Shown here piece by piece: positions 1 through 64,000 of a DNA stretch of 64,000 nt (the first letter of the stretch is position 1; each line of letters opens with the position of its first letter). The notes under the pieces are model-generated. The model had not been told where the DNA came from. It was given only the letters and a program-made list of their open reading frames with translations, and searched no databases. Both the position numbers and the translations under genes were made by a program. The stretch lies in assembly GCA_963851265.1 (NCBI GenBank), contig CAWKNZ010000003.1, positions 96,001-160,000 of the forward strand, in the 5' to 3' direction. Source of the stretch: an uncultured Gemmatimonadales bacterium. Lineage in GTDB: Bacteria; Gemmatimonadota; Gemmatimonadetes; Gemmatimonadales; Gemmatimonadaceae.

Positions 1-347
1 AGCACGCCGAGCGCGACCGCCGCGGCCGCGAGTGGCAGCGCCGCGTGCAACACCGGACGCAACAGCAGCCCCGCCGCACCCAGCCCGAGTAGCACCGAGA
101 AGAGCACGCGCGGCGACGCGACCGCCAGCAGCAGGTCGCGCGCAGCGCCCGCCGCGTCTCGCGACCCGCGGGAGCCGTGGCCGCGCGAGCCGCGGCTCCC
201 GCGGGCGGCGTGCCCGGCGTGGCCGTGCCCCGCGTGGCCGTGCCCGGCATGGGCGCGACCCACGCCGCCATGGTGCCCGAGCGCGCCCACCGCCATCACC
301 GCCAGCCCGGCCACGCCGAGCACGAACGCCAGCAGGTAGAGGTCCAT
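1..347 (-). CDS. NfeD-like membrane protein (SPFH operon partner), partial; runs off the window edge
   Basis: Own translation from the ATG at 347: MDLYLLAFVLGVAGLAVMAVGALG, then a His/Gly-rich loop (HAGHGHAGHGHAGH), then hydrophobic helices. Lies directly downstream of an SPFH gene. Not in the ORF track because it has no stop in the window. Confidence 0.6.
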   Translation of the reverse strand, partial: MDLYLLAFVLGVAGLAVMAVGALGHHGGVGRAHAGHGHAGHGHAGHAARGSRGSRGHGSRGSRDAAGAARDLLLAVASPRVLFSVLLGLGAAGLLLRPVLHAALPLAAAAVALGV

Positions 348-399
348 ATGAGGGAAACGCGTGATCGGCGGCCCGCGTTCGCGCGGGCCGCCGCCCGAC

Positions 400-1512
400 T
401 CACGGCTTCTGCCCGGGCATCTGGATCATCGGCATCGCGCTGCCCGAGACCGTCGGCATCTGGCCGTTCCACTTGTTTGCCATCTGATACTGCACCAGCG
501 TCGGCGTGATGCTCCGCGACAACAGCTCGTTGGCCTTGGCCTGCGCCTCCGCCTCCGCCGTGATCGCCTTCGCACGCCCCGCCGCCTTGATCGAATCGCC
601 CTGCGCGTTGAACGTGTTCTTCTGCAGCTCGTTCTGGGCCGTGAGGGCCTGCTGTTGCATCACGTTCTTCTGGTTGATCGCCTGCATCACCGCGTCGGGC
701 GCCCGCAGCTCGTTGATCGTGAACTGCTTTACCACGATTCCGTACTGCGCGAGTCGCTGCGCGATCAGCTGCTGCGTCCGGTTCACCACCTCGGCCTTCT
801 TCGGCCCGATGATGTCGGCGATCTGCTCGCTGCCGATCACCTCCTGCAGCGCCTGGCGGATCGTCTGCTTCACGTAGCCGTGCTGGATCGTGCTGATGTC
901 CGTGCGGAACGTCTGGTACAGCTGCGGTACCTTCGTCTGGTCCAGCTCGAACGACATCGAGGCGTCCACCGACAGCGGCTGCCCCTCCTGCGAGTTGACG
1001 TTGATCTCGTCGTTCTGCGGCGAGCCCTCCGTCGCGGCGCGCGTCAGCACGAGCGTCTGCATGAACGTCGGGTACTCCTCCACGGCCGTGAGCATCGGGT
1101 TCCGCAGGTGCAGCCCCGGACCCCAGGGCGTGCGGTCCACGCCGCCGCCGGCGCGGTGGATCACGATGCCCACGTGCCCCGGGTTGATGTACGTGAGCAT
1201 CGTCGGAAGCATGACCAGCAGCACGAGCAGTACGCCCGCCACCGCGAGCGCCCGCCGCACCACGTGTCCCACCTCCTCGCGCGTGCGCCCCGGGGGTGCC
1301 GCGCGCAATCCGCCGCCGTTTACCCCGGCGTTCGCCTCCGCGAACGCGTCATCGAGTGCATTCCGGCCCGCGGTGGCACGCCGCGCCGCACGCGCGGCGA
1401 ATGGTGGAGTGAACGCTGGGGCGAACGGCGCGGCATCGGGGGCCGGAGTGGCGGTCGTCGCGTTGAGCGGCGTGCGGTCATCGAGCGGACGACCGTTATC
1501 GGACGTCGACAT
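400..1512 (-). CDS. SPFH/prohibitin (band 7) family membrane protein
   Basis: One TM helix, then YINPGHVGIV, an SPFH core, a coiled coil (AEAEAQAKAN) and KWNGQMP; GAGGAG SD upstream. Confidence 0.9.
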   Translation of the reverse strand: MSTSDNGRPLDDRTPLNATTATPAPDAAPFAPAFTPPFAARAARRATAGRNALDDAFAEANAGVNGGGLRAAPPGRTREEVGHVVRRALAVAGVLLVLLVMLPTMLTYINPGHVGIVIHRAGGGVDRTPWGPGLHLRNPMLTAVEEYPTFMQTLVLTRAATEGSPQNDEINVNSQEGQPLSVDASMSFELDQTKVPQLYQTFRTDISTIQHGYVKQTIRQALQEVIGSEQIADIIGPKKAEVVNRTQQLIAQRLAQYGIVVKQFTINELRAPDAVMQAINQKNVMQQQALTAQNELQKNTFNAQGDSIKAAGRAKAITAEAEAQAKANELLSRSITPTLVQYQMANKWNGQMPTVSGSAMPMIQMPGQKP

Positions 1513-1666
1513 GTGATCTCCTCGGAGTCGCGGGCCGCGAAGGGGCCCGAAAGCGACAGGGGTGCCCAGCGCCGCCGCGATCTCGCGGCGAACCAGGCAC
1601 CCCCATCATGGCTATGACCATCGTGCCCCACAATACGGGGCCGACTGCGAGGAAGTTGCGAACCGC

Positions 1667-2326
1667 TTACCGGTTCGCGCCCGCCGCCTCGGGCGTCGCG
1701 CCCGCGCCCACACCCTGCGCCGACTTGCCGGCCAGGAACTGCGCCGTCACCTCGGCCACGCGCTTGCCCTGGAACCGCGCGCCGGCGAGCGCCGTGTCGT
1801 CGGGCTTCACGGTCCCGTTCTGACTCGTCCAGCTCGTGCCGTACGGGTTACCGGCCGCAAACTGAATCGGGTCCGCGAACCCCGGCGCGACCGTGATGCT
1901 GCTCCAGTGGTAGAACGTGTTGTACAGCGCGAGCAGCGTCGCCTCCTGCCCACCGTGCGACGTCGCCGAGCTCGTGAACCCCGACGTGATCTTGTTCACC
2001 AGCTTGCCCGTGGCCCACAGCGGCCCGGTCGTGTCGAGGAACTGCTTGAGCTGCGCCGTCGGAAGCCCGTACCGCGTCGGCGTGCCGAAGATCAGCGCGT
2101 CGCATTCCTCGAGGTCGGTGAGCGTCGCCTCGGGCACGTTCTGCGTCTCGAGCCGGTGTGCCGCCCACCCCGCGTTGCTCGCGATCGCCTCCTCGGGCGC
2201 CAGCTCGCGCACCTTCAGGATGCGAACGTCCGCACCCGTGGACTTGGCGCCCTCTGCGATCGCCTTCGCGAGCTCGTACGTCGTGCCCGTGGCGCTGTAG
2301 TAGATGACGGCGACTTTGACGGCCAT
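1667..2326 (-). CDS. wrbA: NAD(P)H:quinone oxidoreductase, type IV (WrbA flavodoxin-like)
   Basis: VIYYSATGTT FMN loop, FGTPTRYG, HGGQE, GNPYG motifs. Confidence 0.93.
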   Translation of the reverse strand: MAVKVAVIYYSATGTTYELAKAIAEGAKSTGADVRILKVRELAPEEAIASNAGWAAHRLETQNVPEATLTDLEECDALIFGTPTRYGLPTAQLKQFLDTTGPLWATGKLVNKITSGFTSSATSHGGQEATLLALYNTFYHWSSITVAPGFADPIQFAAGNPYGTSWTSQNGTVKPDDTALAGARFQGKRVAEVTAQFLAGKSAQGVGAGATPEAAGANR

Positions 2327-2385
2327 GCGGGAGTCCTGAAAAGAGGGGCGGAGGCGACGTGGTCAGCGGAACGCGGACTCACGTT

Positions 2386-2403
2386 TATCTTAGCGGTAAG
2401 ATA
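2386..2403. promoter_or_regulatory. Inverted-repeat operator TATCTTA-GCGG-TAAGATA upstream of wrbA (MarR/MhqR-like)
   Basis: Perfect 7-bp arms in an AT-rich patch between the MarR gene and wrbA. Confidence 0.65.
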
Positions 2404-2457
2404 TCACCGTTTCCACACGGCGCCGCTACATCGGACCGCGCAACCGCGGTGTAACGC

Positions 2458-2952
2458 TTACAGGTGGTACTCCGGTTCGTGCGCGGGCTCGTCCTCGCCC
2501 ACCCCGACGTCCGAGCCCGGCAATGCCGCCCCCCGCCCGAGCCGCCGGACGAGCACCGTCGCCGCGAGTTGCTCGTCTCGCGTCAGTCCACGCATCGCCT
2601 CCGCCACGGCCGCCGCGTGCAGCGGGAACGCCTCCCGCACGAACGCCTCCCCCGCCGCCGTGAGCGCCGCGTAACGTGCGCGCCGATCGCCCGGACACGC
2701 TTCGCGCCGTACCCACCCGCGCTTCACCAACCGGTCGATGAGGTAAGTCACCCCGCCGCTCGACACGAGCAGCGACCGCTGCACCTCGCCCAACAACATG
2801 CGCCCTTTGTGGTGCAGCGCCTCCAGCACGCCGAATTCGGCCAGCGTGAGCCCATATCGCGCCACGTCGGCCGCCGCGCGCGCCGCGATCGCCGCGTGCG
2901 CCCGCGCCAGCACCACCCACAGCTTCAGTGCGTCCCGCTCGGCGGGCGTCAC
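2458..2952 (-). CDS. MarR family transcriptional regulator, MhqR-like
   Basis: ALKLWVVLARA...GLTLAEFGVLEAL...SSGGVTYLIDRL...DRRA. Start chosen at GTG 2952; ATG near 3057 is an alternative. Confidence 0.88.
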   Translation of the reverse strand: MTPAERDALKLWVVLARAHAAIAARAAADVARYGLTLAEFGVLEALHHKGRMLLGEVQRSLLVSSGGVTYLIDRLVKRGWVRREACPGDRRARYAALTAAGEAFVREAFPLHAAAVAEAMRGLTRDEQLAATVLVRRLGRGAALPGSDVGVGEDEPAHEPEYHL

Positions 2953-3196
2953 GTCCGGCTCGGTCGGCTTTCGGCAAGGCACGGGCGCGGCCGAGTCGGC
3001 GCGCGGCGGGCGGTCGCCACGAAGCGGCGTGGGGCGGACGGTCGGAGAGGACGACATGCGGAGCGTGGGTCGGCAACGGGCGGATGGTCCACAAGCTAGC
3101 GCTTCACCCTCCGCAGCCCCGCCACGCGGCACAGCGTTGCGCGCCGCCCGACCGTAGCTGACACCGTCCCCCGCCCGCCTCCGCCCCTGCGCCACG

Positions 3197-5050
3197 ATGC
3201 CCCAGACGCCCTTGCCCTCGCCCACGGCCGCCCCGGCCCCCGATCGGCGCACCTTCATGCGCTACTTCGCCGGCACCAGCCTCGGCGCCACGCTCTTTCC
3301 CGGCGTCCTCTGGGCCAGCGTGGCCGCAGGCGCCGAGCTCACCCCGGCCACCGTAGCCGCCGCGGAGGAGGTCGCGGGCCTGCACTTCGATGCCGCCGAG
3401 CGCGAGATGCTCCTCGACGGACTCAAACGCCAGGAGCAGCAGATCGAAGCCCTGCACGCGCTCCCGCTCGACAACGCCGTCGCCCCGGCCGTCCACTTCG
3501 ACCCGTTGGGCGCGCTCGCCCCGGACACTCGCACCGAGCTGGTCGCGCACCTCGCGGCCGGAGCCAGATCGGCCCCCCGCCCCGCCCCCGCAACCCACGC
3601 GGCGCCCGCCACGGCCGTGCCACGCGATGCGGACCTCGCGTTCCAACCCGTGACGGTGCTGGGAGAGTTGCTCCGCACGCGCCGTATTACGTCGACGCAG
3701 CTCACCCGCGTCTACCTCGACCGCATCCGGCGGTTCGACCCGACGCTCAGGTGCGTCATCACCCTCACCGACGAACGCGCCCTGCAGCACGCGGCGGCCG
3801 CGGACGACGAGATCGCGCGCGGCCACTACCGCGGCCCGCTGCACGGCATTCCGTGGGGCGCCAAGGACCTGCTCGCCGTCCGCGGCTACCCCACCACATG
3901 GGGCGCCGGCCCCTATCGCGACCAGGTCATCGACGCCGACGCGGAGGTCGTACGGCGCCTCGACGCCGCGGGCGCCGTGCTCGTCGCCAAGCTCACACTC
4001 GGGGAACTCGCCCAGGGCGACGTCTGGTTCGGCCGCGGCGCCACCGACGCCGCCGGTGATGAGGCGAAAACCCGCAGCGGCCAGCGCACCCGCAACCCGT
4101 GGAAGCCAGACCAGGGCTCCAGCGGCTCGAGCGCCGGGCCGGCCAGCGCCACGGCGGCCGGCCTCGTCGGCTTCGCGATCGGCAGCGAGACGTTGGGCAG
4201 CATCTCGTCGCCGAGCACGCGGTGCGGCGTCACCGGACTCCGCCCCACCTTCGGCCGCGTCCCCCGAACCGGCGCGATGGCCCTCTCGTGGAGCATGGAC
4301 AAGCTCGGCCCCATCGCGCGCTCCGCGGCCGACTGCGCCCTCGTCCTCGACGCCATCCGCGGCCCCGACGGACGCGACGCGACGTGCGTCGACCTGCCCT
4401 ACACCTGGCGCCCAGACCGTACGTTAGGCGAGATCCGCGTCGGCTACGTGCGGAGTTCGTTCGACGCGCCCGCCGCCGACCCCAGCGACCCCAAGCGCGT
4501 CCTCCACCCCACCAAGGCGTTCGACGACGCGGCGCTCGCCGTCCTCCGCGACCGCCTCGGCGTGCGCCTCATTCCGGTCGAGCTCCCGGACGCGCCGTAC
4601 GACGCGATGCGCCTCATCCTGACCGCCGAGGCGGCGGCCGCGTTCGACGAGCTCACGCGCACGCACCGCGACCGCCTGCTCGTGCAGCAGGGCCGGGGCG
4701 ACTGGCCTAACACGTTCCGGACGGCACGCTTCATCCCGGCGGTCGACTACATCAACGCCAACCGGCACCGCACCCTCGCCGTGCAGCGCTGGGAAGCGCT
4801 GTTCGCCGGGCCCAACGCGGTCGACGTCATCGTCACCCCGACGTTCGCGGCGGGGCTCACCCAACTCGTCGCGACCAACCTCACCGGCCACCCGTCGGTC
4901 ATCGTCCCACACGGCTTCCGCGAGGACGGCACCCCGGTCTCGCTCAGCTTCCTCGGCCGCCTCTACGGCGAAGCCGACATGCTGCGCGTCGCCGCCGCGT
5001 ACCAGACGGCGACGGACTTCCACACGCGACGCCCGCCAACCTTTGCGTGA
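3197..5050 (+). CDS. Amidase signature family enzyme with a putative Tat leader
   Basis: GPLHGIPWGAKD, GSSGSSAG, GSETLGSI catalytic motifs; N-terminal DRRTFM. Confidence 0.9.
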   Translation: MPQTPLPSPTAAPAPDRRTFMRYFAGTSLGATLFPGVLWASVAAGAELTPATVAAAEEVAGLHFDAAEREMLLDGLKRQEQQIEALHALPLDNAVAPAVHFDPLGALAPDTRTELVAHLAAGARSAPRPAPATHAAPATAVPRDADLAFQPVTVLGELLRTRRITSTQLTRVYLDRIRRFDPTLRCVITLTDERALQHAAAADDEIARGHYRGPLHGIPWGAKDLLAVRGYPTTWGAGPYRDQVIDADAEVVRRLDAAGAVLVAKLTLGELAQGDVWFGRGATDAAGDEAKTRSGQRTRNPWKPDQGSSGSSAGPASATAAGLVGFAIGSETLGSISSPSTRCGVTGLRPTFGRVPRTGAMALSWSMDKLGPIARSAADCALVLDAIRGPDGRDATCVDLPYTWRPDRTLGEIRVGYVRSSFDAPAADPSDPKRVLHPTKAFDDAALAVLRDRLGVRLIPVELPDAPYDAMRLILTAEAAAAFDELTRTHRDRLLVQQGRGDWPNTFRTARFIPAVDYINANRHRTLAVQRWEALFAGPNAVDVIVTPTFAAGLTQLVATNLTGHPSVIVPHGFREDGTPVSLSFLGRLYGEADMLRVAAAYQTATDFHTRRPPTFA

Positions 5051-5125
5051 TCGCGCTTGCGCCCGCTCCGCCGCGGGTGCATCGTAGCGCTCCCTGCCCC
5101 GCTCGCCATCCCCCTTCCGCCCGCC

Positions 5126-5449
5126 ATGCGACTCCTCGCCCTACCACTCGCCCTCGCCCTCTACGCCGGCGCCGCGAGCGCACAGACCGCCGCGCGGTCG
5201 GCCAAACCGGCCGTCGCGGCGACGAAAGCCGCCCCCGCCGCCGCGGCCGCCGCGAAGGCCGACCCGATCGACATCAACACGGCGACCAAGGCCGATCTGC
5301 AAGCCATCCCGGGCATCGGCGACGTGTACGCCACCAAGATCATCGCCGGCCGCCCGTACCACAGCAAGGACGAACTGACGCGCAAGAAGGTCCTCCCCGC
5401 CGGCGTGTACGCCAAGGTCAAGGACCGCGTCATCGCCCGGCAGCACTGA
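5126..5449 (+). CDS. ComEA-like helix-hairpin-helix DNA-binding protein, exported
   Basis: Signal peptide, then IDINTATKADLQAIPGIGDVYATKIIAGRPY. Confidence 0.85.
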   Translation: MRLLALPLALALYAGAASAQTAARSAKPAVAATKAAPAAAAAAKADPIDINTATKADLQAIPGIGDVYATKIIAGRPYHSKDELTRKKVLPAGVYAKVKDRVIARQH

Positions 5450-5607
5450 GCGCGACCCGCGCGTCTGCCGGCTCGTGCCGGGGCACGCCGACCCGCGCCT
5501 CATCAGCGCGTCGACGGCCTCGGGCGCGAGCGGCCGCGCGGAGCGATACCTCTCGTTGCAGCTCGTTGCAGCGGCGTGTACCTGGAGCGGCCGGGCCTCG
5601 CCTCCGG

Positions 5608-7008
5608 TCAGCGCCCCAATTCGAACCGCAGCGTGCCATCGACCGTCGGCCGCCGGAACTCGAAGCCGGCCGCGAGAAGTCGCGCCGGCACGACACGCTG
5701 ACTCGCCAGCAGCACCTCATCCGCCTGTTCTCGGCCGAGCGCGAGCCGGAGCGCGAACGCGGGCGCTGGCATCAGGGCCGGCCGGTGCAGCACGTGGCCG
5801 AGCGCGTGCGCGAAATCGGCGTTTCGTATCGGCTCGGGAAGAACCACGTTCACCGGGCCTTCCAGCGCCTCGCGTGCGATCGCTGCGTGAATCGCGCCGA
5901 CCACGTCGTCCAGCCCCACCACGCTCAACCACTGGCGCCCGCTCCCCATCGGCCCGCCCACGCCGAGTTGTGCCGGCAGTAGCAGCTTCGCGAGCGCACC
6001 GCCGGCGGGCGTGAGCACCACGCCGAGTCGCGGGTGCACGACCCGTACGCCGGCTAGGCGTGCCGGCTCGGCCGCATCCTCCCACGCCACGCAGACGTCG
6101 GCGAGGAATCCGCGCCCCGGCCCGGCACCTTCGTCGAGCACCTCGTCCCCACGATCGCCGTAGTAGCCGACCGCGCTCGCCGAGACGAGCACGCGCGGCG
6201 GACGCTCCATCGCGGCAATCGTCCGCGCGATGAGTCCTGTCCCCTGCACCCGGCTGTCCCGGATCGCGCGGCGGTGCTGGGGCGTCCACCGCTCGCCCAC
6301 GTTGGCGCCCGCGAGGTGCACCACCGCGTCCACCCCGTCCAGCGCCCGCGGATCGAGACGACCGGCAGCCGGGTCCCACTGCACGTCGCGCAGTTGGGCA
6401 GAGGGCGGCGACGCTCCACCCGCGCCGCGTCCGATCCGCACCACCGTGTGCCCGCCCGTGGTGAGGAAGTGCGTCAGCGCGTGACCGATGAGTCCCGAGG
6501 CCCCCGTCACGGCGACGGTCATCGGCGGCAGTGCGGCCGCGGCATGGCGTTCGAGGTCGGCGAGGGTCACGGCGTGTCGGTATCCGAAGAGTCGGGTCAA
6601 CTCGGCCCGGGCGACGGCGCCGCCGCCCAGCGCGCCTAACGCACCGAACGGGAGGGCGTAGTCGATCGCGTCGGTGAGCGTGCTCGCCGCCGCGCCCGGC
6701 CCGTCATCGACCCGATGCAGGTGCGACCATCGGGCGAACGGGCCCGCAAGCTGCACGTCACGAAACTGGCGGCCGGCGACGTAGTCCCGGTGTTCGAGCC
6801 GCCACCGCACGCGAACGCCGACCGGCAGTCCCGGCGGCAACCACGTGCGCAGCTCCACGCGCGCCCCGTCCGTGATGCGCCCGTCGCTGCGCACGACCTC
6901 CACGCGCTGCCACGGCGGCGACAGGCGCTCGAACGCGCCAGGACGCGCGTGCCACGCGAACAGCACGTCGCGCGGCACGGGAACGGTGACGGAACGCGAG
7001 AAATGCAC
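5608..7008 (-). CDS. SRPBCC domain fused to TIGR01777/YfcH-type NAD-dependent epimerase
   Basis: FAWHARPGAFERL..GPFARWSHLH (SRPBCC), then VTGASGLIG and SASAVGYYG. Start re-picked at GTG 7008. Confidence 0.88.
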   Translation of the reverse strand: MHFSRSVTVPVPRDVLFAWHARPGAFERLSPPWQRVEVVRSDGRITDGARVELRTWLPPGLPVGVRVRWRLEHRDYVAGRQFRDVQLAGPFARWSHLHRVDDGPGAAASTLTDAIDYALPFGALGALGGGAVARAELTRLFGYRHAVTLADLERHAAAALPPMTVAVTGASGLIGHALTHFLTTGGHTVVRIGRGAGGASPPSAQLRDVQWDPAAGRLDPRALDGVDAVVHLAGANVGERWTPQHRRAIRDSRVQGTGLIARTIAAMERPPRVLVSASAVGYYGDRGDEVLDEGAGPGRGFLADVCVAWEDAAEPARLAGVRVVHPRLGVVLTPAGGALAKLLLPAQLGVGGPMGSGRQWLSVVGLDDVVGAIHAAIAREALEGPVNVVLPEPIRNADFAHALGHVLHRPALMPAPAFALRLALGREQADEVLLASQRVVPARLLAAGFEFRRPTVDGTLRFELGR

Positions 7009-7022
7009 GAGACGGGTGAGGG

Positions 7023-7682
7023 TCAGAGAGCCGACTGCCCGTCGCCGTTGTCGAGGGACCGCCAGAGATACCACGCGGCCACCGTGCGCCACGGCGCCCA
7101 CCGCTCCGCAAGCACCGCCACTTCGGCCGGCCTCGGTAGCGACGAGCGGCCGTAAGCGAGTTGTATGCCCTTCTGTATGCCGAGGTCCAGCTCCGGCATC
7201 ACGTCCGGCCGACCGAGCCGGAACATGAGAAAGATCTGCGCGGTCCACCGGCCTACGCCCTTCACGCGAGTCAGCGCGGCGATGATTGCCGCGTCGTCCA
7301 ACGTGTGGATCGCATCGAGCGGGACGTCGCCCGCCGCGACGCGCGCGGCGAGGTCTCGCAGGTAGGCGACCTTCTGCCGCGAGAGCCCCGCACCACGCAA
7401 CGCCTCGTCGGTCGTCTTAAGGAGTTCGACCGGCTCCGGGGCGCGCCCGCCGTAGAGTGCATGAAATCGGCCGTGAATCGTGCCCGCCGCCTTGCCCGAT
7501 AGCTGCTGGTACACGATCGCGCGCGCGACCGCCTCGAAGTGCGTGCCGTCGGCCCGCGGCGTGAACCGACAGGGTCCGACGCGGGCGATCACGGCGGCGA
7601 GCCGCGGATCTACGCGCTTGAGATGCGCGACGCCGCGCCGGTAGTCGCGCGCGGCGCCGGCCGACGGCGATGGGTCCGACAC
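7023..7682 (-). CDS. alkA: DNA-3-methyladenine glycosylase II (AlkA family)
   Basis: AIVYQQLS, LTRVKGVGRWTA (HhH), DLGIQKG, WAPWRT. Confidence 0.9.
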   Translation of the reverse strand: MSDPSPSAGAARDYRRGVAHLKRVDPRLAAVIARVGPCRFTPRADGTHFEAVARAIVYQQLSGKAAGTIHGRFHALYGGRAPEPVELLKTTDEALRGAGLSRQKVAYLRDLAARVAAGDVPLDAIHTLDDAAIIAALTRVKGVGRWTAQIFLMFRLGRPDVMPELDLGIQKGIQLAYGRSSLPRPAEVAVLAERWAPWRTVAAWYLWRSLDNGDGQSAL

Positions 7683-7715
7683 GGCGCGTCAGCCGCTCGG
7701 CGTCGGCACCGCGCG

Positions 7716-8171
7716 TTACGAGTGCCCGTGGTCGTGCTTCGACCGGTTCCCGCCACCTTCGCCCGTGTTCTTGACCGTCGCACCATGACCCGATCGCTCC
7801 GACGCGTCGTGCCCCTGCAACATCGACTCGTCGTGCCCGTGACGCTCGGCGTCGCTGTTCCGCCGATTCTGCTCCGAATCCGCTTCGGCTTCGTCGTGCT
7901 GGATCCGGTTCTCGAACAGCCGATGGCGGCCGTCGTTCTCGAACTCGGGATTCGCGATCATGCGGTCGTGCTGCTCGGCGTCGTGACTCCCCTTACCTCC
8001 GCGGTTCGGGTCGTTCGCTTCACGCTGCGAGTGCGTTTCGAGCCGCCGCCCGTCGTTGTTGATGCCGGCCTTGATCGCCGACCGCGTCTTCGCGCCGTGC
8101 TGGCCTTCCGCCTGCTCTTGCGCGCCCTTCTGGTCTCCGCGCGTGTCGTCGCTGTGCTTGGGCTTGCCCAT
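7716..8171 (-). CDS. Hypothetical, very hydrophilic (probably disordered) protein
   Basis: 151 aa rich in D/E/H/R/G; GC-biased third positions; GGAGG upstream. Confidence 0.6.
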   Translation of the reverse strand: MGKPKHSDDTRGDQKGAQEQAEGQHGAKTRSAIKAGINNDGRRLETHSQREANDPNRGGKGSHDAEQHDRMIANPEFENDGRHRLFENRIQHDEAEADSEQNRRNSDAERHGHDESMLQGHDASERSGHGATVKNTGEGGGNRSKHDHGHS

Positions 8172-8228
8172 GGTCCGTGCCTCCTCGTGTTCGGGGAAGG
8201 CCGGGGTTGGCAACGCGCGTGCCCGCGG

Positions 8229-9350
8229 TCAGATCGCGGCCAACTTCCCCGCCGGGGCCGGCAACATCCGCCGCATCACGACCTCGGCGACGTGCCCCAG
8301 ATCGACGATCTCCACCGCCGCCCCGAGCCGCGCCGCTTCGCGCGGCATCCCGTACACCACGCAACTCGCCTCGTCCTGCGCCACCGTGTGCGCGCCCGCC
8401 TCCCGCATCGCGAGTAGCCCCTTCGCGCCGTCCGCACCCATGCCGGTGAGCAGCACACCCACCGCGTTGCGGCCGACGTGGCGAGCCGTGCTCTGGAACA
8501 GCACGTCGACCGCGGGCCGCTGGTGATGCACGGGCGGGCCGTCCTTGACCCGCGCCACGTACCGCGCTCGGCTACCGGCCCCCGCCGGCTGGACGACCAT
8601 GTGCTGGTTCCCGGGCGCGATCAGCGCGACACCGGGTACGACCGCATCGCCGTCCCGCGCCTCGCGCACCTGCATCGCGCAGAGCCCGTCGAGTCGCGCC
8701 GCGAAGGCGGCCGTGAAGTGCTCGGGCATGTGCTGGACGATGACCGTGCCGGGCGCGTTCGCGGGAAGCGCGCGCAGCAGCCGCTCGATCGCCTGCGTCC
8801 CCCCGGTCGACGCTCCGACGGCGAGCACCGCGTGCGCCGCGTCGAGCGGCGTCGGGTCGACAACCGAGCCGCGCGGAACCGGCCCGGCAGGTGCGACGCG
8901 CGCCGGCGCGCGCCGGACGCGCGCACCCGCGGCCGCGTGCACGGCGCGCGCGACGTCGGTCGCGACCCCGCGCGCCACGAATGCCGACGCCGGCTTGGCG
9001 ATCACCTCCACGGCGCCTAACGCAAGCGCGTGGACCGCCGTCGCGCTGTCGCGCGGCGTGAGCGAACTCACCACCACGACCGGCAGCGGGTGGTGCCGCA
9101 TCAGCTGTGCGAGAAAGCTCAGCCCGTCCATCCGTGGCATCTCGACGTCGAGCGTCAGGACGTCGGGACGCAGCCGCGCGATCTGCTCGCGCGCGTCGTA
9201 CGGGTCCGCCGCGGTTCCCACCACGACCAACTCGGGGTGTCGCGCCAGCTCGTCGCACAGGATCCGCCGGACGAGCGCGGAGTCGTCGACCACCAGCACG
9301 CGGACGCGACGCTCCGGCGCGAGGGGACGGGCAGCAGTAGCGTGAGTCAT
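8229..9350 (-). CDS. cheB: Chemotaxis response regulator methylesterase CheB
   Basis: REC domain, then GASTGG, QHMP and LTGMGADG. Confidence 0.96.
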   Translation of the reverse strand: MTHATAARPLAPERRVRVLVVDDSALVRRILCDELARHPELVVVGTAADPYDAREQIARLRPDVLTLDVEMPRMDGLSFLAQLMRHHPLPVVVVSSLTPRDSATAVHALALGAVEVIAKPASAFVARGVATDVARAVHAAAGARVRRAPARVAPAGPVPRGSVVDPTPLDAAHAVLAVGASTGGTQAIERLLRALPANAPGTVIVQHMPEHFTAAFAARLDGLCAMQVREARDGDAVVPGVALIAPGNQHMVVQPAGAGSRARYVARVKDGPPVHHQRPAVDVLFQSTARHVGRNAVGVLLTGMGADGAKGLLAMREAGAHTVAQDEASCVVYGMPREAARLGAAVEIVDLGHVAEVVMRRMLPAPAGKLAAI

Positions 9351-9381
9351 CGGCCGTTGGTCTGTCGGTCGCCGGCGCGCG

Positions 9382-9915
9382 TCACAGGCACGCGTCGCGG
9401 CCGCTCGCGCGGACCGTCAACACGCCGCTGTCGACGTCGAGTACCACGGTGCGCGGGCGGCCATACCCTCCCACGTCCTCCGCGGCGACCGGGATCCCGT
9501 TCCGCTCCAGTATTCGCCGGACGGCCGCGAGGTTGCGCTGCCCGATCTGAAACTGGTCGTCCTCCGCGCGCGCGGCCGAGCGCGCGCCCCCCACCACCTT
9601 GACGACGAGCCGCTCCTTGCGCGCACCGAGACGATAACTCGTCCGGAAGAGCAGCGGCACGCCCGTGTCGACGAACATGGCGGGCGTGCGCCCGGCCTTC
9701 ACCTCGTCAATCGCAGAGTCCGGCAGCATGACGTGCAGCAGGCCGCCGACGCGCGCCACCGGATCGTGGATCACGACGCCCAAGCAACTGCCCAACGCGT
9801 ACGTGACGATGCGCGCACCCGGCTCGGCGGTCACGCACATGTCTCCGACGCCCACCACGACCGCGCCCGCGCCAACCGACGCCAGCCCCGGTGCGTACTC
9901 GGTGACGGTCCTCAC
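9382..9915 (-). CDS. cheD: Chemoreceptor glutamine deamidase CheD
   Basis: TYALGSCLGV, GGLLHVMLP, IGQRN, EDVGG. GTG start overlaps the cheR stop. Confidence 0.93.
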   Translation of the reverse strand: MRTVTEYAPGLASVGAGAVVVGVGDMCVTAEPGARIVTYALGSCLGVVIHDPVARVGGLLHVMLPDSAIDEVKAGRTPAMFVDTGVPLLFRTSYRLGARKERLVVKVVGGARSAARAEDDQFQIGQRNLAAVRRILERNGIPVAAEDVGGYGRPRTVVLDVDSGVLTVRASGRDACL

Positions 9916-10781
9916 CTGCGGTATACCGCTGGACGCACGTACGTGAACTCGTGCGCCAGCGCGGTGAGGCTCTCCGAGTGCCCGACGAACAGGTACCCGC
10001 CAGGCGCGAGCAGGGCGTGGAACCGCGCCACGAGCGCTTCCTGGGTCGGCTTGTCGAAGTAGATCATGACGTTCCGGCAGAAAATCATCTGGAACGGCCC
10101 GCGCATCGGCCACGGCCCGAGCAGGTTCAGCCCGGCGAAGCGGACCTGCGAGCGGAGCGAGGGCCCGACGGTCCAATCGCCGTCGGCCTCGCGCGTGAAA
10201 TACCGGCGGCGTAGCGCGTCGGGCACGTCGGCCGTCTGCGCGTCCGTGTACGTCCCGCGGATGGCATGCTCTAGCACGCGGCGCGACAGGTCGGTCGCGA
10301 GCACGCGCGCGCCCTCGGGCGTTCCGTTGCCCGCGAGCGTCTCCCGCAGCACCATGGCGATCGTGTACGGCTCCTCCCCCGACGAACACCCCGCGCTCCA
10401 CACCCGGATGGGCGAGCCCGCTCCGGCGAACGCGGGGATGACGGTGTCGCGCAGCAGGTCGAAATGCGCTGATTCCCGGAAGAAGCTCGTCTTGTTCGTC
10501 GTCAACAGGTCGATCATCTCGGCCCGCTCGCGCCCGCTCGCGTCGTCGCGCACGCGCGTCAGATACGCGTCGAACGACGGCACACCGAGTTGCCGCAGGC
10601 GCCGAGAGAGCCGCGACTGCACGAGCCCTTCCTTACCCGGGGGCAGCTGGATGCCCGCGATGCTCGCGACCGTCCGGCTGATTTCGGCGAACTGCGCCGG
10701 ACGGAGTTCCGCGTCGTAAGACGCGCCGAACGGATCGCTCGCCGGTGCGGTCGCGGCAGCGCCGCGTGTGGAGGTCGACAT
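9912..10781 (-). CDS. cheR: Chemotaxis methyltransferase CheR
   Basis: LTTNKTSFFRE, WSAGCSSGEEPY, IFCRNVMIYF, GHSESL. Confidence 0.96.
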   Translation of the reverse strand: MSTSTRGAAATAPASDPFGASYDAELRPAQFAEISRTVASIAGIQLPPGKEGLVQSRLSRRLRQLGVPSFDAYLTRVRDDASGRERAEMIDLLTTNKTSFFRESAHFDLLRDTVIPAFAGAGSPIRVWSAGCSSGEEPYTIAMVLRETLAGNGTPEGARVLATDLSRRVLEHAIRGTYTDAQTADVPDALRRRYFTREADGDWTVGPSLRSQVRFAGLNLLGPWPMRGPFQMIFCRNVMIYFDKPTQEALVARFHALLAPGGYLFVGHSESLTALAHEFTYVRPAVYRR

Positions 10782-10911
10782 CCGGGTCAGCAGCTCGCGA
10801 GAACGTCGACGTCACCGTCGAACGGCAGCGCGCCGAAACCGGCTGTCAGTCCGGTTCGCGTGCGCAGGGTGCGACGCACGGGCGACGTTGAGCGGAGACG
10901 AGGCACCCGCG

Positions 10912-11520
10912 TCAGATCCCGGCGTCTGCGATGATCGGCAGCTGCTCGACCTCGTCGGCCGCGAGCACCCGGTCCAAGTCGAGCAGCAGCCGCACGCGGC
11001 CACCCTCGTCGGTCGCCCTGCCGCGTTGCGCGTCAGCGCCCGCCGGCTTGGCGATCCCGAGCAGATAGTCCGTCCGCACCCCCGGACCGAAGCTCGGTGC
11101 GTCCTCGATGTCCCCCTCCGCGATCGGCGCGACCTCGCTCACGCGATCGACGACGATCCCCATCGACACGTGGTGCGCGCGCGCGCCCTCGTCCTCGGCG
11201 CGCAGCGCGACCTCGACGACGATGATGCAACGAAGGGCGGCCGCCGCGGCCGATCCGCGCTCGTCGGCAGTCGTCGTCTCGTCGGACGACGGCATGCCGA
11301 AACGCTCGCGCAGGTCCACGATCGGAATGACCTTCCCGCGCAGATTGATCACGCCCCGCATGAAGGGCGGCGTGCGCGGGACGCGCGTGATCGGCTGGAG
11401 GCCGATGATCTCCTGCACCTTCATGATCGCGACGCCGTACTCCTCGTCGGCGAGGAAGAAGGTGAGGTACTTGCCACCGCGCGCGGCGTCACGCGTGGTC
11501 GGAGCGATCGCGGTACTCAT
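10912..11520 (-). CDS. cheW: Chemotaxis coupling protein CheW
   Basis: YLTFFL..EYG..VQEII..GVINLRGKVIPIVDL. True start is the ATG at 11520. Confidence 0.93.
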   Translation of the reverse strand: MSTAIAPTTRDAARGGKYLTFFLADEEYGVAIMKVQEIIGLQPITRVPRTPPFMRGVINLRGKVIPIVDLRERFGMPSSDETTTADERGSAAAAALRCIIVVEVALRAEDEGARAHHVSMGIVVDRVSEVAPIAEGDIEDAPSFGPGVRTDYLLGIAKPAGADAQRGRATDEGGRVRLLLDLDRVLAADEVEQLPIIADAGI

Positions 11521-11651
11521 TGCTAGGTCGGGATCAGAGGAAGGCGGAAGGGCGTGTGCGGCCGGCCGGTGTAGGGCCGCCGCCACCCGCACGTATCGGC
11601 GGGTGCGAGATCGACTGCATTGCGGCCGCGTGGCTCCGGCCGCCACCGGGA

Positions 11652-13883
11652 TCACGCGGCGTGGCGGGCGCCCCGCAGAGGGCCGGATTCGTCCAGCGCT
11701 TCGCCGCGTTCGGCGAGCGCAACCACCTCGGCTACGTCCAGGATGAGTCCCACGCGCCCGTCGCCGAGAATCGCACCGCCCGCGACGCCCGCGACCCGAC
11801 CGACGCCGCTGCCTAACGACTTGGCGACGACCTGCTGTTGACTCAACAGCTCGTCGACGAGGAGCGCGGACCGTCGCTGCCGCCCGTCGCCGACGATGAC
11901 GAGCAGGGCGCGTGCGGGGTCGAGTTCGGCGCCGTCGATCTGGAACAGGCGGTGCAGGCGGACGACCGGAAGCACCTCGCCACGGAGCGTGACCACCTCT
12001 CCCCGTCCGCCAATCGTCCGGATCGCGTCGGGCGACGGGCGGAAACTCATGTGGATGTTCGTGGTCGGGACGACGTAGCGCTCGGTACCGACACGCACGA
12101 GCATGCCGTCCGTCACCGCGAGCGTGAGCGGCAGGCGTACGGTGAACGTGCTGCCCATCCCGGCCCGGGAGGTGATCTCGACGCGACCGCGCGCGCGCTC
12201 GACGTTCCGGCGCACGACGTCCATCCCGACGCCGCGGCCCGAAAGGTCGGTCACCTGGTCGACCGTCGAGAACCCGGGCGCGAAGATGAGCTGGTACACG
12301 TCCGCGTCGCTCATCCCGTGCTCGCTCGCGATGATCCCCTTCTCGATCGCCTTGCGGACGATGCGCTCGCGGTTGAGCCCGCGCCCGTCGTCGACCAGTT
12401 CGACGACGACGCTCCCGCCCGAGTGGAACGCGGAAAGCCGGACCGTGCCGTGACGCGGCTTGCCGGCCGCGACGCGCTCGTCGGCCGGTTCGATGCCGTG
12501 GTCGATCGCGTTGCGCACCATGTGCACGAGCGGGTCGCCGATCACGCCGACGAGGGCGCGGTCGATCTCCGTGTCGTCTCCCTCGGTGACGAACTCGACC
12601 TCCTTGCTGACCTTCGCCGACACGTCGCGCACGAGCCGCGTCATCTTCTGGAACGTCGCCTTGAGCGGCACCATGCGCATGCCCATCGACAGCTCCTGCA
12701 ACTCGCGCACGATCTTGCCAGCGTGTCCGAGCTTCTTGGTCAGGGTCGCGAGTGCCTGGTGCGTCTCTCCGGTCTCGGCGAGGGCGTCGTCGCCGGCGAT
12801 CATCGCCTGCGCGATCACGAGCTCGCCGACGAGGTCGACCAGTCGGTCGAGGCGGTCGGTGCGGACGCGGAGGAACTGATCCGCGTCGCCAGCGCCCGAC
12901 GCCTGCCGACGATCGGCACCCTGCCGCCGGTCCTCCTGTCGGCGCTCCTCGTGACGCCGCTCCTCGGAGCGGCGCTCGGTACCGGTCTGCGTGGCCGCGT
13001 CGGCAGTCGCCGCGGGTGGCGGCGCCGGGACGTCCGCACGTACCGTGGCGACGGCGGGCGCGTCGACCGGCGCCGCCGTGGGGTCGTACGCCGCGAGGGC
13101 TCCGGCGAGGGTCGCGTACTCGCCGGGCACGAAGATCGTGCCGCCCGGGCCGTGCGCTCGCAGCGTGTCGTCGATCGCGTCGAGCAGCGCCTTGAGCATG
13201 TCGACGGAGCGGAGCGCGAGTTCGGCGCACGCCGTGGTGTATGCGATCTCTCCGGCACGCACGCGGGCGAGCAGCGACTCCGCCTCGTGCGCGAAAGCGC
13301 TCATCCGGACGAGGCCGAGGAACGCGCTCGTGCCCTTGATCGTGTGAAACGCCCGGAACACGGTATTGATCGCCTCGCCGTCGTCGGGCGCATGCTCGAG
13401 AGCGAGGAGGGCGGCCTCGCTCCCCCCGAGGCAGTCGCGGCTCTCGGCGAGGAAGTCCGCGAGCAGGTCGAGGTCGACGTCGGTGGGCAGCACCTCGGGC
13501 GCGGCCGCGGCGCTCGCCGGCTCGGCGGTCGCCGGCTCGGCGGGGCGCGCTTCAACCGTCGGCGTGATCGTCACAGGCGCCACCGATGGCGCGGTCGCGG
13601 CGGGCGCCGGGGCGGCGACTCCGGACGCCGGCGCCCCGGCCATCACCTGCTCCAGCAGCGCTCCGACCTCCGCCAGCACTGCGGCGGGGTCCGGGGCCTT
13701 TCCTTCGACGAGTGGCTTCAAGGTGCGCACCGCGCGCGCCAGAAGTGGTTGTACGCTAATCGCGACCTTGTTTCCGAACGCCAGATCGGCGAGTTGGTCG
13801 CGCACGCGCCCAAGGTCGTCGCGATCCTCCGGTTCGAGTTGGAGGAAGTACGTTGCGACGTCGTCGAGGGTAGGCTCGGGCAT
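11652..13883 (-). CDS. cheA: Chemotaxis histidine kinase CheA
   Basis: P1 FRAFHTIKG, dimer domain, HMVRNAIDHGIE, SGRGVGMDVV, C-terminal CheW domain. Confidence 0.96.
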   Translation of the reverse strand: MPEPTLDDVATYFLQLEPEDRDDLGRVRDQLADLAFGNKVAISVQPLLARAVRTLKPLVEGKAPDPAAVLAEVGALLEQVMAGAPASGVAAPAPAATAPSVAPVTITPTVEARPAEPATAEPASAAAAPEVLPTDVDLDLLADFLAESRDCLGGSEAALLALEHAPDDGEAINTVFRAFHTIKGTSAFLGLVRMSAFAHEAESLLARVRAGEIAYTTACAELALRSVDMLKALLDAIDDTLRAHGPGGTIFVPGEYATLAGALAAYDPTAAPVDAPAVATVRADVPAPPPAATADAATQTGTERRSEERRHEERRQEDRRQGADRRQASGAGDADQFLRVRTDRLDRLVDLVGELVIAQAMIAGDDALAETGETHQALATLTKKLGHAGKIVRELQELSMGMRMVPLKATFQKMTRLVRDVSAKVSKEVEFVTEGDDTEIDRALVGVIGDPLVHMVRNAIDHGIEPADERVAAGKPRHGTVRLSAFHSGGSVVVELVDDGRGLNRERIVRKAIEKGIIASEHGMSDADVYQLIFAPGFSTVDQVTDLSGRGVGMDVVRRNVERARGRVEITSRAGMGSTFTVRLPLTLAVTDGMLVRVGTERYVVPTTNIHMSFRPSPDAIRTIGGRGEVVTLRGEVLPVVRLHRLFQIDGAELDPARALLVIVGDGRQRRSALLVDELLSQQQVVAKSLGSGVGRVAGVAGGAILGDGRVGLILDVAEVVALAERGEALDESGPLRGARHAA

Positions 13884-13925
13884 GGCGGGGGACGGGACCG
13901 AACGGGAACGAGTGCTGGACCCTGA

Positions 13926-14663
13926 CTACCGGCCAGCTGCGGCGGAGAAGAACGAGGACGAGCGGCTCTGGAGCGCCTGATCGAACGCGGCGAGCTCGAT
14001 CGTCAGGGCGGCGTGCAAGTCGGCCACGTCCTCGGGTGTGATGCGGCCCGACCAGAGGAAGTCGACCAGTTGCACGGTGCGGATGGCGCCGACGTTCAGC
14101 GCCGCACCGCGCATGCGGAGGACCTTCGCGGAGAGCTCTTCGCGGCCGTAGCCCTCGAGGGTCTCTCGCCCATCCTTCAGGCGCGCCAGCAACTGCACCA
14201 GCTCGCCGAGGTGATCGCGCGCGAGCGCGAGCAGCGGATGGAAGGTCCGGCTATCGACGCGCAACCGCTTCACCATGTCACGCCAGCTCTCCCAGCGCGC
14301 CGGCGCACGCTTGAGCGCCCGGTCGATGCGGCCGGCGAACGCGTCGACGTTGATCGGCTTCTTCACGAAATCCACGGCGCCGAGCGCGAGCGCGCGCTCG
14401 ACCGTCTTGGCGTCCGCGTTCGCCGTGCAGAACATGACCGGGATGTCCTGCAGGTACGGCTTCACGACGAGCCGCTCAACGAGGTCGAGGCCGTGGCCGT
14501 CAGGCAGCAGGAGGTCGGCGATGATCAGGTCGACCGGTTGGCGGTCCAGATGCTCGAGCGCCGCGTCGCCGTCGTGCGCCACCACGTGCGGACGGCGCAT
14601 CCGCTTGAGGAGCGCCGTCATGATGTGGCACGTGACGAGGTCGTCTTCGATGAGGAGAATCAC
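13926..14663 (-). CDS. Response regulator: REC domain plus a degenerate HPt-like C-terminus
   Basis: ILLIEDD..DLLLP..FCT..KKP; C-terminal VLRMRGAALNVGA. Confidence 0.8.
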   Translation of the reverse strand: MILLIEDDLVTCHIMTALLKRMRRPHVVAHDGDAALEHLDRQPVDLIIADLLLPDGHGLDLVERLVVKPYLQDIPVMFCTANADAKTVERALALGAVDFVKKPINVDAFAGRIDRALKRAPARWESWRDMVKRLRVDSRTFHPLLALARDHLGELVQLLARLKDGRETLEGYGREELSAKVLRMRGAALNVGAIRTVQLVDFLWSGRITPEDVADLHAALTIELAAFDQALQSRSSSFFSAAAGR

Positions 14664-14722
14664 GCCCCGGAGTGTCGACGCAGTCTCCGCGGCGGTTGAG
14701 CACGGAGCTGGCGCCCTGTCGC

Positions 14723-15472
14723 TCAGGCAGGTGGCGGCTCGTCCAGTGGCACTCGGAGCGTGAATACACTCCCGAGCCGCGGCGTGCTCTCAACGGTCAG
14801 CTCACCGCCCATGCGCGAGGCGAGTTCCGCCGCGAGCACGAGGCCGATTCCGATGCCGCCTTGCTCACCGGAGGACGCCCATGCGCGGAACAGGTCCGCG
14901 CGCCGCGCATCGGTCATCCCCGAACCCGTGTCCGCGACCGCACACGCGAGCGTGCCATCCGCGTCGACGTCGGCGGTGATCCGGACTTCCCCGCGGCGCG
15001 TCGCACGCACGGCGTTCGCGCCCAGGTTGAGAACGACGCGCCGCAGCGCGCCGGCGTCGGCCCACACGGTGGCGGGCACGCGGTCGGCGACGTCGACCGT
15101 CAGCGCCAGACCGCGCCGGCGCGCACTCGGCGCGAGCGTCCGCGCGACGCCTGCAAGGGCGTCGCGTATGTCGCACGGACCGCACGCGACCGCGGCGTGC
15201 GCCATAGGGTCGCCGAGGCGCGCGAGTTCCAGCGCGTCGTCGGCGAACGCCGCGAGCGCGGCGGCCGCCTCCCGAAGTGCCGCGAGGTGCGTGCGCTGTT
15301 CGGCGTCGAGCGGCGTGGTCGCGAGCAGATCGGCGCACCCCAGGATGCCTCCCAGTGGGGTGCGCAATTCGTGCGCGACCGCCGCGAGCGGTGGGACGAC
15401 CGTGCGCACGACGCCCGGCGCCTTCCCACCGCCCGCGTGTCTACCGAACGACGACGAAGACTTCGTCGGCAA
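14723..15472 (-). CDS. Sensor-less histidine kinase (HisKA + HATPase)
   Basis: HELRTPL, NLGANA, VADTGSGM, GGIGIGL, GSVF. Start uncertain. Confidence 0.85.
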   Translation of the reverse strand: MPTKSSSSFGRHAGGGKAPGVVRTVVPPLAAVAHELRTPLGGILGCADLLATTPLDAEQRTHLAALREAAAALAAFADDALELARLGDPMAHAAVACGPCDIRDALAGVARTLAPSARRRGLALTVDVADRVPATVWADAGALRRVVLNLGANAVRATRRGEVRITADVDADGTLACAVADTGSGMTDARRADLFRAWASSGEQGGIGIGLVLAAELASRMGGELTVESTPRLGSVFTLRVPLDEPPPA

Positions 15473-16136
15473 GCGCCTGACGGCACTCGGCGTTGCGGGT
15501 CGTCGCGCCGGGGTCGAACGTGCGCGGGTCGGGGCCCTGCGCGCCCGCGCGGGCGCTCGCCGCGTGGGGGTCGAACAGCTTTGCGATGAGCATGAGGCGG
15601 TTCTCCATGTCGGTCAACACGCTCGCGGCGTACGTCAGCTGCTGCGTCGTGATGTCCTGGAACTGGAGCGCCCCCATCATCCCGAAGATCTCACTCCGGA
15701 GGTCGTCGCGTAGCTCCTGCGCACGTGCCTTGTCGTCCGCGTGATCGGCGGCTTCGAGCGCGTCGACCGTGTTCCCGGCGCGGTCGAGCGCGTCGAGGAT
15801 GTCGGTGGCTGCGACCTCGGTGGCCGACGTGACTTCGCGCAGCTTTTCGCTCGTGTGCTGGAGCTTCTGGACCGTCGCGGTTTCGAGCGCGTCGAGGGCC
15901 GCCCGGCTCTGGCGCAGGTTGGCGAGGACGGCGTGGATTTCGCCGTTCGCGCGTTCGAGAATGAACGGGAGCGCCGCGAGCGTCGACCCACCGCGCGCCG
16001 CATCCTGCAGCGGGTCGGACGGCGCGGGCGTCGCGCGGCGCGGCTCGCCGGTCATCGCGCGCACCTCGCCGTCCACCATACTCAGCGCCGTTTCCGTGTT
16101 GTAGAACAGCTCGTGCCGGCCGTCCATCCCCGTCAC
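15441..16136 (-). CDS. cheZ: CheZ-like chemotaxis phosphatase
   Basis: LREVTSATEVAATDILD and ALQFQDITTQQL (DxxxQ); short amphipathic C-terminal peptide; directly follows cheY. Confidence 0.8.
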   Translation of the reverse strand: MTGMDGRHELFYNTETALSMVDGEVRAMTGEPRRATPAPSDPLQDAARGGSTLAALPFILERANGEIHAVLANLRQSRAALDALETATVQKLQHTSEKLREVTSATEVAATDILDALDRAGNTVDALEAADHADDKARAQELRDDLRSEIFGMMGALQFQDITTQQLTYAASVLTDMENRLMLIAKLFDPHAASARAGAQGPDPRTFDPGATTRNAECRQALADEVFVVVR

Positions 16137-16507
16137 CCGCCGACCCCGGCCGAGACCGACACGAGCGCGTCGATCTTTTCCTTCAGGATCTGCGGCGTGA
16201 ACGGCTTGACGATGTAGTTGTTCACGCCAGCCTCCATCGCCTCGATAATGTCCTCACGCACCGACCGCGCCGTGACCATGAGGATGGGCACCTGCTCGCC
16301 GCGCTCGCGGAGCGCCTTCGCCAGCTCGGTGCCGGTCATGTTCGGCATGTTCCAGTCGGTGATGACGAAGCGCACCGACGCGTCGAACCGGTCGAGCGCC
16401 TCTTGTCCGTCGCCGGCCTCGACGGTGTCGGTAAAGCCGATACGCTGGAGGGAGTTGACGACGATGCGTCGCATCGTCGAAGAGTCGTCCACGACCAGGA
16501 ACTTCAT
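16133..16507 (-). CDS. cheY: Chemotaxis response regulator CheY
   Basis: Stand-alone REC: LVVDDSSTMRRI, TDWNMP, YIVKPF. Confidence 0.93.
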   Translation of the reverse strand: MKFLVVDDSSTMRRIVVNSLQRIGFTDTVEAGDGQEALDRFDASVRFVITDWNMPNMTGTELAKALRERGEQVPILMVTARSVREDIIEAMEAGVNNYIVKPFTPQILKEKIDALVSVSAGVGG

Positions 16508-16522
16508 GTCGATCCTTTTCGG

Positions 16523-16837
16523 TCAGACGTCGCCGGTCGAGAGTAGCCGTTTGGCCACCGTATCGACGACGTGGGTGGAGTTGTAGGCGCCTTCGAGCAC
16601 CTTCTTTCGCAGGTCTGCCACGCGTTCCGGCGTGAGCGAACCCGTCGCTTTGGTGGACGCCTGGTTGCCCGAAAGGGCACGCCCCGCGTCTGAGATCGCG
16701 ACGGAGTCCTGACGCGGCGCGGTCGCCGCCGCCGGCTTCGCCGACGCCGCAGCGTCGCCCTTCTTGTCCGCAGGCGCGGAGGTGGTCGGGGCGACGCGCT
16801 GCGACGCGTACGGGTTCGAGATCGAGCGGATGGTCAT
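16523..16837 (-). CDS. flgM: Anti-sigma28 factor FlgM
   Basis: QDSVAISD..ERVADLRKKVLEGAY..VAKRLL; AGGAGG SD. Confidence 0.88.
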   Translation of the reverse strand: MTIRSISNPYASQRVAPTTSAPADKKGDAAASAKPAAATAPRQDSVAISDAGRALSGNQASTKATGSLTPERVADLRKKVLEGAYNSTHVVDTVAKRLLSTGDV

Positions 16838-16859
16838 GGTATTCCTCCTGTACAGGCCA

Positions 16860-16886
16860 ATATCGGCGCGCGCCCGCCGAAGTTGA
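16860..16886 (-). promoter_or_regulatory. Sigma28 (FliA) promoter of flgM and probably the che operon
   Basis: TCAA-N15-GCCGATAT on the minus strand. Confidence 0.8.
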
Positions 16887-16889
16887 GCG

Positions 16890-17435
16890 TCAGAAACGCA
16901 GGTCGAGCCGCGCGACCGGCGCTTCCGAGGGCTGCGGACCGCCCGCGCTGAGCGCGGGGATCGGGCTGCGCGGCCCCGGATCGCGCCCCGCCGCAAACCG
17001 GGTCGCGTCGCCGAGGGCACGGAGGCGGCGCCCCAGCGCGTCGTCCACGGCGTCCTGGTGCCGCAGCTCGTGCAGCGCGTCGGTCAGCGCGTCGGAGAAT
17101 GCCGGCGTGCCGAGCGTGTCGACCGCGGACGCGGCGCGCAACTCCGCGAAGTGTTCGGCGGTAGCGCCACGTTCGGAGTTGAGCTCGGCGCGCCGCACGT
17201 CGTCCCCCGCGACCGCCGCGGCCGCCTCTTCGGCCACCACGGCGGCATACTGCGCGTAGACGGTGAGCCGCGCCTCGAGGCGCGCGGCGCGCGCCGCGAC
17301 GGGGTCCGGAACGCTCGGCGCGGTGCACGTGCCGACGTGCCACCCGGGCCCAGTCTCCGCGACCACCGGGTCGGCGATCAGTGCGCGAACACCCACGCCG
17401 ATCGTTGCGGCGACGTCCTGATCAAGAGCAGGCAT
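16890..17435 (-). CDS. Hypothetical helical protein (possible FlgN/FliT-like chaperone)
   Basis: Between the fliS region and flgM; Ala-rich helices; ends ARLDLRF. Confidence 0.5.
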   Translation of the reverse strand: MPALDQDVAATIGVGVRALIADPVVAETGPGWHVGTCTAPSVPDPVAARAARLEARLTVYAQYAAVVAEEAAAAVAGDDVRRAELNSERGATAEHFAELRAASAVDTLGTPAFSDALTDALHELRHQDAVDDALGRRLRALGDATRFAAGRDPGPRSPIPALSAGGPQPSEAPVARLDLRF

Positions 17436-17510
17436 GGGCCGGCCGAGGCGAGGTCATGCCCGAGGACGCTCGGCGGGAACGCGCGTCACACCACGTCGCA
17501 CCCGCGGCGC

Positions 17511-17876
17511 TCAGCGAACGAGCGTGAGGCTTCGGTGACGCGAGGACGACGTGAAATCGTCGTCGGCGACGCGTTCGTGTAGCAGCTGCGCATGGCGGAG
17601 CGCCGCGTCTACCGGGCAGAGCGCGGCGGAGATCTGGGCGTCGGTCGCGCCGTCGTGAAGCGCGACCTGCCGCGCGACGGCCAGCGCTGCGAGTCGGGTG
17701 CCGAGTGCCGCCGTCACCCGCGTCCGCTCCGCGACCGCGACGGCGAAGTCCTCGTCCGCACCCCGCCCGGCGGCGTCGAGCGCCTCCGAGAGCAGGTCGC
17801 CAAAGCGCTCCAGCAACCGGACGATCGCGGCGGCATCGCGCGCCAGCGCCGGGAGCGTGGCGCGCTCCGTGATCAC
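17511..17876 (-). CDS. Hypothetical protein, possibly FliT-like
   Basis: 121 aa, helical, translationally coupled to fliS. Confidence 0.5.
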   Translation of the reverse strand: MITERATLPALARDAAAIVRLLERFGDLLSEALDAAGRGADEDFAVAVAERTRVTAALGTRLAALAVARQVALHDGATDAQISAALCPVDAALRHAQLLHERVADDDFTSSSRHRSLTLVR

Positions 17877-18367
17877 GCCGTACCGACGCGCGTAGCCGCC
17901 TGCGCGGCGCTGACCTGGGCGTTCGCGCCCGCGAACGCGTCGCGCAGTTCGCTGACGACGTGGAGGACGGACGCGAGCTTGGCGGGGTCCTGCGCGCTAT
18001 TGGCGGCAAACAGTTCGCGGATGCTGTACGCGTACAGGGCATCGAGCTGCCGACTGATGTCGCCGCCCGCCTCGAAATCGAGCGACGAACGCAGCTCACC
18101 GACGATGTCGGCCGCCGCGCAGATGTGCGTGGTACGCGCGGGGATGTCGCCCGCGGCGAGCGCGGCCTGGGCGCGCCGGACGGTCAGCACGCACTTGTCG
18201 AACAGCATGACGACGAGTTGCCCGGGCGTGGCGCCCGCGAGTTCCGCGTCGCGGTACCGTGCGACCTGCGCGGCCTGGGGCCGGACGGGGGCGAGGGCCG
18301 CCGCGGGCGGGCGGGGGGCGAGGCGCTGGGCCGTGGACGGGGCGTAGGCGTACGCGGGGTAGCTCAT
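17873..18367 (-). CDS. fliS: Flagellin chaperone FliS
   Basis: ATPGQLVVMLFD, ELRSSLDFEAGGDIS..LYAY, ELRDAF. Confidence 0.92.
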   Translation of the reverse strand: MSYPAYAYAPSTAQRLAPRPPAAALAPVRPQAAQVARYRDAELAGATPGQLVVMLFDKCVLTVRRAQAALAAGDIPARTTHICAAADIVGELRSSLDFEAGGDISRQLDALYAYSIRELFAANSAQDPAKLASVLHVVSELRDAFAGANAQVSAAQAATRVGTA

Positions 18368-18441
18368 CGAAAGCGGTCGGGCAGTGCGGACGTGAGGGCG
18401 GCGGGAGTCGCGGTCGTGACGCGGGTCGCGTCTACCCTGTG

Positions 18442-18468
18442 GTATCGGCAGCCCGTGCGTTCGACTAC
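18442..18468 (-). promoter_or_regulatory. Possible sigma28 promoter of fliS
   Basis: Good -10 (GCCGATAC); weak -35 (GTAG) at 15-nt spacing. Confidence 0.45.
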
Positions 18469-18483
18469 AACGGGCGCCGCGCG

Positions 18484-19116
18484 TCAGCCGAATCGGTTGA
18501 GCAGCGTCGGCGCCGGGCGTAAGACGCCGGCCTGCCCGCGAGGGCCGTACCCGCGCTGGTCATGCGCCCGGGGCTCGCCAGGTTCTGGCGTGACCGCGCC
18601 GCGATCGGAACCGCGCGACGTGCCGGTCGCGGCCGGATCGGTCGCAGTGGACGTGGTGGGTGTGGCACCGGCTGCCGAATCACCTCCCGCCCCGGTGGTC
18701 AGCCCAGCGCCGCTCCCCGGCGTGAGCCCGACCTCGGATAGTTGGCGCTTGGACGCGACGCGCCAGGCGTCGAGCTGGGCGGTGAGGTTCTGGATGGCCG
18801 ACTGGGCACGGTTGGCATCGCCCGACAGCGTTTCGAGGCGGAGCTGTACGTCGGCCTGTTGGTCGGGCGATCCCTCCTGTCGCACGCGATCGAGATGGGG
18901 CTGGAGCGCCTGCGCTCCGGCGTCCAGCTCGTCCAATCCACGTGCGGCTACGGTCGCCGCCGTCATGGCGCCGTCCGCGTCACCTCCGACAACAGACTTG
19001 GTCTGGTCGTCGACGGTGCGCGCGTAACGTCGGTACGCCGCGCGCTGCGCCTCGAGCGCGTCGATCGCAGCGCGCTGTGCGAGGGGGTCCAGAGCGGGGC
19101 GAACCGGCGGGAGCAT
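18484..19116 (-). CDS. Hypothetical flagellar protein (FlgN/FliT-like helical N-terminus)
   Basis: Between fliD and fliS; coiled-coil N-terminus, low-complexity tail ending LLNRFG. Confidence 0.55.
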   Translation of the reverse strand: MLPPVRPALDPLAQRAAIDALEAQRAAYRRYARTVDDQTKSVVGGDADGAMTAATVAARGLDELDAGAQALQPHLDRVRQEGSPDQQADVQLRLETLSGDANRAQSAIQNLTAQLDAWRVASKRQLSEVGLTPGSGAGLTTGAGGDSAAGATPTTSTATDPAATGTSRGSDRGAVTPEPGEPRAHDQRGYGPRGQAGVLRPAPTLLNRFG

Positions 19117-19137
19117 GGGATGGCGGTGCGGACGCGG

Positions 19138-20619
19138 TTACGAGGTCCGGGACTGCGTGAGGGCGGTGAACTGCGTCGAGAGCGCGGTGCCGGTCGCCTG
19201 CAACTGGCTCAGGGCCGTCTCGAACTTCGCGTACTGCGCGAGGAGCGCCGCCTGCTGCTTGGCCACGCGGCTGTCCAGGGTGTCGATGCGGCTCTGAAGC
19301 TTCGCGCTCTGCCCGTCGATGCTGGACTCGCGCTGGGCGATCGTTCCGATGGTCGGTAGTGCGGTCGAGGTGGCGTACGTCGACACGGCGGACATCCGGT
19401 CCGTGAACAGGGCCGACAGATCGCTGGGACTCGCCTGCAACGCCTTCTGGAACGCGGTCGCATCGAGCGTCATGGAGCCGTCAGCCTGAAGCGAGACGCC
19501 GGCCGTAGCCAGCGTCGGGAACGCCGGTGGTGCGGCGTTCGGCGCCGGAGCGGCGGCGTTCGCGAGCATCGCGGTCGTGAGCTGCGATTGCGCGTCGCGC
19601 AGGCTGGGATCGTTGTGGAGCGGCGGCCACGTCCCGTCCGCCTGTACCGTGTTCTGCGTCTTGATGAATTTCTGCACGGCGTTGTAGCTGTCGACGAACG
19701 CCTGCACGTTCGCCTGGGCCTTGTCGGGTTGCCGGGTGAGCGTCACGGTGCTGGATCCGACTGCCCCGAGGACCAGGCTGACGCCCCCGATCGCGTCCGA
19801 CACGGTGTTGGACGGGCGTGTGATCGCCACGCCGTCGACCGTGAGCTTGGCATCCTGGGCGGCGACCGTCGGGGCCCCGAGTCCGAGCGTGGTCATGAGC
19901 GACGGCGACGTGCCCGAGGCGTCGGCGAGTGTGAACCCGCCGGCCTGGCCCGACGCGCTCGCCGTCAGCACGAGATGGGCGCCGCTGCCGTCGGGGTTCG
20001 CACTCACGATCGACGCCTGCACGCCCGTCTGGCTCTGGACGAGGTTCAGACTGTCGCGGATCGACGCGAGAGTGTCCGTGCTCGCCACGTTGACCGTGAT
20101 CGCCTTCCCCGCGCCCGTCGTGAGCGTCAGCCCTCCGGTGACACCGAGCGCGCTCGTGCTGCTTGCGAGCGCCACCGACCCCACGGTTTTCTGTGCCTGG
20201 GCGAGTTGCTGGACGCTCACGCCGTACGTCCCGGCGCTCGCGGCACTCGTCGAGGTCGCGGCGACGACGGCCCGGCCGCTCGCGTCGGTGCCGTTGGCGG
20301 TCACGGCGTACGTGTTGAAGCCGGCCCCGTACGTCAGTGCGTTAGCCGCGGCGCCGAGGGCCGTCAGGTCCTGCGCCAGCGTGTCGAGCGCAGACTTGCG
20401 GGCGCCGTTCGCGCTGATCTGCGCCGTCCACGCCACCTCGGGCTGCTTCATCTGCGCGACGAGGCTGTTCACGAGCGCGGTCGTGTCGATGCCGCTCGCG
20501 AGGCCGGTGACCGAGCTCGCCGCGCCGCCGACGCCGGTCGAGGTCGCGGAGGACGTCACGAGGGACGACGGAATCGTTGACGCGGAGGTCGTCGACGAGG
20601 AGCCGCTGACGGAAGCCAT
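19138..20619 (-). CDS. fliD: Flagellar filament cap protein FliD
   Basis: GLASGIDT, VQQLAQAQ, AQDAKLTVDG, FVDSYN, QYAKFETALSQL. Confidence 0.94.
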   Translation of the reverse strand: MASVSGSSSTTSASTIPSSLVTSSATSTGVGGAASSVTGLASGIDTTALVNSLVAQMKQPEVAWTAQISANGARKSALDTLAQDLTALGAAANALTYGAGFNTYAVTANGTDASGRAVVAATSTSAASAGTYGVSVQQLAQAQKTVGSVALASSTSALGVTGGLTLTTGAGKAITVNVASTDTLASIRDSLNLVQSQTGVQASIVSANPDGSGAHLVLTASASGQAGGFTLADASGTSPSLMTTLGLGAPTVAAQDAKLTVDGVAITRPSNTVSDAIGGVSLVLGAVGSSTVTLTRQPDKAQANVQAFVDSYNAVQKFIKTQNTVQADGTWPPLHNDPSLRDAQSQLTTAMLANAAAPAPNAAPPAFPTLATAGVSLQADGSMTLDATAFQKALQASPSDLSALFTDRMSAVSTYATSTALPTIGTIAQRESSIDGQSAKLQSRIDTLDSRVAKQQAALLAQYAKFETALSQLQATGTALSTQFTALTQSRTS

Positions 20620-20690
20620 GCGAAGTGCGGGGACGCCAGGAAGGAGGGTGGCGACAGCGGTCGCCCGGACAACGCCCGATAAACGGTCGC

Positions 20691-20781
20691 CGCGGGTGGC
20701 GGGTCACGGGGCCGGCGCGATAGCGCCAGCTTCGTGACCCGCCGCCCGCGGTTCCCCCAAGTGAGGAACGGGGGAACCGCG
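20691..20781 (-). terminator. Two overlapping GC-rich hairpins between fliC and fliD
   Basis: 12-bp stem CGCGGTTCCCCC/GGGGGAACCGCG (20747-20781) and a long imperfect stem (20691-20750). Confidence 0.6.
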
Positions 20782-20788
20782 TGTTGAC

Positions 20789-21988
20789 TTACTGCAGGAG
20801 CTTCAGGACGCTCTGCGTGCTCTGATTCGCCTGCGACAGCATCGACTGCGCGGCCTGCTGCAGGATGTTGCTCTTCGTGAAGCTCGTCATTTCCGCCGCC
20901 ATGTCGGTGTCGCGGATGGTCGACTCCGCCGCATTCGTGTTCTGGAGCGCGGTCGCGACGTTGGTCGAGGCGAAGCCGAGGCGGCTTTCCGAGGCGCCGA
21001 GACTGCCGAGCGAGGTGTTGATGCTGCTCGTCGCCGCGTCGATGGCGGTCAGGGCCGAGGCCGCACCCGCCGCAGTCGTGAGGTCGACCGAGGAGAGGCC
21101 GAGCCCCGCCGAGCTGACGTTGATCGAACCGACCTGGATCTGGTCGTTTCCGCCGAACGCATAGCTGCCGCTCGAGCTGACCTGGAAGGCGCCCGTCTTC
21201 TGGACCGCGAACGCCGCTCCGCCGGTCGCGGCGAGGGTGGCCGCGTCGGTGCCGGTGCCCGCGGCGAGATCGAAGTTCGACGGGATCGCGAAGCCGAAGC
21301 TGCCCTTACCGCCCGACGTGGTCACCGTCGTTCCGAGGCTCGCCGAGGTGAGCGCGGCCGTGGTGGACGCGGCGTTCGCGATCGCCGTGCCTGTGCTGTC
21401 CTGGGGCGTGAAGGTCAGCTTCTTGCTCGTGGCGTCATAGCTGACCGCGACGGTCGCCGTGTTGGCCGGCAGCCCAGAACCCGCGATGGGGACCGTGATG
21501 GTGTTCGCGAGCCCACCCGCGCCCTTGAAGACGGCGTTGGTGCCCGTCGCGCTCTGGTCCACGCCGGCGCCGAAGGACCCGTCGAGCAGGTTCGTGCCCT
21601 GATAGTTCGTCGTCGACGCGATACGATCGACTTCGCCCTTCAGCTGCGTGAACTCCTTCTGGAGCTGGACCGACTGATTCCCGATGTTGGAGGAGTTCGC
21701 CTGCGTGGCGAGCTCCTTCATGCGGTCCAGGATCGACGAGACGGTCTGCGTCGCGCCGTCCATCACCTGCAGCATCGAGGTCGCCTGGGCGACGTTCTTC
21801 TGCGCCTGGCCGAGGCCCTTCGTGTCGGAGCGGAGCTTGTTCGCGATGGCGAGGCCTGCCGCGTCATCACCCGCGTTGTTGATCCGGAAGCCCGACGACA
21901 GGCGCTGGATCGACTGCTGCGTGTTCTTCTCGTTCACGCTCATGTAGTTGAGCGCGAAGCTGGCCGAGGCGTTGGTCTGGATCTTCAT
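20789..21988 (-). CDS. fliC: Flagellin
   Basis: MKIQTN..RLSSGFRIN.AGDDAAGLAI; C-terminal IRDTDMAAEM..VLKLLQ. Confidence 0.97.
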   Translation of the reverse strand: MKIQTNASASFALNYMSVNEKNTQQSIQRLSSGFRINNAGDDAAGLAIANKLRSDTKGLGQAQKNVAQATSMLQVMDGATQTVSSILDRMKELATQANSSNIGNQSVQLQKEFTQLKGEVDRIASTTNYQGTNLLDGSFGAGVDQSATGTNAVFKGAGGLANTITVPIAGSGLPANTATVAVSYDATSKKLTFTPQDSTGTAIANAASTTAALTSASLGTTVTTSGGKGSFGFAIPSNFDLAAGTGTDAATLAATGGAAFAVQKTGAFQVSSSGSYAFGGNDQIQVGSINVSSAGLGLSSVDLTTAAGAASALTAIDAATSSINTSLGSLGASESRLGFASTNVATALQNTNAAESTIRDTDMAAEMTSFTKSNILQQAAQSMLSQANQSTQSVLKLLQ

Positions 21989-21993
21989 GGTGT

Positions 21994-22031
21994 GTCAGTC
22001 CCTGACGTGGTGGACGGAGCGTCCGTGCTCC
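21994..22031 (-). promoter_or_regulatory. Two CsrA/RsmA-type GGA-loop hairpins in the flagellin 5' UTR
   Basis: mRNA GGAGC-ACGGAC-GCUCC and GUCAG-GGA-CUGAC; the second contains the SD. Confidence 0.65.
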
Positions 22032-22067
22032 GGTTGTGCGTGGGCCGGTGTGGCCTCGCAGGAACAG

Positions 22068-22094
22068 GTGTCGGCGGCGGGCGCGAAAACTTGA
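22068..22094 (-). promoter_or_regulatory. Sigma28 (FliA) promoter of fliC
   Basis: TCAA-N15-GCCGACAC, same layout as the flgM promoter. Confidence 0.8.
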
Positions 22095-22123
22095 GCGCGG
22101 CGCTCGGGCGCCGCCGTGGTGCG

Positions 22124-22585
22124 TCAGGCGACCGCGAGTGGGACGCGCACGCGGCCCTGGCCGTCGTCGATCACGACCTGTCGCGCGGTGTGCGACGGCG
22201 CGTGGAAGACCACCGGGGCCTGCAGGTTGGCCGTGGCGGTCCCGCGCGTTTCGCCGAGGGTGACAACGACCAACGCGGCGAAGTCGTCGCCGGACGCGGC
22301 GGGGCCGGCGAGGGCCTCGAGGTCGTGGGCGGACACGTCGATCTCGTGCTGCGGGAAGAAGTGGCCGGGGTCGGCGAGGAGGAACACCAGGTCGGCCGCT
22401 TCCGTCGACTGCAGCCAGTAGAGCGCGGGGCGGCCGGCGGGGACGAGCACGAAGCCGCGGCACGCGTCGAAGCCGTACAGGCCGGCGGGGAACGCGTAGC
22501 GGGCGCCGGGCGCGGCCGCGATGGGCCCGAGCAGGTCGGACATGACGGTCTCGGCGGGCGCGGGGGCGATCATCGTCGTTGGCAT
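22124..22585 (-). CDS. fliW: Flagellar assembly factor FliW (CsrA antagonist)
   Basis: FPAGLYGF, LYWLQS, FLLADPGHFFP, TANLQAPVV. Confidence 0.9.
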   Translation of the reverse strand: MPTTMIAPAPAETVMSDLLGPIAAAPGARYAFPAGLYGFDACRGFVLVPAGRPALYWLQSTEAADLVFLLADPGHFFPQHEIDVSAHDLEALAGPAASGDDFAALVVVTLGETRGTATANLQAPVVFHAPSHTARQVVIDDGQGRVRVPLAVA

Positions 22586-22587
22586 GG

Positions 22588-23541
22588 TCAGCGGAGGTAT
22601 TCCGTTAGGCTCAGCCCCATCACCTTCGACGAGGCCATCATGGCAGTCTGGTACGCGGTCTGGCGTGCGACCATCTCGGTGTAGGCCTGCGCGGTGTCGA
22701 CCTGGCTCAGGTCGGACTTCTGCTGCGTGAACGTCGTTTGCAGCGCGGCGAGGCTGGTCTTCACGGCGTCGACCCGGTTCTGGCGCGCGCCGAGGTCGCC
22801 GACGCGGACCTGGACCGAGTCGACCGCGGCATCGACCGACGTGAGGGCGTTGCCGATCGTGGACGGGTCGGCGCTGGAGAGCGATTGCTGCAGCTGCTGG
22901 AGCGCGGCGAGTACGCCCTTGCTGCTGTCGGGCGCTCCGTTGGTCGTACCCAGGAAGACCGACGTGCCGTCGTGCGGTCCGGGGAGGGTCTGGCCGCCGG
23001 CGCCGACGTCGACCGAACGTTCACCCGTCGGGTAGCGCGGAACGGGCGGTGCGCCGACCGTCGCCGCCGGATCGGTGGGGACGAAGTTCGGTTGCGTGGC
23101 GTCGAACGGCTCGCGCCCGTCGTTGCTGGTGCCGCCGAAGAGATAGGTGTTGCCGACCTTCGTGTTGCCGAGGTTCACGGCCTGCGCGAAGAGTTGCTGC
23201 ACCTCCGCGGCGGCGGCGGCGCGCGAGCTCGCGCTCGCCGTCGAGGAGTTCCCGGCGGTGCCGAGTTCCTTCGCCCGGTTCAGGATGTCGGTGATCTGCT
23301 GGAGCGCGCCGTCTTCTGCGTTGAGGAGCGTGCTCGTGCCCGTCGCGTTGCGCGTGTACTGGTCGATGCCGCGCAGCGAGGCCTGGGCTCGCACGACCTG
23401 ACTCGCCGCGGTCGGGTCGTCGCTCATCTTGGTCAGCTTGAGGCCGGACGAGACCTGGTCCTGGGCGTCGGACAGCTTGGAGGACGCGTCCATCAAGCGG
23501 GCGATGATGGCCTGCGTCTGGCCGGCGGTAGTTACGCGCAT
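22588..23541 (-). CDS. flgL: Hook-filament junction protein FlgL
   Basis: MRVT..SSGLK..SDDP, YLFGG, C-terminal SLTEYLR. Confidence 0.93.
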   Translation of the reverse strand: MRVTTAGQTQAIIARLMDASSKLSDAQDQVSSGLKLTKMSDDPTAASQVVRAQASLRGIDQYTRNATGTSTLLNAEDGALQQITDILNRAKELGTAGNSSTASASSRAAAAAEVQQLFAQAVNLGNTKVGNTYLFGGTSNDGREPFDATQPNFVPTDPAATVGAPPVPRYPTGERSVDVGAGGQTLPGPHDGTSVFLGTTNGAPDSSKGVLAALQQLQQSLSSADPSTIGNALTSVDAAVDSVQVRVGDLGARQNRVDAVKTSLAALQTTFTQQKSDLSQVDTAQAYTEMVARQTAYQTAMMASSKVMGLSLTEYLR

Positions 23542-23643
23542 GCGACGGTGGCGGTGCGGGACGAACAGGAGCGCCCCAGCGGGCGGGACGGGCCGCGAAG
23601 CGACCCGCGGAGGACGCCCGAACGGTTTCCGCGGTCACGACAG

Positions 23644-23682
23644 CGGCACGGTGCGCCGAGGCTGGGCCGGCAATACCTTCCG
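23644..23682. promoter_or_regulatory. Pair of CGGCA-N5-TGCCG-like boxes just upstream of the sigma54 activator gene
   Basis: CGGCACGGTGCGCCG (23644) and CGGCAATACCTTCCG (23668), 24 nt apart, as at fliF and fliL. Confidence 0.55.
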
Positions 23683-23685
23683 CCC

Positions 23686-25134
23686 ATGGCCACCATCCTC
23701 TGGGTCGACGACGACGCTGCCGTCGGCCTGATTCTCGACGACACGCTGCGCCGCGCGGGGCACGAACCGGTGGGCGCGCGGCACGTCGCCGAGGCGCTGC
23801 ACGTGCTCGAGCGGTCGGCGATCGACCTCGTGATCTCGGACTACCGGATGCCGGGAATCACGGGCCTCGAGTTCCTGACGATGTTGCAGCGCGAGGGGCA
23901 CGACGTGCCGGTGATCATGCTGACCGGGCACGCGTCGATCGAGCACGCGGTGACGGCGATCAAGGCCGGCGCGGTGGACTACATCACCAAGCCCGTGCGC
24001 CCGCAGCAGCTCGAGCTGGCGGTGGACCAGGCGCTCGAGTACGTACGGCTCAAGCGCGAGAACGAGGCGTTACGGCGCGAGGTGAGCGCGATCCGGAGCG
24101 AGCGGCAGATCGTCGGCGAGTCGCCGGCGATGCGCCGGCTGCTGCAGACGGTGAAGACGGCCGCGCCGACGCGCGCCACGGTGCTGCTCCAAGGGGAGAG
24201 CGGAACGGGCAAGGAGCTGTTCGCGCGCGCGGTGCACGACCAGAGCGAGCGGCGCGACCGGCCCTTCATCCAGCTCAATTGCGCGGCGCTCCCGGAGGGG
24301 CTCATCGAGAGCGCGTTGTTCGGGCACGAGAAGGGCGCGTTCACGGGGGCGATCCGGCGGGTGGAGGGCGCGTTCGAGCGCGCGCACCGCGGGACGCTGC
24401 TGCTGGACGAGGTGAGCGAGATGCGGCTCGACCTGCAGGCGAAGCTGCTGCGCGTGCTGCAGGAGCAGGAGTTCGAGCGGGTGGGCGGGACGCAGCCGGT
24501 GAAGGTGGACGTACGGATCATCGCGACGACGAACCGCGACCTCGCGTCGGAGGCGGCGGCGGGCACGTTCCGGCAGGACCTCTACTACCGGCTGAGCGTC
24601 ATCCCGCTGTCGATTCCGCCGTTGCGGGAGCGGCCCGAGGACGTGCCGCTGCTGGCGACGCGATTCGCCGTGCGGACGGCGGACGAGATGGGGAAGCGGT
24701 TCGACGGGATCGCGCCGGAGACCATGCTGGCACTGCAGCGCTACACGTGGCCGGGGAACGTGCGCGAGCTGCAGCACGTGATCGAGCGGGCGGTCATCCT
24801 GTCGCCGGAGGCGACGCTGCTGCCGCACGCGCTGGAGCCGGCGCGGTTTGGGCTGACGGGTGCGGGGATCGGTTCGGGCGGGCCGGGGGCTCGCGGCGCG
24901 GCGCTGGCCGCACTCGCGGCGTCGAACGGCGCGGCGGGGGAGGGCGGCGGCGCCGCGGACGACCCGATGCGGGTGGTGCTCCATTCGCTCGACGTGACGC
25001 GCGCCGAGGCGGTGTTGATCGAGCGCGCGCTGGAGGTCGCCAAAGGCAACCGGACGCGCGCGTCGGAGCTGCTCGGGATTTCGGTGCGGACGCTGCGGAA
25101 CAAGCTGAACGGACCGGGGCGCGAGGTGGCCTAA
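23686..25134 (+). CDS. Sigma54-dependent response regulator (NtrC/FleR-like), probable flagellar activator
   Basis: REC domain; AAA+ GESGTGKE, GAFTGA, WPGNVREL; C-terminal Fis HTH. True start is the ATG at 23686. Confidence 0.92.
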   Translation: MATILWVDDDAAVGLILDDTLRRAGHEPVGARHVAEALHVLERSAIDLVISDYRMPGITGLEFLTMLQREGHDVPVIMLTGHASIEHAVTAIKAGAVDYITKPVRPQQLELAVDQALEYVRLKRENEALRREVSAIRSERQIVGESPAMRRLLQTVKTAAPTRATVLLQGESGTGKELFARAVHDQSERRDRPFIQLNCAALPEGLIESALFGHEKGAFTGAIRRVEGAFERAHRGTLLLDEVSEMRLDLQAKLLRVLQEQEFERVGGTQPVKVDVRIIATTNRDLASEAAAGTFRQDLYYRLSVIPLSIPPLRERPEDVPLLATRFAVRTADEMGKRFDGIAPETMLALQRYTWPGNVRELQHVIERAVILSPEATLLPHALEPARFGLTGAGIGSGGPGARGAALAALAASNGAAGEGGGAADDPMRVVLHSLDVTRAEAVLIERALEVAKGNRTRASELLGISVRTLRNKLNGPGREVA

Positions 25135-25165
25135 CGCACGGGTCGCGCAGGCGCGGGCGGCCCTG

Positions 25166-26188
25166 TCAGGCGACCTCGTCGCCGGCGAGCGCGGTAAGGA
25201 GCATGTGCGGCGCCGTGAGCGCGGCGAGGCCGGCGAAGAGCACGCGTACCGCCGCGGGGGTGGCCGTGGCTGGTGCGGCGTGCGCGCCGCCGGCGAGGGC
25301 GAGCCAGGCGACCGCGCCTAGCACGAGCGTCGCGAGCGTGGCCGGAAGTGCGGCGCGGGCGAACCAACCCCACGCGCGGCGCGGGTGCGCGGGGTCGAGC
25401 GATGCGGCCAGGGCGAGCGCGTGGCGGGCGGAGTGGAGGAGGCAGAAGTAGACGAGGAACCCGACGAACGGCGGGAGTGTCGCGGCGACGGCGGGTACGG
25501 CGAGGCACTCGAGCGCGTCGGCGACGTGTGCGCGGCGGTTCGGGCGGCGGCGTGCGGCCGCGGCGTGGGCGAGCGCGAAGACGACACAGCCGGGCGCGAC
25601 GACGCACCAGGCGAGACGACCCGATGCGGCAGTGATGAGGTCCAGCGCGGCCACCGACGCGCCCGGTGCGACCCACGCGAAGGCCTGGCGGACAGCGACG
25701 GGGTGTGCGGCCGCGGGGACCAGGATCGGCGCCGCGCCACGCACCATCACCTCGGCCCACGCGAGGCCGCGGGGTGCGCGAGCGGCGGCGACGTCGCCGA
25801 GGCCGAAGTGGAGCGCGGACGCCGCAAGGAACGCGGCGAGCGTGATGGCGGGCGCCGACCACCAGCCGACAACGATCACCGCGCCGAGGAGGACGTAACC
25901 GGCGTGGAAGGGCGCCCACCAGTGCCGACCGAGGCGCCGGGCGAGCCAGCGCCGGCCGACGAGGGGATCGAGGGCGCCGTGCGGAACGCCGAAGACCGCG
26001 ACCGCCGCGACGAGGACGGCGACCTGCACCGCGAGCGCCGGCTGCACCGAGGCGGGGCGGAGGGTCGCCACGACAACGATCGACCAGCAGAGCGCGCCCG
26101 CGGCGACGGTGTGTCGCGCGCGCCACCTCGGGAGCCAGACCGACACGTCGGAGACGCGGGCCGCGGTCACACGGCGGCGAGGCGACAC
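25166..26188 (-). CDS. blh: Brp/Blh family beta-carotene 15,15'-dioxygenase
   Basis: GVPHGALD, HFG, LHSARH, TAPHM His motifs; multi-TM. Confidence 0.92.
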   Translation of the reverse strand: MSPRRRVTAARVSDVSVWLPRWRARHTVAAGALCWSIVVVATLRPASVQPALAVQVAVLVAAVAVFGVPHGALDPLVGRRWLARRLGRHWWAPFHAGYVLLGAVIVVGWWSAPAITLAAFLAASALHFGLGDVAAARAPRGLAWAEVMVRGAAPILVPAAAHPVAVRQAFAWVAPGASVAALDLITAASGRLAWCVVAPGCVVFALAHAAAARRRPNRRAHVADALECLAVPAVAATLPPFVGFLVYFCLLHSARHALALAASLDPAHPRRAWGWFARAALPATLATLVLGAVAWLALAGGAHAAPATATPAAVRVLFAGLAALTAPHMLLTALAGDEVA

Positions 26189-27336
26189 GCTTCGGCCGCG
26201 AACGGCAGCGGCGGCAGCGCCGCAATCACGCGGGCCGCGTCGGAGGGCGAGCCGACGTCCGAAAGAAAGCGGACGAGCGCGTCGGGATCTGCGGCCGCGA
26301 ACAGGCGCACGAACATGGCCGGCGCCGCCGCGGGGTCGCTCCGCAGTCGTCGCAGGAAGACGTGGTCGAGCCAGCGCGCGACGGCCCCGCGCGGGCGTGG
26401 CACGGCTGCGGGTCCGGGCGTGGTGAGCGTGTGGGCGAGCGCCGCCGCGTCGCGCTGGATGGCGAGGAAGGCGTACCCGGTGGACGGCTTGGCCATGCCG
26501 CCGGCGACGCCGATGCGGGTGACGCGCGGCGCGGGACGGCGGACGACGGGTGCGGCGTCCATGGGGATGACGCCGGCCTCGCGCGAACGCACCCCGTACG
26601 CGCCCCCCGTGAGGCGGTCGGCGTAGCGCGCGAGGGCCGCATCGAGGGCGACAGGCGCCGGCGCGCGCTCGGCGACGACGGCCACCTCGACCAGCGCGTC
26701 GTGGGCCGTGTAGGGGAGCACGTAGCCGAACGCGAATCCGTCGCCGGGCTGCTCGACCGTGAAGTCCATCAGCGTGGCAACGCCGGCGTCGAAGGCGGCG
26801 TGGGTCGTGTGCACCACGGCGCCGGCGAACGCCTGGACGAGGCGCGCGGCGCGCGGCGCGGCGCTGGCGGGCGGCGCCGCGCTCGCCGCGGCGCTCGGCC
26901 GGCTGTCGAACACACGCGCGGCGTGCAGTGCGCCCCCCGTGGCGTACACATGCACCGCGCTACCCACGTCGGCGAGCGCGTCGACGCGTTCGCCGAGGCG
27001 CAGTTCGACGTGGCGCGCGCGGCTGATGCGCGCGAGGGCCTCGGCGTAGAACGCGTCGGCGGGGACGTGCTGATACGCGTAGCGCGTCGAGCCGCGCTCC
27101 ACGACCGCCCCGTCGGGCGCGACGACGCGCCAGCGCGACCAGCGGTGCGTAACGGCCGCGGCGAACGGGTGCTCGTGGACGTCCCAATAGCACCACGTGC
27201 GGTCGCGGCCGAACGTCGTCCGCTCGTCGAGGACGACGACGCGACCCGCGCGTGGTCCCGCGTCGGCGAGGCGTGCGGCGAGGCTCAGCCCCGCGCACCC
27301 CGCGCCGACGATCACGACGTTGGCGTCGCGCGGCAC
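26167..27336 (-). CDS. crtY: Lycopene beta-cyclase
   Basis: GAGCAGLSLA, DRTWCYW, LMDF, FGYVLP, REAGVIPM, AKPSTGYAF. Confidence 0.9.
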   Translation of the reverse strand: MPRDANVVIVGAGCAGLSLAARLADAGPRAGRVVVLDERTTFGRDRTWCYWDVHEHPFAAAVTHRWSRWRVVAPDGAVVERGSTRYAYQHVPADAFYAEALARISRARHVELRLGERVDALADVGSAVHVYATGGALHAARVFDSRPSAAASAAPPASAAPRAARLVQAFAGAVVHTTHAAFDAGVATLMDFTVEQPGDGFAFGYVLPYTAHDALVEVAVVAERAPAPVALDAALARYADRLTGGAYGVRSREAGVIPMDAAPVVRRPAPRVTRIGVAGGMAKPSTGYAFLAIQRDAAALAHTLTTPGPAAVPRPRGAVARWLDHVFLRRLRSDPAAAPAMFVRLFAAADPDALVRFLSDVGSPSDAARVIAALPPLPFAAEACRLAAV

Positions 27337-27373
27337 CGCCGGTCCGTGCGGTCAGAGTGGATGGAACGCCAGG

Positions 27374-28201
27374 CTAGCGCACCCCCGTACCGGCGACATC
27401 GCGACGCTCACGAGCGCGCTCGCGCTCCGACCCGACGCGGCCCGAGCTCGGATTCGGCGGCAGCGAGGTGATGGGCTCGACCACCGGGCGATAGTTGGCC
27501 GAGTGCGGTTCGAGCTGCGCGCTGCCGGCGAGGGTCATGAAGCCGTAGCCGACCTTCGCGATGATGTCGAGCACGAGGAAGATCAGTGCTTCGGTCGGGG
27601 CCTCGAAGAGGCGGAACCCTTCGGGCGCGCCGAGCCAGACGAGCGGGTACAGGAGCCAGAGCACGGACAGGACGGTCGCGTTGCGCGTGAACACGGCGCC
27701 GACCGTCGGGCTGGTCTGGCTTTTGGCCTCGCGGCGGAGCGGCCCCCAGATCAGCGCGTACACAGCCAACTGGAACGCGCAGCTCACGATGTACCAGGTG
27801 ACCTTGGAGCCCTGCACGTGCGACAGCGCGGCGGCGAGGCCGGTGCCCATGATCGCGACGTCGGCGACGAGGATGCCGACGACGAGCGCGGGGCGGCGCC
27901 GCAGCTCACCGAGCGCCGTGGTGCAGAGCGCGGCGAGCAGGAGTGGCGTCGTGATCGACCAGTCGACGTAGCGGGCGAGGTAGACGTGCCGCGACTGCTC
28001 GGGGATCTCGACCCGGAGCTGGTCGAGGCCCATGAACGTGTAGAAGACGGCCGCCGTTAGGCAGACGAGGAGGTGGAAGACGTACTCCGGCTCGGAGTCG
28101 CGCGGCTTGCCGCGCGACCGCGCGATCATCGCGAACGCGCCGAGCGCGAGGACCACCGTGCCCACCCAGTAAAACTGCCGCTCACTTGCGTACGGTTCCA
28201 T
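27374..28201 (-). CDS. Type-1 microbial rhodopsin (DTA motif)
   Basis: 7 TM helices; RYVDWSITTPLLLAA; LYPLVW; LDIIAKVGYG with the retinal Lys. Start ATG 28201 with a strong SD. Confidence 0.95.
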   Translation of the reverse strand: MEPYASERQFYWVGTVVLALGAFAMIARSRGKPRDSEPEYVFHLLVCLTAAVFYTFMGLDQLRVEIPEQSRHVYLARYVDWSITTPLLLAALCTTALGELRRRPALVVGILVADVAIMGTGLAAALSHVQGSKVTWYIVSCAFQLAVYALIWGPLRREAKSQTSPTVGAVFTRNATVLSVLWLLYPLVWLGAPEGFRLFEAPTEALIFLVLDIIAKVGYGFMTLAGSAQLEPHSANYRPVVEPITSLPPNPSSGRVGSERERARERRDVAGTGVR

Positions 28202-28367
28202 ATTCCCCCTCCCCTCCCTCGAACCAGTGTCGTTAGTCGACGCGGCGCGTCGATCCCGCCCGGCCCCGCGCCGGCGCGTGTTGCGTACAGGCTGGTGGCA
28301 TGCCTCACGCCAGCAGGCGCTCAACGCGCCGGCACGTGCGCGGGTTCACAACGCCTCACGGGCGGCG

Positions 28368-29429
28368 CTACGGCGCGAACCGCTCGCCCTGGTTGTACTC
28401 GCCGACCGCGCGGTCCTGGACGGCGCGCGCCCAGCCGGGCAGGCCGTCGCTGACCTCGTGTCCCGCGCGCCGGGCCGTGCCGCCGGCCGCGGGTGCCGGG
28501 AGGGTGCGCTCGGCGAGTCCGGCCACGTCGGCGGCCAGACCCGGCGCGAGGTCGTGGAATTTGGCGAGGAGCCACGCGCTGGCCGGCGTGATCAACTCGG
28601 CGTCGCCGTGCGCTGCGGCGTCGAGGATGCGGCGGGCCATGAGGTCGGGCGCGATGCTCGCGAACGGCGCCGAGCTGTTGGTCGCGAACCAGCGGTATTC
28701 TTCCGGCTGGTCGCCCTTGAACACGGCGTGCACCGTGCTGCCGGTGCGGATCTCGCCGGGACACACCGTGGTCACGAGTACCCCGTGCTTGGCGAGCGAG
28801 GCGCGGAGCCCTTCGGAGAGCCCGACGAGGGCGAACTTGCTCGCCGAGTAGGGAAGCAGGTGCGGCACCGACACCTTGCCGCCGATGGACGCGATGTTGA
28901 CGATGCGCCCCGAGCGGCGCGCGCGCATGCCCGGCGACACGGCCAGCACCGCGTGCAGCGCGCCGTAGAAGTTAGTCGCCAGTGCCTCGTCGAAGTCGGC
29001 GCGCGCCATCTGTTCGGAGGGGCCGACCTCGATGGTGCCGGCGTTGCTGATGAGCAGGTCGATGGGGCCGAGGCGGCGCTCGACGCCCGCGACCAGATCG
29101 TTCACGTCCTGCTCGACCGTGACGTCGCACCGCAGGGCGAGCACGTCGTCGGCGCTGCCGCCGCGGTCGGCGGCGCGCTCGACGAGTTCGGCGAGGGCGC
29201 GACTCAGGGCGACCTCGTCGCGCGCGCAGATCGCGACGCGGGTGCCGCCGTCGACGAGCTGGCGGGCGAGCTCGAGGCCCAGGCCGCGCGAGCCGCCGGT
29301 GACGAGGGCGACCTTGCTGCGGAAATCGACGCGGCGCGCGCGGCGGGTGAGCGCGCGCGCGGTCCAGTAGGCCGCACCGGCCGCGGTGAGCCAGAGGGCG
29401 GTGTTGGGCGGACGACGAGTGGCACGCAT
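28368..29429 (-). CDS. Short-chain dehydrogenase/reductase
   Basis: TGGSRGLG, SNAG, YSASK. Confidence 0.9.
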   Translation of the reverse strand: MRATRRPPNTALWLTAAGAAYWTARALTRRARRVDFRSKVALVTGGSRGLGLELARQLVDGGTRVAICARDEVALSRALAELVERAADRGGSADDVLALRCDVTVEQDVNDLVAGVERRLGPIDLLISNAGTIEVGPSEQMARADFDEALATNFYGALHAVLAVSPGMRARRSGRIVNIASIGGKVSVPHLLPYSASKFALVGLSEGLRASLAKHGVLVTTVCPGEIRTGSTVHAVFKGDQPEEYRWFATNSSAPFASIAPDLMARRILDAAAHGDAELITPASAWLLAKFHDLAPGLAADVAGLAERTLPAPAAGGTARRAGHEVSDGLPGWARAVQDRAVGEYNQGERFAP

Positions 29430-29486
29430 GACGTCGGGGCGGAGGTGAAGCACGCGCCCCGTGCCCATTTCGTACCAGTCCGCCGC

Positions 29487-30377
29487 TCAGCCCTCGAACG
29501 GCTCCATGTGCACGAGCACGCCGTCGACAGCGGGAACCTCGCGGCGGATGGCGCCCTTTACCATGCCGCCGAGCACGTGCGCCTCGTCGAGCGGCGTCTT
29601 GGGCGCGGCCTGGACGTGGATGTCGACGTGGTACACCGTGCCCGCGCGCCGCACGTTGAGCTTCTCGACGTCGAGCACACCGTCTACGGCCCGCGCGGCG
29701 CGTTCGACGGCGCCGACGACGCTGCCGTCGGGCATGCGGTCCATGAGGTCGTGGAGCGCGGGCCGGAGCAGGTGCACGCCGTTGTACGCAATGACGCCCG
29801 AGGCGAGCAACGCGGCCCAATCGTCGGCCGACGCCCACGCGGGGTGACCGTGCATGCGGCTGCCGACCACGGCCACCGCGATGCCGACGAACGCCGCGGC
29901 CGACGTGACGGCGTCGCTCAGGTGGTGGCCCGCGTCGGCCCGCACGACCGGGCTGCCGGAGTCGTCTCCGACCGCGCCGGCCCGCTGCATGAGTCGCCAC
30001 TTGACCGCAAATGCGACGACGAGCACGCCGAGCGTCCAGGGCGCGGGCACTTGATGCGGTGTCCGGATCTCGCGGATCGCTTCGACGGCGATGCCGAGCG
30101 CCGCGACGACGAGCATCGCCGAGACGACCGCCGCCGCGAGCGCCTCGGCCTTGCCGTGGCCGTAGGGGTGGTCGTGGTCGGCGGGGCGGGCCGCGACGGC
30201 GAGGCCGCCCCACACGACGGCCGAGGCGAGAATGTCGGCCCCGCTCTCGACCGCGTCGGCCACGAGGGCGTACGTGTGCCCAAAAATGCCAGCCGCGAGC
30301 TTGGTCCCTGCGAGCGCGGCGTTGACGACGAGCCCGAGTTGCGCGACGCGGATCGCGCGGCGGTGGTGGTCCGTCAC
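29487..30377 (-). CDS. Cation diffusion facilitator (FieF-like)
   Basis: ADAVES, HPYGHGKAE, HHLSD, C-terminal VHMEP. Start GTG 30377. Confidence 0.9.
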   Translation of the reverse strand: MTDHHRRAIRVAQLGLVVNAALAGTKLAAGIFGHTYALVADAVESGADILASAVVWGGLAVAARPADHDHPYGHGKAEALAAAVVSAMLVVAALGIAVEAIREIRTPHQVPAPWTLGVLVVAFAVKWRLMQRAGAVGDDSGSPVVRADAGHHLSDAVTSAAAFVGIAVAVVGSRMHGHPAWASADDWAALLASGVIAYNGVHLLRPALHDLMDRMPDGSVVGAVERAARAVDGVLDVEKLNVRRAGTVYHVDIHVQAAPKTPLDEAHVLGGMVKGAIRREVPAVDGVLVHMEPFEG

Positions 30378-30421
30378 GGGCGCTCGGAAGGAAGCGTGGC
30401 GACGCTCAGCGGGCCGACAAT

Positions 30422-32515
30422 CTACCAAATGCTCGCCCGCTGCTGGGCGGGACGTACCATCTGGTCGCCGTCCTTGCAGCCCCACGCCGCCTTGAATTCC
30501 GGCATGTTGGAGAGCGGGCCGTTGACCCGCCAGAGTGCCGGCGCGTGCGGGTCGACGGCCACCTGCGAGCGGGCGGCTTCGGGGCGCTGCAGCTCGCGCC
30601 ACACCTGGGCCCAGCCGAGGAAGAAGCGCTGCTCGGGGGTGAAGCCGTCGATGCGCGTGCGCGGCTGGTTGGCGTAGGCTTTCTGCATGGCCGCATACGC
30701 GACCGTGAGGCCGCCGAAGTCGGCGATGTTCTCGCCGGTGGTGAGGCGGCCGTTGACGTGCGTGGACGAGTCGACGACGGTGTAGGCGTCGAACTGGTCG
30801 ATGACCTTCTGCGCCTCGGCGCTGTAGCGCTTCGCGTCGCCCGCGGTCCACCAGTCGCGCAGGTTGCCCTGGGCGTCGTACTGCCGGCCCTGGTCGTCGA
30901 AGCCGTGTGTCATCTCGTGCCCGATCACCGCGCCCATGGCGCCGTAGTTGACCGCGTCGTCGGCCTGCGGGTCGTAGAACGGCGGCTGGAGGATGCCCGC
31001 GGGGAAGACGATCTCGTTCCAGGTCGGGTTGTAGTACGCGTTGACCGTGGGCGGGGTCATGCCCCACTCGGTCTTGTCCACCGGCTTGCCGAGCTTGGCC
31101 CAGTCGCGCGCCTCCTCGAAGAGCGCGGCGCGGCGGCGATTCCCGACATAGTCGCCATCGGCAACTTGAAGAGCCGAGTAGTCGCGCCAGCGGTCGGGGT
31201 ATCCGATCTTGCGCGTGAACGCGCCGAGCTTGGTGAGCGCCTGCCGCTTGGTGCTGTCGCTCATCCAGTCGAGCGCGCGGATCCGGTCGCCGAGCGCCGA
31301 CTGGAGGTTGGCGACCATGGCGAGGGCGCGGGCTTTGGCTTCGGGCGTGAACGTGCGCTGCACGTACTCCTGACCGACCATCTCGCCGAGCGCGTTGTTG
31401 ACCGCGGCGGTGCAGCGCTTCCAGCGGGGGAGCTGCTCGGTGGCGCCGGTGAAGTTGCGTTCGAAGGCGAACGCCTCCTTCACGAACGGCGTGGGCAACG
31501 CCGGGGCGGCGCCTTCGAGCGCGTGGTAGCGAAGGTAGGTGCGCCACGCGCCGACGGGCTCGCGCGCGAGGAGCGTGTCGACCGTCGCGAAGTAGGCGGG
31601 CTCCATCACGTTGACCAGCGCGGTCGGCGACACCGTGCGCGGCCCGGCCAGGTCGGCGAGGTAGCGCGTCCAGTCGAACCCCGGCGTGAGGCGCTGCGCC
31701 TCGGCCACCGTCATGCGGTGGTAGATCGCGTTAGGGTCGCGCATCGCGACGCGCGTGAGCTGCGCGCGGGCCATGCGGGTTTCGAGCGCGAGCACCTGCT
31801 GCGCGGCCGACGCCGCCTCCGAGGCCGGCGCGCCCGCGAGTTCGAGCATGCGTGCGACGTGAGCGACGTACTTGGTCCGCAGGTCGCGCGCGCGCGCGTC
31901 GTCGTTGGTGTAATAATCGCGGTCGGGCAGCCCGAGCCCGCCCTGGGCGACGACGACGAGGGTCGAGTCCGAGCGCTTGTCGTCGGTGCCGACCCCCGCA
32001 CCGAACGGGGCGAGCGAGAGTCCACTCTCGCGTTCGAGCGCGCCCAACGCGTCGCGCACCTCGGCGTTGGTGCGCAGCGCGGCGATGCGGCCGAGCACGG
32101 GTGCGATCGGGGTCAGGCCGCGGCGGTCGACGGCCGCGGAGTCGAGGCAGCTGCGGTAGTAGGCGCCGATCTTCTGGGCGTTGCTGCCGGCGGCAGCGGA
32201 CCGGTCGGCCGCGGCGGCATCGAGGATCCGGCGCAGGACGGTCTCGTTGCGGTCCTGCAACTCGTTGAAGCTGCCCCACGACGCGTACGCGGCGGGGATG
32301 GTGTTGCGCTTCAACCAGCCGCCGTCGGCGAACTGGAAGAAGTTGGTGCAGGCCGCGCAGGTCGTGTCGAGGTTGGCGGGGTCGATGCCGCGGCCGCGCG
32401 CGGAAGCCCCGGACGCCGCGGATGGGCCCTGCGCGGAGAGTATGACCGGGAAGGCGGCGGGGGCCGCCGCGAGGGCGAGCGCGAAGCGGAAGATCCGGAA
32501 ACGGCGGAGCGACAT
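30422..32515 (-). CDS. M13 family (neprilysin/PepO-like) metallopeptidase, exported
   Basis: VNAYY, HEMTH, GENIAD; signal peptide. Confidence 0.95.
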   Translation of the reverse strand: MSLRRFRIFRFALALAAAPAAFPVILSAQGPSAASGASARGRGIDPANLDTTCAACTNFFQFADGGWLKRNTIPAAYASWGSFNELQDRNETVLRRILDAAAADRSAAAGSNAQKIGAYYRSCLDSAAVDRRGLTPIAPVLGRIAALRTNAEVRDALGALERESGLSLAPFGAGVGTDDKRSDSTLVVVAQGGLGLPDRDYYTNDDARARDLRTKYVAHVARMLELAGAPASEAASAAQQVLALETRMARAQLTRVAMRDPNAIYHRMTVAEAQRLTPGFDWTRYLADLAGPRTVSPTALVNVMEPAYFATVDTLLAREPVGAWRTYLRYHALEGAAPALPTPFVKEAFAFERNFTGATEQLPRWKRCTAAVNNALGEMVGQEYVQRTFTPEAKARALAMVANLQSALGDRIRALDWMSDSTKRQALTKLGAFTRKIGYPDRWRDYSALQVADGDYVGNRRRAALFEEARDWAKLGKPVDKTEWGMTPPTVNAYYNPTWNEIVFPAGILQPPFYDPQADDAVNYGAMGAVIGHEMTHGFDDQGRQYDAQGNLRDWWTAGDAKRYSAEAQKVIDQFDAYTVVDSSTHVNGRLTTGENIADFGGLTVAYAAMQKAYANQPRTRIDGFTPEQRFFLGWAQVWRELQRPEAARSQVAVDPHAPALWRVNGPLSNMPEFKAAWGCKDGDQMVRPAQQRASIW

Positions 32516-32601
32516 CGTCGACGGTTTGGGCGAGATCAGGCGGCGTGGACGGGGGATATTACCCCGGCGCACGCCCGGCGGGCGGGCGCGCCGGGTACGG
32601 A

Positions 32602-32641
32602 GAACGGGCCGCCGTGCGATGCATCGCACGGCGGCCCGTTC
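32602..32641. repeat. Perfect 40-bp palindrome (possible terminator)
   Basis: GAACGGGCCGCCGTGCGATG|CATCGCACGGCGGCCCGTTC between the two M13 genes. Confidence 0.8.
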
Positions 32642-32727
32642 AGTCCTTCATCAGCAGCGCCACAGTACGAGCGCCACACCACGAGCGCCGTGCGCCGGCG
32701 CTCGGCGAGCGCGCGTCACCGCGCGCG

Positions 32728-34818
32728 CTACCAGATGCTCGCCCGCTGCTGCGCCGGGCGGACCATCGGGTCGCCGTCCTTGCAACCCCACGCCGCGCGG
32801 AACTCGGGCATGTTGGAGAGCGGCCCGTTCACGCGGTACATCCCGGGCGAGTGCGGGTCGGTCGCGGCAGCGACGCGGGCCGCCTCGGGGCGGCTCACCT
32901 CGCGCCACACCTGCGCCCAGCCGAGGAAGAAGCGCTGCTCGGGGGTGAAGCCGTCGATCTTCGCCTTCGACTTGCCCTGGTACGCCTTCTCCATCGCCGC
33001 GTAGGCGATCGTGAGGCCGCCCAGGTCGGCGATGTTCTCCCCCTGCGTGAGCGACCCGTTCACGTGCGTCGCCGTGTCGACCACGGTGTAGGCCGAGAAC
33101 TGGTCGACCACGCGCTGCGCCTGCGTCTTGAACTTGGCCGCGTCGGCCGCGGTCCACCAGTCGCGCAGGTTGCCCTGGGCGTCGAACTGGCGCCCCTGGT
33201 CGTCGAAGCCGTGCGACATCTCGTGCCCGATCACCGCGCCCATCGCGCCGTAGTTGACCGCGTCGTCGGCGCGCGGGTTGTAGAACGGGAACTGCAGGAT
33301 GCCCGCCGGGAAGACGATCTCGTTGACGGTCGGGTTGTAGTAGGCGTTGACCGTCGGCGGGGTCATGCCCCACTCGGTGCGGTCGACCGGCTTGCCGAGC
33401 TTGTTCCAGTTGCGCGCCTGGTTGAACTGCTGTGCGCGGCGCGCGTTGTCGTAGTAGGAATTGTCAGCGACGTCGAGCTTCGAGTAGTCGCGCCACGTGT
33501 CGGGGTAGCCGATCTTCTTCGTGAACGCGTTGAGCTTGGTGAGCGCCTGCTGCTTGGTGCTGTCGCTCATCCAGTCGAGCGCCTGGATGCGGTCGCGGAG
33601 GGCGGCCTGCAGGTTCTCGACCATGGCGAGGGCGCGCGCCTTGTCGTTCGGCGTGAACGTGCGCTTCACGTACTCCTGCCCTACGAGCTCGCCGAGTGCG
33701 GCGTTGGTCGCGTTGACGCAGCGCTTCCAGCGCGGCTGCTGCGCGGTGACGCCCGAGAGGTTGCGGCTGAAGGCGAACTGCTCGTTGACGAACGTGCTCG
33801 ACAGGGTGCCGGCCGCGCGGCTCAGCGCCTGCCAGCGCAGGTACGCCTTCCACGTCGCGAGCGGCTGAGTCCCGTAGAGCGTGTCGACGGTTGCGAGGAA
33901 CGCCGGCTGCGCGACGTTGACGGTGGTCGTCCCGCTCACGCCCGGTGCGCCCGCGTCGGTGAAGAAGCGCACCCAGTCGAAGCCGGGGGTCATCTTCTGC
34001 AGTTCGGCGACGCTCATCTTGTGGTACGTCGCGTTGGGATCGCGCATCGCGACGCGCGGCATCTGCGCCTGCGCGAGCTTCGTCTCGAGCGCGACCACGC
34101 GCGCCGCGTCGGAGTCGGCCGCGGTCTGGCTCTCCCCGGCGAGCACGAACATGCGCGCGACGTGCGGCGCATAGGCGTCGCGCACGGTCTTGTAGCGCGG
34201 CGCGTCGCTCAGGTAATAGTCGCGGTCGGGCAGCGACGTGCCGCCCTGGCCGACGTTGACGATCACCGTCTTGCTATCCTTGCGGTCCTGCCCCGCTCCC
34301 GCGCCGAACGGCGCCACGCCGGCATCGTGCTCCAGCAAGCCGAGGCGCTGCTTCATCTGGTCGACGCTGGTGAGCGCGTCGATCTCCTTCAAGACCGGGC
34401 GCACGGGGTCGAGCCCCATGCGCTCGGCCGCGGTGGAGTCCATGCACGACCGGTAGTAGCCGCCGATCTTCTGGTCGTTGCTGCCGCGCGCGGCCGCGGT
34501 GTTGGCCGCCGACGCCTCGATCACCTGACGCAGAACGGTCTCGTTTTGGTCCTGCAGCTCATTGAAGCTGCCCCAGCGCGAGTACGCGGCCGGGATGGTC
34601 GTCCGCTTCAACCAGCCGCCGTTCGCGAACTCGAAGAAGTTGGTGCACGCGGCACAGGTCGTGTCGAAGTTGGTCGGGTCGAGCGCGCGCGGCAGGGCGG
34701 GCCGGACGGTGGGCTTGGCCGCAACCTGTGCGGCGACGGTCCGCGCGACGACCGGCTGCACGAGCGCGCCAACCACGGCAGCGCCGAGCCAACCGGACCG
34801 GAGAGAGCGAGAAGGCAT
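32728..34818 (-). CDS. M13 family metallopeptidase, exported (tandem paralog)
   Basis: VNAYY, HEMSH, GENIAD; collinear with the neighbour. Confidence 0.95.
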   Translation of the reverse strand: MPSRSLRSGWLGAAVVGALVQPVVARTVAAQVAAKPTVRPALPRALDPTNFDTTCAACTNFFEFANGGWLKRTTIPAAYSRWGSFNELQDQNETVLRQVIEASAANTAAARGSNDQKIGGYYRSCMDSTAAERMGLDPVRPVLKEIDALTSVDQMKQRLGLLEHDAGVAPFGAGAGQDRKDSKTVIVNVGQGGTSLPDRDYYLSDAPRYKTVRDAYAPHVARMFVLAGESQTAADSDAARVVALETKLAQAQMPRVAMRDPNATYHKMSVAELQKMTPGFDWVRFFTDAGAPGVSGTTTVNVAQPAFLATVDTLYGTQPLATWKAYLRWQALSRAAGTLSSTFVNEQFAFSRNLSGVTAQQPRWKRCVNATNAALGELVGQEYVKRTFTPNDKARALAMVENLQAALRDRIQALDWMSDSTKQQALTKLNAFTKKIGYPDTWRDYSKLDVADNSYYDNARRAQQFNQARNWNKLGKPVDRTEWGMTPPTVNAYYNPTVNEIVFPAGILQFPFYNPRADDAVNYGAMGAVIGHEMSHGFDDQGRQFDAQGNLRDWWTAADAAKFKTQAQRVVDQFSAYTVVDTATHVNGSLTQGENIADLGGLTIAYAAMEKAYQGKSKAKIDGFTPEQRFFLGWAQVWREVSRPEAARVAAATDPHSPGMYRVNGPLSNMPEFRAAWGCKDGDPMVRPAQQRASIW

Positions 34819-34934
34819 AAGGGGAACGAAGAGGAACGCACGACGGCCCGCCGTGACCGGGGTGCATACGGTCGGCGGGAGGACGGGGTAGCCGTGATAC
34901 GCGTCGGTGGGGCGAAATGTTCGTCGATCCTGCT

Positions 34935-35073
34935 CGGCAGATAGTGCCGCGATAGCCGTTCCTGCCGCGCGCGGCAGCTCGCGCCGACGACTCGGCACTC
35001 GGTGATAACCGTCTGCCAAACAACGAGTTACACGCATTGCACCGCGTGCGGGTGGGCCGGTCCTGGAGTTGCC
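34935..35073 (+). promoter_or_regulatory. Sigma54 promoter of flgB with enhancer boxes and IHF-like site
   Basis: CGGCAGATAGTGCCG (34935), CGGCAGCTCGCGCCG (34972), CAACGAGTTA (35021), GG(35059)-N10-GC(35071). Confidence 0.7.
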
Positions 35074-35114
35074 TTCGTCGAGAGCGCGGTTCCTACCCTC
35101 TCTACTCCCGCCCC

Positions 35115-35414
35115 ATGCTCTTCGGCTTGATCGATCGTGTGACCGGCGCGGCGTCGATTCGTGGCGCGCTCGACGCCAGCGCGGCCCGCACGCGCGCCGT
35201 CGCGGACCGCGTGGCCAAGGCGTCGCTCAACAACGCTGACGGCTTCGCGATGCCGGCGACCACGGCCGAGAGTGCGAGCGGAGCCCGCCCCGGACCGCCA
35301 CCCGACCTCGAAGGCGAGATGGTGAGCCTCGGCGACGAGCAACTGCGCTACGAAGCGACCGCCAAGCTGCTGCAGACGGCGTATTCGCAGCTCCGCACGG
35401 CGATGAAGTCGTGA
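35115..35414 (+). CDS. flgB: Flagellar basal-body rod protein FlgB (short, divergent)
   Basis: ALDAS..R..AVADRVA..DLEGEMVSL..QLRYEA; upstream of flgC. Confidence 0.75.
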   Translation: MLFGLIDRVTGAASIRGALDASAARTRAVADRVAKASLNNADGFAMPATTAESASGARPGPPPDLEGEMVSLGDEQLRYEATAKLLQTAYSQLRTAMKS

Positions 35415-35427
35415 CGGGCGCGCGTTG

Positions 35428-36096
35428 ATGCCACCCACCCGGATCGGGCTGCTACCCGCGTACGTGCCGCAGTCGCCCGTACGCCCGATGTTCCGCTCGC
35501 TCGCGATCGCGGCGAGTGGGCTGTCGGCGCAGCGCGCGCGCATCGAGACCGTGGCGAGCAACCTCGCCAATGCCGACGTCACGCGCGGACCGGACGGCCA
35601 GCCGTACCGGCGCAAGGTGACGGTGATGCAGCCCGCGACGGCGGACACGCAGCTCTTCGGCGCGCTGACGCCGGGTGGGCTGAGCGGTACGGCGGCCACG
35701 CCGGTCCCGCCGTTCGGCTCGGCCGCGTTCCAAGTGCCTGCACTGGCCGCGGTGCGCAGCAACGCGGCGTTCGGTGGCGCGACGGCCACGACGGGCGACC
35801 AGTCGCGGACCGTGCAGGTGCCACTGCTGCCCGCGGCCGGCTCGCCGTCTCCGTTCGGCGGAGATGACGGGCTGCACGGCGTGCGCGTGGCAGGCATCCA
35901 GGACGACCAGACCGAGGGGCCCCTCGTCTACGATCCCGGCCACCCCGACGCCGACGCCAGCGGCTACGTGCGCTACCCGAACGTCCGCACGACCGACGAG
36001 ATGGTCGACCTCCTGGACGCACGCCGCGTCTACGAGGCGAACGCTACGGTGTTCCAATCGGCCAAAGCGATGTTGAAGAAGGCGATCGAGATCTGA
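35428..36096 (+). CDS. flgC: Flagellar basal-body rod protein FlgC
   Basis: ASGLSAQRARIETVASNLANA, YDPGHPDAD..GYVRYPNV, YEAN. Alternative start 35488. Confidence 0.93.
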   Translation: MPPTRIGLLPAYVPQSPVRPMFRSLAIAASGLSAQRARIETVASNLANADVTRGPDGQPYRRKVTVMQPATADTQLFGALTPGGLSGTAATPVPPFGSAAFQVPALAAVRSNAAFGGATATTGDQSRTVQVPLLPAAGSPSPFGGDDGLHGVRVAGIQDDQTEGPLVYDPGHPDADASGYVRYPNVRTTDEMVDLLDARRVYEANATVFQSAKAMLKKAIEI

Positions 36097-36138
36097 TCCG
36101 AGTTCCCCCGCGCGAGTCCCCTCCGAGCAAGCCCTCCC

Positions 36139-36546
36139 ATGTCCATTTCCGGCGTCAACAACCCGCTCACGAGCGGACTCGGCGCGATCGGCCGCCCGCT
36201 CACGCCGTCGGCTCCGGGCGGCGCGAACGGAGCCGGCACGCCCGGCGTGCGTCCCGGCGTCGCGCGCCCGACCGCCCCGGCCACGCCGCTCCCGCTGCGC
36301 GGCGCGACGTCGCCGCTGGGCGGCGCGCAGGCCTCGCTTCCGGCCGAGGCCCCGGCGGGTACCGACCCGGCGCTGTGGGGCGTGCTGACCAGCGAGGAGC
36401 GGTCGTTTTTCGCCAAGAGCGCGACGAGCGGCCCGCTGACCTACGGGCGCGTGGCGGCCGGCGTGCAGGCGCTGCAGGGCAACACCGCGGCCGCCAACGC
36501 GTTCGGCGCGGCCGCGCGCGGCGGGCGCCTCGACGTGAAGGCGTAG
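36139..36546 (+). CDS. Hypothetical protein in the flgBC-fliE operon
   Basis: 135 aa; LWGVLTSEERSFF core; ends RGGRLDVKA; 3 nt from fliE. Confidence 0.65.
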   Translation: MSISGVNNPLTSGLGAIGRPLTPSAPGGANGAGTPGVRPGVARPTAPATPLPLRGATSPLGGAQASLPAEAPAGTDPALWGVLTSEERSFFAKSATSGPLTYGRVAAGVQALQGNTAAANAFGAAARGGRLDVKA

Positions 36547-36549
36547 CCC

Positions 36550-36906
36550 GTGTCCGACGCGATCTCCGCGATCACGAGCCGGATGCGGATGCATTCGGCG
36601 ATCGGGAACGGCATCGCCGGCGGGCTCGGACTCGACTCCGGGTCTTCGATCCACGTCCCGATCGGCGCCCCCCGAGACGCCGGCGGCGCCTCGTTCGGCG
36701 ACACGCTCAAGCAGTTCGTGAGCGGCGTCTCGGACCAGCAGGACGCGGCGGGGGAGCTCAAGGACCGCTTTCTCCGGGGCGAGCCGGTCGAGCTGCACCA
36801 GGTGATGGCGGCGGGCGAGGAGGCGAGCCTCTCGCTCGAGATGATGGTCGAGCTGCGCAACAAGGTGCTCGACGCGTACAAGACGCTCACCGCGATGCAG
36901 AGCTGA
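36550..36906 (+). CDS. fliE: Flagellar hook-basal body protein FliE
   Basis: SFGDTLK..LHQVMAA..ELRNKVLDAY. Confidence 0.92.
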   Translation: MSDAISAITSRMRMHSAIGNGIAGGLGLDSGSSIHVPIGAPRDAGGASFGDTLKQFVSGVSDQQDAAGELKDRFLRGEPVELHQVMAAGEEASLSLEMMVELRNKVLDAYKTLTAMQS

Positions 36907-37041
36907 CGCCGCGCGGGCGCTCGCTTTCCTCCCATCCGGCCGAAACCGCCGCGCCGGTGTATCATCCCGTGTCCAGGACAGGGTCCTGGTCGGCGGGGCA
37001 CCAATGCGGCGCCCTCGTCCGCGCTCCTTCACCCGTACCGC

Positions 37042-37716
37042 ATGACAGCACCACCCGCGCGCCGGCAGCAGGCCGCGCGCCCACACTCGGCGGAACGCGC
37101 CCCCAAGAGCAACGCTCGGGGCGCACCGGCCGACGCGCTTTACGCGCCATCCCAGCAGCACGGGCACATTGCCCACCCCCAGGGCGGCCACCCGACCAAC
37201 GGCCAGCAGCACCACGGCCACGGCCCGCTGACGCACGACGCGCCCTCACACGCGACGTCGCTGCACGAGGCGCCCAAGCGCGCCCGCCGCTCGCGCCGCC
37301 GGTCGCCGTACGCCGCCGCCGAGCAGGAACGCTCGGTGTCGCTGCCGACCGACCGCGAGGCCTACGGCGAGACCCGCCGGTGGTTGCTCGCGCAGCACGG
37401 CCCGGTGTGCGCCTACTGCGCGCGCAAGGTGCCCGAAGGGGAAATCACTCTCGACCACGTGACGCCCCGCCGCGGGCGCACGGCGTACGACCGCCGCGAC
37501 AACCTCGTCCTGGCGTGCCGGCGGTGTAACGGCCTCAAGGCCGACAAGCCGATCCTGGCGTACCTGATGTCGCACCGCCCCCGGGCGGCCTCGCTGCTCT
37601 ACTACGGGCGGCACCTCAGTCCCATGCTCGTCGACCTCGCCCGCAACATGGCCGATCCCGAGGATCTGGCCCGCGTGACGCGACTCGCCGATCCGGACTA
37701 CCCGTACCGCGACTGA
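37042..37716 (+). CDS. HNH endonuclease family protein
   Basis: CAYC..TLDHVTP..NLVLACRRCNGLK. True start may be GTG near 37336. Confidence 0.8.
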   Translation: MTAPPARRQQAARPHSAERAPKSNARGAPADALYAPSQQHGHIAHPQGGHPTNGQQHHGHGPLTHDAPSHATSLHEAPKRARRSRRRSPYAAAEQERSVSLPTDREAYGETRRWLLAQHGPVCAYCARKVPEGEITLDHVTPRRGRTAYDRRDNLVLACRRCNGLKADKPILAYLMSHRPRAASLLYYGRHLSPMLVDLARNMADPEDLARVTRLADPDYPYRD

Positions 37717-37751
37717 ATCCGGCGCTCGTCGCCCGACACCCGACGGCGAAG

Positions 37752-37889
37752 CGGCCGAGCATGCCGCTTCGCACTCGGTAAAAGCTGCCGCTCGGCGAAG
37801 TCGAGTAGATGGGCCGACGCCTCCGACGTCGGCCCAAGTCGTTTCCGGGCAACGTGTTAGCGAGAGTCGGCCGGTGGAACGGGCAGTGC
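37752..37889 (+). promoter_or_regulatory. Sigma54 promoter of fliF with enhancer boxes and IHF-like site
   Basis: CGGCCGAGCATGCCG (37752), CGGTAAAAGCTGCCG (37776), CAACGTGTTA (37850), TGGAACGGGCAGTGC (37875-37889). Confidence 0.7.
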
Positions 37890-37902
37890 CTCTGCGCTTG
37901 GC

Positions 37903-39504
37903 GTGCTCGCCGCCCTCCCCGCCCCCCTCGCGCCCCTCCAGCCCGTCGTCGACCGACTGGGCGGACCCCGCCGCGCGCTGATCCTCCTCGTCGGGCTCCT
38001 CACCGCCGGGCTCGTGTTCGGGGTCTCGCGCTGGGCGACCGCGCCGACCTTCGTCCCCGTGTTCGCCAACGTCCCGGTCGAGCAGTCGGGCAAGATGACC
38101 GACAAGCTCGGCGAGGCCGGCATCGAGTACCACCTCGAGAAGGGAGGCACCGAGATCCAGGTGAAGACCGAGGACCTCGCGCGCGCCCGCGTCACGCTCG
38201 CGCGCGACGGCGGCCTGCCCAACGCGGGGCGGCCCGGGCTCGAGCTGTTCGACCAGCCGTCGTGGGGGACGACCGAGTTCACGCAGCGGATCAACTACCG
38301 CCGCGCGCTGGAAGGCGAGTTGGAGCGCACGATCGGCAAGATGCGAGGGATCGAGCAGGCGCAGGTGCACGTCGCGATGCCCGAGACGCAGCTCTTCCGC
38401 CGCGGCGACCGCCCGCTCGAGGCGAGCGTCGTGTTGAAGCTGACCAACGGCGAGCGGCCGAGCGCCGACGTCGTCGAGGGGATGACGCACCTCGTCGCGG
38501 CGAGCGTGGACGGCCTCGCGAGCGACCGCGTGACGATCGTCGACGACGCGGGGCGGATGCTCACGATGGACGGCGAGGCGGGGTCGGTCGCCGGCCTCAC
38601 GAGCCGCCAACTCGCCGTACAGCGCGAGGTCGAGGGTTACCTCGAGAAGAAGGCGCAGGAGATCGTCTCGCAGGTGGTGGGCACCAAGAACGCGCGCGTG
38701 CAGGTGAGTGCACTCGTCAACTTCGACAAGGTCGAGCGCACCGTCGAGGCCGTCGACCCCGACAAGCAGGCGGTCGCGACCGAGCAGAAGGCCGAGATCA
38801 CGCCGGGCGCGCAGGGCGGCGCGGCGAGCACGAACGTCGCGACCAGCTACGAAACGACCAAGAGCACCGAGACTTTCAGCGGCGCGATCGGCAACGTGCG
38901 CCGCCTCACCGTCGCGGTGCTCGTCAACGACAAGCTGTCGACCGGGCCCAAGCCGGCGCCGGTTCCGCGGAGCCCGGTCGAGCTGGCGCGCATCGACACG
39001 CTCGTGCGCAACGCCGTCGGCCTCGACTCCGCGCGCGGCGACAAGTTGAGCGTGGTGAACGTCGCGTTCGACGGCGGCCTCGCGCCGCCGCCGGAGCAGG
39101 CGCCCGACGTGTGGCAGAAGATCTCGGGCGCGGAGAAGCCGCTCGTCACCGGGCTGGCGCTCGCCGCGCTGCTCGTCGTCGCCGTGGTGACGATGCGCGC
39201 GCTCAAGCCGGCGGCGGACCCCGAGGCCGCGGTCGCGGCCCTCACGGCCGGCGCCGCGGGCACCCCGGGCGCGGTCGACGTGGCCGGCGAGGAGATCGCC
39301 GCGGTCGGCACGCCGGCCCTCGCCGCGGGCGGCGACGCCCTCGGCGGCGCACCCGGAGACGGCGCGCTCGGCGCGGGTGCCGAGACGCAAACGGTGCTGC
39401 GCGACTTCAGCAACCCGGTGCGCGACCAGGTCGCCGCGACGATCGAGCAGCGCCCCGAGGCGGCCGCGCGCGTGGTGCGCGCCTGGCTGCGCCAGACCAA
39501 CTGA
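37903..39504 (+). CDS. fliF: Flagellar M-ring protein FliF
   Basis: GLELFD, YRRALEGELERTI, RLTVAVLVN, RGD; two TM helices. Confidence 0.95.
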   Translation: MLAALPAPLAPLQPVVDRLGGPRRALILLVGLLTAGLVFGVSRWATAPTFVPVFANVPVEQSGKMTDKLGEAGIEYHLEKGGTEIQVKTEDLARARVTLARDGGLPNAGRPGLELFDQPSWGTTEFTQRINYRRALEGELERTIGKMRGIEQAQVHVAMPETQLFRRGDRPLEASVVLKLTNGERPSADVVEGMTHLVAASVDGLASDRVTIVDDAGRMLTMDGEAGSVAGLTSRQLAVQREVEGYLEKKAQEIVSQVVGTKNARVQVSALVNFDKVERTVEAVDPDKQAVATEQKAEITPGAQGGAASTNVATSYETTKSTETFSGAIGNVRRLTVAVLVNDKLSTGPKPAPVPRSPVELARIDTLVRNAVGLDSARGDKLSVVNVAFDGGLAPPPEQAPDVWQKISGAEKPLVTGLALAALLVVAVVTMRALKPAADPEAAVAALTAGAAGTPGAVDVAGEEIAAVGTPALAAGGDALGGAPGDGALGAGAETQTVLRDFSNPVRDQVAATIEQRPEAAARVVRAWLRQTN

Positions 39505-39537
39505 CGGGCACCCGGCCCGACGCCTCCCCCACCCGCC

Positions 39538-40560
39538 ATGTCGCTCGCCTTCCCCGCCACGCGCCCCCTCACGGGCCGCCAGAAGCTCGCGGTCGTCTTC
39601 ATGGCGGTCGGCCCCGAAGTCACGGCCACGCTCGGCGCCGAACTCTCGCCCGACGAGATCGAGCAGATCAGCCTCGAGATCGCGCAGACCGAGCGCGTGC
39701 CCGCGGAGGTGACCGAGCAGGTGCTCGCGGAGTGGCTCGAGGCCACGTTAGGCGTCGCCTCGCTGTCGATGGGCGGCATGGAGTTCGCGCGCGAGGTGCT
39801 CGAGCGCGCGTACGGGCGCGCGAAGGCCGAGCAGATGCTCAAGCGCATCCAGAATCAGCTCACCGACACGGTCGGGATGCCGCGGCTACGCAAGCTCGAC
39901 CCGCAGCAGCTCGCGACGACCCTGCGCGGCGAGCACCCGCAGACGGCGGCGCTCGTGCTGTCGCACCTCGAGCCGTCGCACACGGCGGCGATCGTGCGCG
40001 AGTTGCCCGCGGTGTTCGGCGGCGACGTGCTCTACCGCATGGCGAAGATGGAGAAGGTCGCGCCCGAGATGCTGCAGCTGGTCGAGCGGGCGCTGTCGAG
40101 CGACGCGGACCTCACGTTCACGACGGGGATGGCGGCCGCGGGCGGCCCGGCGGCGGTGGCGAGCGTGCTCAACCTCGTCTCCGGCGCGCTCGAGAAGGAG
40201 TTCATCGAGGGGTTCTCGGAGCGCGACGCGACGCTCGCCGAGCAGATCAAGAATCTCATGTTCGTCTTCGAGGACCTCGTCGGGCTCGACGACAAGTCGC
40301 TCCAGCGACTGCTGCGCGAGGTCGACGCGAAGCAGCTCGCGCTGGCGCTCAAGGCCGCCAGCGACGACCTCAAGGCGAAGATCCTCGGCTCGATGTCGCA
40401 GCGCGCGGTCGCCGCGCTCAAGGAGGAGATGGAGTTCATGGGCCCGGTCAAGATGCGCGACGTCGAGACGGCACAGACGACGATCGTCACCCAGGTCCGC
40501 AAGCTCGAAGAGTCCGGCGAGATCGTGCTGAGCGCCGGCGGCGACGACGTGCTCGTCTGA
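39538..40560 (+). CDS. fliG: Flagellar motor switch protein FliG
   Basis: EHPQTAALVLS, MFVFEDL, MSQRA, GPVKMRDVE. Confidence 0.96.
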   Translation: MSLAFPATRPLTGRQKLAVVFMAVGPEVTATLGAELSPDEIEQISLEIAQTERVPAEVTEQVLAEWLEATLGVASLSMGGMEFAREVLERAYGRAKAEQMLKRIQNQLTDTVGMPRLRKLDPQQLATTLRGEHPQTAALVLSHLEPSHTAAIVRELPAVFGGDVLYRMAKMEKVAPEMLQLVERALSSDADLTFTTGMAAAGGPAAVASVLNLVSGALEKEFIEGFSERDATLAEQIKNLMFVFEDLVGLDDKSLQRLLREVDAKQLALALKAASDDLKAKILGSMSQRAVAALKEEMEFMGPVKMRDVETAQTTIVTQVRKLEESGEIVLSAGGDDVLV

Positions 40561-40583
40561 CGGGCTCCCCGCACCGCCTCCCC

Positions 40584-41462
40584 ATGTCGCACAGTCGTCC
40601 GTTCCGCGCGCCCGACGCGTCGCCCTGGCTCCCCGACGCGTGGTTCGCGCCCGAGTTGCCCGACGCCGGCGGGACAGGTGCCGGCGCCGCGCGCGAGCGC
40701 GCACCGGAGCCCTTCGGCGGGTTCGTCGCCGGGTGGGCGGCGGAAGCGGCTGCAGGTGCGGCTGCGGATGCGCGCGTGTCGCCGTCGACTCACGCCCTCG
40801 ACGCCCTGTTGCCCGAGTTCGGGACCGGGTTGGGTCGCGGTGTCGGGCGCCACGGCGACCACGCGCTCGACGCGCTCGCTGCCGAGGCGGCCGACGCGCG
40901 CGAGGCCGAGGTCCGTGCCGAGCTCGCCGAACTGTATGCCGCCGAACTCGCCGCGCGCGACGCCGCACACGGCGAGACGCTCGAACAGGCCTGGGCGGAC
41001 GGACACGCGGCGGGGCACGCGGCCGGCGAAGCGCAGGCACACGCGATGTTCGCCGAGGCGGCCGGCGCGCTCGACGCCGCCGTGCGCGACGTCCAGCACC
41101 ACGAGGAGCGCTGGCTGGGCGATCTGCGCGCGCACGTCGCCGCACTCGCCGTCGCGGTTGCGCAGCACGTGGTCGGGCGCGAGGTCGCGGCCGACGACGC
41201 ACTCGTCGTCGCGCTCGTCGCGCGAGCGGTGGCGGAATTCCCCGCGCAGGAGGCGCTCGTCGCCCGCGTGCACCCCGCCGACCTCGACGCGCTGAAGGCG
41301 GCGTGGGCCGGCGCGGCGCGCGAAGGCGAGGTGCGCTGGACGCCCGACGCGCGCGTCGCGCGCGGCGGCGCCCTCATCGAAGGGCGCGAGCGCATCGTCG
41401 ACGGGCGCGTGGACGCGGCGCTCGAACGGCTGTACCGCGCGCTCGGGGGGCACGCGGCGTGA
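40584..41462 (+). CDS. fliH: Flagellar export protein FliH
   Basis: AxxxG repeats (AWADGHAAGHAAG), RVHPADL, GGALIE..IVDG. Only the 3' part of the 1217-aa track ORF is real. Confidence 0.85.
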   Translation: MSHSRPFRAPDASPWLPDAWFAPELPDAGGTGAGAARERAPEPFGGFVAGWAAEAAAGAAADARVSPSTHALDALLPEFGTGLGRGVGRHGDHALDALAAEAADAREAEVRAELAELYAAELAARDAAHGETLEQAWADGHAAGHAAGEAQAHAMFAEAAGALDAAVRDVQHHEERWLGDLRAHVAALAVAVAQHVVGREVAADDALVVALVARAVAEFPAQEALVARVHPADLDALKAAWAGAAREGEVRWTPDARVARGGALIEGRERIVDGRVDAALERLYRALGGHAA

Positions 41463-42844
41463 ACGGCCGCGTCACGCCGGCCGTCGGCATGCCGTGGGTG
41501 AACACGCCCGGCGACGCCGCCGGCATCATGCGCGCGCTGGCCGTGGTCCCGCGCCTCGCCACGTACGGCAAGGTGACGCGCGTCGTGGGCCTCGTCATCG
41601 AGGCGGCCGGGTTGGACGTCGGGCTCGGCGAGTTGTGCCGCATCACGTCGCTCACCGGTGATCGCTCGGTGCTGGCCGAGGTGGTAGGGTTTCACCAGGG
41701 CGGCGTGCTCCTCATGCCGCTCGGCGAGATGGACGGGCTGCATCCGGGGAGTGCGGTGCGCGCGCTGGGCCGGTCGTTCGGCGTCGACGTCGGCGCGGGC
41801 CTGCTCGGCCGCGTGCTCAACGGACTCGGCCACCCCATCGACGGCCTCGGGAAGCTCGACGTCAACGAGCGCGTCCCGCTCTCCGCCGAGCCGCCCAACC
41901 CGCTCGCGCGCGAGATGGTCGGCGAGGTGCTCGAGACCGGCGTGCGCGCCATCGACGGGTGCCTCACGTTCGGTAGAGGGCAACGCGTCGGGATCTTCGC
42001 CGGCTCGGGGGTGGGCAAGAGCACGCTCCTCGGGATGATCGCGCGCCAGGCGCGCGCCGACGTGAACGTGATCGCGCTACTCGGCGAGCGCGGGCGCGAG
42101 GTGCGCGAGTTCATCGAGCACTCGTTAGGCCCCGAAGGGCTCGCCCGCTCGGTGCTCGTCGTGGCGACCGGCGATCAGGCGGCGCTCGTGCGCGCCCGCG
42201 GCGCGCTCGTCGCGACGGCGATCGCGGAATACTTCCGCGACCAGGGCAAGCAGGTGCTGCTGATGGTCGACTCGGTGACGCGCGTCGCGATGGCGTGGCG
42301 CGAGATCGGCCTCGCCGTCGGCGAGCCGCCGACGACCAAGGGGTACCCGCCGAGCGTGTTCGCCGCGTTGCCGCGGCTGCTCGAACGCGCCGGCAACGGC
42401 GAGCGCGGAGGGATCACGGGCATCTACACCGTGCTCGTCGACGGCGACGACTTCAACGAGCCCGTGGCCGACGCGGCGCGCTCGATCCTCGACGGGCACG
42501 TCGTGCTCACGCGCAAGCTCGCGGCGGCCGGGCACTTCCCGGCGATCGACGTGCTCGACTCCAAGAGCCGCGTGCGCGACCAGATCATCCCGCCCGACCA
42601 GCGCACCGCGGCCAACATGCTGCTGAAGATCGAAGCGGCCTACCGGGAGAAGGAGGATCTGATCCTCGTCGGCGCGTACCAGAAGGGCAGCGACCCGCTG
42701 GTCGACGCCGCGGTCGCGCTCCGCGAGCAGGCGCTCGGCTTCTTCCAGCAGCGACCCGACGAGAGCTCGCCGCTGACGACGACGCGCGCCGCGCTCCGGC
42801 ACCTCAACGTGCAGATCGATGGGTCGACGCGTCGCGCCGCATGA
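41459..42844 (+). CDS. fliI: Flagellar export ATPase FliI
   Basis: GQRVGIFAGSGVGKST, GERGREV, DSVTR, GEPP..GYPPS. Confidence 0.96.
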   Translation: MNGRVTPAVGMPWVNTPGDAAGIMRALAVVPRLATYGKVTRVVGLVIEAAGLDVGLGELCRITSLTGDRSVLAEVVGFHQGGVLLMPLGEMDGLHPGSAVRALGRSFGVDVGAGLLGRVLNGLGHPIDGLGKLDVNERVPLSAEPPNPLAREMVGEVLETGVRAIDGCLTFGRGQRVGIFAGSGVGKSTLLGMIARQARADVNVIALLGERGREVREFIEHSLGPEGLARSVLVVATGDQAALVRARGALVATAIAEYFRDQGKQVLLMVDSVTRVAMAWREIGLAVGEPPTTKGYPPSVFAALPRLLERAGNGERGGITGIYTVLVDGDDFNEPVADAARSILDGHVVLTRKLAAAGHFPAIDVLDSKSRVRDQIIPPDQRTAANMLLKIEAAYREKEDLILVGAYQKGSDPLVDAAVALREQALGFFQQRPDESSPLTTTRAALRHLNVQIDGSTRRAA

Positions 42845-42893
42845 CGACGGCCACGCGCCGTGACGCCGGGCTCGCGCCGCCCGTCCTGACCAC

Positions 42894-43349
42894 GTGTTCC
42901 GCTTTCCCCTCCAACGTGTGCTCGATCTTCGCGAGCGCCAGCAACGCGACGCCGCCGCGGCGCTCGCCTCCGCCCAGGATGTGGCCGACGCCGCACGCCG
43001 CGCCGAGGACGCGGTGCTGAACGCGCGCGCCGAGCTCGCGGCCGTCGGTGCGGCGCACAGCGCCGGCCTGCCGGTTGGCGCGCTGCGCACGACGGCGTTC
43101 CTGCTCGCCCGAATGGACGAGGAGGTGCATGCCGCCGGCGCAGCCGCCGACGCCGCCGCGGCGGCCGTCTCGGACCGCGAGCGCGCCCTCCATACCGCCT
43201 ACCGCGACCGCCGCGCCCTCGACCGGCTGCGCGAACGCCACCACGCGGCGTGGCAGCACGGCGCCGTCACGACCGACCGGCAGAACATGGACGAGATCGC
43301 GCTGACGCGGTTCACGCAGCGCGCGGTCCGCCCCGCCGGCGGCGCCTGA
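42894..43349 (+). CDS. fliJ: Flagellar export chaperone FliJ
   Basis: FRFPLQRVLDLR..DRRALDRLRER..MDEIA; follows fliI. Confidence 0.88.
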   Translation: MFRFPLQRVLDLRERQQRDAAAALASAQDVADAARRAEDAVLNARAELAAVGAAHSAGLPVGALRTTAFLLARMDEEVHAAGAAADAAAAAVSDRERALHTAYRDRRALDRLRERHHAAWQHGAVTTDRQNMDEIALTRFTQRAVRPAGGA

Positions 43350-43398
43350 GCGCCGCCGCCCCGCCCCTTCTCCTTCCCGCGTTCCCCCGCCCCCGCGC

Positions 43399-44108
43399 AT
43401 GCTCCGCCTCATCATGCCCCTCCTCGTCGGGTTCCTGACCGGCCTGAGCGGAGCCACGATCGCCGTCGTGCAGCGTGCCAAGCACGCCGTCGCGCCGTTA
43501 GGCACGGCGCCGGCGGCCGTCGGCGCCGCGGGCCGCTCGGGCGCGACGCCGGCCGCGGCGTCCGCGACCGCGGGAGTCGCCCCCACGCCAACCGCCGCCG
43601 GCGAAGCCGTCGGCGCGCACGGCGAGGCCCCGGTCGCGGCGGAAGTCGCCGACGCACCGCCGGCCGCGAACGCGCCCGCGGCGGATCCACACGCCGCGGC
43701 CGCGCACCCCGCCGAGACCCGCCCGGCCGACGCGCACGTCGCCGCGACGGCGGCGGCGCTGCGCGCCCGGGCAGGGCGCGCGGCGCGCGCGGCACACGAG
43801 GCGCCGGCGCACCCGGGAACCGACGCCCCGACCAAGGCCCCAGCGCCGGCCGCGTCGACGGGCGAGTCGGCGCGGCCCGCCAGCGACCCCGCATCCGGGC
43901 CGCCCGAGCGGCGGCTCGCGAAGTATTTCGGCGCGATGCCGCCGAAGGACGCCGCGAAGATCCTGGAGCAGATGGACGATCGTGACATCCAGACGATCCT
44001 CGGCTACGTCGGCGACCGCCAGGCCGCTGCGATCCTCGGCAACCTCTCGGCGCCGCGCGCGGCGGCGGTCGGGCGCGCAACGCTGCGCACACCGGTCAAA
44101 GGCCGTTG

Positions 44109-44109
<1 letters not shown>
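43399..44109 (+). CDS. MotE/FlbB-like flagellar protein (MgtE N-terminal-like C-domain)
   Basis: N-terminal TM, Ala/Pro linker, LAKYFGAMPPKDAAKILEQM..AAAILGNL. Confidence 0.75.
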
Positions 44110-46332
<2,223 letters not shown>

Positions 46333-46405
46333 CCCGCCGCCTCTCACCGTCGTTCCCCCCGCGCGCCCCGAGGCGGCGGGTCGTTTCTCCCCCGTCCCCA
46401 ACAAC

Positions 46406-46771
46406 ATGCAGCTCCGCCCTCTCAGCGCGGCCGTCGGCTCGGTCGCGACGCCGCCCAGCGCGCCCGCCGCCCCGACCACGCCCAAGGTCACCACGCCCAC
46501 CAGCTCGAGCCCCGGTGGCGCGATGGGGAAAGATCAGTTCCTCCAGCTGCTGGTCGCGCAGATGAAGAACCAGGATCCGGAAAGCCCGATGGACGGCACG
46601 CAGATGGCCGCCCAACTCGCGCAGTTCTCGACCGTCGAGCAGCTGCAGAACGCGAACGACACGCTGACGCAGATCGCGAGCGCGGTCCGCGTTGCGAACG
46701 GCACCACGAGCACGTCCTCCACCGGCGGCTCCACGTCGACCGGCGACACCACGCCGACGACCAGCGCCTAA
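46406..46771 (+). CDS. flgD: Flagellar hook capping protein FlgD (short form)
   Basis: GKDQFLQLLVAQMKNQDPESPMD..QLAQFSTVEQ. Confidence 0.92.
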   Translation: MQLRPLSAAVGSVATPPSAPAAPTTPKVTTPTSSSPGGAMGKDQFLQLLVAQMKNQDPESPMDGTQMAAQLAQFSTVEQLQNANDTLTQIASAVRVANGTTSTSSTGGSTSTGDTTPTTSA

Positions 46772-46893
46772 CACTTCCCGCGCGGCCCGCCGCGCGCGTC
46801 CGGCCGCCCGCCGGGCCGGTCATCCGTCGCGCGCCCAGACGCCCACGCGGGGCGCCCGCGCGCGACGCCACACCCTCCGCCTCACCCCGCCCG

Positions 46894-48459
46894 ATGCTGC
46901 GCTCCCTCTTCGACGGCGTTTCCGGTTTGCGCGCTCAGCAGACCCGTCTTGATGTTATCGGCAACAACATCGCCAACGTTAACACCGTCGCTTTCAAGGC
47001 CGGCCGCGTCACCTTCAAGGAAGGCTTCGCGCAGTTGCTCCAGGGCGCGAGCCGCCCGCCGGGCGACGAGGGCGGGACGGACCCGATCCAGATCGGCCTC
47101 GGGACCCAGATCGGGTCGATCGACCAGCAGTTCACGCAGGGCAACCTCGAGACGACGGGCAACGCCACCGACCTCGCGATCCAGGGGAACTCGCTGTTCG
47201 TCGTCCGGAAGGGCGCGCAGAGCTCCTACACCCGGGCGGGCAACTTCCAGCTCGATGCGACCGGCAAGCTCGTGTCCCCGACGAACGGGTTCGTCGTGCA
47301 GGGCGAGATGTACCAGAACGGCGTGCCGCAGAACAACGGCATCCACGACATCCAGATCCCCTTCGGGCAGAAGATCGCGGCGAAGGCCACCACCAGCGCC
47401 ACGCTCGGCGGCAACCTCGACGCGTCCGCGGCGCAGGTCCCGGCCGGGTTCGACATCGCGAGCGCGACCGACCGGGCGGCGAACCCGACCTCCTACACCG
47501 AGACGTCGCTCACCACCTACGACTCGCTCGGCAACCAGCACAACGTCAAGATCCAGACGTACAAGACCGGGCCGAACGAGTGGGCGTGGCGCCTGGATCC
47601 GACGTCGCCGACGGTGAGCGTCCCGACGACGATCGGCGCGGCCGACTCGAACGGCGCGCACCACTTCTCGATCCCGGCAGTGCCGGCCGGCGAGACCGTG
47701 ACGATGGCCGGCCTAACGACTTCGAGCGGCCAGGCGGTCGACCCGTCCGCGATCAGCTACGACGCGACCACGAACGACTACGTGATCGCGGCGAGCGTGA
47801 ACCTGAACGGGAACCAGTCGGCGACGGCCACGTATTCGATCATGCCGACCGCGCCGGCGGACGCGAGCGGCAAGCCGAGCACCGACCCGTCGACGTACAA
47901 GGGGATCAACGGCGGCGTGTTCTCGTTCGACACGCAGGGGAACCTCGACCCGACGAAGTCGGACATGCCGGTCCTCAAGTTCTCGATCCCGGGCGCGGAC
48001 GACGTCAGCGTGAAGCTGAACCTCGGCGGCGGGGCGTCGGGGCTGACGCAGTTCGCGACGGCCTCGACGGCCGTGCTCCGCGACCAGAACGGCTTCACCG
48101 GCGGCACCTTGCAGAACTTCTCGATCGACCGCTTCGGCGGCATCAACGGCGCCTATTCGAACGGCACGACGGAGCCGATCGGCCGGATCGTGCTCGCCGA
48201 CTTCAACAACGAGGCCGGCCTGCTGCGCACGGGCGACAACATGTACCAGGAGTCGGCGAACTCCGGCGGTCCGGTCCTCGGCTACGCGGGCGAAGGCAGC
48301 CAGTCGGAGGTCACGGCCGGCGCGACGGAGATGTCGAACGTCGACCTCGCGCAGGAGTTCACGAACATGATCGTCGCGCAGCGCGCCTTCCAGGCCAACG
48401 GCAAGGTCATCACGACGAGTGACCAGATGCTGCAGGAGCTGATGCAGGTGAAGCAGTAA
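46894..48459 (+). CDS. flgE: Flagellar hook protein FlgE
   Basis: GNNIANVNT, TRAGNF, YDSLG, EMSNVDLAQEFTNMIVAQRAFQAN. Confidence 0.96.
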   Translation: MLRSLFDGVSGLRAQQTRLDVIGNNIANVNTVAFKAGRVTFKEGFAQLLQGASRPPGDEGGTDPIQIGLGTQIGSIDQQFTQGNLETTGNATDLAIQGNSLFVVRKGAQSSYTRAGNFQLDATGKLVSPTNGFVVQGEMYQNGVPQNNGIHDIQIPFGQKIAAKATTSATLGGNLDASAAQVPAGFDIASATDRAANPTSYTETSLTTYDSLGNQHNVKIQTYKTGPNEWAWRLDPTSPTVSVPTTIGAADSNGAHHFSIPAVPAGETVTMAGLTTSSGQAVDPSAISYDATTNDYVIAASVNLNGNQSATATYSIMPTAPADASGKPSTDPSTYKGINGGVFSFDTQGNLDPTKSDMPVLKFSIPGADDVSVKLNLGGGASGLTQFATASTAVLRDQNGFTGGTLQNFSIDRFGGINGAYSNGTTEPIGRIVLADFNNEAGLLRTGDNMYQESANSGGPVLGYAGEGSQSEVTAGATEMSNVDLAQEFTNMIVAQRAFQANGKVITTSDQMLQELMQVKQ

Positions 48460-48496
48460 ACGCCCGCCCCGGCACGGCCCGGGGCGCGCATCACAG

Positions 48497-48635
48497 CGGC
48501 AATTCTGGCCATGCGCCGGGCGGCAGACGTTGCCGTCCGGCGCGTTCGTTCGTCCGGCTGGCGCGCCGTCGGACATGCGTAAGTGTTTCACAGACAATGG
48601 GTTACGCACATCTCGACGATGGCACCGCCCCTGCT
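48497..48635 (+). promoter_or_regulatory. Sigma54 promoter of fliL with enhancer boxes and IHF-like site
   Basis: CGGCAATTCTGGCCA (48497), CGGCAGACGTTGCCG (48521), CAATGGGTTA (48595), TGGCACCGCCCCTGCT (48620). Confidence 0.75.
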
Positions 48636-48678
48636 TTCTGCGGTCGCGCCCCGCCCTCCCCCTTCTGCCGCCCCGCCC

Positions 48679-49272
48679 GTGTCCGCCGAAGCTCCCTCTC
48701 CTGAAGCCACCGAGCAGCCGCCCACCGGTGCCGGCGGCGCGAAGCCGCTGCCCGTGATCCTCGCCATCGTCGCCGGACTCGCGCTCGGTGCCGGGGCGGG
48801 CGCGTTCGGCGTCGGGCCCGCGCTCGCGAGCGGGATCGTGCCGTCCGCGCCTGCCGCGCACGCCAAACATCACGCGAAGGCGGACGAGGCCGACAGCAGC
48901 GAGGCAGACACCCCCGAGGACGAGGCGGGCGACGCGGCTGCCGACAAGAAGGGCGGAAAGGAAGGTGCGACCGCGTCGGTCTACACCATCGACAACCTCG
49001 TGCTCAACCCGGCCGGCTCGGGCGGCACGCGCTTCCTGCTGCTCTCGATCGCGTTCGAGATGAAGGACGCGGCGGCGCTCGAGTCGCTCAAGTCGCGCGA
49101 CGCGGAGCTGCGCGACGCCATCCTCGTCACACTCGGGGCCAAGACGGTCGAGCAGCTCTCGGACATGGTCTCGCGCGACTCGTTGAAGACCGAGCTGCGC
49201 GCGGCGACGGCGAAGGCGCTCCACACGCGCGGCGTACGACGCGTGTACTTCCCGCAGTTCGTCATTCAGTAG
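48679..49272 (+). CDS. fliL: Flagellar basal-body protein FliL
   Basis: One TM; LVLNPA..RFL..LRDAIL..VYFPQFVIQ. Start moved to GTG 48679, downstream of the promoter. Confidence 0.9.
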   Translation: MSAEAPSPEATEQPPTGAGGAKPLPVILAIVAGLALGAGAGAFGVGPALASGIVPSAPAAHAKHHAKADEADSSEADTPEDEAGDAAADKKGGKEGATASVYTIDNLVLNPAGSGGTRFLLLSIAFEMKDAAALESLKSRDAELRDAILVTLGAKTVEQLSDMVSRDSLKTELRAATAKALHTRGVRRVYFPQFVIQ

Positions 49273-49285
49273 GCCCGGCCGCGCG

Positions 49286-50308
49286 ATGAAGTCGATTTCG
49301 CAGAACGACATCGACCGCCTGCTCGGCAGTACCGGCGGCGCGATGTCGCAGTCGGCTCCGGCGGCCGGCGGTTCGGGAGCCGCGTTCGACATGGATGCGG
49401 ACGTGCAGGCGTACGACTTCCGCCGCCCGCACCGCGTCAGCAAGGAGCGCCTCCGAACGCTCGAGGCGATGTACGAGCGCATGGTCAAGGCGCTCGAGGG
49501 GTGGCTCATCTCGCGCGTGCGCGGCAACGTCGAGATGCGCCTGCAGAACGTCGAACAGTTCACCTTCGGCGAGTTCACGCAGTCGCTCCCCACGCCGAGC
49601 GCCACCTACATCTTCGAGGTGCTGAACTCGGGCGGGGCGCAGGGCGTGGTGGACGTCGGCGGCGAGCTCGCGTACTTCCTCGTCGATCGCCTGTTCGGCG
49701 GCAGCGGCCAGTCGACGATTCTCACCCGCGCGTTGTCGCCCGTGGAGCGTCTCGCGTTGCGCACCGTGGCCGAGCGCACGTGCCAGCTGCTGGAGGAGAT
49801 CTGGCAGGACCACGTGCCGCTCACGCTCGGCGTGACCGGGTTCGAGTCGAGCCCCGAGATCCTGCAGATCGCCAACCGCGAGGACCCGGTGCTCGTGGCG
49901 AACGTCGAGGTGAACGTCGGGCAGGCCAGCTCGCTGCTGCTCGTCTGTCTGCCGTTCGCCGTGCTGGAGAAGTTCTTCCAGGGCACCGGCCAGCGCCGAG
50001 CGAGTGGCTCGGCGGGCACGGAGCGCGAGCGCGACGAGGCGCGCGAACGGGCCGAGCGGGCCTTGCGCGCCACGCCGGTACCCGTGTCGGCGCGGCTGCC
50101 GGCGTTCAACCTCTCGCTCCGCGAGCTCGCCGCGCTCGTGCCGGGCGAGGTGCTCGCCACGGGCGTGCCGCGCGACGCCGAGCTGCTGGTGCTCGTCGGC
50201 GGGCGCCCCCGCTATACCGGATCGCCGGGCCGCATCGGGCGCCGGCTCGCGGTGCGCCTGCACGACCTCGCCGCGCCCGCGGGCGCCGGCGACGAGCCCG
50301 ATGCCTGA
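49286..50308 (+). CDS. fliM: Flagellar motor switch protein FliM
   Basis: ISQNDIDRLL, YDFRRP, LFGG; C-terminal SpoA domain. Confidence 0.93.
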   Translation: MKSISQNDIDRLLGSTGGAMSQSAPAAGGSGAAFDMDADVQAYDFRRPHRVSKERLRTLEAMYERMVKALEGWLISRVRGNVEMRLQNVEQFTFGEFTQSLPTPSATYIFEVLNSGGAQGVVDVGGELAYFLVDRLFGGSGQSTILTRALSPVERLALRTVAERTCQLLEEIWQDHVPLTLGVTGFESSPEILQIANREDPVLVANVEVNVGQASSLLLVCLPFAVLEKFFQGTGQRRASGSAGTERERDEARERAERALRATPVPVSARLPAFNLSLRELAALVPGEVLATGVPRDAELLVLVGGRPRYTGSPGRIGRRLAVRLHDLAAPAGAGDEPDA

Positions 50309-50347
50309 CGCCATCCCAGTTCCCCCGCCTTTCTTCCTGCCCCCCGG

Positions 50348-50746
50348 ATGAACCCCGCAGAGATCGACGCGCTCGTCGCGAGCGTGCAGGCCGCGAAGGC
50401 CAGCGGCCAGCCGGTCGCCCCACCGGCCCCGCCCCCCCCGGCCAGCTACGACCCGGACTTCGGCACCACGCCAGCGTCCGGCGGCAGCGAGATCCCGTTA
50501 GGCATGATCTTCGACCTCTCGCTGCCCGTCTCGATCGAGCTCGGGCGGACGTCGATGACCGTGCAGGAAATCCTGCGTCTCGGGCGCGGGTCGGTGATTC
50601 AGCTCGACCGCCTCGCGGGCGAGCCGATCGACATCTACGTCGGCGAGCGCAAGTTCGCCGAGGGCGAAGTGGTGGTGCTCGGCGAGCACTTCGGCGTGCG
50701 GATCGTGCGGATCTTCGCCGGGGCGACGTCGGCGCTCGCGGCGTGA
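50348..50746 (+). CDS. fliN: Flagellar motor switch protein FliN
   Basis: IELGRT..GSVIQLDRLAGEP..GEVVV..FGVRI. Confidence 0.93.
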   Translation: MNPAEIDALVASVQAAKASGQPVAPPAPPPPASYDPDFGTTPASGGSEIPLGMIFDLSLPVSIELGRTSMTVQEILRLGRGSVIQLDRLAGEPIDIYVGERKFAEGEVVVLGEHFGVRIVRIFAGATSALAA

Positions 50747-50783
50747 CCGGCCCCGCCACGTCCAGGCTCGACATGTCCGCGCG

Positions 50784-52328
50784 ATGACGCCAAGCGCGGT
50801 CGCCGGCGTGCTCGTCGCGCTCGGTGCGGTGCTCGCCCTCATGCTCGCCACGCTCCGGCTGCTGCAGCGTTTCGCGCCCGCGGCGTCGGGTGGGCGCGCA
50901 CGGCTGCCGCTCGAAGTCGTGCAGCGGCTCTCGCTCGGGCCCAAGCAGGGCGTCGCGGTGGTCCGGGTAGGCGCGCGAGTGCTGGTGCTCGGAACGGGCG
51001 AGGGCGGCGTGCAGGCGATCGCTGAGCTGGACGGCGACGACCTTGCGGGCGTGCTCGCGGCGGCGTCGGCATCGACGCCCGGCGTGCCGGCCATCGGCGG
51101 TCTCACCGGTGCGCGCTTCGGCGAGGCGCTGCGGACGGCGCTCACGCGCGGCGCCGCTCAGGGTTCGCGCGTCGCGGGCGTGCTCGTGCTTGCGGCCGCG
51201 CTGGCGCGCGCTGGCAGGGCGCAGGTGCCGGCGCGCCCCGCGGCCGGGTCCGCGCCCGCGTCCGCGTCCGCGCCGGCCGTGGTCCCGGCCGCCGCAACCG
51301 GTGCGCCCGGCGCGACCGCGCCGGCCGCCCTCCCCACCTCGACGCAGAACGCGCTCGTGCAGAGCGCGCTCCGTCAGGCCGCGCTGCGCCAGCAGGCGGT
51401 GCAGCAGGTCACGCGCGCCGCGCCGGCGCGCCTCGGCGTCGGCGCGCCGACCGTGGCGGGCGCGCCCGCGACGGTGGGTCCGACGGCGCCCGGTGTGCCC
51501 GCCAGGCCGAGCCCGACGCCGCCGGCGCTCCCCGGACCCGCGGCCGGGTTTGCCGCGCGCCCCCCGTCGGGTACCGCCCCGCCCCCGCCGACGAGCGTCG
51601 TCACCGTCGACACGATGGTCGCCAGGCTCGCGCCGACCATGGACGTGCGCGTGGGCGGCGGCGCCGGTGCGGCGCAGGGACTCCGCCTGAGCGGAACGGT
51701 CGGCGTCGTCGTGATGCTCGGGCTGCTCACGCTGCTGCCCTCGCTCGTCCTGATGATGACGGGGTTCACGCGCATCCTCGTCGTCCTGCAGTTCCTCAAA
51801 CAGGCGCTCGGCACGCAGACCGCGCCGCCCAACCAGCTCGTCGCGGGGCTCGCCCTGTTGCTCACGGGTTTCGTGATGGCGCCGACGGTGGGCGAGATCA
51901 ACCGCACGGCGCTGCAGCCCTGGCTCGGTGGGCAGATCCAGCAGGTCGAGATGCTCGAGCGCGGCGCGAAGCCGCTGCGCGCGTTCATGCTGCGGCAGAC
52001 GCGCGAGCGCGACCTCGAAACCTTTCTCGACCTCAGCCGTGCGCGCGAGGACAGCGCGGCCGTCGCGCCGCGCACGCCCGACGACGTGCCGCTCGTCGTG
52101 CTCACGTCCGCGTTCGTGACGAGCGAGCTCCGCACCTCCTTTCAGCTCGGCTTCGCGCTCTTCCTGCCGTTCATCGTCATCGACGTCGTGGTGAGCGCGG
52201 TACTGACGAGCATGGGGATGATGATGCTCCCCCCGGCGATGGTGTCGCTCCCGTTCAAGTTGCTGCTCTTCGTGCTCGTCGACGGGTGGACCCTCGTCGT
52301 GCAGTCGCTCGTGCAAAGTTTTCGTTAA
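50784..52328 (+). CDS. fliP: FliO-FliP fusion protein (export gate)
   Basis: N-terminal FliO-like (TM plus LSLGPKQGVAVVRVG); C-terminal FliP (MMTGFTRI, PPNQ, SELRTSF, MGMMMLPP, LVDGW). No internal stop. Confidence 0.88.
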   Translation: MTPSAVAGVLVALGAVLALMLATLRLLQRFAPAASGGRARLPLEVVQRLSLGPKQGVAVVRVGARVLVLGTGEGGVQAIAELDGDDLAGVLAAASASTPGVPAIGGLTGARFGEALRTALTRGAAQGSRVAGVLVLAAALARAGRAQVPARPAAGSAPASASAPAVVPAAATGAPGATAPAALPTSTQNALVQSALRQAALRQQAVQQVTRAAPARLGVGAPTVAGAPATVGPTAPGVPARPSPTPPALPGPAAGFAARPPSGTAPPPPTSVVTVDTMVARLAPTMDVRVGGGAGAAQGLRLSGTVGVVVMLGLLTLLPSLVLMMTGFTRILVVLQFLKQALGTQTAPPNQLVAGLALLLTGFVMAPTVGEINRTALQPWLGGQIQQVEMLERGAKPLRAFMLRQTRERDLETFLDLSRAREDSAAVAPRTPDDVPLVVLTSAFVTSELRTSFQLGFALFLPFIVIDVVVSAVLTSMGMMMLPPAMVSLPFKLLLFVLVDGWTLVVQSLVQSFR

Positions 52329-52431
52329 GGGGCCGGTCGAGACGTCTGCAGTCGGCCGCAGGGAGAACGGCCCGTCGGGTGTTTGCGTCTATGTAGGAGA
52401 AGTATCCCTCCACGACACACCTGGCGTTTTC

Positions 52432-53799
52432 ATGGGTTTCGACCGCACGCTCTTCCTCACGCCGTCGCCTCGGCGACGTGCCGCGCTCGGCCTCGGGGCT
52501 CTCGCGACCGCGGTCGGCATCGCCGCGTGTGGCGACTCCGCCTCGACGGCTCCGGCCCGAAACATCTCGCCGGCCGCGACGGCGTACATCGATTCCGGAC
52601 TCTCGTTCGAGAACGGCGTCTTTTACTGGTACAAGAACGTCAACTGGCCCGCCCAACGCGCCGACGTCTTCAAGGTTGCGGGTGCGGCGCAGGTGGACAG
52701 CCAGACGTGGAGCGCGATGGACACGAGCATCGTGCCGTGGCTGCAGAACGCGGATCCCGCGCCCGGTGGCGACCAGCACAGCGCGTTCTTCCCCGCGTCC
52801 GATGCGCCGGGCGTGGTGAACTCGCCCAACAACCCGATCTATCTCACGTCGGGGACGAACTTTCCGCTCAGCGGCTCGACCAACAACGTCGGGTACGTGT
52901 GGCTGCCGACGTACGACGGCACCAACGACACCGGCCGAGCGGACTCGATCCAGACGGTCATCCGCACGCTCGACCAGAGCTCGCCGTGCGGGTGGATCAT
53001 CGACCTGCGCTACAATCCGGGCGGAACGTGGGCGGCGATGCTCGACGGCATCAACCCCATCCTAGGCAACGCGCCGTACGGCAACGGCCAGCAGGGCTTC
53101 CTGAGCATCGTCGACCGTGACGGCGTGAAGTCGTACTTCTTCCTCCAGAACGGCGTGGCGGGAATCACTACCCCCGGCCAGAACGGCGGCTACGACACGG
53201 TTTACACGCGCGCGTCGAGCAACTACACGCTCAAGCGCCCGGGCTCGCCGGTGGCGATCCTGCAGGGCGACGCGACGGCGAGCGCGGGCGAGGAGATCGT
53301 GCTCGCGTTCCGCGGCGTGTCGTTCCCGGTGCGAACGTTCGGCGCAAATACCTACGGGGTGACGACCGCGCCGTACGGTGCGTACATGTACGAACTCGAC
53401 CCTGGCGCGGACAGCAGCTTCCTCAACGTCGTGGGCGCGATCGACGTCGACCGCACCGGAAAGCTGTGGGGCGGGTCGATCCCGCCAACCGTCGCGGTCA
53501 ATGGACCGTCGGGGCAGACCGTCGTTCCGGCCACGACGTCGTCGTCCGATCCGGTCGTGCAGGCCGCGACGCAGTGGCTGCAGACCCAGACCACCTGCGG
53601 TGGCACGGCCGTCTCGTCGCGCTCCGAGGTGCCGGCGCCACTGTTCAGCGTGGCGCCAGTGGCCGCCGCGCCGCGCGCGGGCGCTTCCGCGGCCGGGCCG
53701 CTCCGCCGACCGTCGAGGTACCACGTCGCGCAGGCGCCCCGCGAGCGCCTACGGGCGCGCGTGCTCGGTGGCCGGGCGCGAGTGGCCGGAGGGCGCTGA
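52432..53799 (+). CDS. S41 family serine peptidase, lipoprotein
   Basis: Lipobox IAAC; IIDLRYNPGG; TASAGE. Confidence 0.85.
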   Translation: MGFDRTLFLTPSPRRRAALGLGALATAVGIAACGDSASTAPARNISPAATAYIDSGLSFENGVFYWYKNVNWPAQRADVFKVAGAAQVDSQTWSAMDTSIVPWLQNADPAPGGDQHSAFFPASDAPGVVNSPNNPIYLTSGTNFPLSGSTNNVGYVWLPTYDGTNDTGRADSIQTVIRTLDQSSPCGWIIDLRYNPGGTWAAMLDGINPILGNAPYGNGQQGFLSIVDRDGVKSYFFLQNGVAGITTPGQNGGYDTVYTRASSNYTLKRPGSPVAILQGDATASAGEEIVLAFRGVSFPVRTFGANTYGVTTAPYGAYMYELDPGADSSFLNVVGAIDVDRTGKLWGGSIPPTVAVNGPSGQTVVPATTSSSDPVVQAATQWLQTQTTCGGTAVSSRSEVPAPLFSVAPVAAAPRAGASAAGPLRRPSRYHVAQAPRERLRARVLGGRARVAGGR

Positions 53800-53829
53800 C
53801 CGGACATCCTCCCCACTACCGGCGCCACG

Positions 53830-53977
53830 CGGCAACGCGCGCCGGCTGCACGCGGACGAATCTGCCGGCCGGCACGGGCCGCCACGCGGGATGCATCCCG
53901 CTGGCGGCCCGTTTCGCGTTGTGGCTCAACGACTTACACCGTTCTCACGGCTCCGGGCAGACGGCACCGGCCCTGCC
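53830..53977 (+). promoter_or_regulatory. Sigma54 promoter of fliQ with enhancer boxes and IHF-like site
   Basis: CGGCAACGCGCGCCG (53830), CGGACGAATCTGCCG (53853), CGGCACGGGCCGCCA (53870), CAACGACTTA (53927), CGGCACCGGCCCTGC (53962). Confidence 0.72.
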
Positions 53978-54031
53978 CTACGCGCCTGTGCCTGCTCCCT
54001 CCTGCTCGACCGCCCGCCGCCCGCCACGCCC

Positions 54032-54301
54032 GTGTCCTATCAGCTCGTCGTCGACCTCGCCCGCAACGCGATCCTCCTCGCGCTCATGGTCGCTGGGCCA
54101 ATGCTCGTCGTCGCCCTCGGCGTCGGCCTCGTCGTCAGCATCGTCCAGGCGGTAACGCAGATCCAGGAGCAGACGCTCGCGTTCGTGCCGAAGCTCATCG
54201 CCGTCGCCGCGACGTTCCTGATCGCGCTACCGTGGGCGCTTCAGCTGATGGTGAAGTACACGACCGAGCTGTTCCGCTCGCTCCCGTCGTTCGTTCGCTA
54301 G
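54032..54301 (+). CDS. fliQ: Flagellar export protein FliQ
   Basis: VGLVVSIVQAVTQIQEQTLAFVPKL. Confidence 0.95.
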   Translation: MSYQLVVDLARNAILLALMVAGPMLVVALGVGLVVSIVQAVTQIQEQTLAFVPKLIAVAATFLIALPWALQLMVKYTTELFRSLPSFVR

Positions 54302-54327
54302 CGCGCGCCCCGCCACACCGCCCGCGC

Positions 54328-55110
54328 GTGCCCGTGGACCTGTATGCGCCCGGCGTTCCGCAGGCGCTCGTGCTGCTCGCCGTGCGCCTGACGGGGTTGC
54401 TGCTCGTCGCGCCGGTGTTCTCGGCGCGCACGGTGCCGGTCCGCCTGCGCACCGCGTTCCTACTCGTTCTCACGCTCCTGCTCGCGCCGGCGGCGGTGGC
54501 CGCGCTCGGCCGGCGCGCGGCTGCCGTCACGGTCACGCCCGAAGCGTTCGCGGCCGAGTTGCTCGTCGGCGTCGCGCTCGGCTTCGGCGCGGCGGTCCTT
54601 ATCGGCGCGGTCGAGACGGCGGGCGACCTGATGTCGACCACCGTCGGACTTTCGGGTGCGGCGCTGCTCGACCCGATGACGGGCGCGTCGTCGCCTGTGC
54701 TCGCGCAGTTCTCGCAGCTGTTCGCGGTGACCGTGCTCCTCGCGCTCGACGGGCACCTCGTGATGCTCGACGCCGTGGCCGAGAGCGTGCGCGCGCTGCC
54801 CGTGGGCGGGCCGGTCGACCTGCGGGCCGGGCTCGCGGCGCTCGTCGCGTCGGGTTCGTCGCTCTTCCTGTTAGGCCTGCGCTTCGCCGCCCCGGCGATC
54901 GCGGCGTCGATGATCGGCAACACCGCGCTGGCCGTGCTCACGCGCGTCGCGCCGTCGATCAACGTGCTCACGGTGGCGTTCCCGCTGCAGGCCGCGCTGG
55001 GGCTGACGGCGGTGACCGCCGCCTTCGCGATGACGGCGACGTGGTTCGTCGGCTGGAGCGGGCACTACGGCGACGCGCTCGCCCGCGTCTTCGCCGCGTT
55101 GGCGCCGTGA
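54328..55110 (+). CDS. fliR: Flagellar export protein FliR
   Basis: APVFS..VPVR, AGDLM, DP, DGHL, RVAPSIN. Confidence 0.9.
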   Translation: MPVDLYAPGVPQALVLLAVRLTGLLLVAPVFSARTVPVRLRTAFLLVLTLLLAPAAVAALGRRAAAVTVTPEAFAAELLVGVALGFGAAVLIGAVETAGDLMSTTVGLSGAALLDPMTGASSPVLAQFSQLFAVTVLLALDGHLVMLDAVAESVRALPVGGPVDLRAGLAALVASGSSLFLLGLRFAAPAIAASMIGNTALAVLTRVAPSINVLTVAFPLQAALGLTAVTAAFAMTATWFVGWSGHYGDALARVFAALAP

Positions 55111-55121
55111 GGCGGTAGGCG

Positions 55122-56213
55122 ATGGCCGAGACCGAACAGGAGAAGACCGAAGCCCCGAGCCAGCGGCGGCGCGACGACGCGGCGGACGAGGGGCGCGTCC
55201 CGCGCAGCCCCGAGGTGAACGCGGCCGCCCTGCTGCTCGCCTCGGCGCTCGCGTTCTCGGTGGCCGGGCCCGCGCTCGCGCAGTCGTTGCGCGACATCGT
55301 CGGCACGGGGCTCGGCTTTGGTGCCGCCGGTCAGCTCACGTCTGCGGGTGCGATCGAGCTGATCCGCGCGCTCGGGTGGAAGGCGATGGCGGGGAGCGCC
55401 GGGTTCCTTGCCGCGCTCTCGCTCACCGCGCTCGTCGTCGGCGCGGCGCAGGCCCGCGGCACCTTCACGCTGCAGCCGCTCGCCCCAAAATTCTCGCGGC
55501 TCAACCCGGCCGAGAACGCGAAGCGCGTGGTCGGCACGCAGGGGTTCGTCGAGCTCGGCAAGTCGCTCGTCAAGCTCGTCGTCGTCGGCTGGGCCGTGCG
55601 CGGCGTGCTCGAGGCCGCGTGGCCGGACGTGGTCGCGTTAGGCCAGGAGTCGCCGCGCGCGCTGCTCGAGGTGGCGCGCACGCACGGCATCAAGCTGTTC
55701 GTGCACGCGGGCACGGCCTACCTCGCGCTCGCCGGGGCGGACTACGGCTGGCAGCTCTGGCAGTTCGAGCAGTCGCTGCGGATGACGAAGGAGGAGGTCA
55801 AGCAGGAGTCGCGGCAGCAGGACGGCGATCCGATGGTGAAGCAGCGCATGCGCGCGCTCGCCCGGCAGCGCGCGCGGCGGCAGATGATGAAGGACGTGCC
55901 GAAGGCGGACGTCGTCGTCGTCAACCCGGTGCACATCGCCGTCGCGCTCCGCTACGACCCCGACGTCGCCCCGGCGCCGTACGTGGTCGCGCTCGGGCGC
56001 CGCAAGGTGGCCGAGCGGATCAAGGAGATCGCGTTCGCCTCGGGCGTGCCCGTGGTCGAGAACATCCCGCTCGCCCGCGCGCTGATCGCCGGCGTGCAGT
56101 TGGGCAGCATCATCCCCGCCGAACTCTACGTGGCGGTCGCCGAGGTGCTCGCGTTCGTCCTGCGCCGCCGCGGCGGCGCGCCGCAGCAGCCCACGGTCGA
56201 CGCGTCCGCGTGA
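55122..56213 (+). CDS. flhB: Flagellar export protein FlhB
   Basis: EKTEAPS, MTKEEVKQE..DGDP, NPVH cleavage loop, VAEVLAFV. Confidence 0.95.
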   Translation: MAETEQEKTEAPSQRRRDDAADEGRVPRSPEVNAAALLLASALAFSVAGPALAQSLRDIVGTGLGFGAAGQLTSAGAIELIRALGWKAMAGSAGFLAALSLTALVVGAAQARGTFTLQPLAPKFSRLNPAENAKRVVGTQGFVELGKSLVKLVVVGWAVRGVLEAAWPDVVALGQESPRALLEVARTHGIKLFVHAGTAYLALAGADYGWQLWQFEQSLRMTKEEVKQESRQQDGDPMVKQRMRALARQRARRQMMKDVPKADVVVVNPVHIAVALRYDPDVAPAPYVVALGRRKVAERIKEIAFASGVPVVENIPLARALIAGVQLGSIIPAELYVAVAEVLAFVLRRRGGAPQQPTVDASA

Positions 56214-56253
56214 CCCGCGCCCGACGTCGGCCCCCCACGACCCCGATTCCGCA

Positions 56254-58341
56254 ATGAGTACCGCCGTCCTGCCCGCCGCCGAATCGGCCGGGAAGCGCCG
56301 CGCCGAGGCGGGCATGGCCTTCGCCGTGCTGCTCGTCGTGTCGCTGCTCGTGCTGCCGCTCCCCGGGGTGCTGCTCGACCTCGCGCTCGCGCTCTCGATC
56401 GGGCTGTCGCTCGTCGTGCTGCTCGTCGCGCTCTACACGCACGACCCGCTCGAGTTCAGCTCGTTCCCGGCGCTGCTGCTCGTGATGACGCTGTTCCGCC
56501 TCGCGCTCAACATCTCGAGCACGCGGTTGATCCTCAGCAAGGGCGAGGCGGGCAAGGTCATCCAGGCGTTCGGGCAGTTCATCATCGGCGGCAACTACGC
56601 CGTCGGCCTGGTCATCTTCCTCATCCTCATCGGCATCAACTTCGTCGTCATCACCAAGGGCGCGGGGCGCGTCGCCGAGGTGGCCGCGCGCTTCACGCTC
56701 GACGCGATGCCCGGCAAGCAGATGGCCATCGACGCCGACCTCGGCGCGGGGCTGATCGACGAGAAGGAGGCGCGCCGACGCCGCTCCGAGATCTCGCGCC
56801 TCGCCGACTTCCACGGCGCGATGGACGGTTCGTCCAAGTTCGTCAAGGGCGACGCGATCGCCGCGCTGCTGATCACCGGCGTCAACATCATCGGCGGCAT
56901 CTTCATCGGGGTCGTGCAGCGCGGCATGCCGATCGGCAAGGCGGCGGCGACGTACACCATCCTCACCGTCGGCGACGGGCTCGTGTCGCAGGTGCCGGCG
57001 CTCATCACGAGCACGGCCGCCGGCCTCATGGTCACCGCCGCCGGCCAGGAGGAGCGCATCGGGTCGGTGATCAGCGGGCAGCTCGGGGCCCACCCCCGCG
57101 CGATGTACCTCGCGGCCGGCGTGCTCGGCGCGTTCGCGATCGCGCCCGGCCTGCCCGCGGTCCCCTTCCTCGCCCTCGCCGGCGGGATGGGCGCGTTAGG
57201 CCGCGTCGCCGACACGGCGCAGAAGCGCCAGCGCGCCGTGGTCCAGCGCGCCGCCGAGACGCCCGTCGAGGCGCCCCCGCCGCCGCCCGACCCGATGAAG
57301 GACCTGCTCCAGCTCGACCCGATCGAGCTCGAGGTCGGCTACGCGCTCATCCCGCTCGTCGACGAGAAGCAGGGCGGCGACCTCCTCGAGCGCATCTCGC
57401 TCCTGCGCAAGCAGAGCGCGCTCGAACTCGGCATCCTCATCCCGCCCATCCGCATCCGCGACGACATCCGCCTGCCGAGCAACGAGTACCTCGTCAAGCT
57501 GCGCGGCTCGGAGTGCGCGCGCGCCGAGGTGCTGCCGCGCTTCCTCATGGCGCTCGACACCGGCGGCGTGGTGCAGCAGGTCGACGGCATGGACACGATC
57601 GACCCGAGCTTCGGGATGCCCGCCAAGTGGATTCCGGCATCACGCCGCCAGGACGCCGAGGCGAACGGCTACGTCGTCGTCGAGCCGACCACGGTCGTCG
57701 CCACGCACCTCATCGAGGTGCTCAAGGGGAACGCCGCCGAACTGCTCGGCCGCCAGGACGTGCAGGAGATGGTCGAGACGCTCAAGAAGTCGCACCCCGC
57801 GCTCGTCGACGAGGTGGTGCCCAACAAGATCTCGCTCGGCACGCTCCACCGCGTGCTGCAGCGGCTGCTGCGCGAACGCATCCCCATCCGCGACCTCGTC
57901 ACGATCCTCGAGGCGCTGGGCGACGCGGCCGACACGACCAAGGACCCGGAGCACCTCACGGAGCACGCGCGCCGCGCGCTCGCCAACGTGATCGCGCGCC
58001 TGTTCGCCGACCCGACCGGGGCGGTACGCGGCGTGACGTTAGGCCCGAAGCTCGAGCAGGCGCTCGCGGCGCTGTTCTCGCCCCGTGCCGGGCAGCAGCA
58101 GCAGGCCATGGCGCTGCTCACGCCGGACGGGCTCGCGGGCATGCTGCGCGACCTCAACGCGCAGGCCGTCGCGGGCTCGGTCGACGGGCGGCCGCTGCCG
58201 CTCATCGTCCCGCCGTCGTTGCGCGTGGGCGTGCGCCGGCTGGTCGAGCCGGTGCTTCCCGCGCTGCCGGTCGTCTCGCTCGCCGAGCTGCCGGCGCACG
58301 TGACGCTCCAGAGCGAGGGCGTGTGGGAGATGAGCGGATAG
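56254..58341 (+). CDS. flhA: Flagellar export protein FlhA
   Basis: RVAEVAARFTLDAMPGKQMAIDAD, GAMDGSSKFVKGDA, GDGLVSQ. Confidence 0.97.
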   Translation: MSTAVLPAAESAGKRRAEAGMAFAVLLVVSLLVLPLPGVLLDLALALSIGLSLVVLLVALYTHDPLEFSSFPALLLVMTLFRLALNISSTRLILSKGEAGKVIQAFGQFIIGGNYAVGLVIFLILIGINFVVITKGAGRVAEVAARFTLDAMPGKQMAIDADLGAGLIDEKEARRRRSEISRLADFHGAMDGSSKFVKGDAIAALLITGVNIIGGIFIGVVQRGMPIGKAAATYTILTVGDGLVSQVPALITSTAAGLMVTAAGQEERIGSVISGQLGAHPRAMYLAAGVLGAFAIAPGLPAVPFLALAGGMGALGRVADTAQKRQRAVVQRAAETPVEAPPPPPDPMKDLLQLDPIELEVGYALIPLVDEKQGGDLLERISLLRKQSALELGILIPPIRIRDDIRLPSNEYLVKLRGSECARAEVLPRFLMALDTGGVVQQVDGMDTIDPSFGMPAKWIPASRRQDAEANGYVVVEPTTVVATHLIEVLKGNAAELLGRQDVQEMVETLKKSHPALVDEVVPNKISLGTLHRVLQRLLRERIPIRDLVTILEALGDAADTTKDPEHLTEHARRALANVIARLFADPTGAVRGVTLGPKLEQALAALFSPRAGQQQQAMALLTPDGLAGMLRDLNAQAVAGSVDGRPLPLIVPPSLRVGVRRLVEPVLPALPVVSLAELPAHVTLQSEGVWEMSG

Positions 58342-58420
58342 ACCAGCGCACGGCCCGGCGCGTGGCGCGGCCGGTCGCCACATTGCAGGCGAGCCACCAG
58401 CCACCGCGCCCGCTCCGCCC

Positions 58421-59716
58421 ATGCCGCACCGCCCGCCCGCCCCCCTCGACCCCGAAGAGCGCCTCGACGTCGACGCCGTCCGCGCGCTGCAGCTCGAGCG
58501 ACTGCGGGCCACGCTGCACCGCGCCTACGACGCCGTCCCGCACTACCGCGCGGCGTTCGCGGCGGCGGGCGCGCACCCGGACGACGTGCGTACGCTCGAC
58601 CACCTCGCGCGGCTGCCGTTCACGACCAAGGCCGACCTGCGCGCCGCCTATCCGTTCGGCATGCTCGCGGTGCCGCGCGAACGGCTCGCGCGCGTCCACG
58701 CGTCCACCGGCACCACCGGCCAGCCGACGATCGTCGGCTACACCGCGGCCGACGTCGAGACGTGGGCGCGGCTCGTCGCGCGTTCGCTGCGTGCCGCGGG
58801 CGTGCGCCCGGGCGACCTCGTGCACGTGGCCTACGGCTACGGCCTGTTCACCGGCGGACTCGGGCTGCATTACGGCGCCGAGCGCCTCGGCTGCACGGTC
58901 GTGCCGGCGGGCGGCGGGCAGACGGAGAAGCAGGTGCGCCTCATCGGCGACCTGCGCCCCGACGCGATCTGCGTCACGCCGTCGTACATGCTCGCGCTCG
59001 GCGAAGAATTCGTGCGGCAGGGGCTCGACCCGCGCGAGAGTTCGCTCCGCGTGGGGATCCACGGCGCGGAGCCCTGGTCGGACGGCATCCGCCGGGAGAT
59101 CGAGGCGCGGTTCGCACTCGACGCGGTCGACATCTACGGCCTGTCCGAAGTGATGGGCCCCGGCGTCGCGATGGAGTGCGTCGAGACCAAGGACGGGCCG
59201 CACGTCTGGGAAGACCATTTCTACCCCGAGATCGTCGACCCCGAGACCGGCGCCGTGTTGCCCGAGGGTGCGACGGGCGAACTGGTACTCACCACGCTCA
59301 CGCGCGACGCGATGCCGCTCGTCCGCTATCGCACGCGTGACCTGACCGCGCTGCACCGGGGCACCGCCCGCCCGGGCATGCGCCGCCTCGCGCGCATTCG
59401 CGCGCGGAGCGACGACATGCTGATCGTGCGGGGCGTGAACGTCTTCCCGTCGCAACTCGAGGAGCTGCTGCTCCGCGACGCGCGGTGCAGCCCGCACTGG
59501 CTCGTCGAGGTGCGCCGCGCGGGTACCCTCGACGAGCTCACGCTCGTGGCCGAACTCGCGCCGGGGTGCGACGACGCCGACGCGGTCGCCGCCGCGCTGG
59601 CCGCGCGCGTGAAGGACGTCGTCGGCGTGAGCGCCCGAGTGCGCGCCGTCGCCGCGGGCTCGCTCGAGCGCTCGGCGGGCAAGGCCCGCCGGGTCGTCGA
59701 CCTGCGCTCGTCCTGA
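58421..59716 (+). CDS. paaK: Phenylacetate-CoA ligase (PaaK/PaaF family)
   Basis: HASTGTTG, YGYGLFTGG, GAEPWS, YGLSE, RSDDMLIVRGVNVFP. Confidence 0.92.
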   Translation: MPHRPPAPLDPEERLDVDAVRALQLERLRATLHRAYDAVPHYRAAFAAAGAHPDDVRTLDHLARLPFTTKADLRAAYPFGMLAVPRERLARVHASTGTTGQPTIVGYTAADVETWARLVARSLRAAGVRPGDLVHVAYGYGLFTGGLGLHYGAERLGCTVVPAGGGQTEKQVRLIGDLRPDAICVTPSYMLALGEEFVRQGLDPRESSLRVGIHGAEPWSDGIRREIEARFALDAVDIYGLSEVMGPGVAMECVETKDGPHVWEDHFYPEIVDPETGAVLPEGATGELVLTTLTRDAMPLVRYRTRDLTALHRGTARPGMRRLARIRARSDDMLIVRGVNVFPSQLEELLLRDARCSPHWLVEVRRAGTLDELTLVAELAPGCDDADAVAAALAARVKDVVGVSARVRAVAAGSLERSAGKARRVVDLRSS

Positions 59717-60073
59717 CGCACGGGCGTGCTCGCGCGCGACGCGCGTTCCGTTCGCGCGGCCGCCGCGTGCGCGAGGACGACGCGGGACCGGGCCCGCGCG
59801 CTGCCCTAGGCGCCGCGCGGCACCTCGCCTAACGCTTCGGCGGTCGCGCCGTCGTCGCGCCCGCGGTTCGGCGCGACCGCGAGGGCACGGCGGCGACGCA
59901 CGCCCTCACCGACGCCGCGGCCCGCGTGCGGCGCCGCGCGGGGAGGCTCGGCACCACCGCCGATTTTGCGCGGCCGCCCGTCGGTCGTCCTGTGACCGAT
60001 CTCACTGTGGCACCTCGCCACCGTCGCGCGCGCGCCGTAGCCGCGCCGCGACATCGCCCCCCGCCCGCCCGCC

Positions 60074-60970
60074 GTGAGCTACCCGTCTCTTGCCCAACGC
60101 GCCGCGACGCCCGCCCGTTCGGGCGGTGCGGCCGCCGTGCGCGGGGTGGACGGTCCGCTGCCGCAGATCCTCGTCGCCGCGAGCGGCGCGACGCGCTGCG
60201 GCACCACGCTCGCGAGCGCCCTGGTGGCGGTCACCGCGTCCGCGCTCGGCCGCAACGTGCTGCTCGTCGACGCGACGCAGTCCGGGGGGATGCTGCCGCT
60301 GCTCGGCGCGCCAGCGTCTCCGCCGTTCGCCGCGGTGAGCCCCACACTCACCGCGGCCGCGGCCGACGTCGCGGCGCTCGTGCCGCTGTTCGAAGCGGGG
60401 CCGGTGTCGACCGGCGACGCCGTGCTCGTCGACGCCGGCGCGCGACTCGGCAACGTGTTGGGCGCGCTCGCCGCGGCCCTCGCGGCCGGGGTCACGCCCG
60501 GGCTCCTGGTCGTGACCGGAACCGAGGCCGCGCAGCTCGCTGCCGCGTACGCGCTCATCAAGATCGCCGCCGAGCGCGGCCTGAGTGCCGCCACCGAGGT
60601 GGTGATCGTCGGTGGAGACGAGGCGGAAGCGCGCGACGCGTTCGCGCTCCTCACCGCCGGCGTCCGCCGCTTCCTCGACCGTCCCCTCGCGCTCGCCGCG
60701 CACGTCCCCGAAGACCCGTCGCTCGCCGTCGCGCTCTCGGCGGGCATGTCCGTCCACGACGCCGCCGCGGGCTCGCCCGCGGCGGCCGCCCTCACCGACC
60801 TCGCGGGGCGGTGGGCGGCGTCCGCGCCGGCGCCGGCCGCGGGCGCGCCTAACGAATCCGCGCGCGCGGCGCGCACCTCCCGCCCGCAGCCCGCCGCGTC
60901 CCCGCCCCGCCGGCCCGCCGTTCCCGGCCTCTCCGGCCCCCTCGCCTTCGCCGCCGCACCCGCGCGATGA
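60074..60970 (+). CDS. Degenerate FlhG/FleN (MinD-like) protein
   Basis: MinD-like layout (P-loop remnant SGATRCGTT, VLLVDA, VLVDAG, AYALIK, VPED); overlaps the fliA start. Confidence 0.65.
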   Translation: MSYPSLAQRAATPARSGGAAAVRGVDGPLPQILVAASGATRCGTTLASALVAVTASALGRNVLLVDATQSGGMLPLLGAPASPPFAAVSPTLTAAAADVAALVPLFEAGPVSTGDAVLVDAGARLGNVLGALAAALAAGVTPGLLVVTGTEAAQLAAAYALIKIAAERGLSAATEVVIVGGDEAEARDAFALLTAGVRRFLDRPLALAAHVPEDPSLAVALSAGMSVHDAAAGSPAAAALTDLAGRWAASAPAPAAGAPNESARAARTSRPQPAASPPRRPAVPGLSGPLAFAAAPAR

Positions 60971-61797
60971 CCACCGCCGCTTCCACGCCCCGCACGCGCT
61001 CCGCCCGCTCGGCGCCGCTCCGTCCCGCCGCCGGCGACGAGCCCAACTGGTGGGCCCGCATGGCCGCCGGCGACATCGACGCGCGCAACCACCTCATCAC
61101 CGAGCACCTCGGCCTCGTGCACCACGTCGCGCGGCAGATGTCGCGCACGCTCGCCGTGAAGGCCGACTTCGACGAGTTGGTCAGCGCGGGCACGATGGGG
61201 CTGATGGCCGCGCTCGAGGCGTTCGACCACAGCCGCGGGCTCGCCTTCAGCACGTTCGCCGCGCCGCGCATCCGCGGCTCGATCCTCGACGACCTGCGCC
61301 GCCAGGATCACGTCCCGCGCTCGGTGCGCCGCAAGACTCGCGAGATCCACGCCGCGCGCGAGACGCTCATGCGCGTGCTCGGGCGCGCGCCCGAGGACGC
61401 GGAAGTCGCCGAGCACCTCGGCGTCGACCTGGCGACGCTCTGGAAGTGGAAGGGCGACATCGAGAGCGCGCACCAGGTGCCGCTCGAGCGCGGGCCGAGC
61501 GACCGCGACGGCGCGACCCCCGCGCCGGCCGACGTGCTCGCGCACGACGAGCAGAAGGGCGGCGTCGAGGAGCGCATCAACCACGAGCAGGAGGTCGCCA
61601 TCCTCCGCGACGCGATCCTGCAGTTGAAGGAGCAGGAGCGCGTCGTACTGTCGCTCTACTACTTCGAGGAGCTCAAGCTGCACGAGATCGCGACGGTGCT
61701 TGAACTCACCGAGAGCCGCGTCTCGCAGATCCGCAGCAAGGCGCTGGTCAAGCTGCGCGGCCAACTCGGCCCGCTGCGCGGGGCGCGCGCGGCGTAA
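60967..61797 (+). CDS. fliA: RNA polymerase sigma28 factor FliA
   Basis: RIRGSILDDLRRQD.VPRSVR, LYYFEEL, TESRVSQI. Confidence 0.95.
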   Translation: MTTAASTPRTRSARSAPLRPAAGDEPNWWARMAAGDIDARNHLITEHLGLVHHVARQMSRTLAVKADFDELVSAGTMGLMAALEAFDHSRGLAFSTFAAPRIRGSILDDLRRQDHVPRSVRRKTREIHAARETLMRVLGRAPEDAEVAEHLGVDLATLWKWKGDIESAHQVPLERGPSDRDGATPAPADVLAHDEQKGGVEERINHEQEVAILRDAILQLKEQERVVLSLYYFEELKLHEIATVLELTESRVSQIRSKALVKLRGQLGPLRGARAA

Positions 61798-61812
61798 ACG
61801 CGCCGCGTCATG

Positions 61813-61874
61813 GCGCACGACGACGCGCGGGGCGCGGCGGGTCGACCCGCCGCGCCCCGCGCGTCGTCGTGCGC
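61813..61874. repeat. Perfect 62-bp palindrome downstream of fliA
   Basis: 31-bp arms with no spacer, centred on GTC|GAC at 61843/61844. Confidence 0.85.
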
Positions 61875-61958
61875 GCTTGACGGGGAGCCGCGCCGCGGGC
61901 AAGCTGCGGGGCCGCGGGCCGTCGCCCGCGCCTTCCGCCGACGCAGCCCGCACCACCC

Positions 61959-63809
61959 ATGCCCCGCCCGATCTCGTTCGTCGTCCTCGCCGCGGTCTCG
62001 CTGTTCGCGGCCGCGCCCGCCCGCGCGCAGGGCGCCCCGACCGCCACGTCGGCGGCGCCCGCGGCGCGCCGCGTGACCCGCGGGGGCGGGCTGCCCCGGG
62101 CCTTCGCCGGCGCCGACGCGCCGCAACGCGCCTGGTGGAAGGAGGCGGTCGTCTATCAGATCTACCCGCGCTCGTTCCAGGACACGAACGGCGACGGCGT
62201 CGGCGACCTCCGGGGGATCATCCGGCACCTCGACTACGTCAAGTCGCTCGGCGTCGACGTCGTCTGGCTCAACCCGATCTACGGATCGCCTAACGACGAC
62301 AACGGCTACGACATCAGCGACTACCGCGCCATCATGGCGCAGATGGGTACGATGGCCGACTTCGACGCCATGCTCAAGGGCATGCACGCGCGCGGCATCA
62401 AGCTCGTCATGGACCTGGTCGTCAATCACTCGAGCGACGAGCACCGCTGGTTCGAGGCGTCGCGGCGGAGCCGCACGAATCCGTACCGCGACTACTACCA
62501 TTGGTGGCCGGCCGAGAAGGGCACGCCGCCCAAGCGCGCCAGCTTCTTCGACGTGAACGGCGACGCGTGGCGCTACGACTCGACGACCAACGCGTACTAC
62601 CTCCACTACTTCAGCCGCAAGCAGCCCGACCTGAAGTGGGAGAACCCGAAAGTCCGGCGGGAAGTCTACGACCTCATGAAGTTCTGGTTCGACAAGGGCG
62701 TCGACGGCTTCCGCATGGACGTGATCCCGTTCATCTCCAAGGACACCACGTACCCGCCGATGCCGGCCGAGTACGGCGGCGACTGGGGCCGCTTCTACGC
62801 CAGCGGCCCGCACCTGCACGAGTACCTGCACGAGATGAACCGGCAGGTGCTGAGCAAGTACGACGTGATGACCGTGGGCGAGGGCGCCGGCGTGCAGATT
62901 GGCGACGCGCTCAAGTTCGTCGACCCGGCGCGGCAGGAGCTGCAGACGTTCTACCACTTCGACGTGCAGGGGTGGGGTCGCAACGCCAAGGACGGCGCGT
63001 ACCCCGACAGCGGCAACCGCCGCCTCCCCGACCTCAAGGCGATCTTCACGCGTTGGGACTCGGTCTTCGCCGACCGCGGGTGGGGCACGGTGTACTGGGG
63101 CACGCACGACCAGGCCCGCGCCGTGAGCCGCTTCGGCAACGACGCGCCGGCGTACCGCGTGCCGTCGGCCGAGATGCTCCACACGCTGCTGCTCACCATG
63201 CGCGCGACGCCGTACATCTACAACGGCGACGAGATCGGGATGACCAACCCGCGCCTCGCGCGCATCGAAGACTACCGCGACATCGAGACGCGCAACCGGT
63301 ACACGCGGATGCAGCGCGAGGGCGTGGGCCCGGACTCGCTGCGCGCGTTCGTCCGCGGGCAGGCCGAAGTCGCGCGCGAGAACGGCCGCACGCCGATGCA
63401 GTGGACCGCCGGGCCCAACGCGGGGTTCACGACCGGCACGCCGTGGCTCGGCGTCAATTCGAACCATGACGCCATCAACGTCGCGGCCGCGGAGCGCGAC
63501 ACGGGGTCGGTGCTGCACTACTTCCGGCGCATGGTCGCGCTGCGCAAGTCCGAGCCGGCGCTCGTCTACGGTCGTTACCAGCTGCTGGACCGCGACAACC
63601 CCGACGTCTTCACGTACACGCGGACCCTGAACGGGCGCACGCTCCTCGTGGCGCTCAGCTTCAGCACGGGGGGCGGTCGGACGGCGATCCCGGCCGGTTA
63701 CGCCGTCGGGCGCACCCTCATCAACAACCTCGCGAGCGCGCCGGTGCAGGGCGGCGCGCTGGTCCTGCAGCCGTACCAGGCGGTCGTGATGGAGCTGCAG
63801 AAGCGCTGA
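61959..63809 (+). CDS. GH13 alpha-glucosidase/oligo-1,6-glucosidase with a signal peptide
   Basis: WWKEAVVYQIYPRSF, DLVVNH, QPDL, DGFRMDV, GE, HD. Confidence 0.93.
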   Translation: MPRPISFVVLAAVSLFAAAPARAQGAPTATSAAPAARRVTRGGGLPRAFAGADAPQRAWWKEAVVYQIYPRSFQDTNGDGVGDLRGIIRHLDYVKSLGVDVVWLNPIYGSPNDDNGYDISDYRAIMAQMGTMADFDAMLKGMHARGIKLVMDLVVNHSSDEHRWFEASRRSRTNPYRDYYHWWPAEKGTPPKRASFFDVNGDAWRYDSTTNAYYLHYFSRKQPDLKWENPKVRREVYDLMKFWFDKGVDGFRMDVIPFISKDTTYPPMPAEYGGDWGRFYASGPHLHEYLHEMNRQVLSKYDVMTVGEGAGVQIGDALKFVDPARQELQTFYHFDVQGWGRNAKDGAYPDSGNRRLPDLKAIFTRWDSVFADRGWGTVYWGTHDQARAVSRFGNDAPAYRVPSAEMLHTLLLTMRATPYIYNGDEIGMTNPRLARIEDYRDIETRNRYTRMQREGVGPDSLRAFVRGQAEVARENGRTPMQWTAGPNAGFTTGTPWLGVNSNHDAINVAAAERDTGSVLHYFRRMVALRKSEPALVYGRYQLLDRDNPDVFTYTRTLNGRTLLVALSFSTGGGRTAIPAGYAVGRTLINNLASAPVQGGALVLQPYQAVVMELQKR

Positions 63810-63825
63810 CGTCGGCGCGGGTGAC

Positions 63826-63962
63826 CGGCAGCTCCGGCCGGGCGGGCAATTCATGCCGCCCGGCGAACCCGGTCAGTGCCGGCGGCGTCGTCCCGTAAGT
63901 CGTTTCTTGACAATCTGTTACCCGGCAGGCGCGGACACTTGGACTCGGGCGTGTGGCTTGCC
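63826..63962 (+). promoter_or_regulatory. Sigma54 promoter with enhancer boxes and IHF-like site for a gene beyond the window
   Basis: CGGCAGCTCCGGCCG (63826), GGGCAATTCATGCCG (63844), CAATCTGTTA (63911), GG(63948)-N10-GC(63960). Confidence 0.65.
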
Positions 63963-64000
63963 TTCACCCGTGGCATGCCCCGTCCCACCGGTCTCACCAG

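Follow-up and report, generated by a model that had tools for sequence, protein, structure and literature searches.

Occurrence of GTTAGGC in the window and in the genome

The window, a 64-kb stretch from the genome of a soil bacterium (G000), contains genes whose Pfam matches agree with the names CheB, CheA, FliG, FliI, FlgE, FlhB and FlhA given by a sequence-only reading, and in addition genes for flagellin, a FliK-like protein, FlgD, FliN and FliR. GTTAGGC occurs 22 times within it, 11 times on each strand (Table 1). A recount reproduced all positions and strands of that reading, as well as the extension of 19 of the 22 copies to CGTTAGGC. Dinucleotide-preserving shuffles (n = 100) contained 1.92 copies on average and at most five, and 22 were reached in 0/100; the mean for CGTTAGGC was 1.05 (maximum 4). 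When synonymous codons were permuted within each window gene (30 rounds), 0.93 +/- 0.93 copies were obtained (maximum 3), compared with 19 observed, and the proposed enrichment thus persists under a codon-preserving null. According to the gene calls of this analysis, 12 copies are read as sense-strand xxG-TTA-GGC, three as xxG-CCT-AAC and four as xGC-CTA-ACx, one (59827) is intergenic, and two supply a TAA stop (25129, sigma-54 activator; 46766, FlgD), as had been claimed.

Table 1. Copies of GTTAGGC in the window, with gene context and retention in two relatives
Position	Strand	Form	Context	Retention
4423..4429	+	CGTTAGGC	amidase gene 3197-5050(+), sense xxG-TTA-GGC	retained in G001, absent from G004
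4705..4711	-	GTTAGGC	amidase gene 3197-5050(+), gene strand xxG-CCT-AAC	
6634..6640	-	CGTTAGGC	epimerase/DUF1731 gene 5608-6978(-), sense TTA-GGC	
9015..9021	-	CGTTAGGC	cheB 8229-9299(-), sense TTA-GGC	
11811..11817	-	CGTTAGGC	cheA 11652-13883(-), sense TTA-GGC	
22604..22610	+	CGTTAGGC	flagellin gene 22588-23541(-), antisense, gene strand xGC-CTA-ACx	retained in G001
25129..25135	-	CGTTAGGC	sigma-54 activator gene 23686-25134(+), gene strand GCC-TAA-C, stop	
28056..28062	+	CGTTAGGC	rhodopsin-like gene 27374-28201(-), antisense CTA frame	
39747..39753	+	CGTTAGGC	fliG 39538-40560(+), sense TTA-GGC	retained in G001
42124..42130	+	CGTTAGGC	fliI 41459-42844(+), sense TTA-GGC	retained in G001 and G004
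43497..43503	+	CGTTAGGC	ORF 43399-44109(+), without Pfam match, sense TTA-GGC	
46004..46010	-	CGTTAGGC	fliK-like gene 44809-46332(+), antisense CTA frame	
46766..46772	-	GTTAGGC	flgD 46406-46771(+), gene strand GCC-TAA-C, stop	
47711..47717	-	CGTTAGGC	flgE 46894-48459(+), antisense CTA frame	
50497..50503	+	CGTTAGGC	fliN 50348-50746(+), sense TTA-GGC	retained in G001 and G004
54870..54876	+	TGTTAGGC	fliR 54328-55110(+), sense TTA-GGC	
55637..55643	+	CGTTAGGC	flhB 55122-56213(+), sense TTA-GGC	retained in G001 and G004
57195..57201	+	CGTTAGGC	flhA 56254-58341(+), sense TTA-GGC	retained in G004, T preceding
58038..58044	+	CGTTAGGC	flhA 56254-58341(+), sense TTA-GGC	retained in G001 and G004
59827..59833	-	CGTTAGGC	intergenic, genes 58421-59716(+) / 60137-60970(+)	
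60847..60853	-	CGTTAGGC	ORF 60137-60970(+), without Pfam match, gene strand xxG-CCT-AAC	
62288..62294	-	CGTTAGGC	alpha-amylase gene 61959-63809(+), gene strand xxG-CCT-AAC	

The density in the window is ordinary for the genome (1,762 copies in 4.60 Mb, or 24.5 per 64 kb), and about 1,800 copies per genome are present in G000 and its close relatives. The genome-wide k-mer comparison suggested by the sequence-only reading placed GTTAGGC as the most over-represented 7-mer under order-1 and order-3 Markov models, with 160 and 127 copies expected, respectively. CGTTAGGC was observed 1,396 times against 58 expected, and synonymous permutation of all genes yielded 71.8 +/- 9.2 copies compared with 1,293 observed, an 18-fold excess. 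The over-representation noticed in the window is confirmed as real. Both edges of the word are sharp: C follows 1,762 of 1,848 GTTAGG, G precedes 1,762 of 1,794 TTAGGC, and flank conservation ends one base out on either side. One-mismatch variants show no excess, with the sole exception of GTTGGGC at 2.5-fold (1,393 vs about 600 expected). Close spacings are scarce (133 gaps below 400 bp vs 250 expected), and the copies are more evenly distributed than random at short range. No paper on GTTAGGC as an abundant genome word was found in the literature searched.

Codons, orientation and distribution among relatives

Use of the word imposes the rarest codons, namely TTA, CCT and CTA. TTA accounts for 0.99% of Leu codons, and 993 of the 1,311 TTA codons in the 3,823 called genes fall within the word, which bears out the earlier remark on rare codons. 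Relative to codon usage, the four stop-free frames are enriched 29-, 25-, 12- and 8-fold. Among the 1,762 copies 1,293 are located in ORFs, whereas 274 are intergenic, where 25-35 were expected. This enrichment of 8- to 29-fold in all four stop-free frames and of 8- to 11-fold between genes supports the earlier view that the word acts at the DNA level: GTTAGGC is a DNA-level signal rather than a consequence of protein sequence or codon usage. The density peaks at stop codons and 0-75 nt downstream of them. In total 213 genes terminate in the word; GCC-TAA-C ends 131 of the 880 Ala-ending genes, and xGT-TAG-GC ends 82 of the 1,227 genes with Gly, Ser, Cys or Arg as last residue.

The strand symmetry seen in the window holds genome-wide (885 copies on +, 877 on -) but not inside genes, where 1,017 copies are sense and 276 antisense. 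This excess is largely due to coding opportunity, the word being used at 9.1% of x-Leu-Gly and 13.6% of x-Pro-Asn sites. Symmetry is found again in fully intergenic copies between same-direction genes (78 co-oriented, 80 anti-oriented), and genes that follow the local majority direction use the word about as much as genes opposed to it. There is no polarity of GTTAGGC outside coding constraint.

Among 121 Gemmatimonadaceae genomes, 23 contain the word at least 5-fold above a reversed-word control and 15 show intermediate levels (2- to 5-fold). In three word-poor relatives it occurs at chance level, and no other abundant word was found in three word-poor relatives examined for one. The six word-rich family members placed in an RpoB tree form one clade (support 85/73). 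The extended form is YGTTAGGC, mostly CGTTAGGC, in the genus of the window and CGTTAGGY in G012, and the density in the genus is below that of G012. Congeners share 42-48% of sites and differ at more than half. Among the window sites aligned in both G001 and G004, seven of 15 are private to G000, each of which requires two losses or one gain on the RpoB tree. The pattern of shared and private sites in the three species is explained about equally well by turnover and by pure decay of an older set that was denser. Compared with neighboring same-phase 7-mers, 11 of 26 sites were retained where 7.2 were expected, and 14 of 29 where 10.1 were expected; this somewhat better retention holds despite the disfavored codons. 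A 45-kb block around the parS sites and parAB is free of the word in G000; G001 and G004 each have two copies there per about 36 kb. The block is conserved within the genus, but five other word-rich genera (G012, G052, G120, G061 and G060) lack a parS-proximal desert, which therefore does not accompany the word in general. GTTAGGC marks part of the Gemmatimonadaceae and is best explained as a clade-restricted, double-strand DNA-level word with a putative reader.

Possible functions of the word

GTTAGGC is written into ordinary genes against their codon habits and resembles the tags by which Neisseria and Haemophilus recognize their own DNA. Our leading explanation, tentative and at somewhat below an even chance, is that it may serve as a self tag resembling an uptake sequence and be maintained by a putative clade-specific reader. 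A protein may read the word, and this reader may act in DNA uptake. As in the mechanism known for the uptake sequences of Pasteurellaceae and Neisseriaceae, such a clade-specific protein of a DNA-uptake or recombination path would prefer word-bearing DNA, so that alleles gaining the word by mutation would enter and recombine into other cells at a higher rate. Positions tolerated by the protein code would then accumulate copies, with a ceiling set by selection on proteins and codons. The drive may still be active in the genus of the window.

The comparison with the uptake sequences of Pasteurellaceae (USS) and Neisseriaceae (DUS) draws on the accessible parts of the cited reports. USS and DUS likewise comprise thousands of exact, short, asymmetric words in both orientations, genic and intergenic, with 34.5-65% in ORFs (PMC2817400). 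They favor one orientation in reading frames and are biased toward gene ends (PMC2346458), as in the peak of GTTAGGC at stops, and their dialects track phylogeny (PMC3630211), as do the forms in G012 and the genus of the window. However, they occupy frames that use preferred codons (PMC2817400), whereas GTTAGGC forces the rarest, so that the uptake reading would call for direct selection or a far stronger drive. Occasional inverted pairs forming hairpins between convergent genes are common to USS, DUS and GTTAGGC. USS and DUS measure 9-12 bases, the present word 7-8. To our knowledge, both known families have a dialect in every member, unlike the Gemmatimonadaceae, in which the three word-poor relatives examined lack their own. 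USS and DUS are uptake systems, whereas for GTTAGGC uptake is a candidate function. G000 harbors nine prepilin-type signals and ComEC; the latter is present in 31/31 genomes, word-poor ones included, and is thus not discriminating. Unlike in DUS systems, the ComP_DUS receptor family had no match in G000, G003, G004 or G012, and weak matches were scattered over word-rich and word-poor genomes alike; a ComP-type receptor as reader is not supported. The literature searched contains no record of natural transformation in this phylum. The word-free 45-kb block also counts against uptake, since a uniform drive does not predict it.

Possible, though rather unlikely, is that GTTAGGC represents the sites of an abundant chromosomal protein, nucleoid-associated or of a monomer-binding tyrosine-recombinase family, with selection for a site every few kilobases. 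The short, asymmetric word with its sharp boundaries, its identity with a known recombinase half-site and the depletion of short spacings agree with this, and the block at parS/parAB could mean that the bound protein is not tolerated there. Yet no candidate protein was found, the desert is confined as described above, congeners differ at most sites, and the benefit per site is hard to see for about 1,800 weak sites maintained against codon bias.

It is doubtful that integron machinery reads the word and that its chromosomal spread reflects IntI and cassette biology, for instance as landing sites or raw material for cassettes. GTTAGGC has the same letters as the recombination core of attC (R' box) and attI (R box): it fits R' GTTRRRY, and its complement fits R'' RYYYAAC, the consensus given in the accessible part of PMC12901181. 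In the word-poor genomes G021 and G019, cassette arrays hold many or most copies; R'' and R' boxes are paired there at distances of 83-129 nt, flank single-gene cassettes and fold as attC-type hairpins (z -4.0 to -6.2). G000 has its own array with identical CGTTAGGC boxes, GCC-TAA-C ends many genes, and integrases above the model cut-off are common in the order (18/31 genomes). However, the array region of G000 holds only 35 of 1,762 copies. About 98% are solitary, in ordinary genes or elsewhere, without partner box, hairpin or cassette, and only nine inverse/core pairs 40-160 nt apart occur genome-wide. IntI does not follow the word (above the cut-off in 5/10 word-rich and 13/21 word-poor genomes); that of G000 is split, and those of G001 and G012 are fragmentary. 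Copies downstream of stops show no preference for the orientation in which a captured cassette could be read, and insertion would be harmful at the copies within genes.

Slightly more doubtful still is a decaying relic of past drive or selection, with each species of the genus losing copies at sites of its own. The lower density than in G012, the limited sharing among congeners with private and three-way shares that fit independent loss, the excess of the one-step decay product GTTGGGC, the intermediate levels in 15 family genomes and a 45-kb block that gained nothing in three species would fit such decay. Against it stand the slightly better retention of sites in disfavored codons, the private window sites and an excess of still 14- to 24-fold.

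Enrichment by a DNA methyltransferase or by mismatch-repair bias, for which cyanobacterial HIP1 and the words of very-short-patch repair in E. coli serve as models, appears quite improbable. HIP1 is a highly iterated palindrome, lineage-specific, more than tenfold enriched in several gene frames and of unknown function, and we know of no other word enriched inside genes to such a degree as these two. GTTAGGC shares with HIP1 the restriction to a lineage, the exact octamer-scale form and a more than tenfold enrichment in several frames, and its sharp edges would suit an enzyme recognition site, but unlike HIP1 it is not palindromic. The search covered the families PF02384, PF01555, PF00145 and PF02086, none of which is common to the word-rich genomes: word-rich G001 (97% complete) matches none, and word-rich G061 matches PF02086 alone, as does its word-poor congener G114. 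The modification target, one of several candidate functions among which the sequence-only reading made no choice, has lost support accordingly. Vsr repair is not supported either, as Vsr occurs in 3/31 genomes, all word-poor. A REP/MITE origin was tested and is not supported.

A Chi-like or KOPS-like polar signal for a translocase (RecBCD, AddAB, FtsK) is very improbable and, within the reach of the tests used, already largely refuted: Chi and KOPS/AIMS octamers are also over-represented short words read on DNA, length and excess are of a fitting kind and sense orientation predominates within genes, but those octamers are polar, whereas GTTAGGC lacks polarity between genes, is used equally with and against the majority direction and shows a far larger excess, and RecBCD/AddAB is not common to word-rich genomes, with RecC in only 1/31 genomes and AddAB-type nuclease domains in 12/31 and in none of the word-rich G001, G004, G012 and G018. 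The 11:11 balance that had been taken to argue against Chi and KOPS is insufficient alone, because orientation follows gene direction; the rejection itself is supported by the intergenic counts, the usage in genes, RecC and AddAB.

Abundance and genic context of GTTAGGC

All 22 copies of GTTAGGC that the sequence-only reading had counted in the window, 11 per strand, were recovered at their positions, and 19 of them read CGTTAGGC, as had been stated. Dinucleotide-preserving shuffles of the window contained on average 1.92 copies of the 7-mer and 1.05 of the 8-mer, and none of 100 shuffles came near the observed counts. In the source genome (G000; 4.60 Mb in 12 contigs, 73% G+C) the word occurs 1,762 times, 885 times on the plus and 877 times on the minus strand. 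It ranks first among all 7-mers, against 160 copies expected from an order-1 and 127 from an order-3 Markov model, and CGTTAGGC is the top 8-mer with 1,396 copies against 58 expected. The excess did not vanish, as the sequence-only reading had allowed that it might, under a codon-preserving null: genome-wide, 1,293 copies lie in genes, compared with 71.8 ± 9.2 after synonymous permutation within genes. In maximum-order Markov models the excess is masked because the sub-words are enriched too. The list from these models is headed by words containing AGCGCT or one of its one-base variants (AGGCGCT, AAGCGCT, AGCGGCT and others), which are 2–2.7-fold enriched in the source genome and may reflect either codon pairing or another signal weaker than GTTAGGC.

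The borders of the word are sharp. A cytosine follows GTTAGG in 1,762 of 1,848 cases, and a guanine precedes TTAGGC in 1,762 of 1,794. The preceding base is C in 79% and T in 14% of the copies, the following base G in 54%, A in 22%, C in 19% and T in 5%; further out than one base per side, codon periodicity alone is seen. One-mismatch variants do not exceed expectation, GTTGGGC (1,393 copies, 2.5-fold) being the exception. A longer repeat containing the word was rejected, as the information content equals the background one base outside the 7-mer. A REP/MITE-type family was not supported, since no longer unit was found in any of the four context classes and 73% of the copies lie inside genes. 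An artefact of composition or codon usage is refuted by the shuffles, the Markov models, the codon permutation, the per-frame usage and the intergenic excess. GTTAGGC is a real, very strong and lineage-restricted word at the level of DNA.

Genes were called with a simple codon-likelihood ORF picker, which yielded 3,823 genes covering 89.6% of the source genome; their starts are approximate, their frames and stops firm. The word had been proposed to lie in several reading frames, and enrichment was indeed found in all four stop-free frames, with observed/expected ratios of 8–29. The usage of synonymous opportunities per frame indicates that the sense bias within genes mostly reflects which dipeptides are common. 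The use of rare codons was also borne out: 993 of the 1,311 TTA codons of the genome sit within GTTAGGC, and one tRNA-Leu(UAA) gene is present. This is an extreme case of a codon bias being overridden by a DNA word. A protein-level motif was rejected on the basis of the four frames, the stop codons and the intergenic copies, and a frameshift-type heptamer GTT-AGG-C because codon periodicity is continuous across the word and this frame is the least used.

Copies of GTTAGGC in the source genome by reading frame and context
Context	Copies	Synonymous opportunities used	Observed/expected
Sense, xxG-TTA-GGC	993	9.1%	29
Antisense, xxG-CCT-AAC	201	13.6%	12
Antisense, xGC-CTA-ACx	75	3.9%	8
Sense, GTT-AGG-Cxx	24	0.7%	25
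Overlapping gene end	195		
Intergenic	274		

In 213 of the 3,818 genes for which a stop was called, or roughly one in eighteen, the stop codon lies inside the word. GCC-TAA-C terminates 131 of 880 genes ending in alanine, and xGT-TAG-GC terminates 82 of 1,227 genes. The density is maximal, in either orientation, at the stop and in the following 75 nt. With intergenic and gene-end copies pooled, it amounts to 2.1 per kb in convergent gaps, 1.0 in same-direction gaps and 0.55 in divergent gaps, and to 0.31 in coding DNA. The fully intergenic copies, which lie in 483 kb of 73.2% G+C, compare with 25–35 expected. Overall, the number of copies per gene is Poisson-distributed when scaled by gene length, with short genes below expectation. 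Gene finders applied to these genomes, and studies of their codon usage, should expect the word. Between two convergent genes on contig C2, two copies are arranged as a perfect 13-bp inverted repeat around a 6-base spacer. The resulting hairpin is terminator-like and resembles those formed by paired uptake sequences in Neisseria; core sites of tyrosine recombinases have this layout as well.

Distribution in relatives and a word-free block

Among 31 genomes of the order, the word is very abundant in the four congeners and in G012, a member of another genus. G012 harbors 6,360 copies of CGTTAGGC in 5.1 Mb at 61–62% G+C. Four genomes (G018, G008, G017 and G030) are moderately rich, and the remaining ones hold 3–200 copies. 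G012 has its core shifted to CGTTAGGY (310 copies of CGTTAGG and 255 of GTTAGGC in 204 kb), whereas the genus of the source genome reads YGTTAGGC. An RpoB tree was built from 25 of the 31 genomes, leaving out G002, G008, G013 and G014 (no match) as well as G005 and G017 (partial genes). In this tree G012, G018, the source genome and its congeners G001, G003 and G004 form one clade (support 85/73), the sister of which is the word-poor G009, and G030 lies apart. A survey of the family, in which the word and a reversed-word control were tallied by hand, comprised 121 genomes of 68 genera, each at least 80% complete. The word reached at least five times the control in 23 genomes (14 genera), two to five times in 15 and less than twice in 83. 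One genus (g53) is discordant, with 3,896 copies in G061 versus 66 in G114, a difference of about sixtyfold. The unpublished genomes G011, G047 and G093 are among the 83 word-poor ones, and G011 is also part of the RpoB tree and the 31-genome tallies; no conclusion depends on these three alone.

In the word-poor G006, G015 and G029, no alternative abundant word was seen in 120–140 kb of each. Their 28, 50 and 11 copies of GTTAGGC equal the order-2 to order-3 Markov expectation, and active avoidance was therefore rejected. The samples checked for a dialect of the word in G009 (33 kb) and G014 (16 kb) are too small for a judgement. As a strong watermark of its lineage, the word may serve to check metagenome bins and to spot recently imported DNA. 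FlhA encoded in the window is 69% identical to FlhA of metagenome bins titled Gemmatimonadaceae and Gemmatimonadota. The window also carries a gene of the bacteriorhodopsin family (Pfam E 1e-44) amid flagellar, chemotaxis and regulator genes.

The longest gap between copies in the source genome extends over 45 kb, for which about 17 copies are expected and none is present. Its genes include gidA, parA, parB and mnmE, the others being ordinary; another gap on this contig contains dnaA. When G001 and G004 are aligned to this block (about 36 kb each, 77–78% identity), 2 copies are found in each, compared with about 20 on average. The word is not generally excluded from the ParB/parS zone, as five other word-rich genera show normal density near parB. 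A recent import of the block from a sampled word-poor lineage found no support either: full-length GidA is 58–68% identical to that of all non-congeners, with no outlier, and partial matches to G009 reach up to 75%. Next to parA, the block contains the G+C-rich 16-bp palindrome TGTGGCACGTGCCACA twice exactly and once as a near-copy, and there is no other exact copy in the genome. It is also found near parB in the congeners G001 and G004; in G012 a canonical parS adjoins parB. Located where parS is expected, TGTGGCACGTGCCACA is probably a genus-specific variant of parS.

Coordinates of the window and of features in the source genome and its relatives
Feature	Genome	Contig	Positions	Locus
Window	G000	C3	96001-160000	
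Bacteriorhodopsin-family gene	G000	C3	window 27374-28201 (-)	
Longest gap without the word	G000	C1	182,876-227,962	L081-L083
TGTGGCACGTGCCACA, exact copy	G000	C1	192709-192724	
TGTGGCACGTGCCACA, exact copy	G000	C1	195715-195730	
TGTGGCACGTGCCACA near parB	G001	C5	732446, 735453	
TGTGGCACGTGCCACA near parB	G004	C1	1524698, 1527620	
Inverted repeat of two copies	G000	C2	11205-11236	
Cassette array, 48 copies	G021	C95	1-20000	L084
Cassette array, 16 copies	G019	C3	1-9000	L085
Chromosomal integron	G000	C10; C6	~186000-215025; 1-6050	L112, L113
Cassette array of this integron	G000	C10; C6	~186 kb to contig end; 1-2,300	
529-aa ORF in insert of integrase gene			L113:3540-5129 (-)	L113
Two copies flanking tRNA-like gene	G012	C43	85822-85926	

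Uptake sequences and protein sites as possible explanations

Judged by its pattern, an uptake-sequence-like drive is the best-supported mechanism for GTTAGGC, although its probability stays somewhat short of even. Like the uptake sequences USS and DUS, the word is present in exact copies far above chance (1,762 versus 127–160) and about equally in both orientations, without replication polarity. Intergenic copies between same-direction genes are co-oriented in 78 and anti-oriented in 80 cases. GC skew on the contigs of the source genome was too noisy for a usable replication map. As the assembly of 12 contigs has no mapped origin or terminus, the local majority of gene direction was taken as a proxy of replication polarity. 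Where this direction is strongly biased locally, 8.5% of Leu-Gly sites are used in majority-direction genes and 6.9% in others; for Pro-Asn sites in the same regions the values are 9.3% versus 4.2% (1/24).

The uptake apparatus itself was also analyzed. ComEC was found in all 31 genomes, rich and poor alike, and thus does not discriminate; nine prepilin signals are present in the source genome. For the receptor domain ComP_DUS (PF16732), no match was found in G000, G003, G004 or the likewise word-rich G012. It exceeded the cut-off in one of the 31 genomes, a word-poor one, and thus does not track the word. Outside subscription journals, no paper was found that describes GTTAGGC as a genome-wide word, the matches being an integron paper and a paper with a primer, and none that reports an uptake sequence in a Gemmatimonad or in Gemmatirosa. 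Of 1,915 papers matching competence terms, 12 were listed, and a Gemmatimonad term appears in one of these, a single time. To our knowledge, there are only two bacterial families whose hyper-abundant self-type DNA words have a known reader. If true, an uptake sequence here would be a third, unrelated case from an abundant, little-studied soil phylum, and the phenomenon would be general.

Alternatively, the copies could constitute an array of sites for a DNA-binding protein, which we regard as unlikely. Regarding the spacing of the copies, gaps below 400 bp are depleted (133 versus 250 expected) and gaps of at least 12.8 kb are somewhat frequent (21 versus 12.6 expected).

A possible integron link and the less probable explanations

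The consensus of integron attC sites is GTTRRRY for the core (R') and RYYYAAC for the inverse core (R'') (PMC12901181). GTTAGGC fits the former exactly and GCCTAAC the latter. In the word-poor genomes G021 and G019, matches are clustered on few contigs at steps of about 500–600 bp and form GCCTAAC/GTTAGGC pairs 83–129 nt apart, with single small ORFs lying between one pair and the next. Nearly all copies in the two arrays are paired attC boxes, integrase genes or fragments are located on other contigs, and a search of the dense G021 stretch revealed no tandem repeats. The bottom strands of the pairs fold as hairpins (z -4.0 to -6.2) in which the boxes pair at the base, followed by a short unpaired spacer and then by a long stem that is interrupted by single bulged bases and has a variable tip. 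attC sites are built in this way.

A chromosomal integron is also present in the source genome. Its array, with attC hairpins of at least two types, contains six attC sites of two types identified by pattern, and further paired boxes, with folds of z -4.1 and -6.2. The adjoining integron integrase gene is split by an insert of about 1.9 kb carrying an ORF without Pfam match. Only 35 of the 1,762 copies lie in the array region and the rest are solitary; nine inverse-core/core pairs occur genome-wide. The imperfect paired hairpin of about 60–130 nt with bulged bases bounding a cassette, which defines attC, was found in the array only, whereas the solitary copies lack flank conservation. Large cassette arrays were also rejected as the reason why G030, G017 and G008 are moderately enriched, since no paired boxes were found in these genomes. 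An integron integrase exceeded the model cut-off in 18 of the 31 genomes, namely in 5 of 10 word-rich and 13 of 21 word-poor ones, so that the integrase was rejected as reader for lack of co-distribution with the word. That GTTAGGC is read via the integron machinery appears quite improbable.

By our own estimate, which is not a computed value, a random top 7-mer would coincide with a well-known site in about one of a hundred cases. Therefore the integron link is treated as a serious lead and not as a finding. It is rather improbable, in our judgement, that the identity of the word with the integron core is no coincidence and that the uptake or recombination machinery of the clade would read the cassette-bounding word. 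In that case, preference for self-DNA and harvest of environmental cassettes would be one act, word-rich incoming single strands would be a substrate for cassette recruitment by the integron integrase in transformation, and the genome-wide spread of GTTAGGC would be a by-product of such an uptake bias. Cassette recruitment by the integron integrase during natural transformation has been shown for Vibrio cholerae (PMC12614218). The coincidence points to a concrete connection of DNA uptake with the capture of cassettes.

The copies in the genus of the source genome could also be the decaying relic of an ancestral drive, which we consider decidedly doubtful. DNA identity among congeners is 72–89% over aligned blocks. 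Of the aligned window copies, 7 of 15 are retained in G001 and 5 of 16 in G004, with 4 retained in both. Across two regions, 11 of 26 and 14 of 29 copies are retained, where same-phase 7-mers within 300 nt predict 7.2 and 10.1. Many differences between congeners at word sites are two-step synonymous changes (TTA versus CTC or CTG).

A target of methylation or repair is very unlikely. Very-short-patch repair is not supported, as Vsr occurs in 3 of the 31 genomes, all of them word-poor. The methylase reading is weakened by four methylase families, none of which had a match in the word-rich G001. The word also differs from HIP1, which is a palindrome, whereas GTTAGGC is not its own reverse complement, and a cognate methyltransferase common to the carriers was not found among the four families searched in G001. 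A polar signal of the Chi/KOPS type is extremely unlikely, as neither intergenic counts nor the gene-direction proxy revealed an orientation bias; RecC was detected in 1 of 31 genomes and AddAB-type domains in 12 of 31, and PDDEXK_1 pairs were not found in the word-rich G001, G004, G012 and G018. In G012, two copies of GTTAGGC flank a tRNA-like gene, recognized by eye only.
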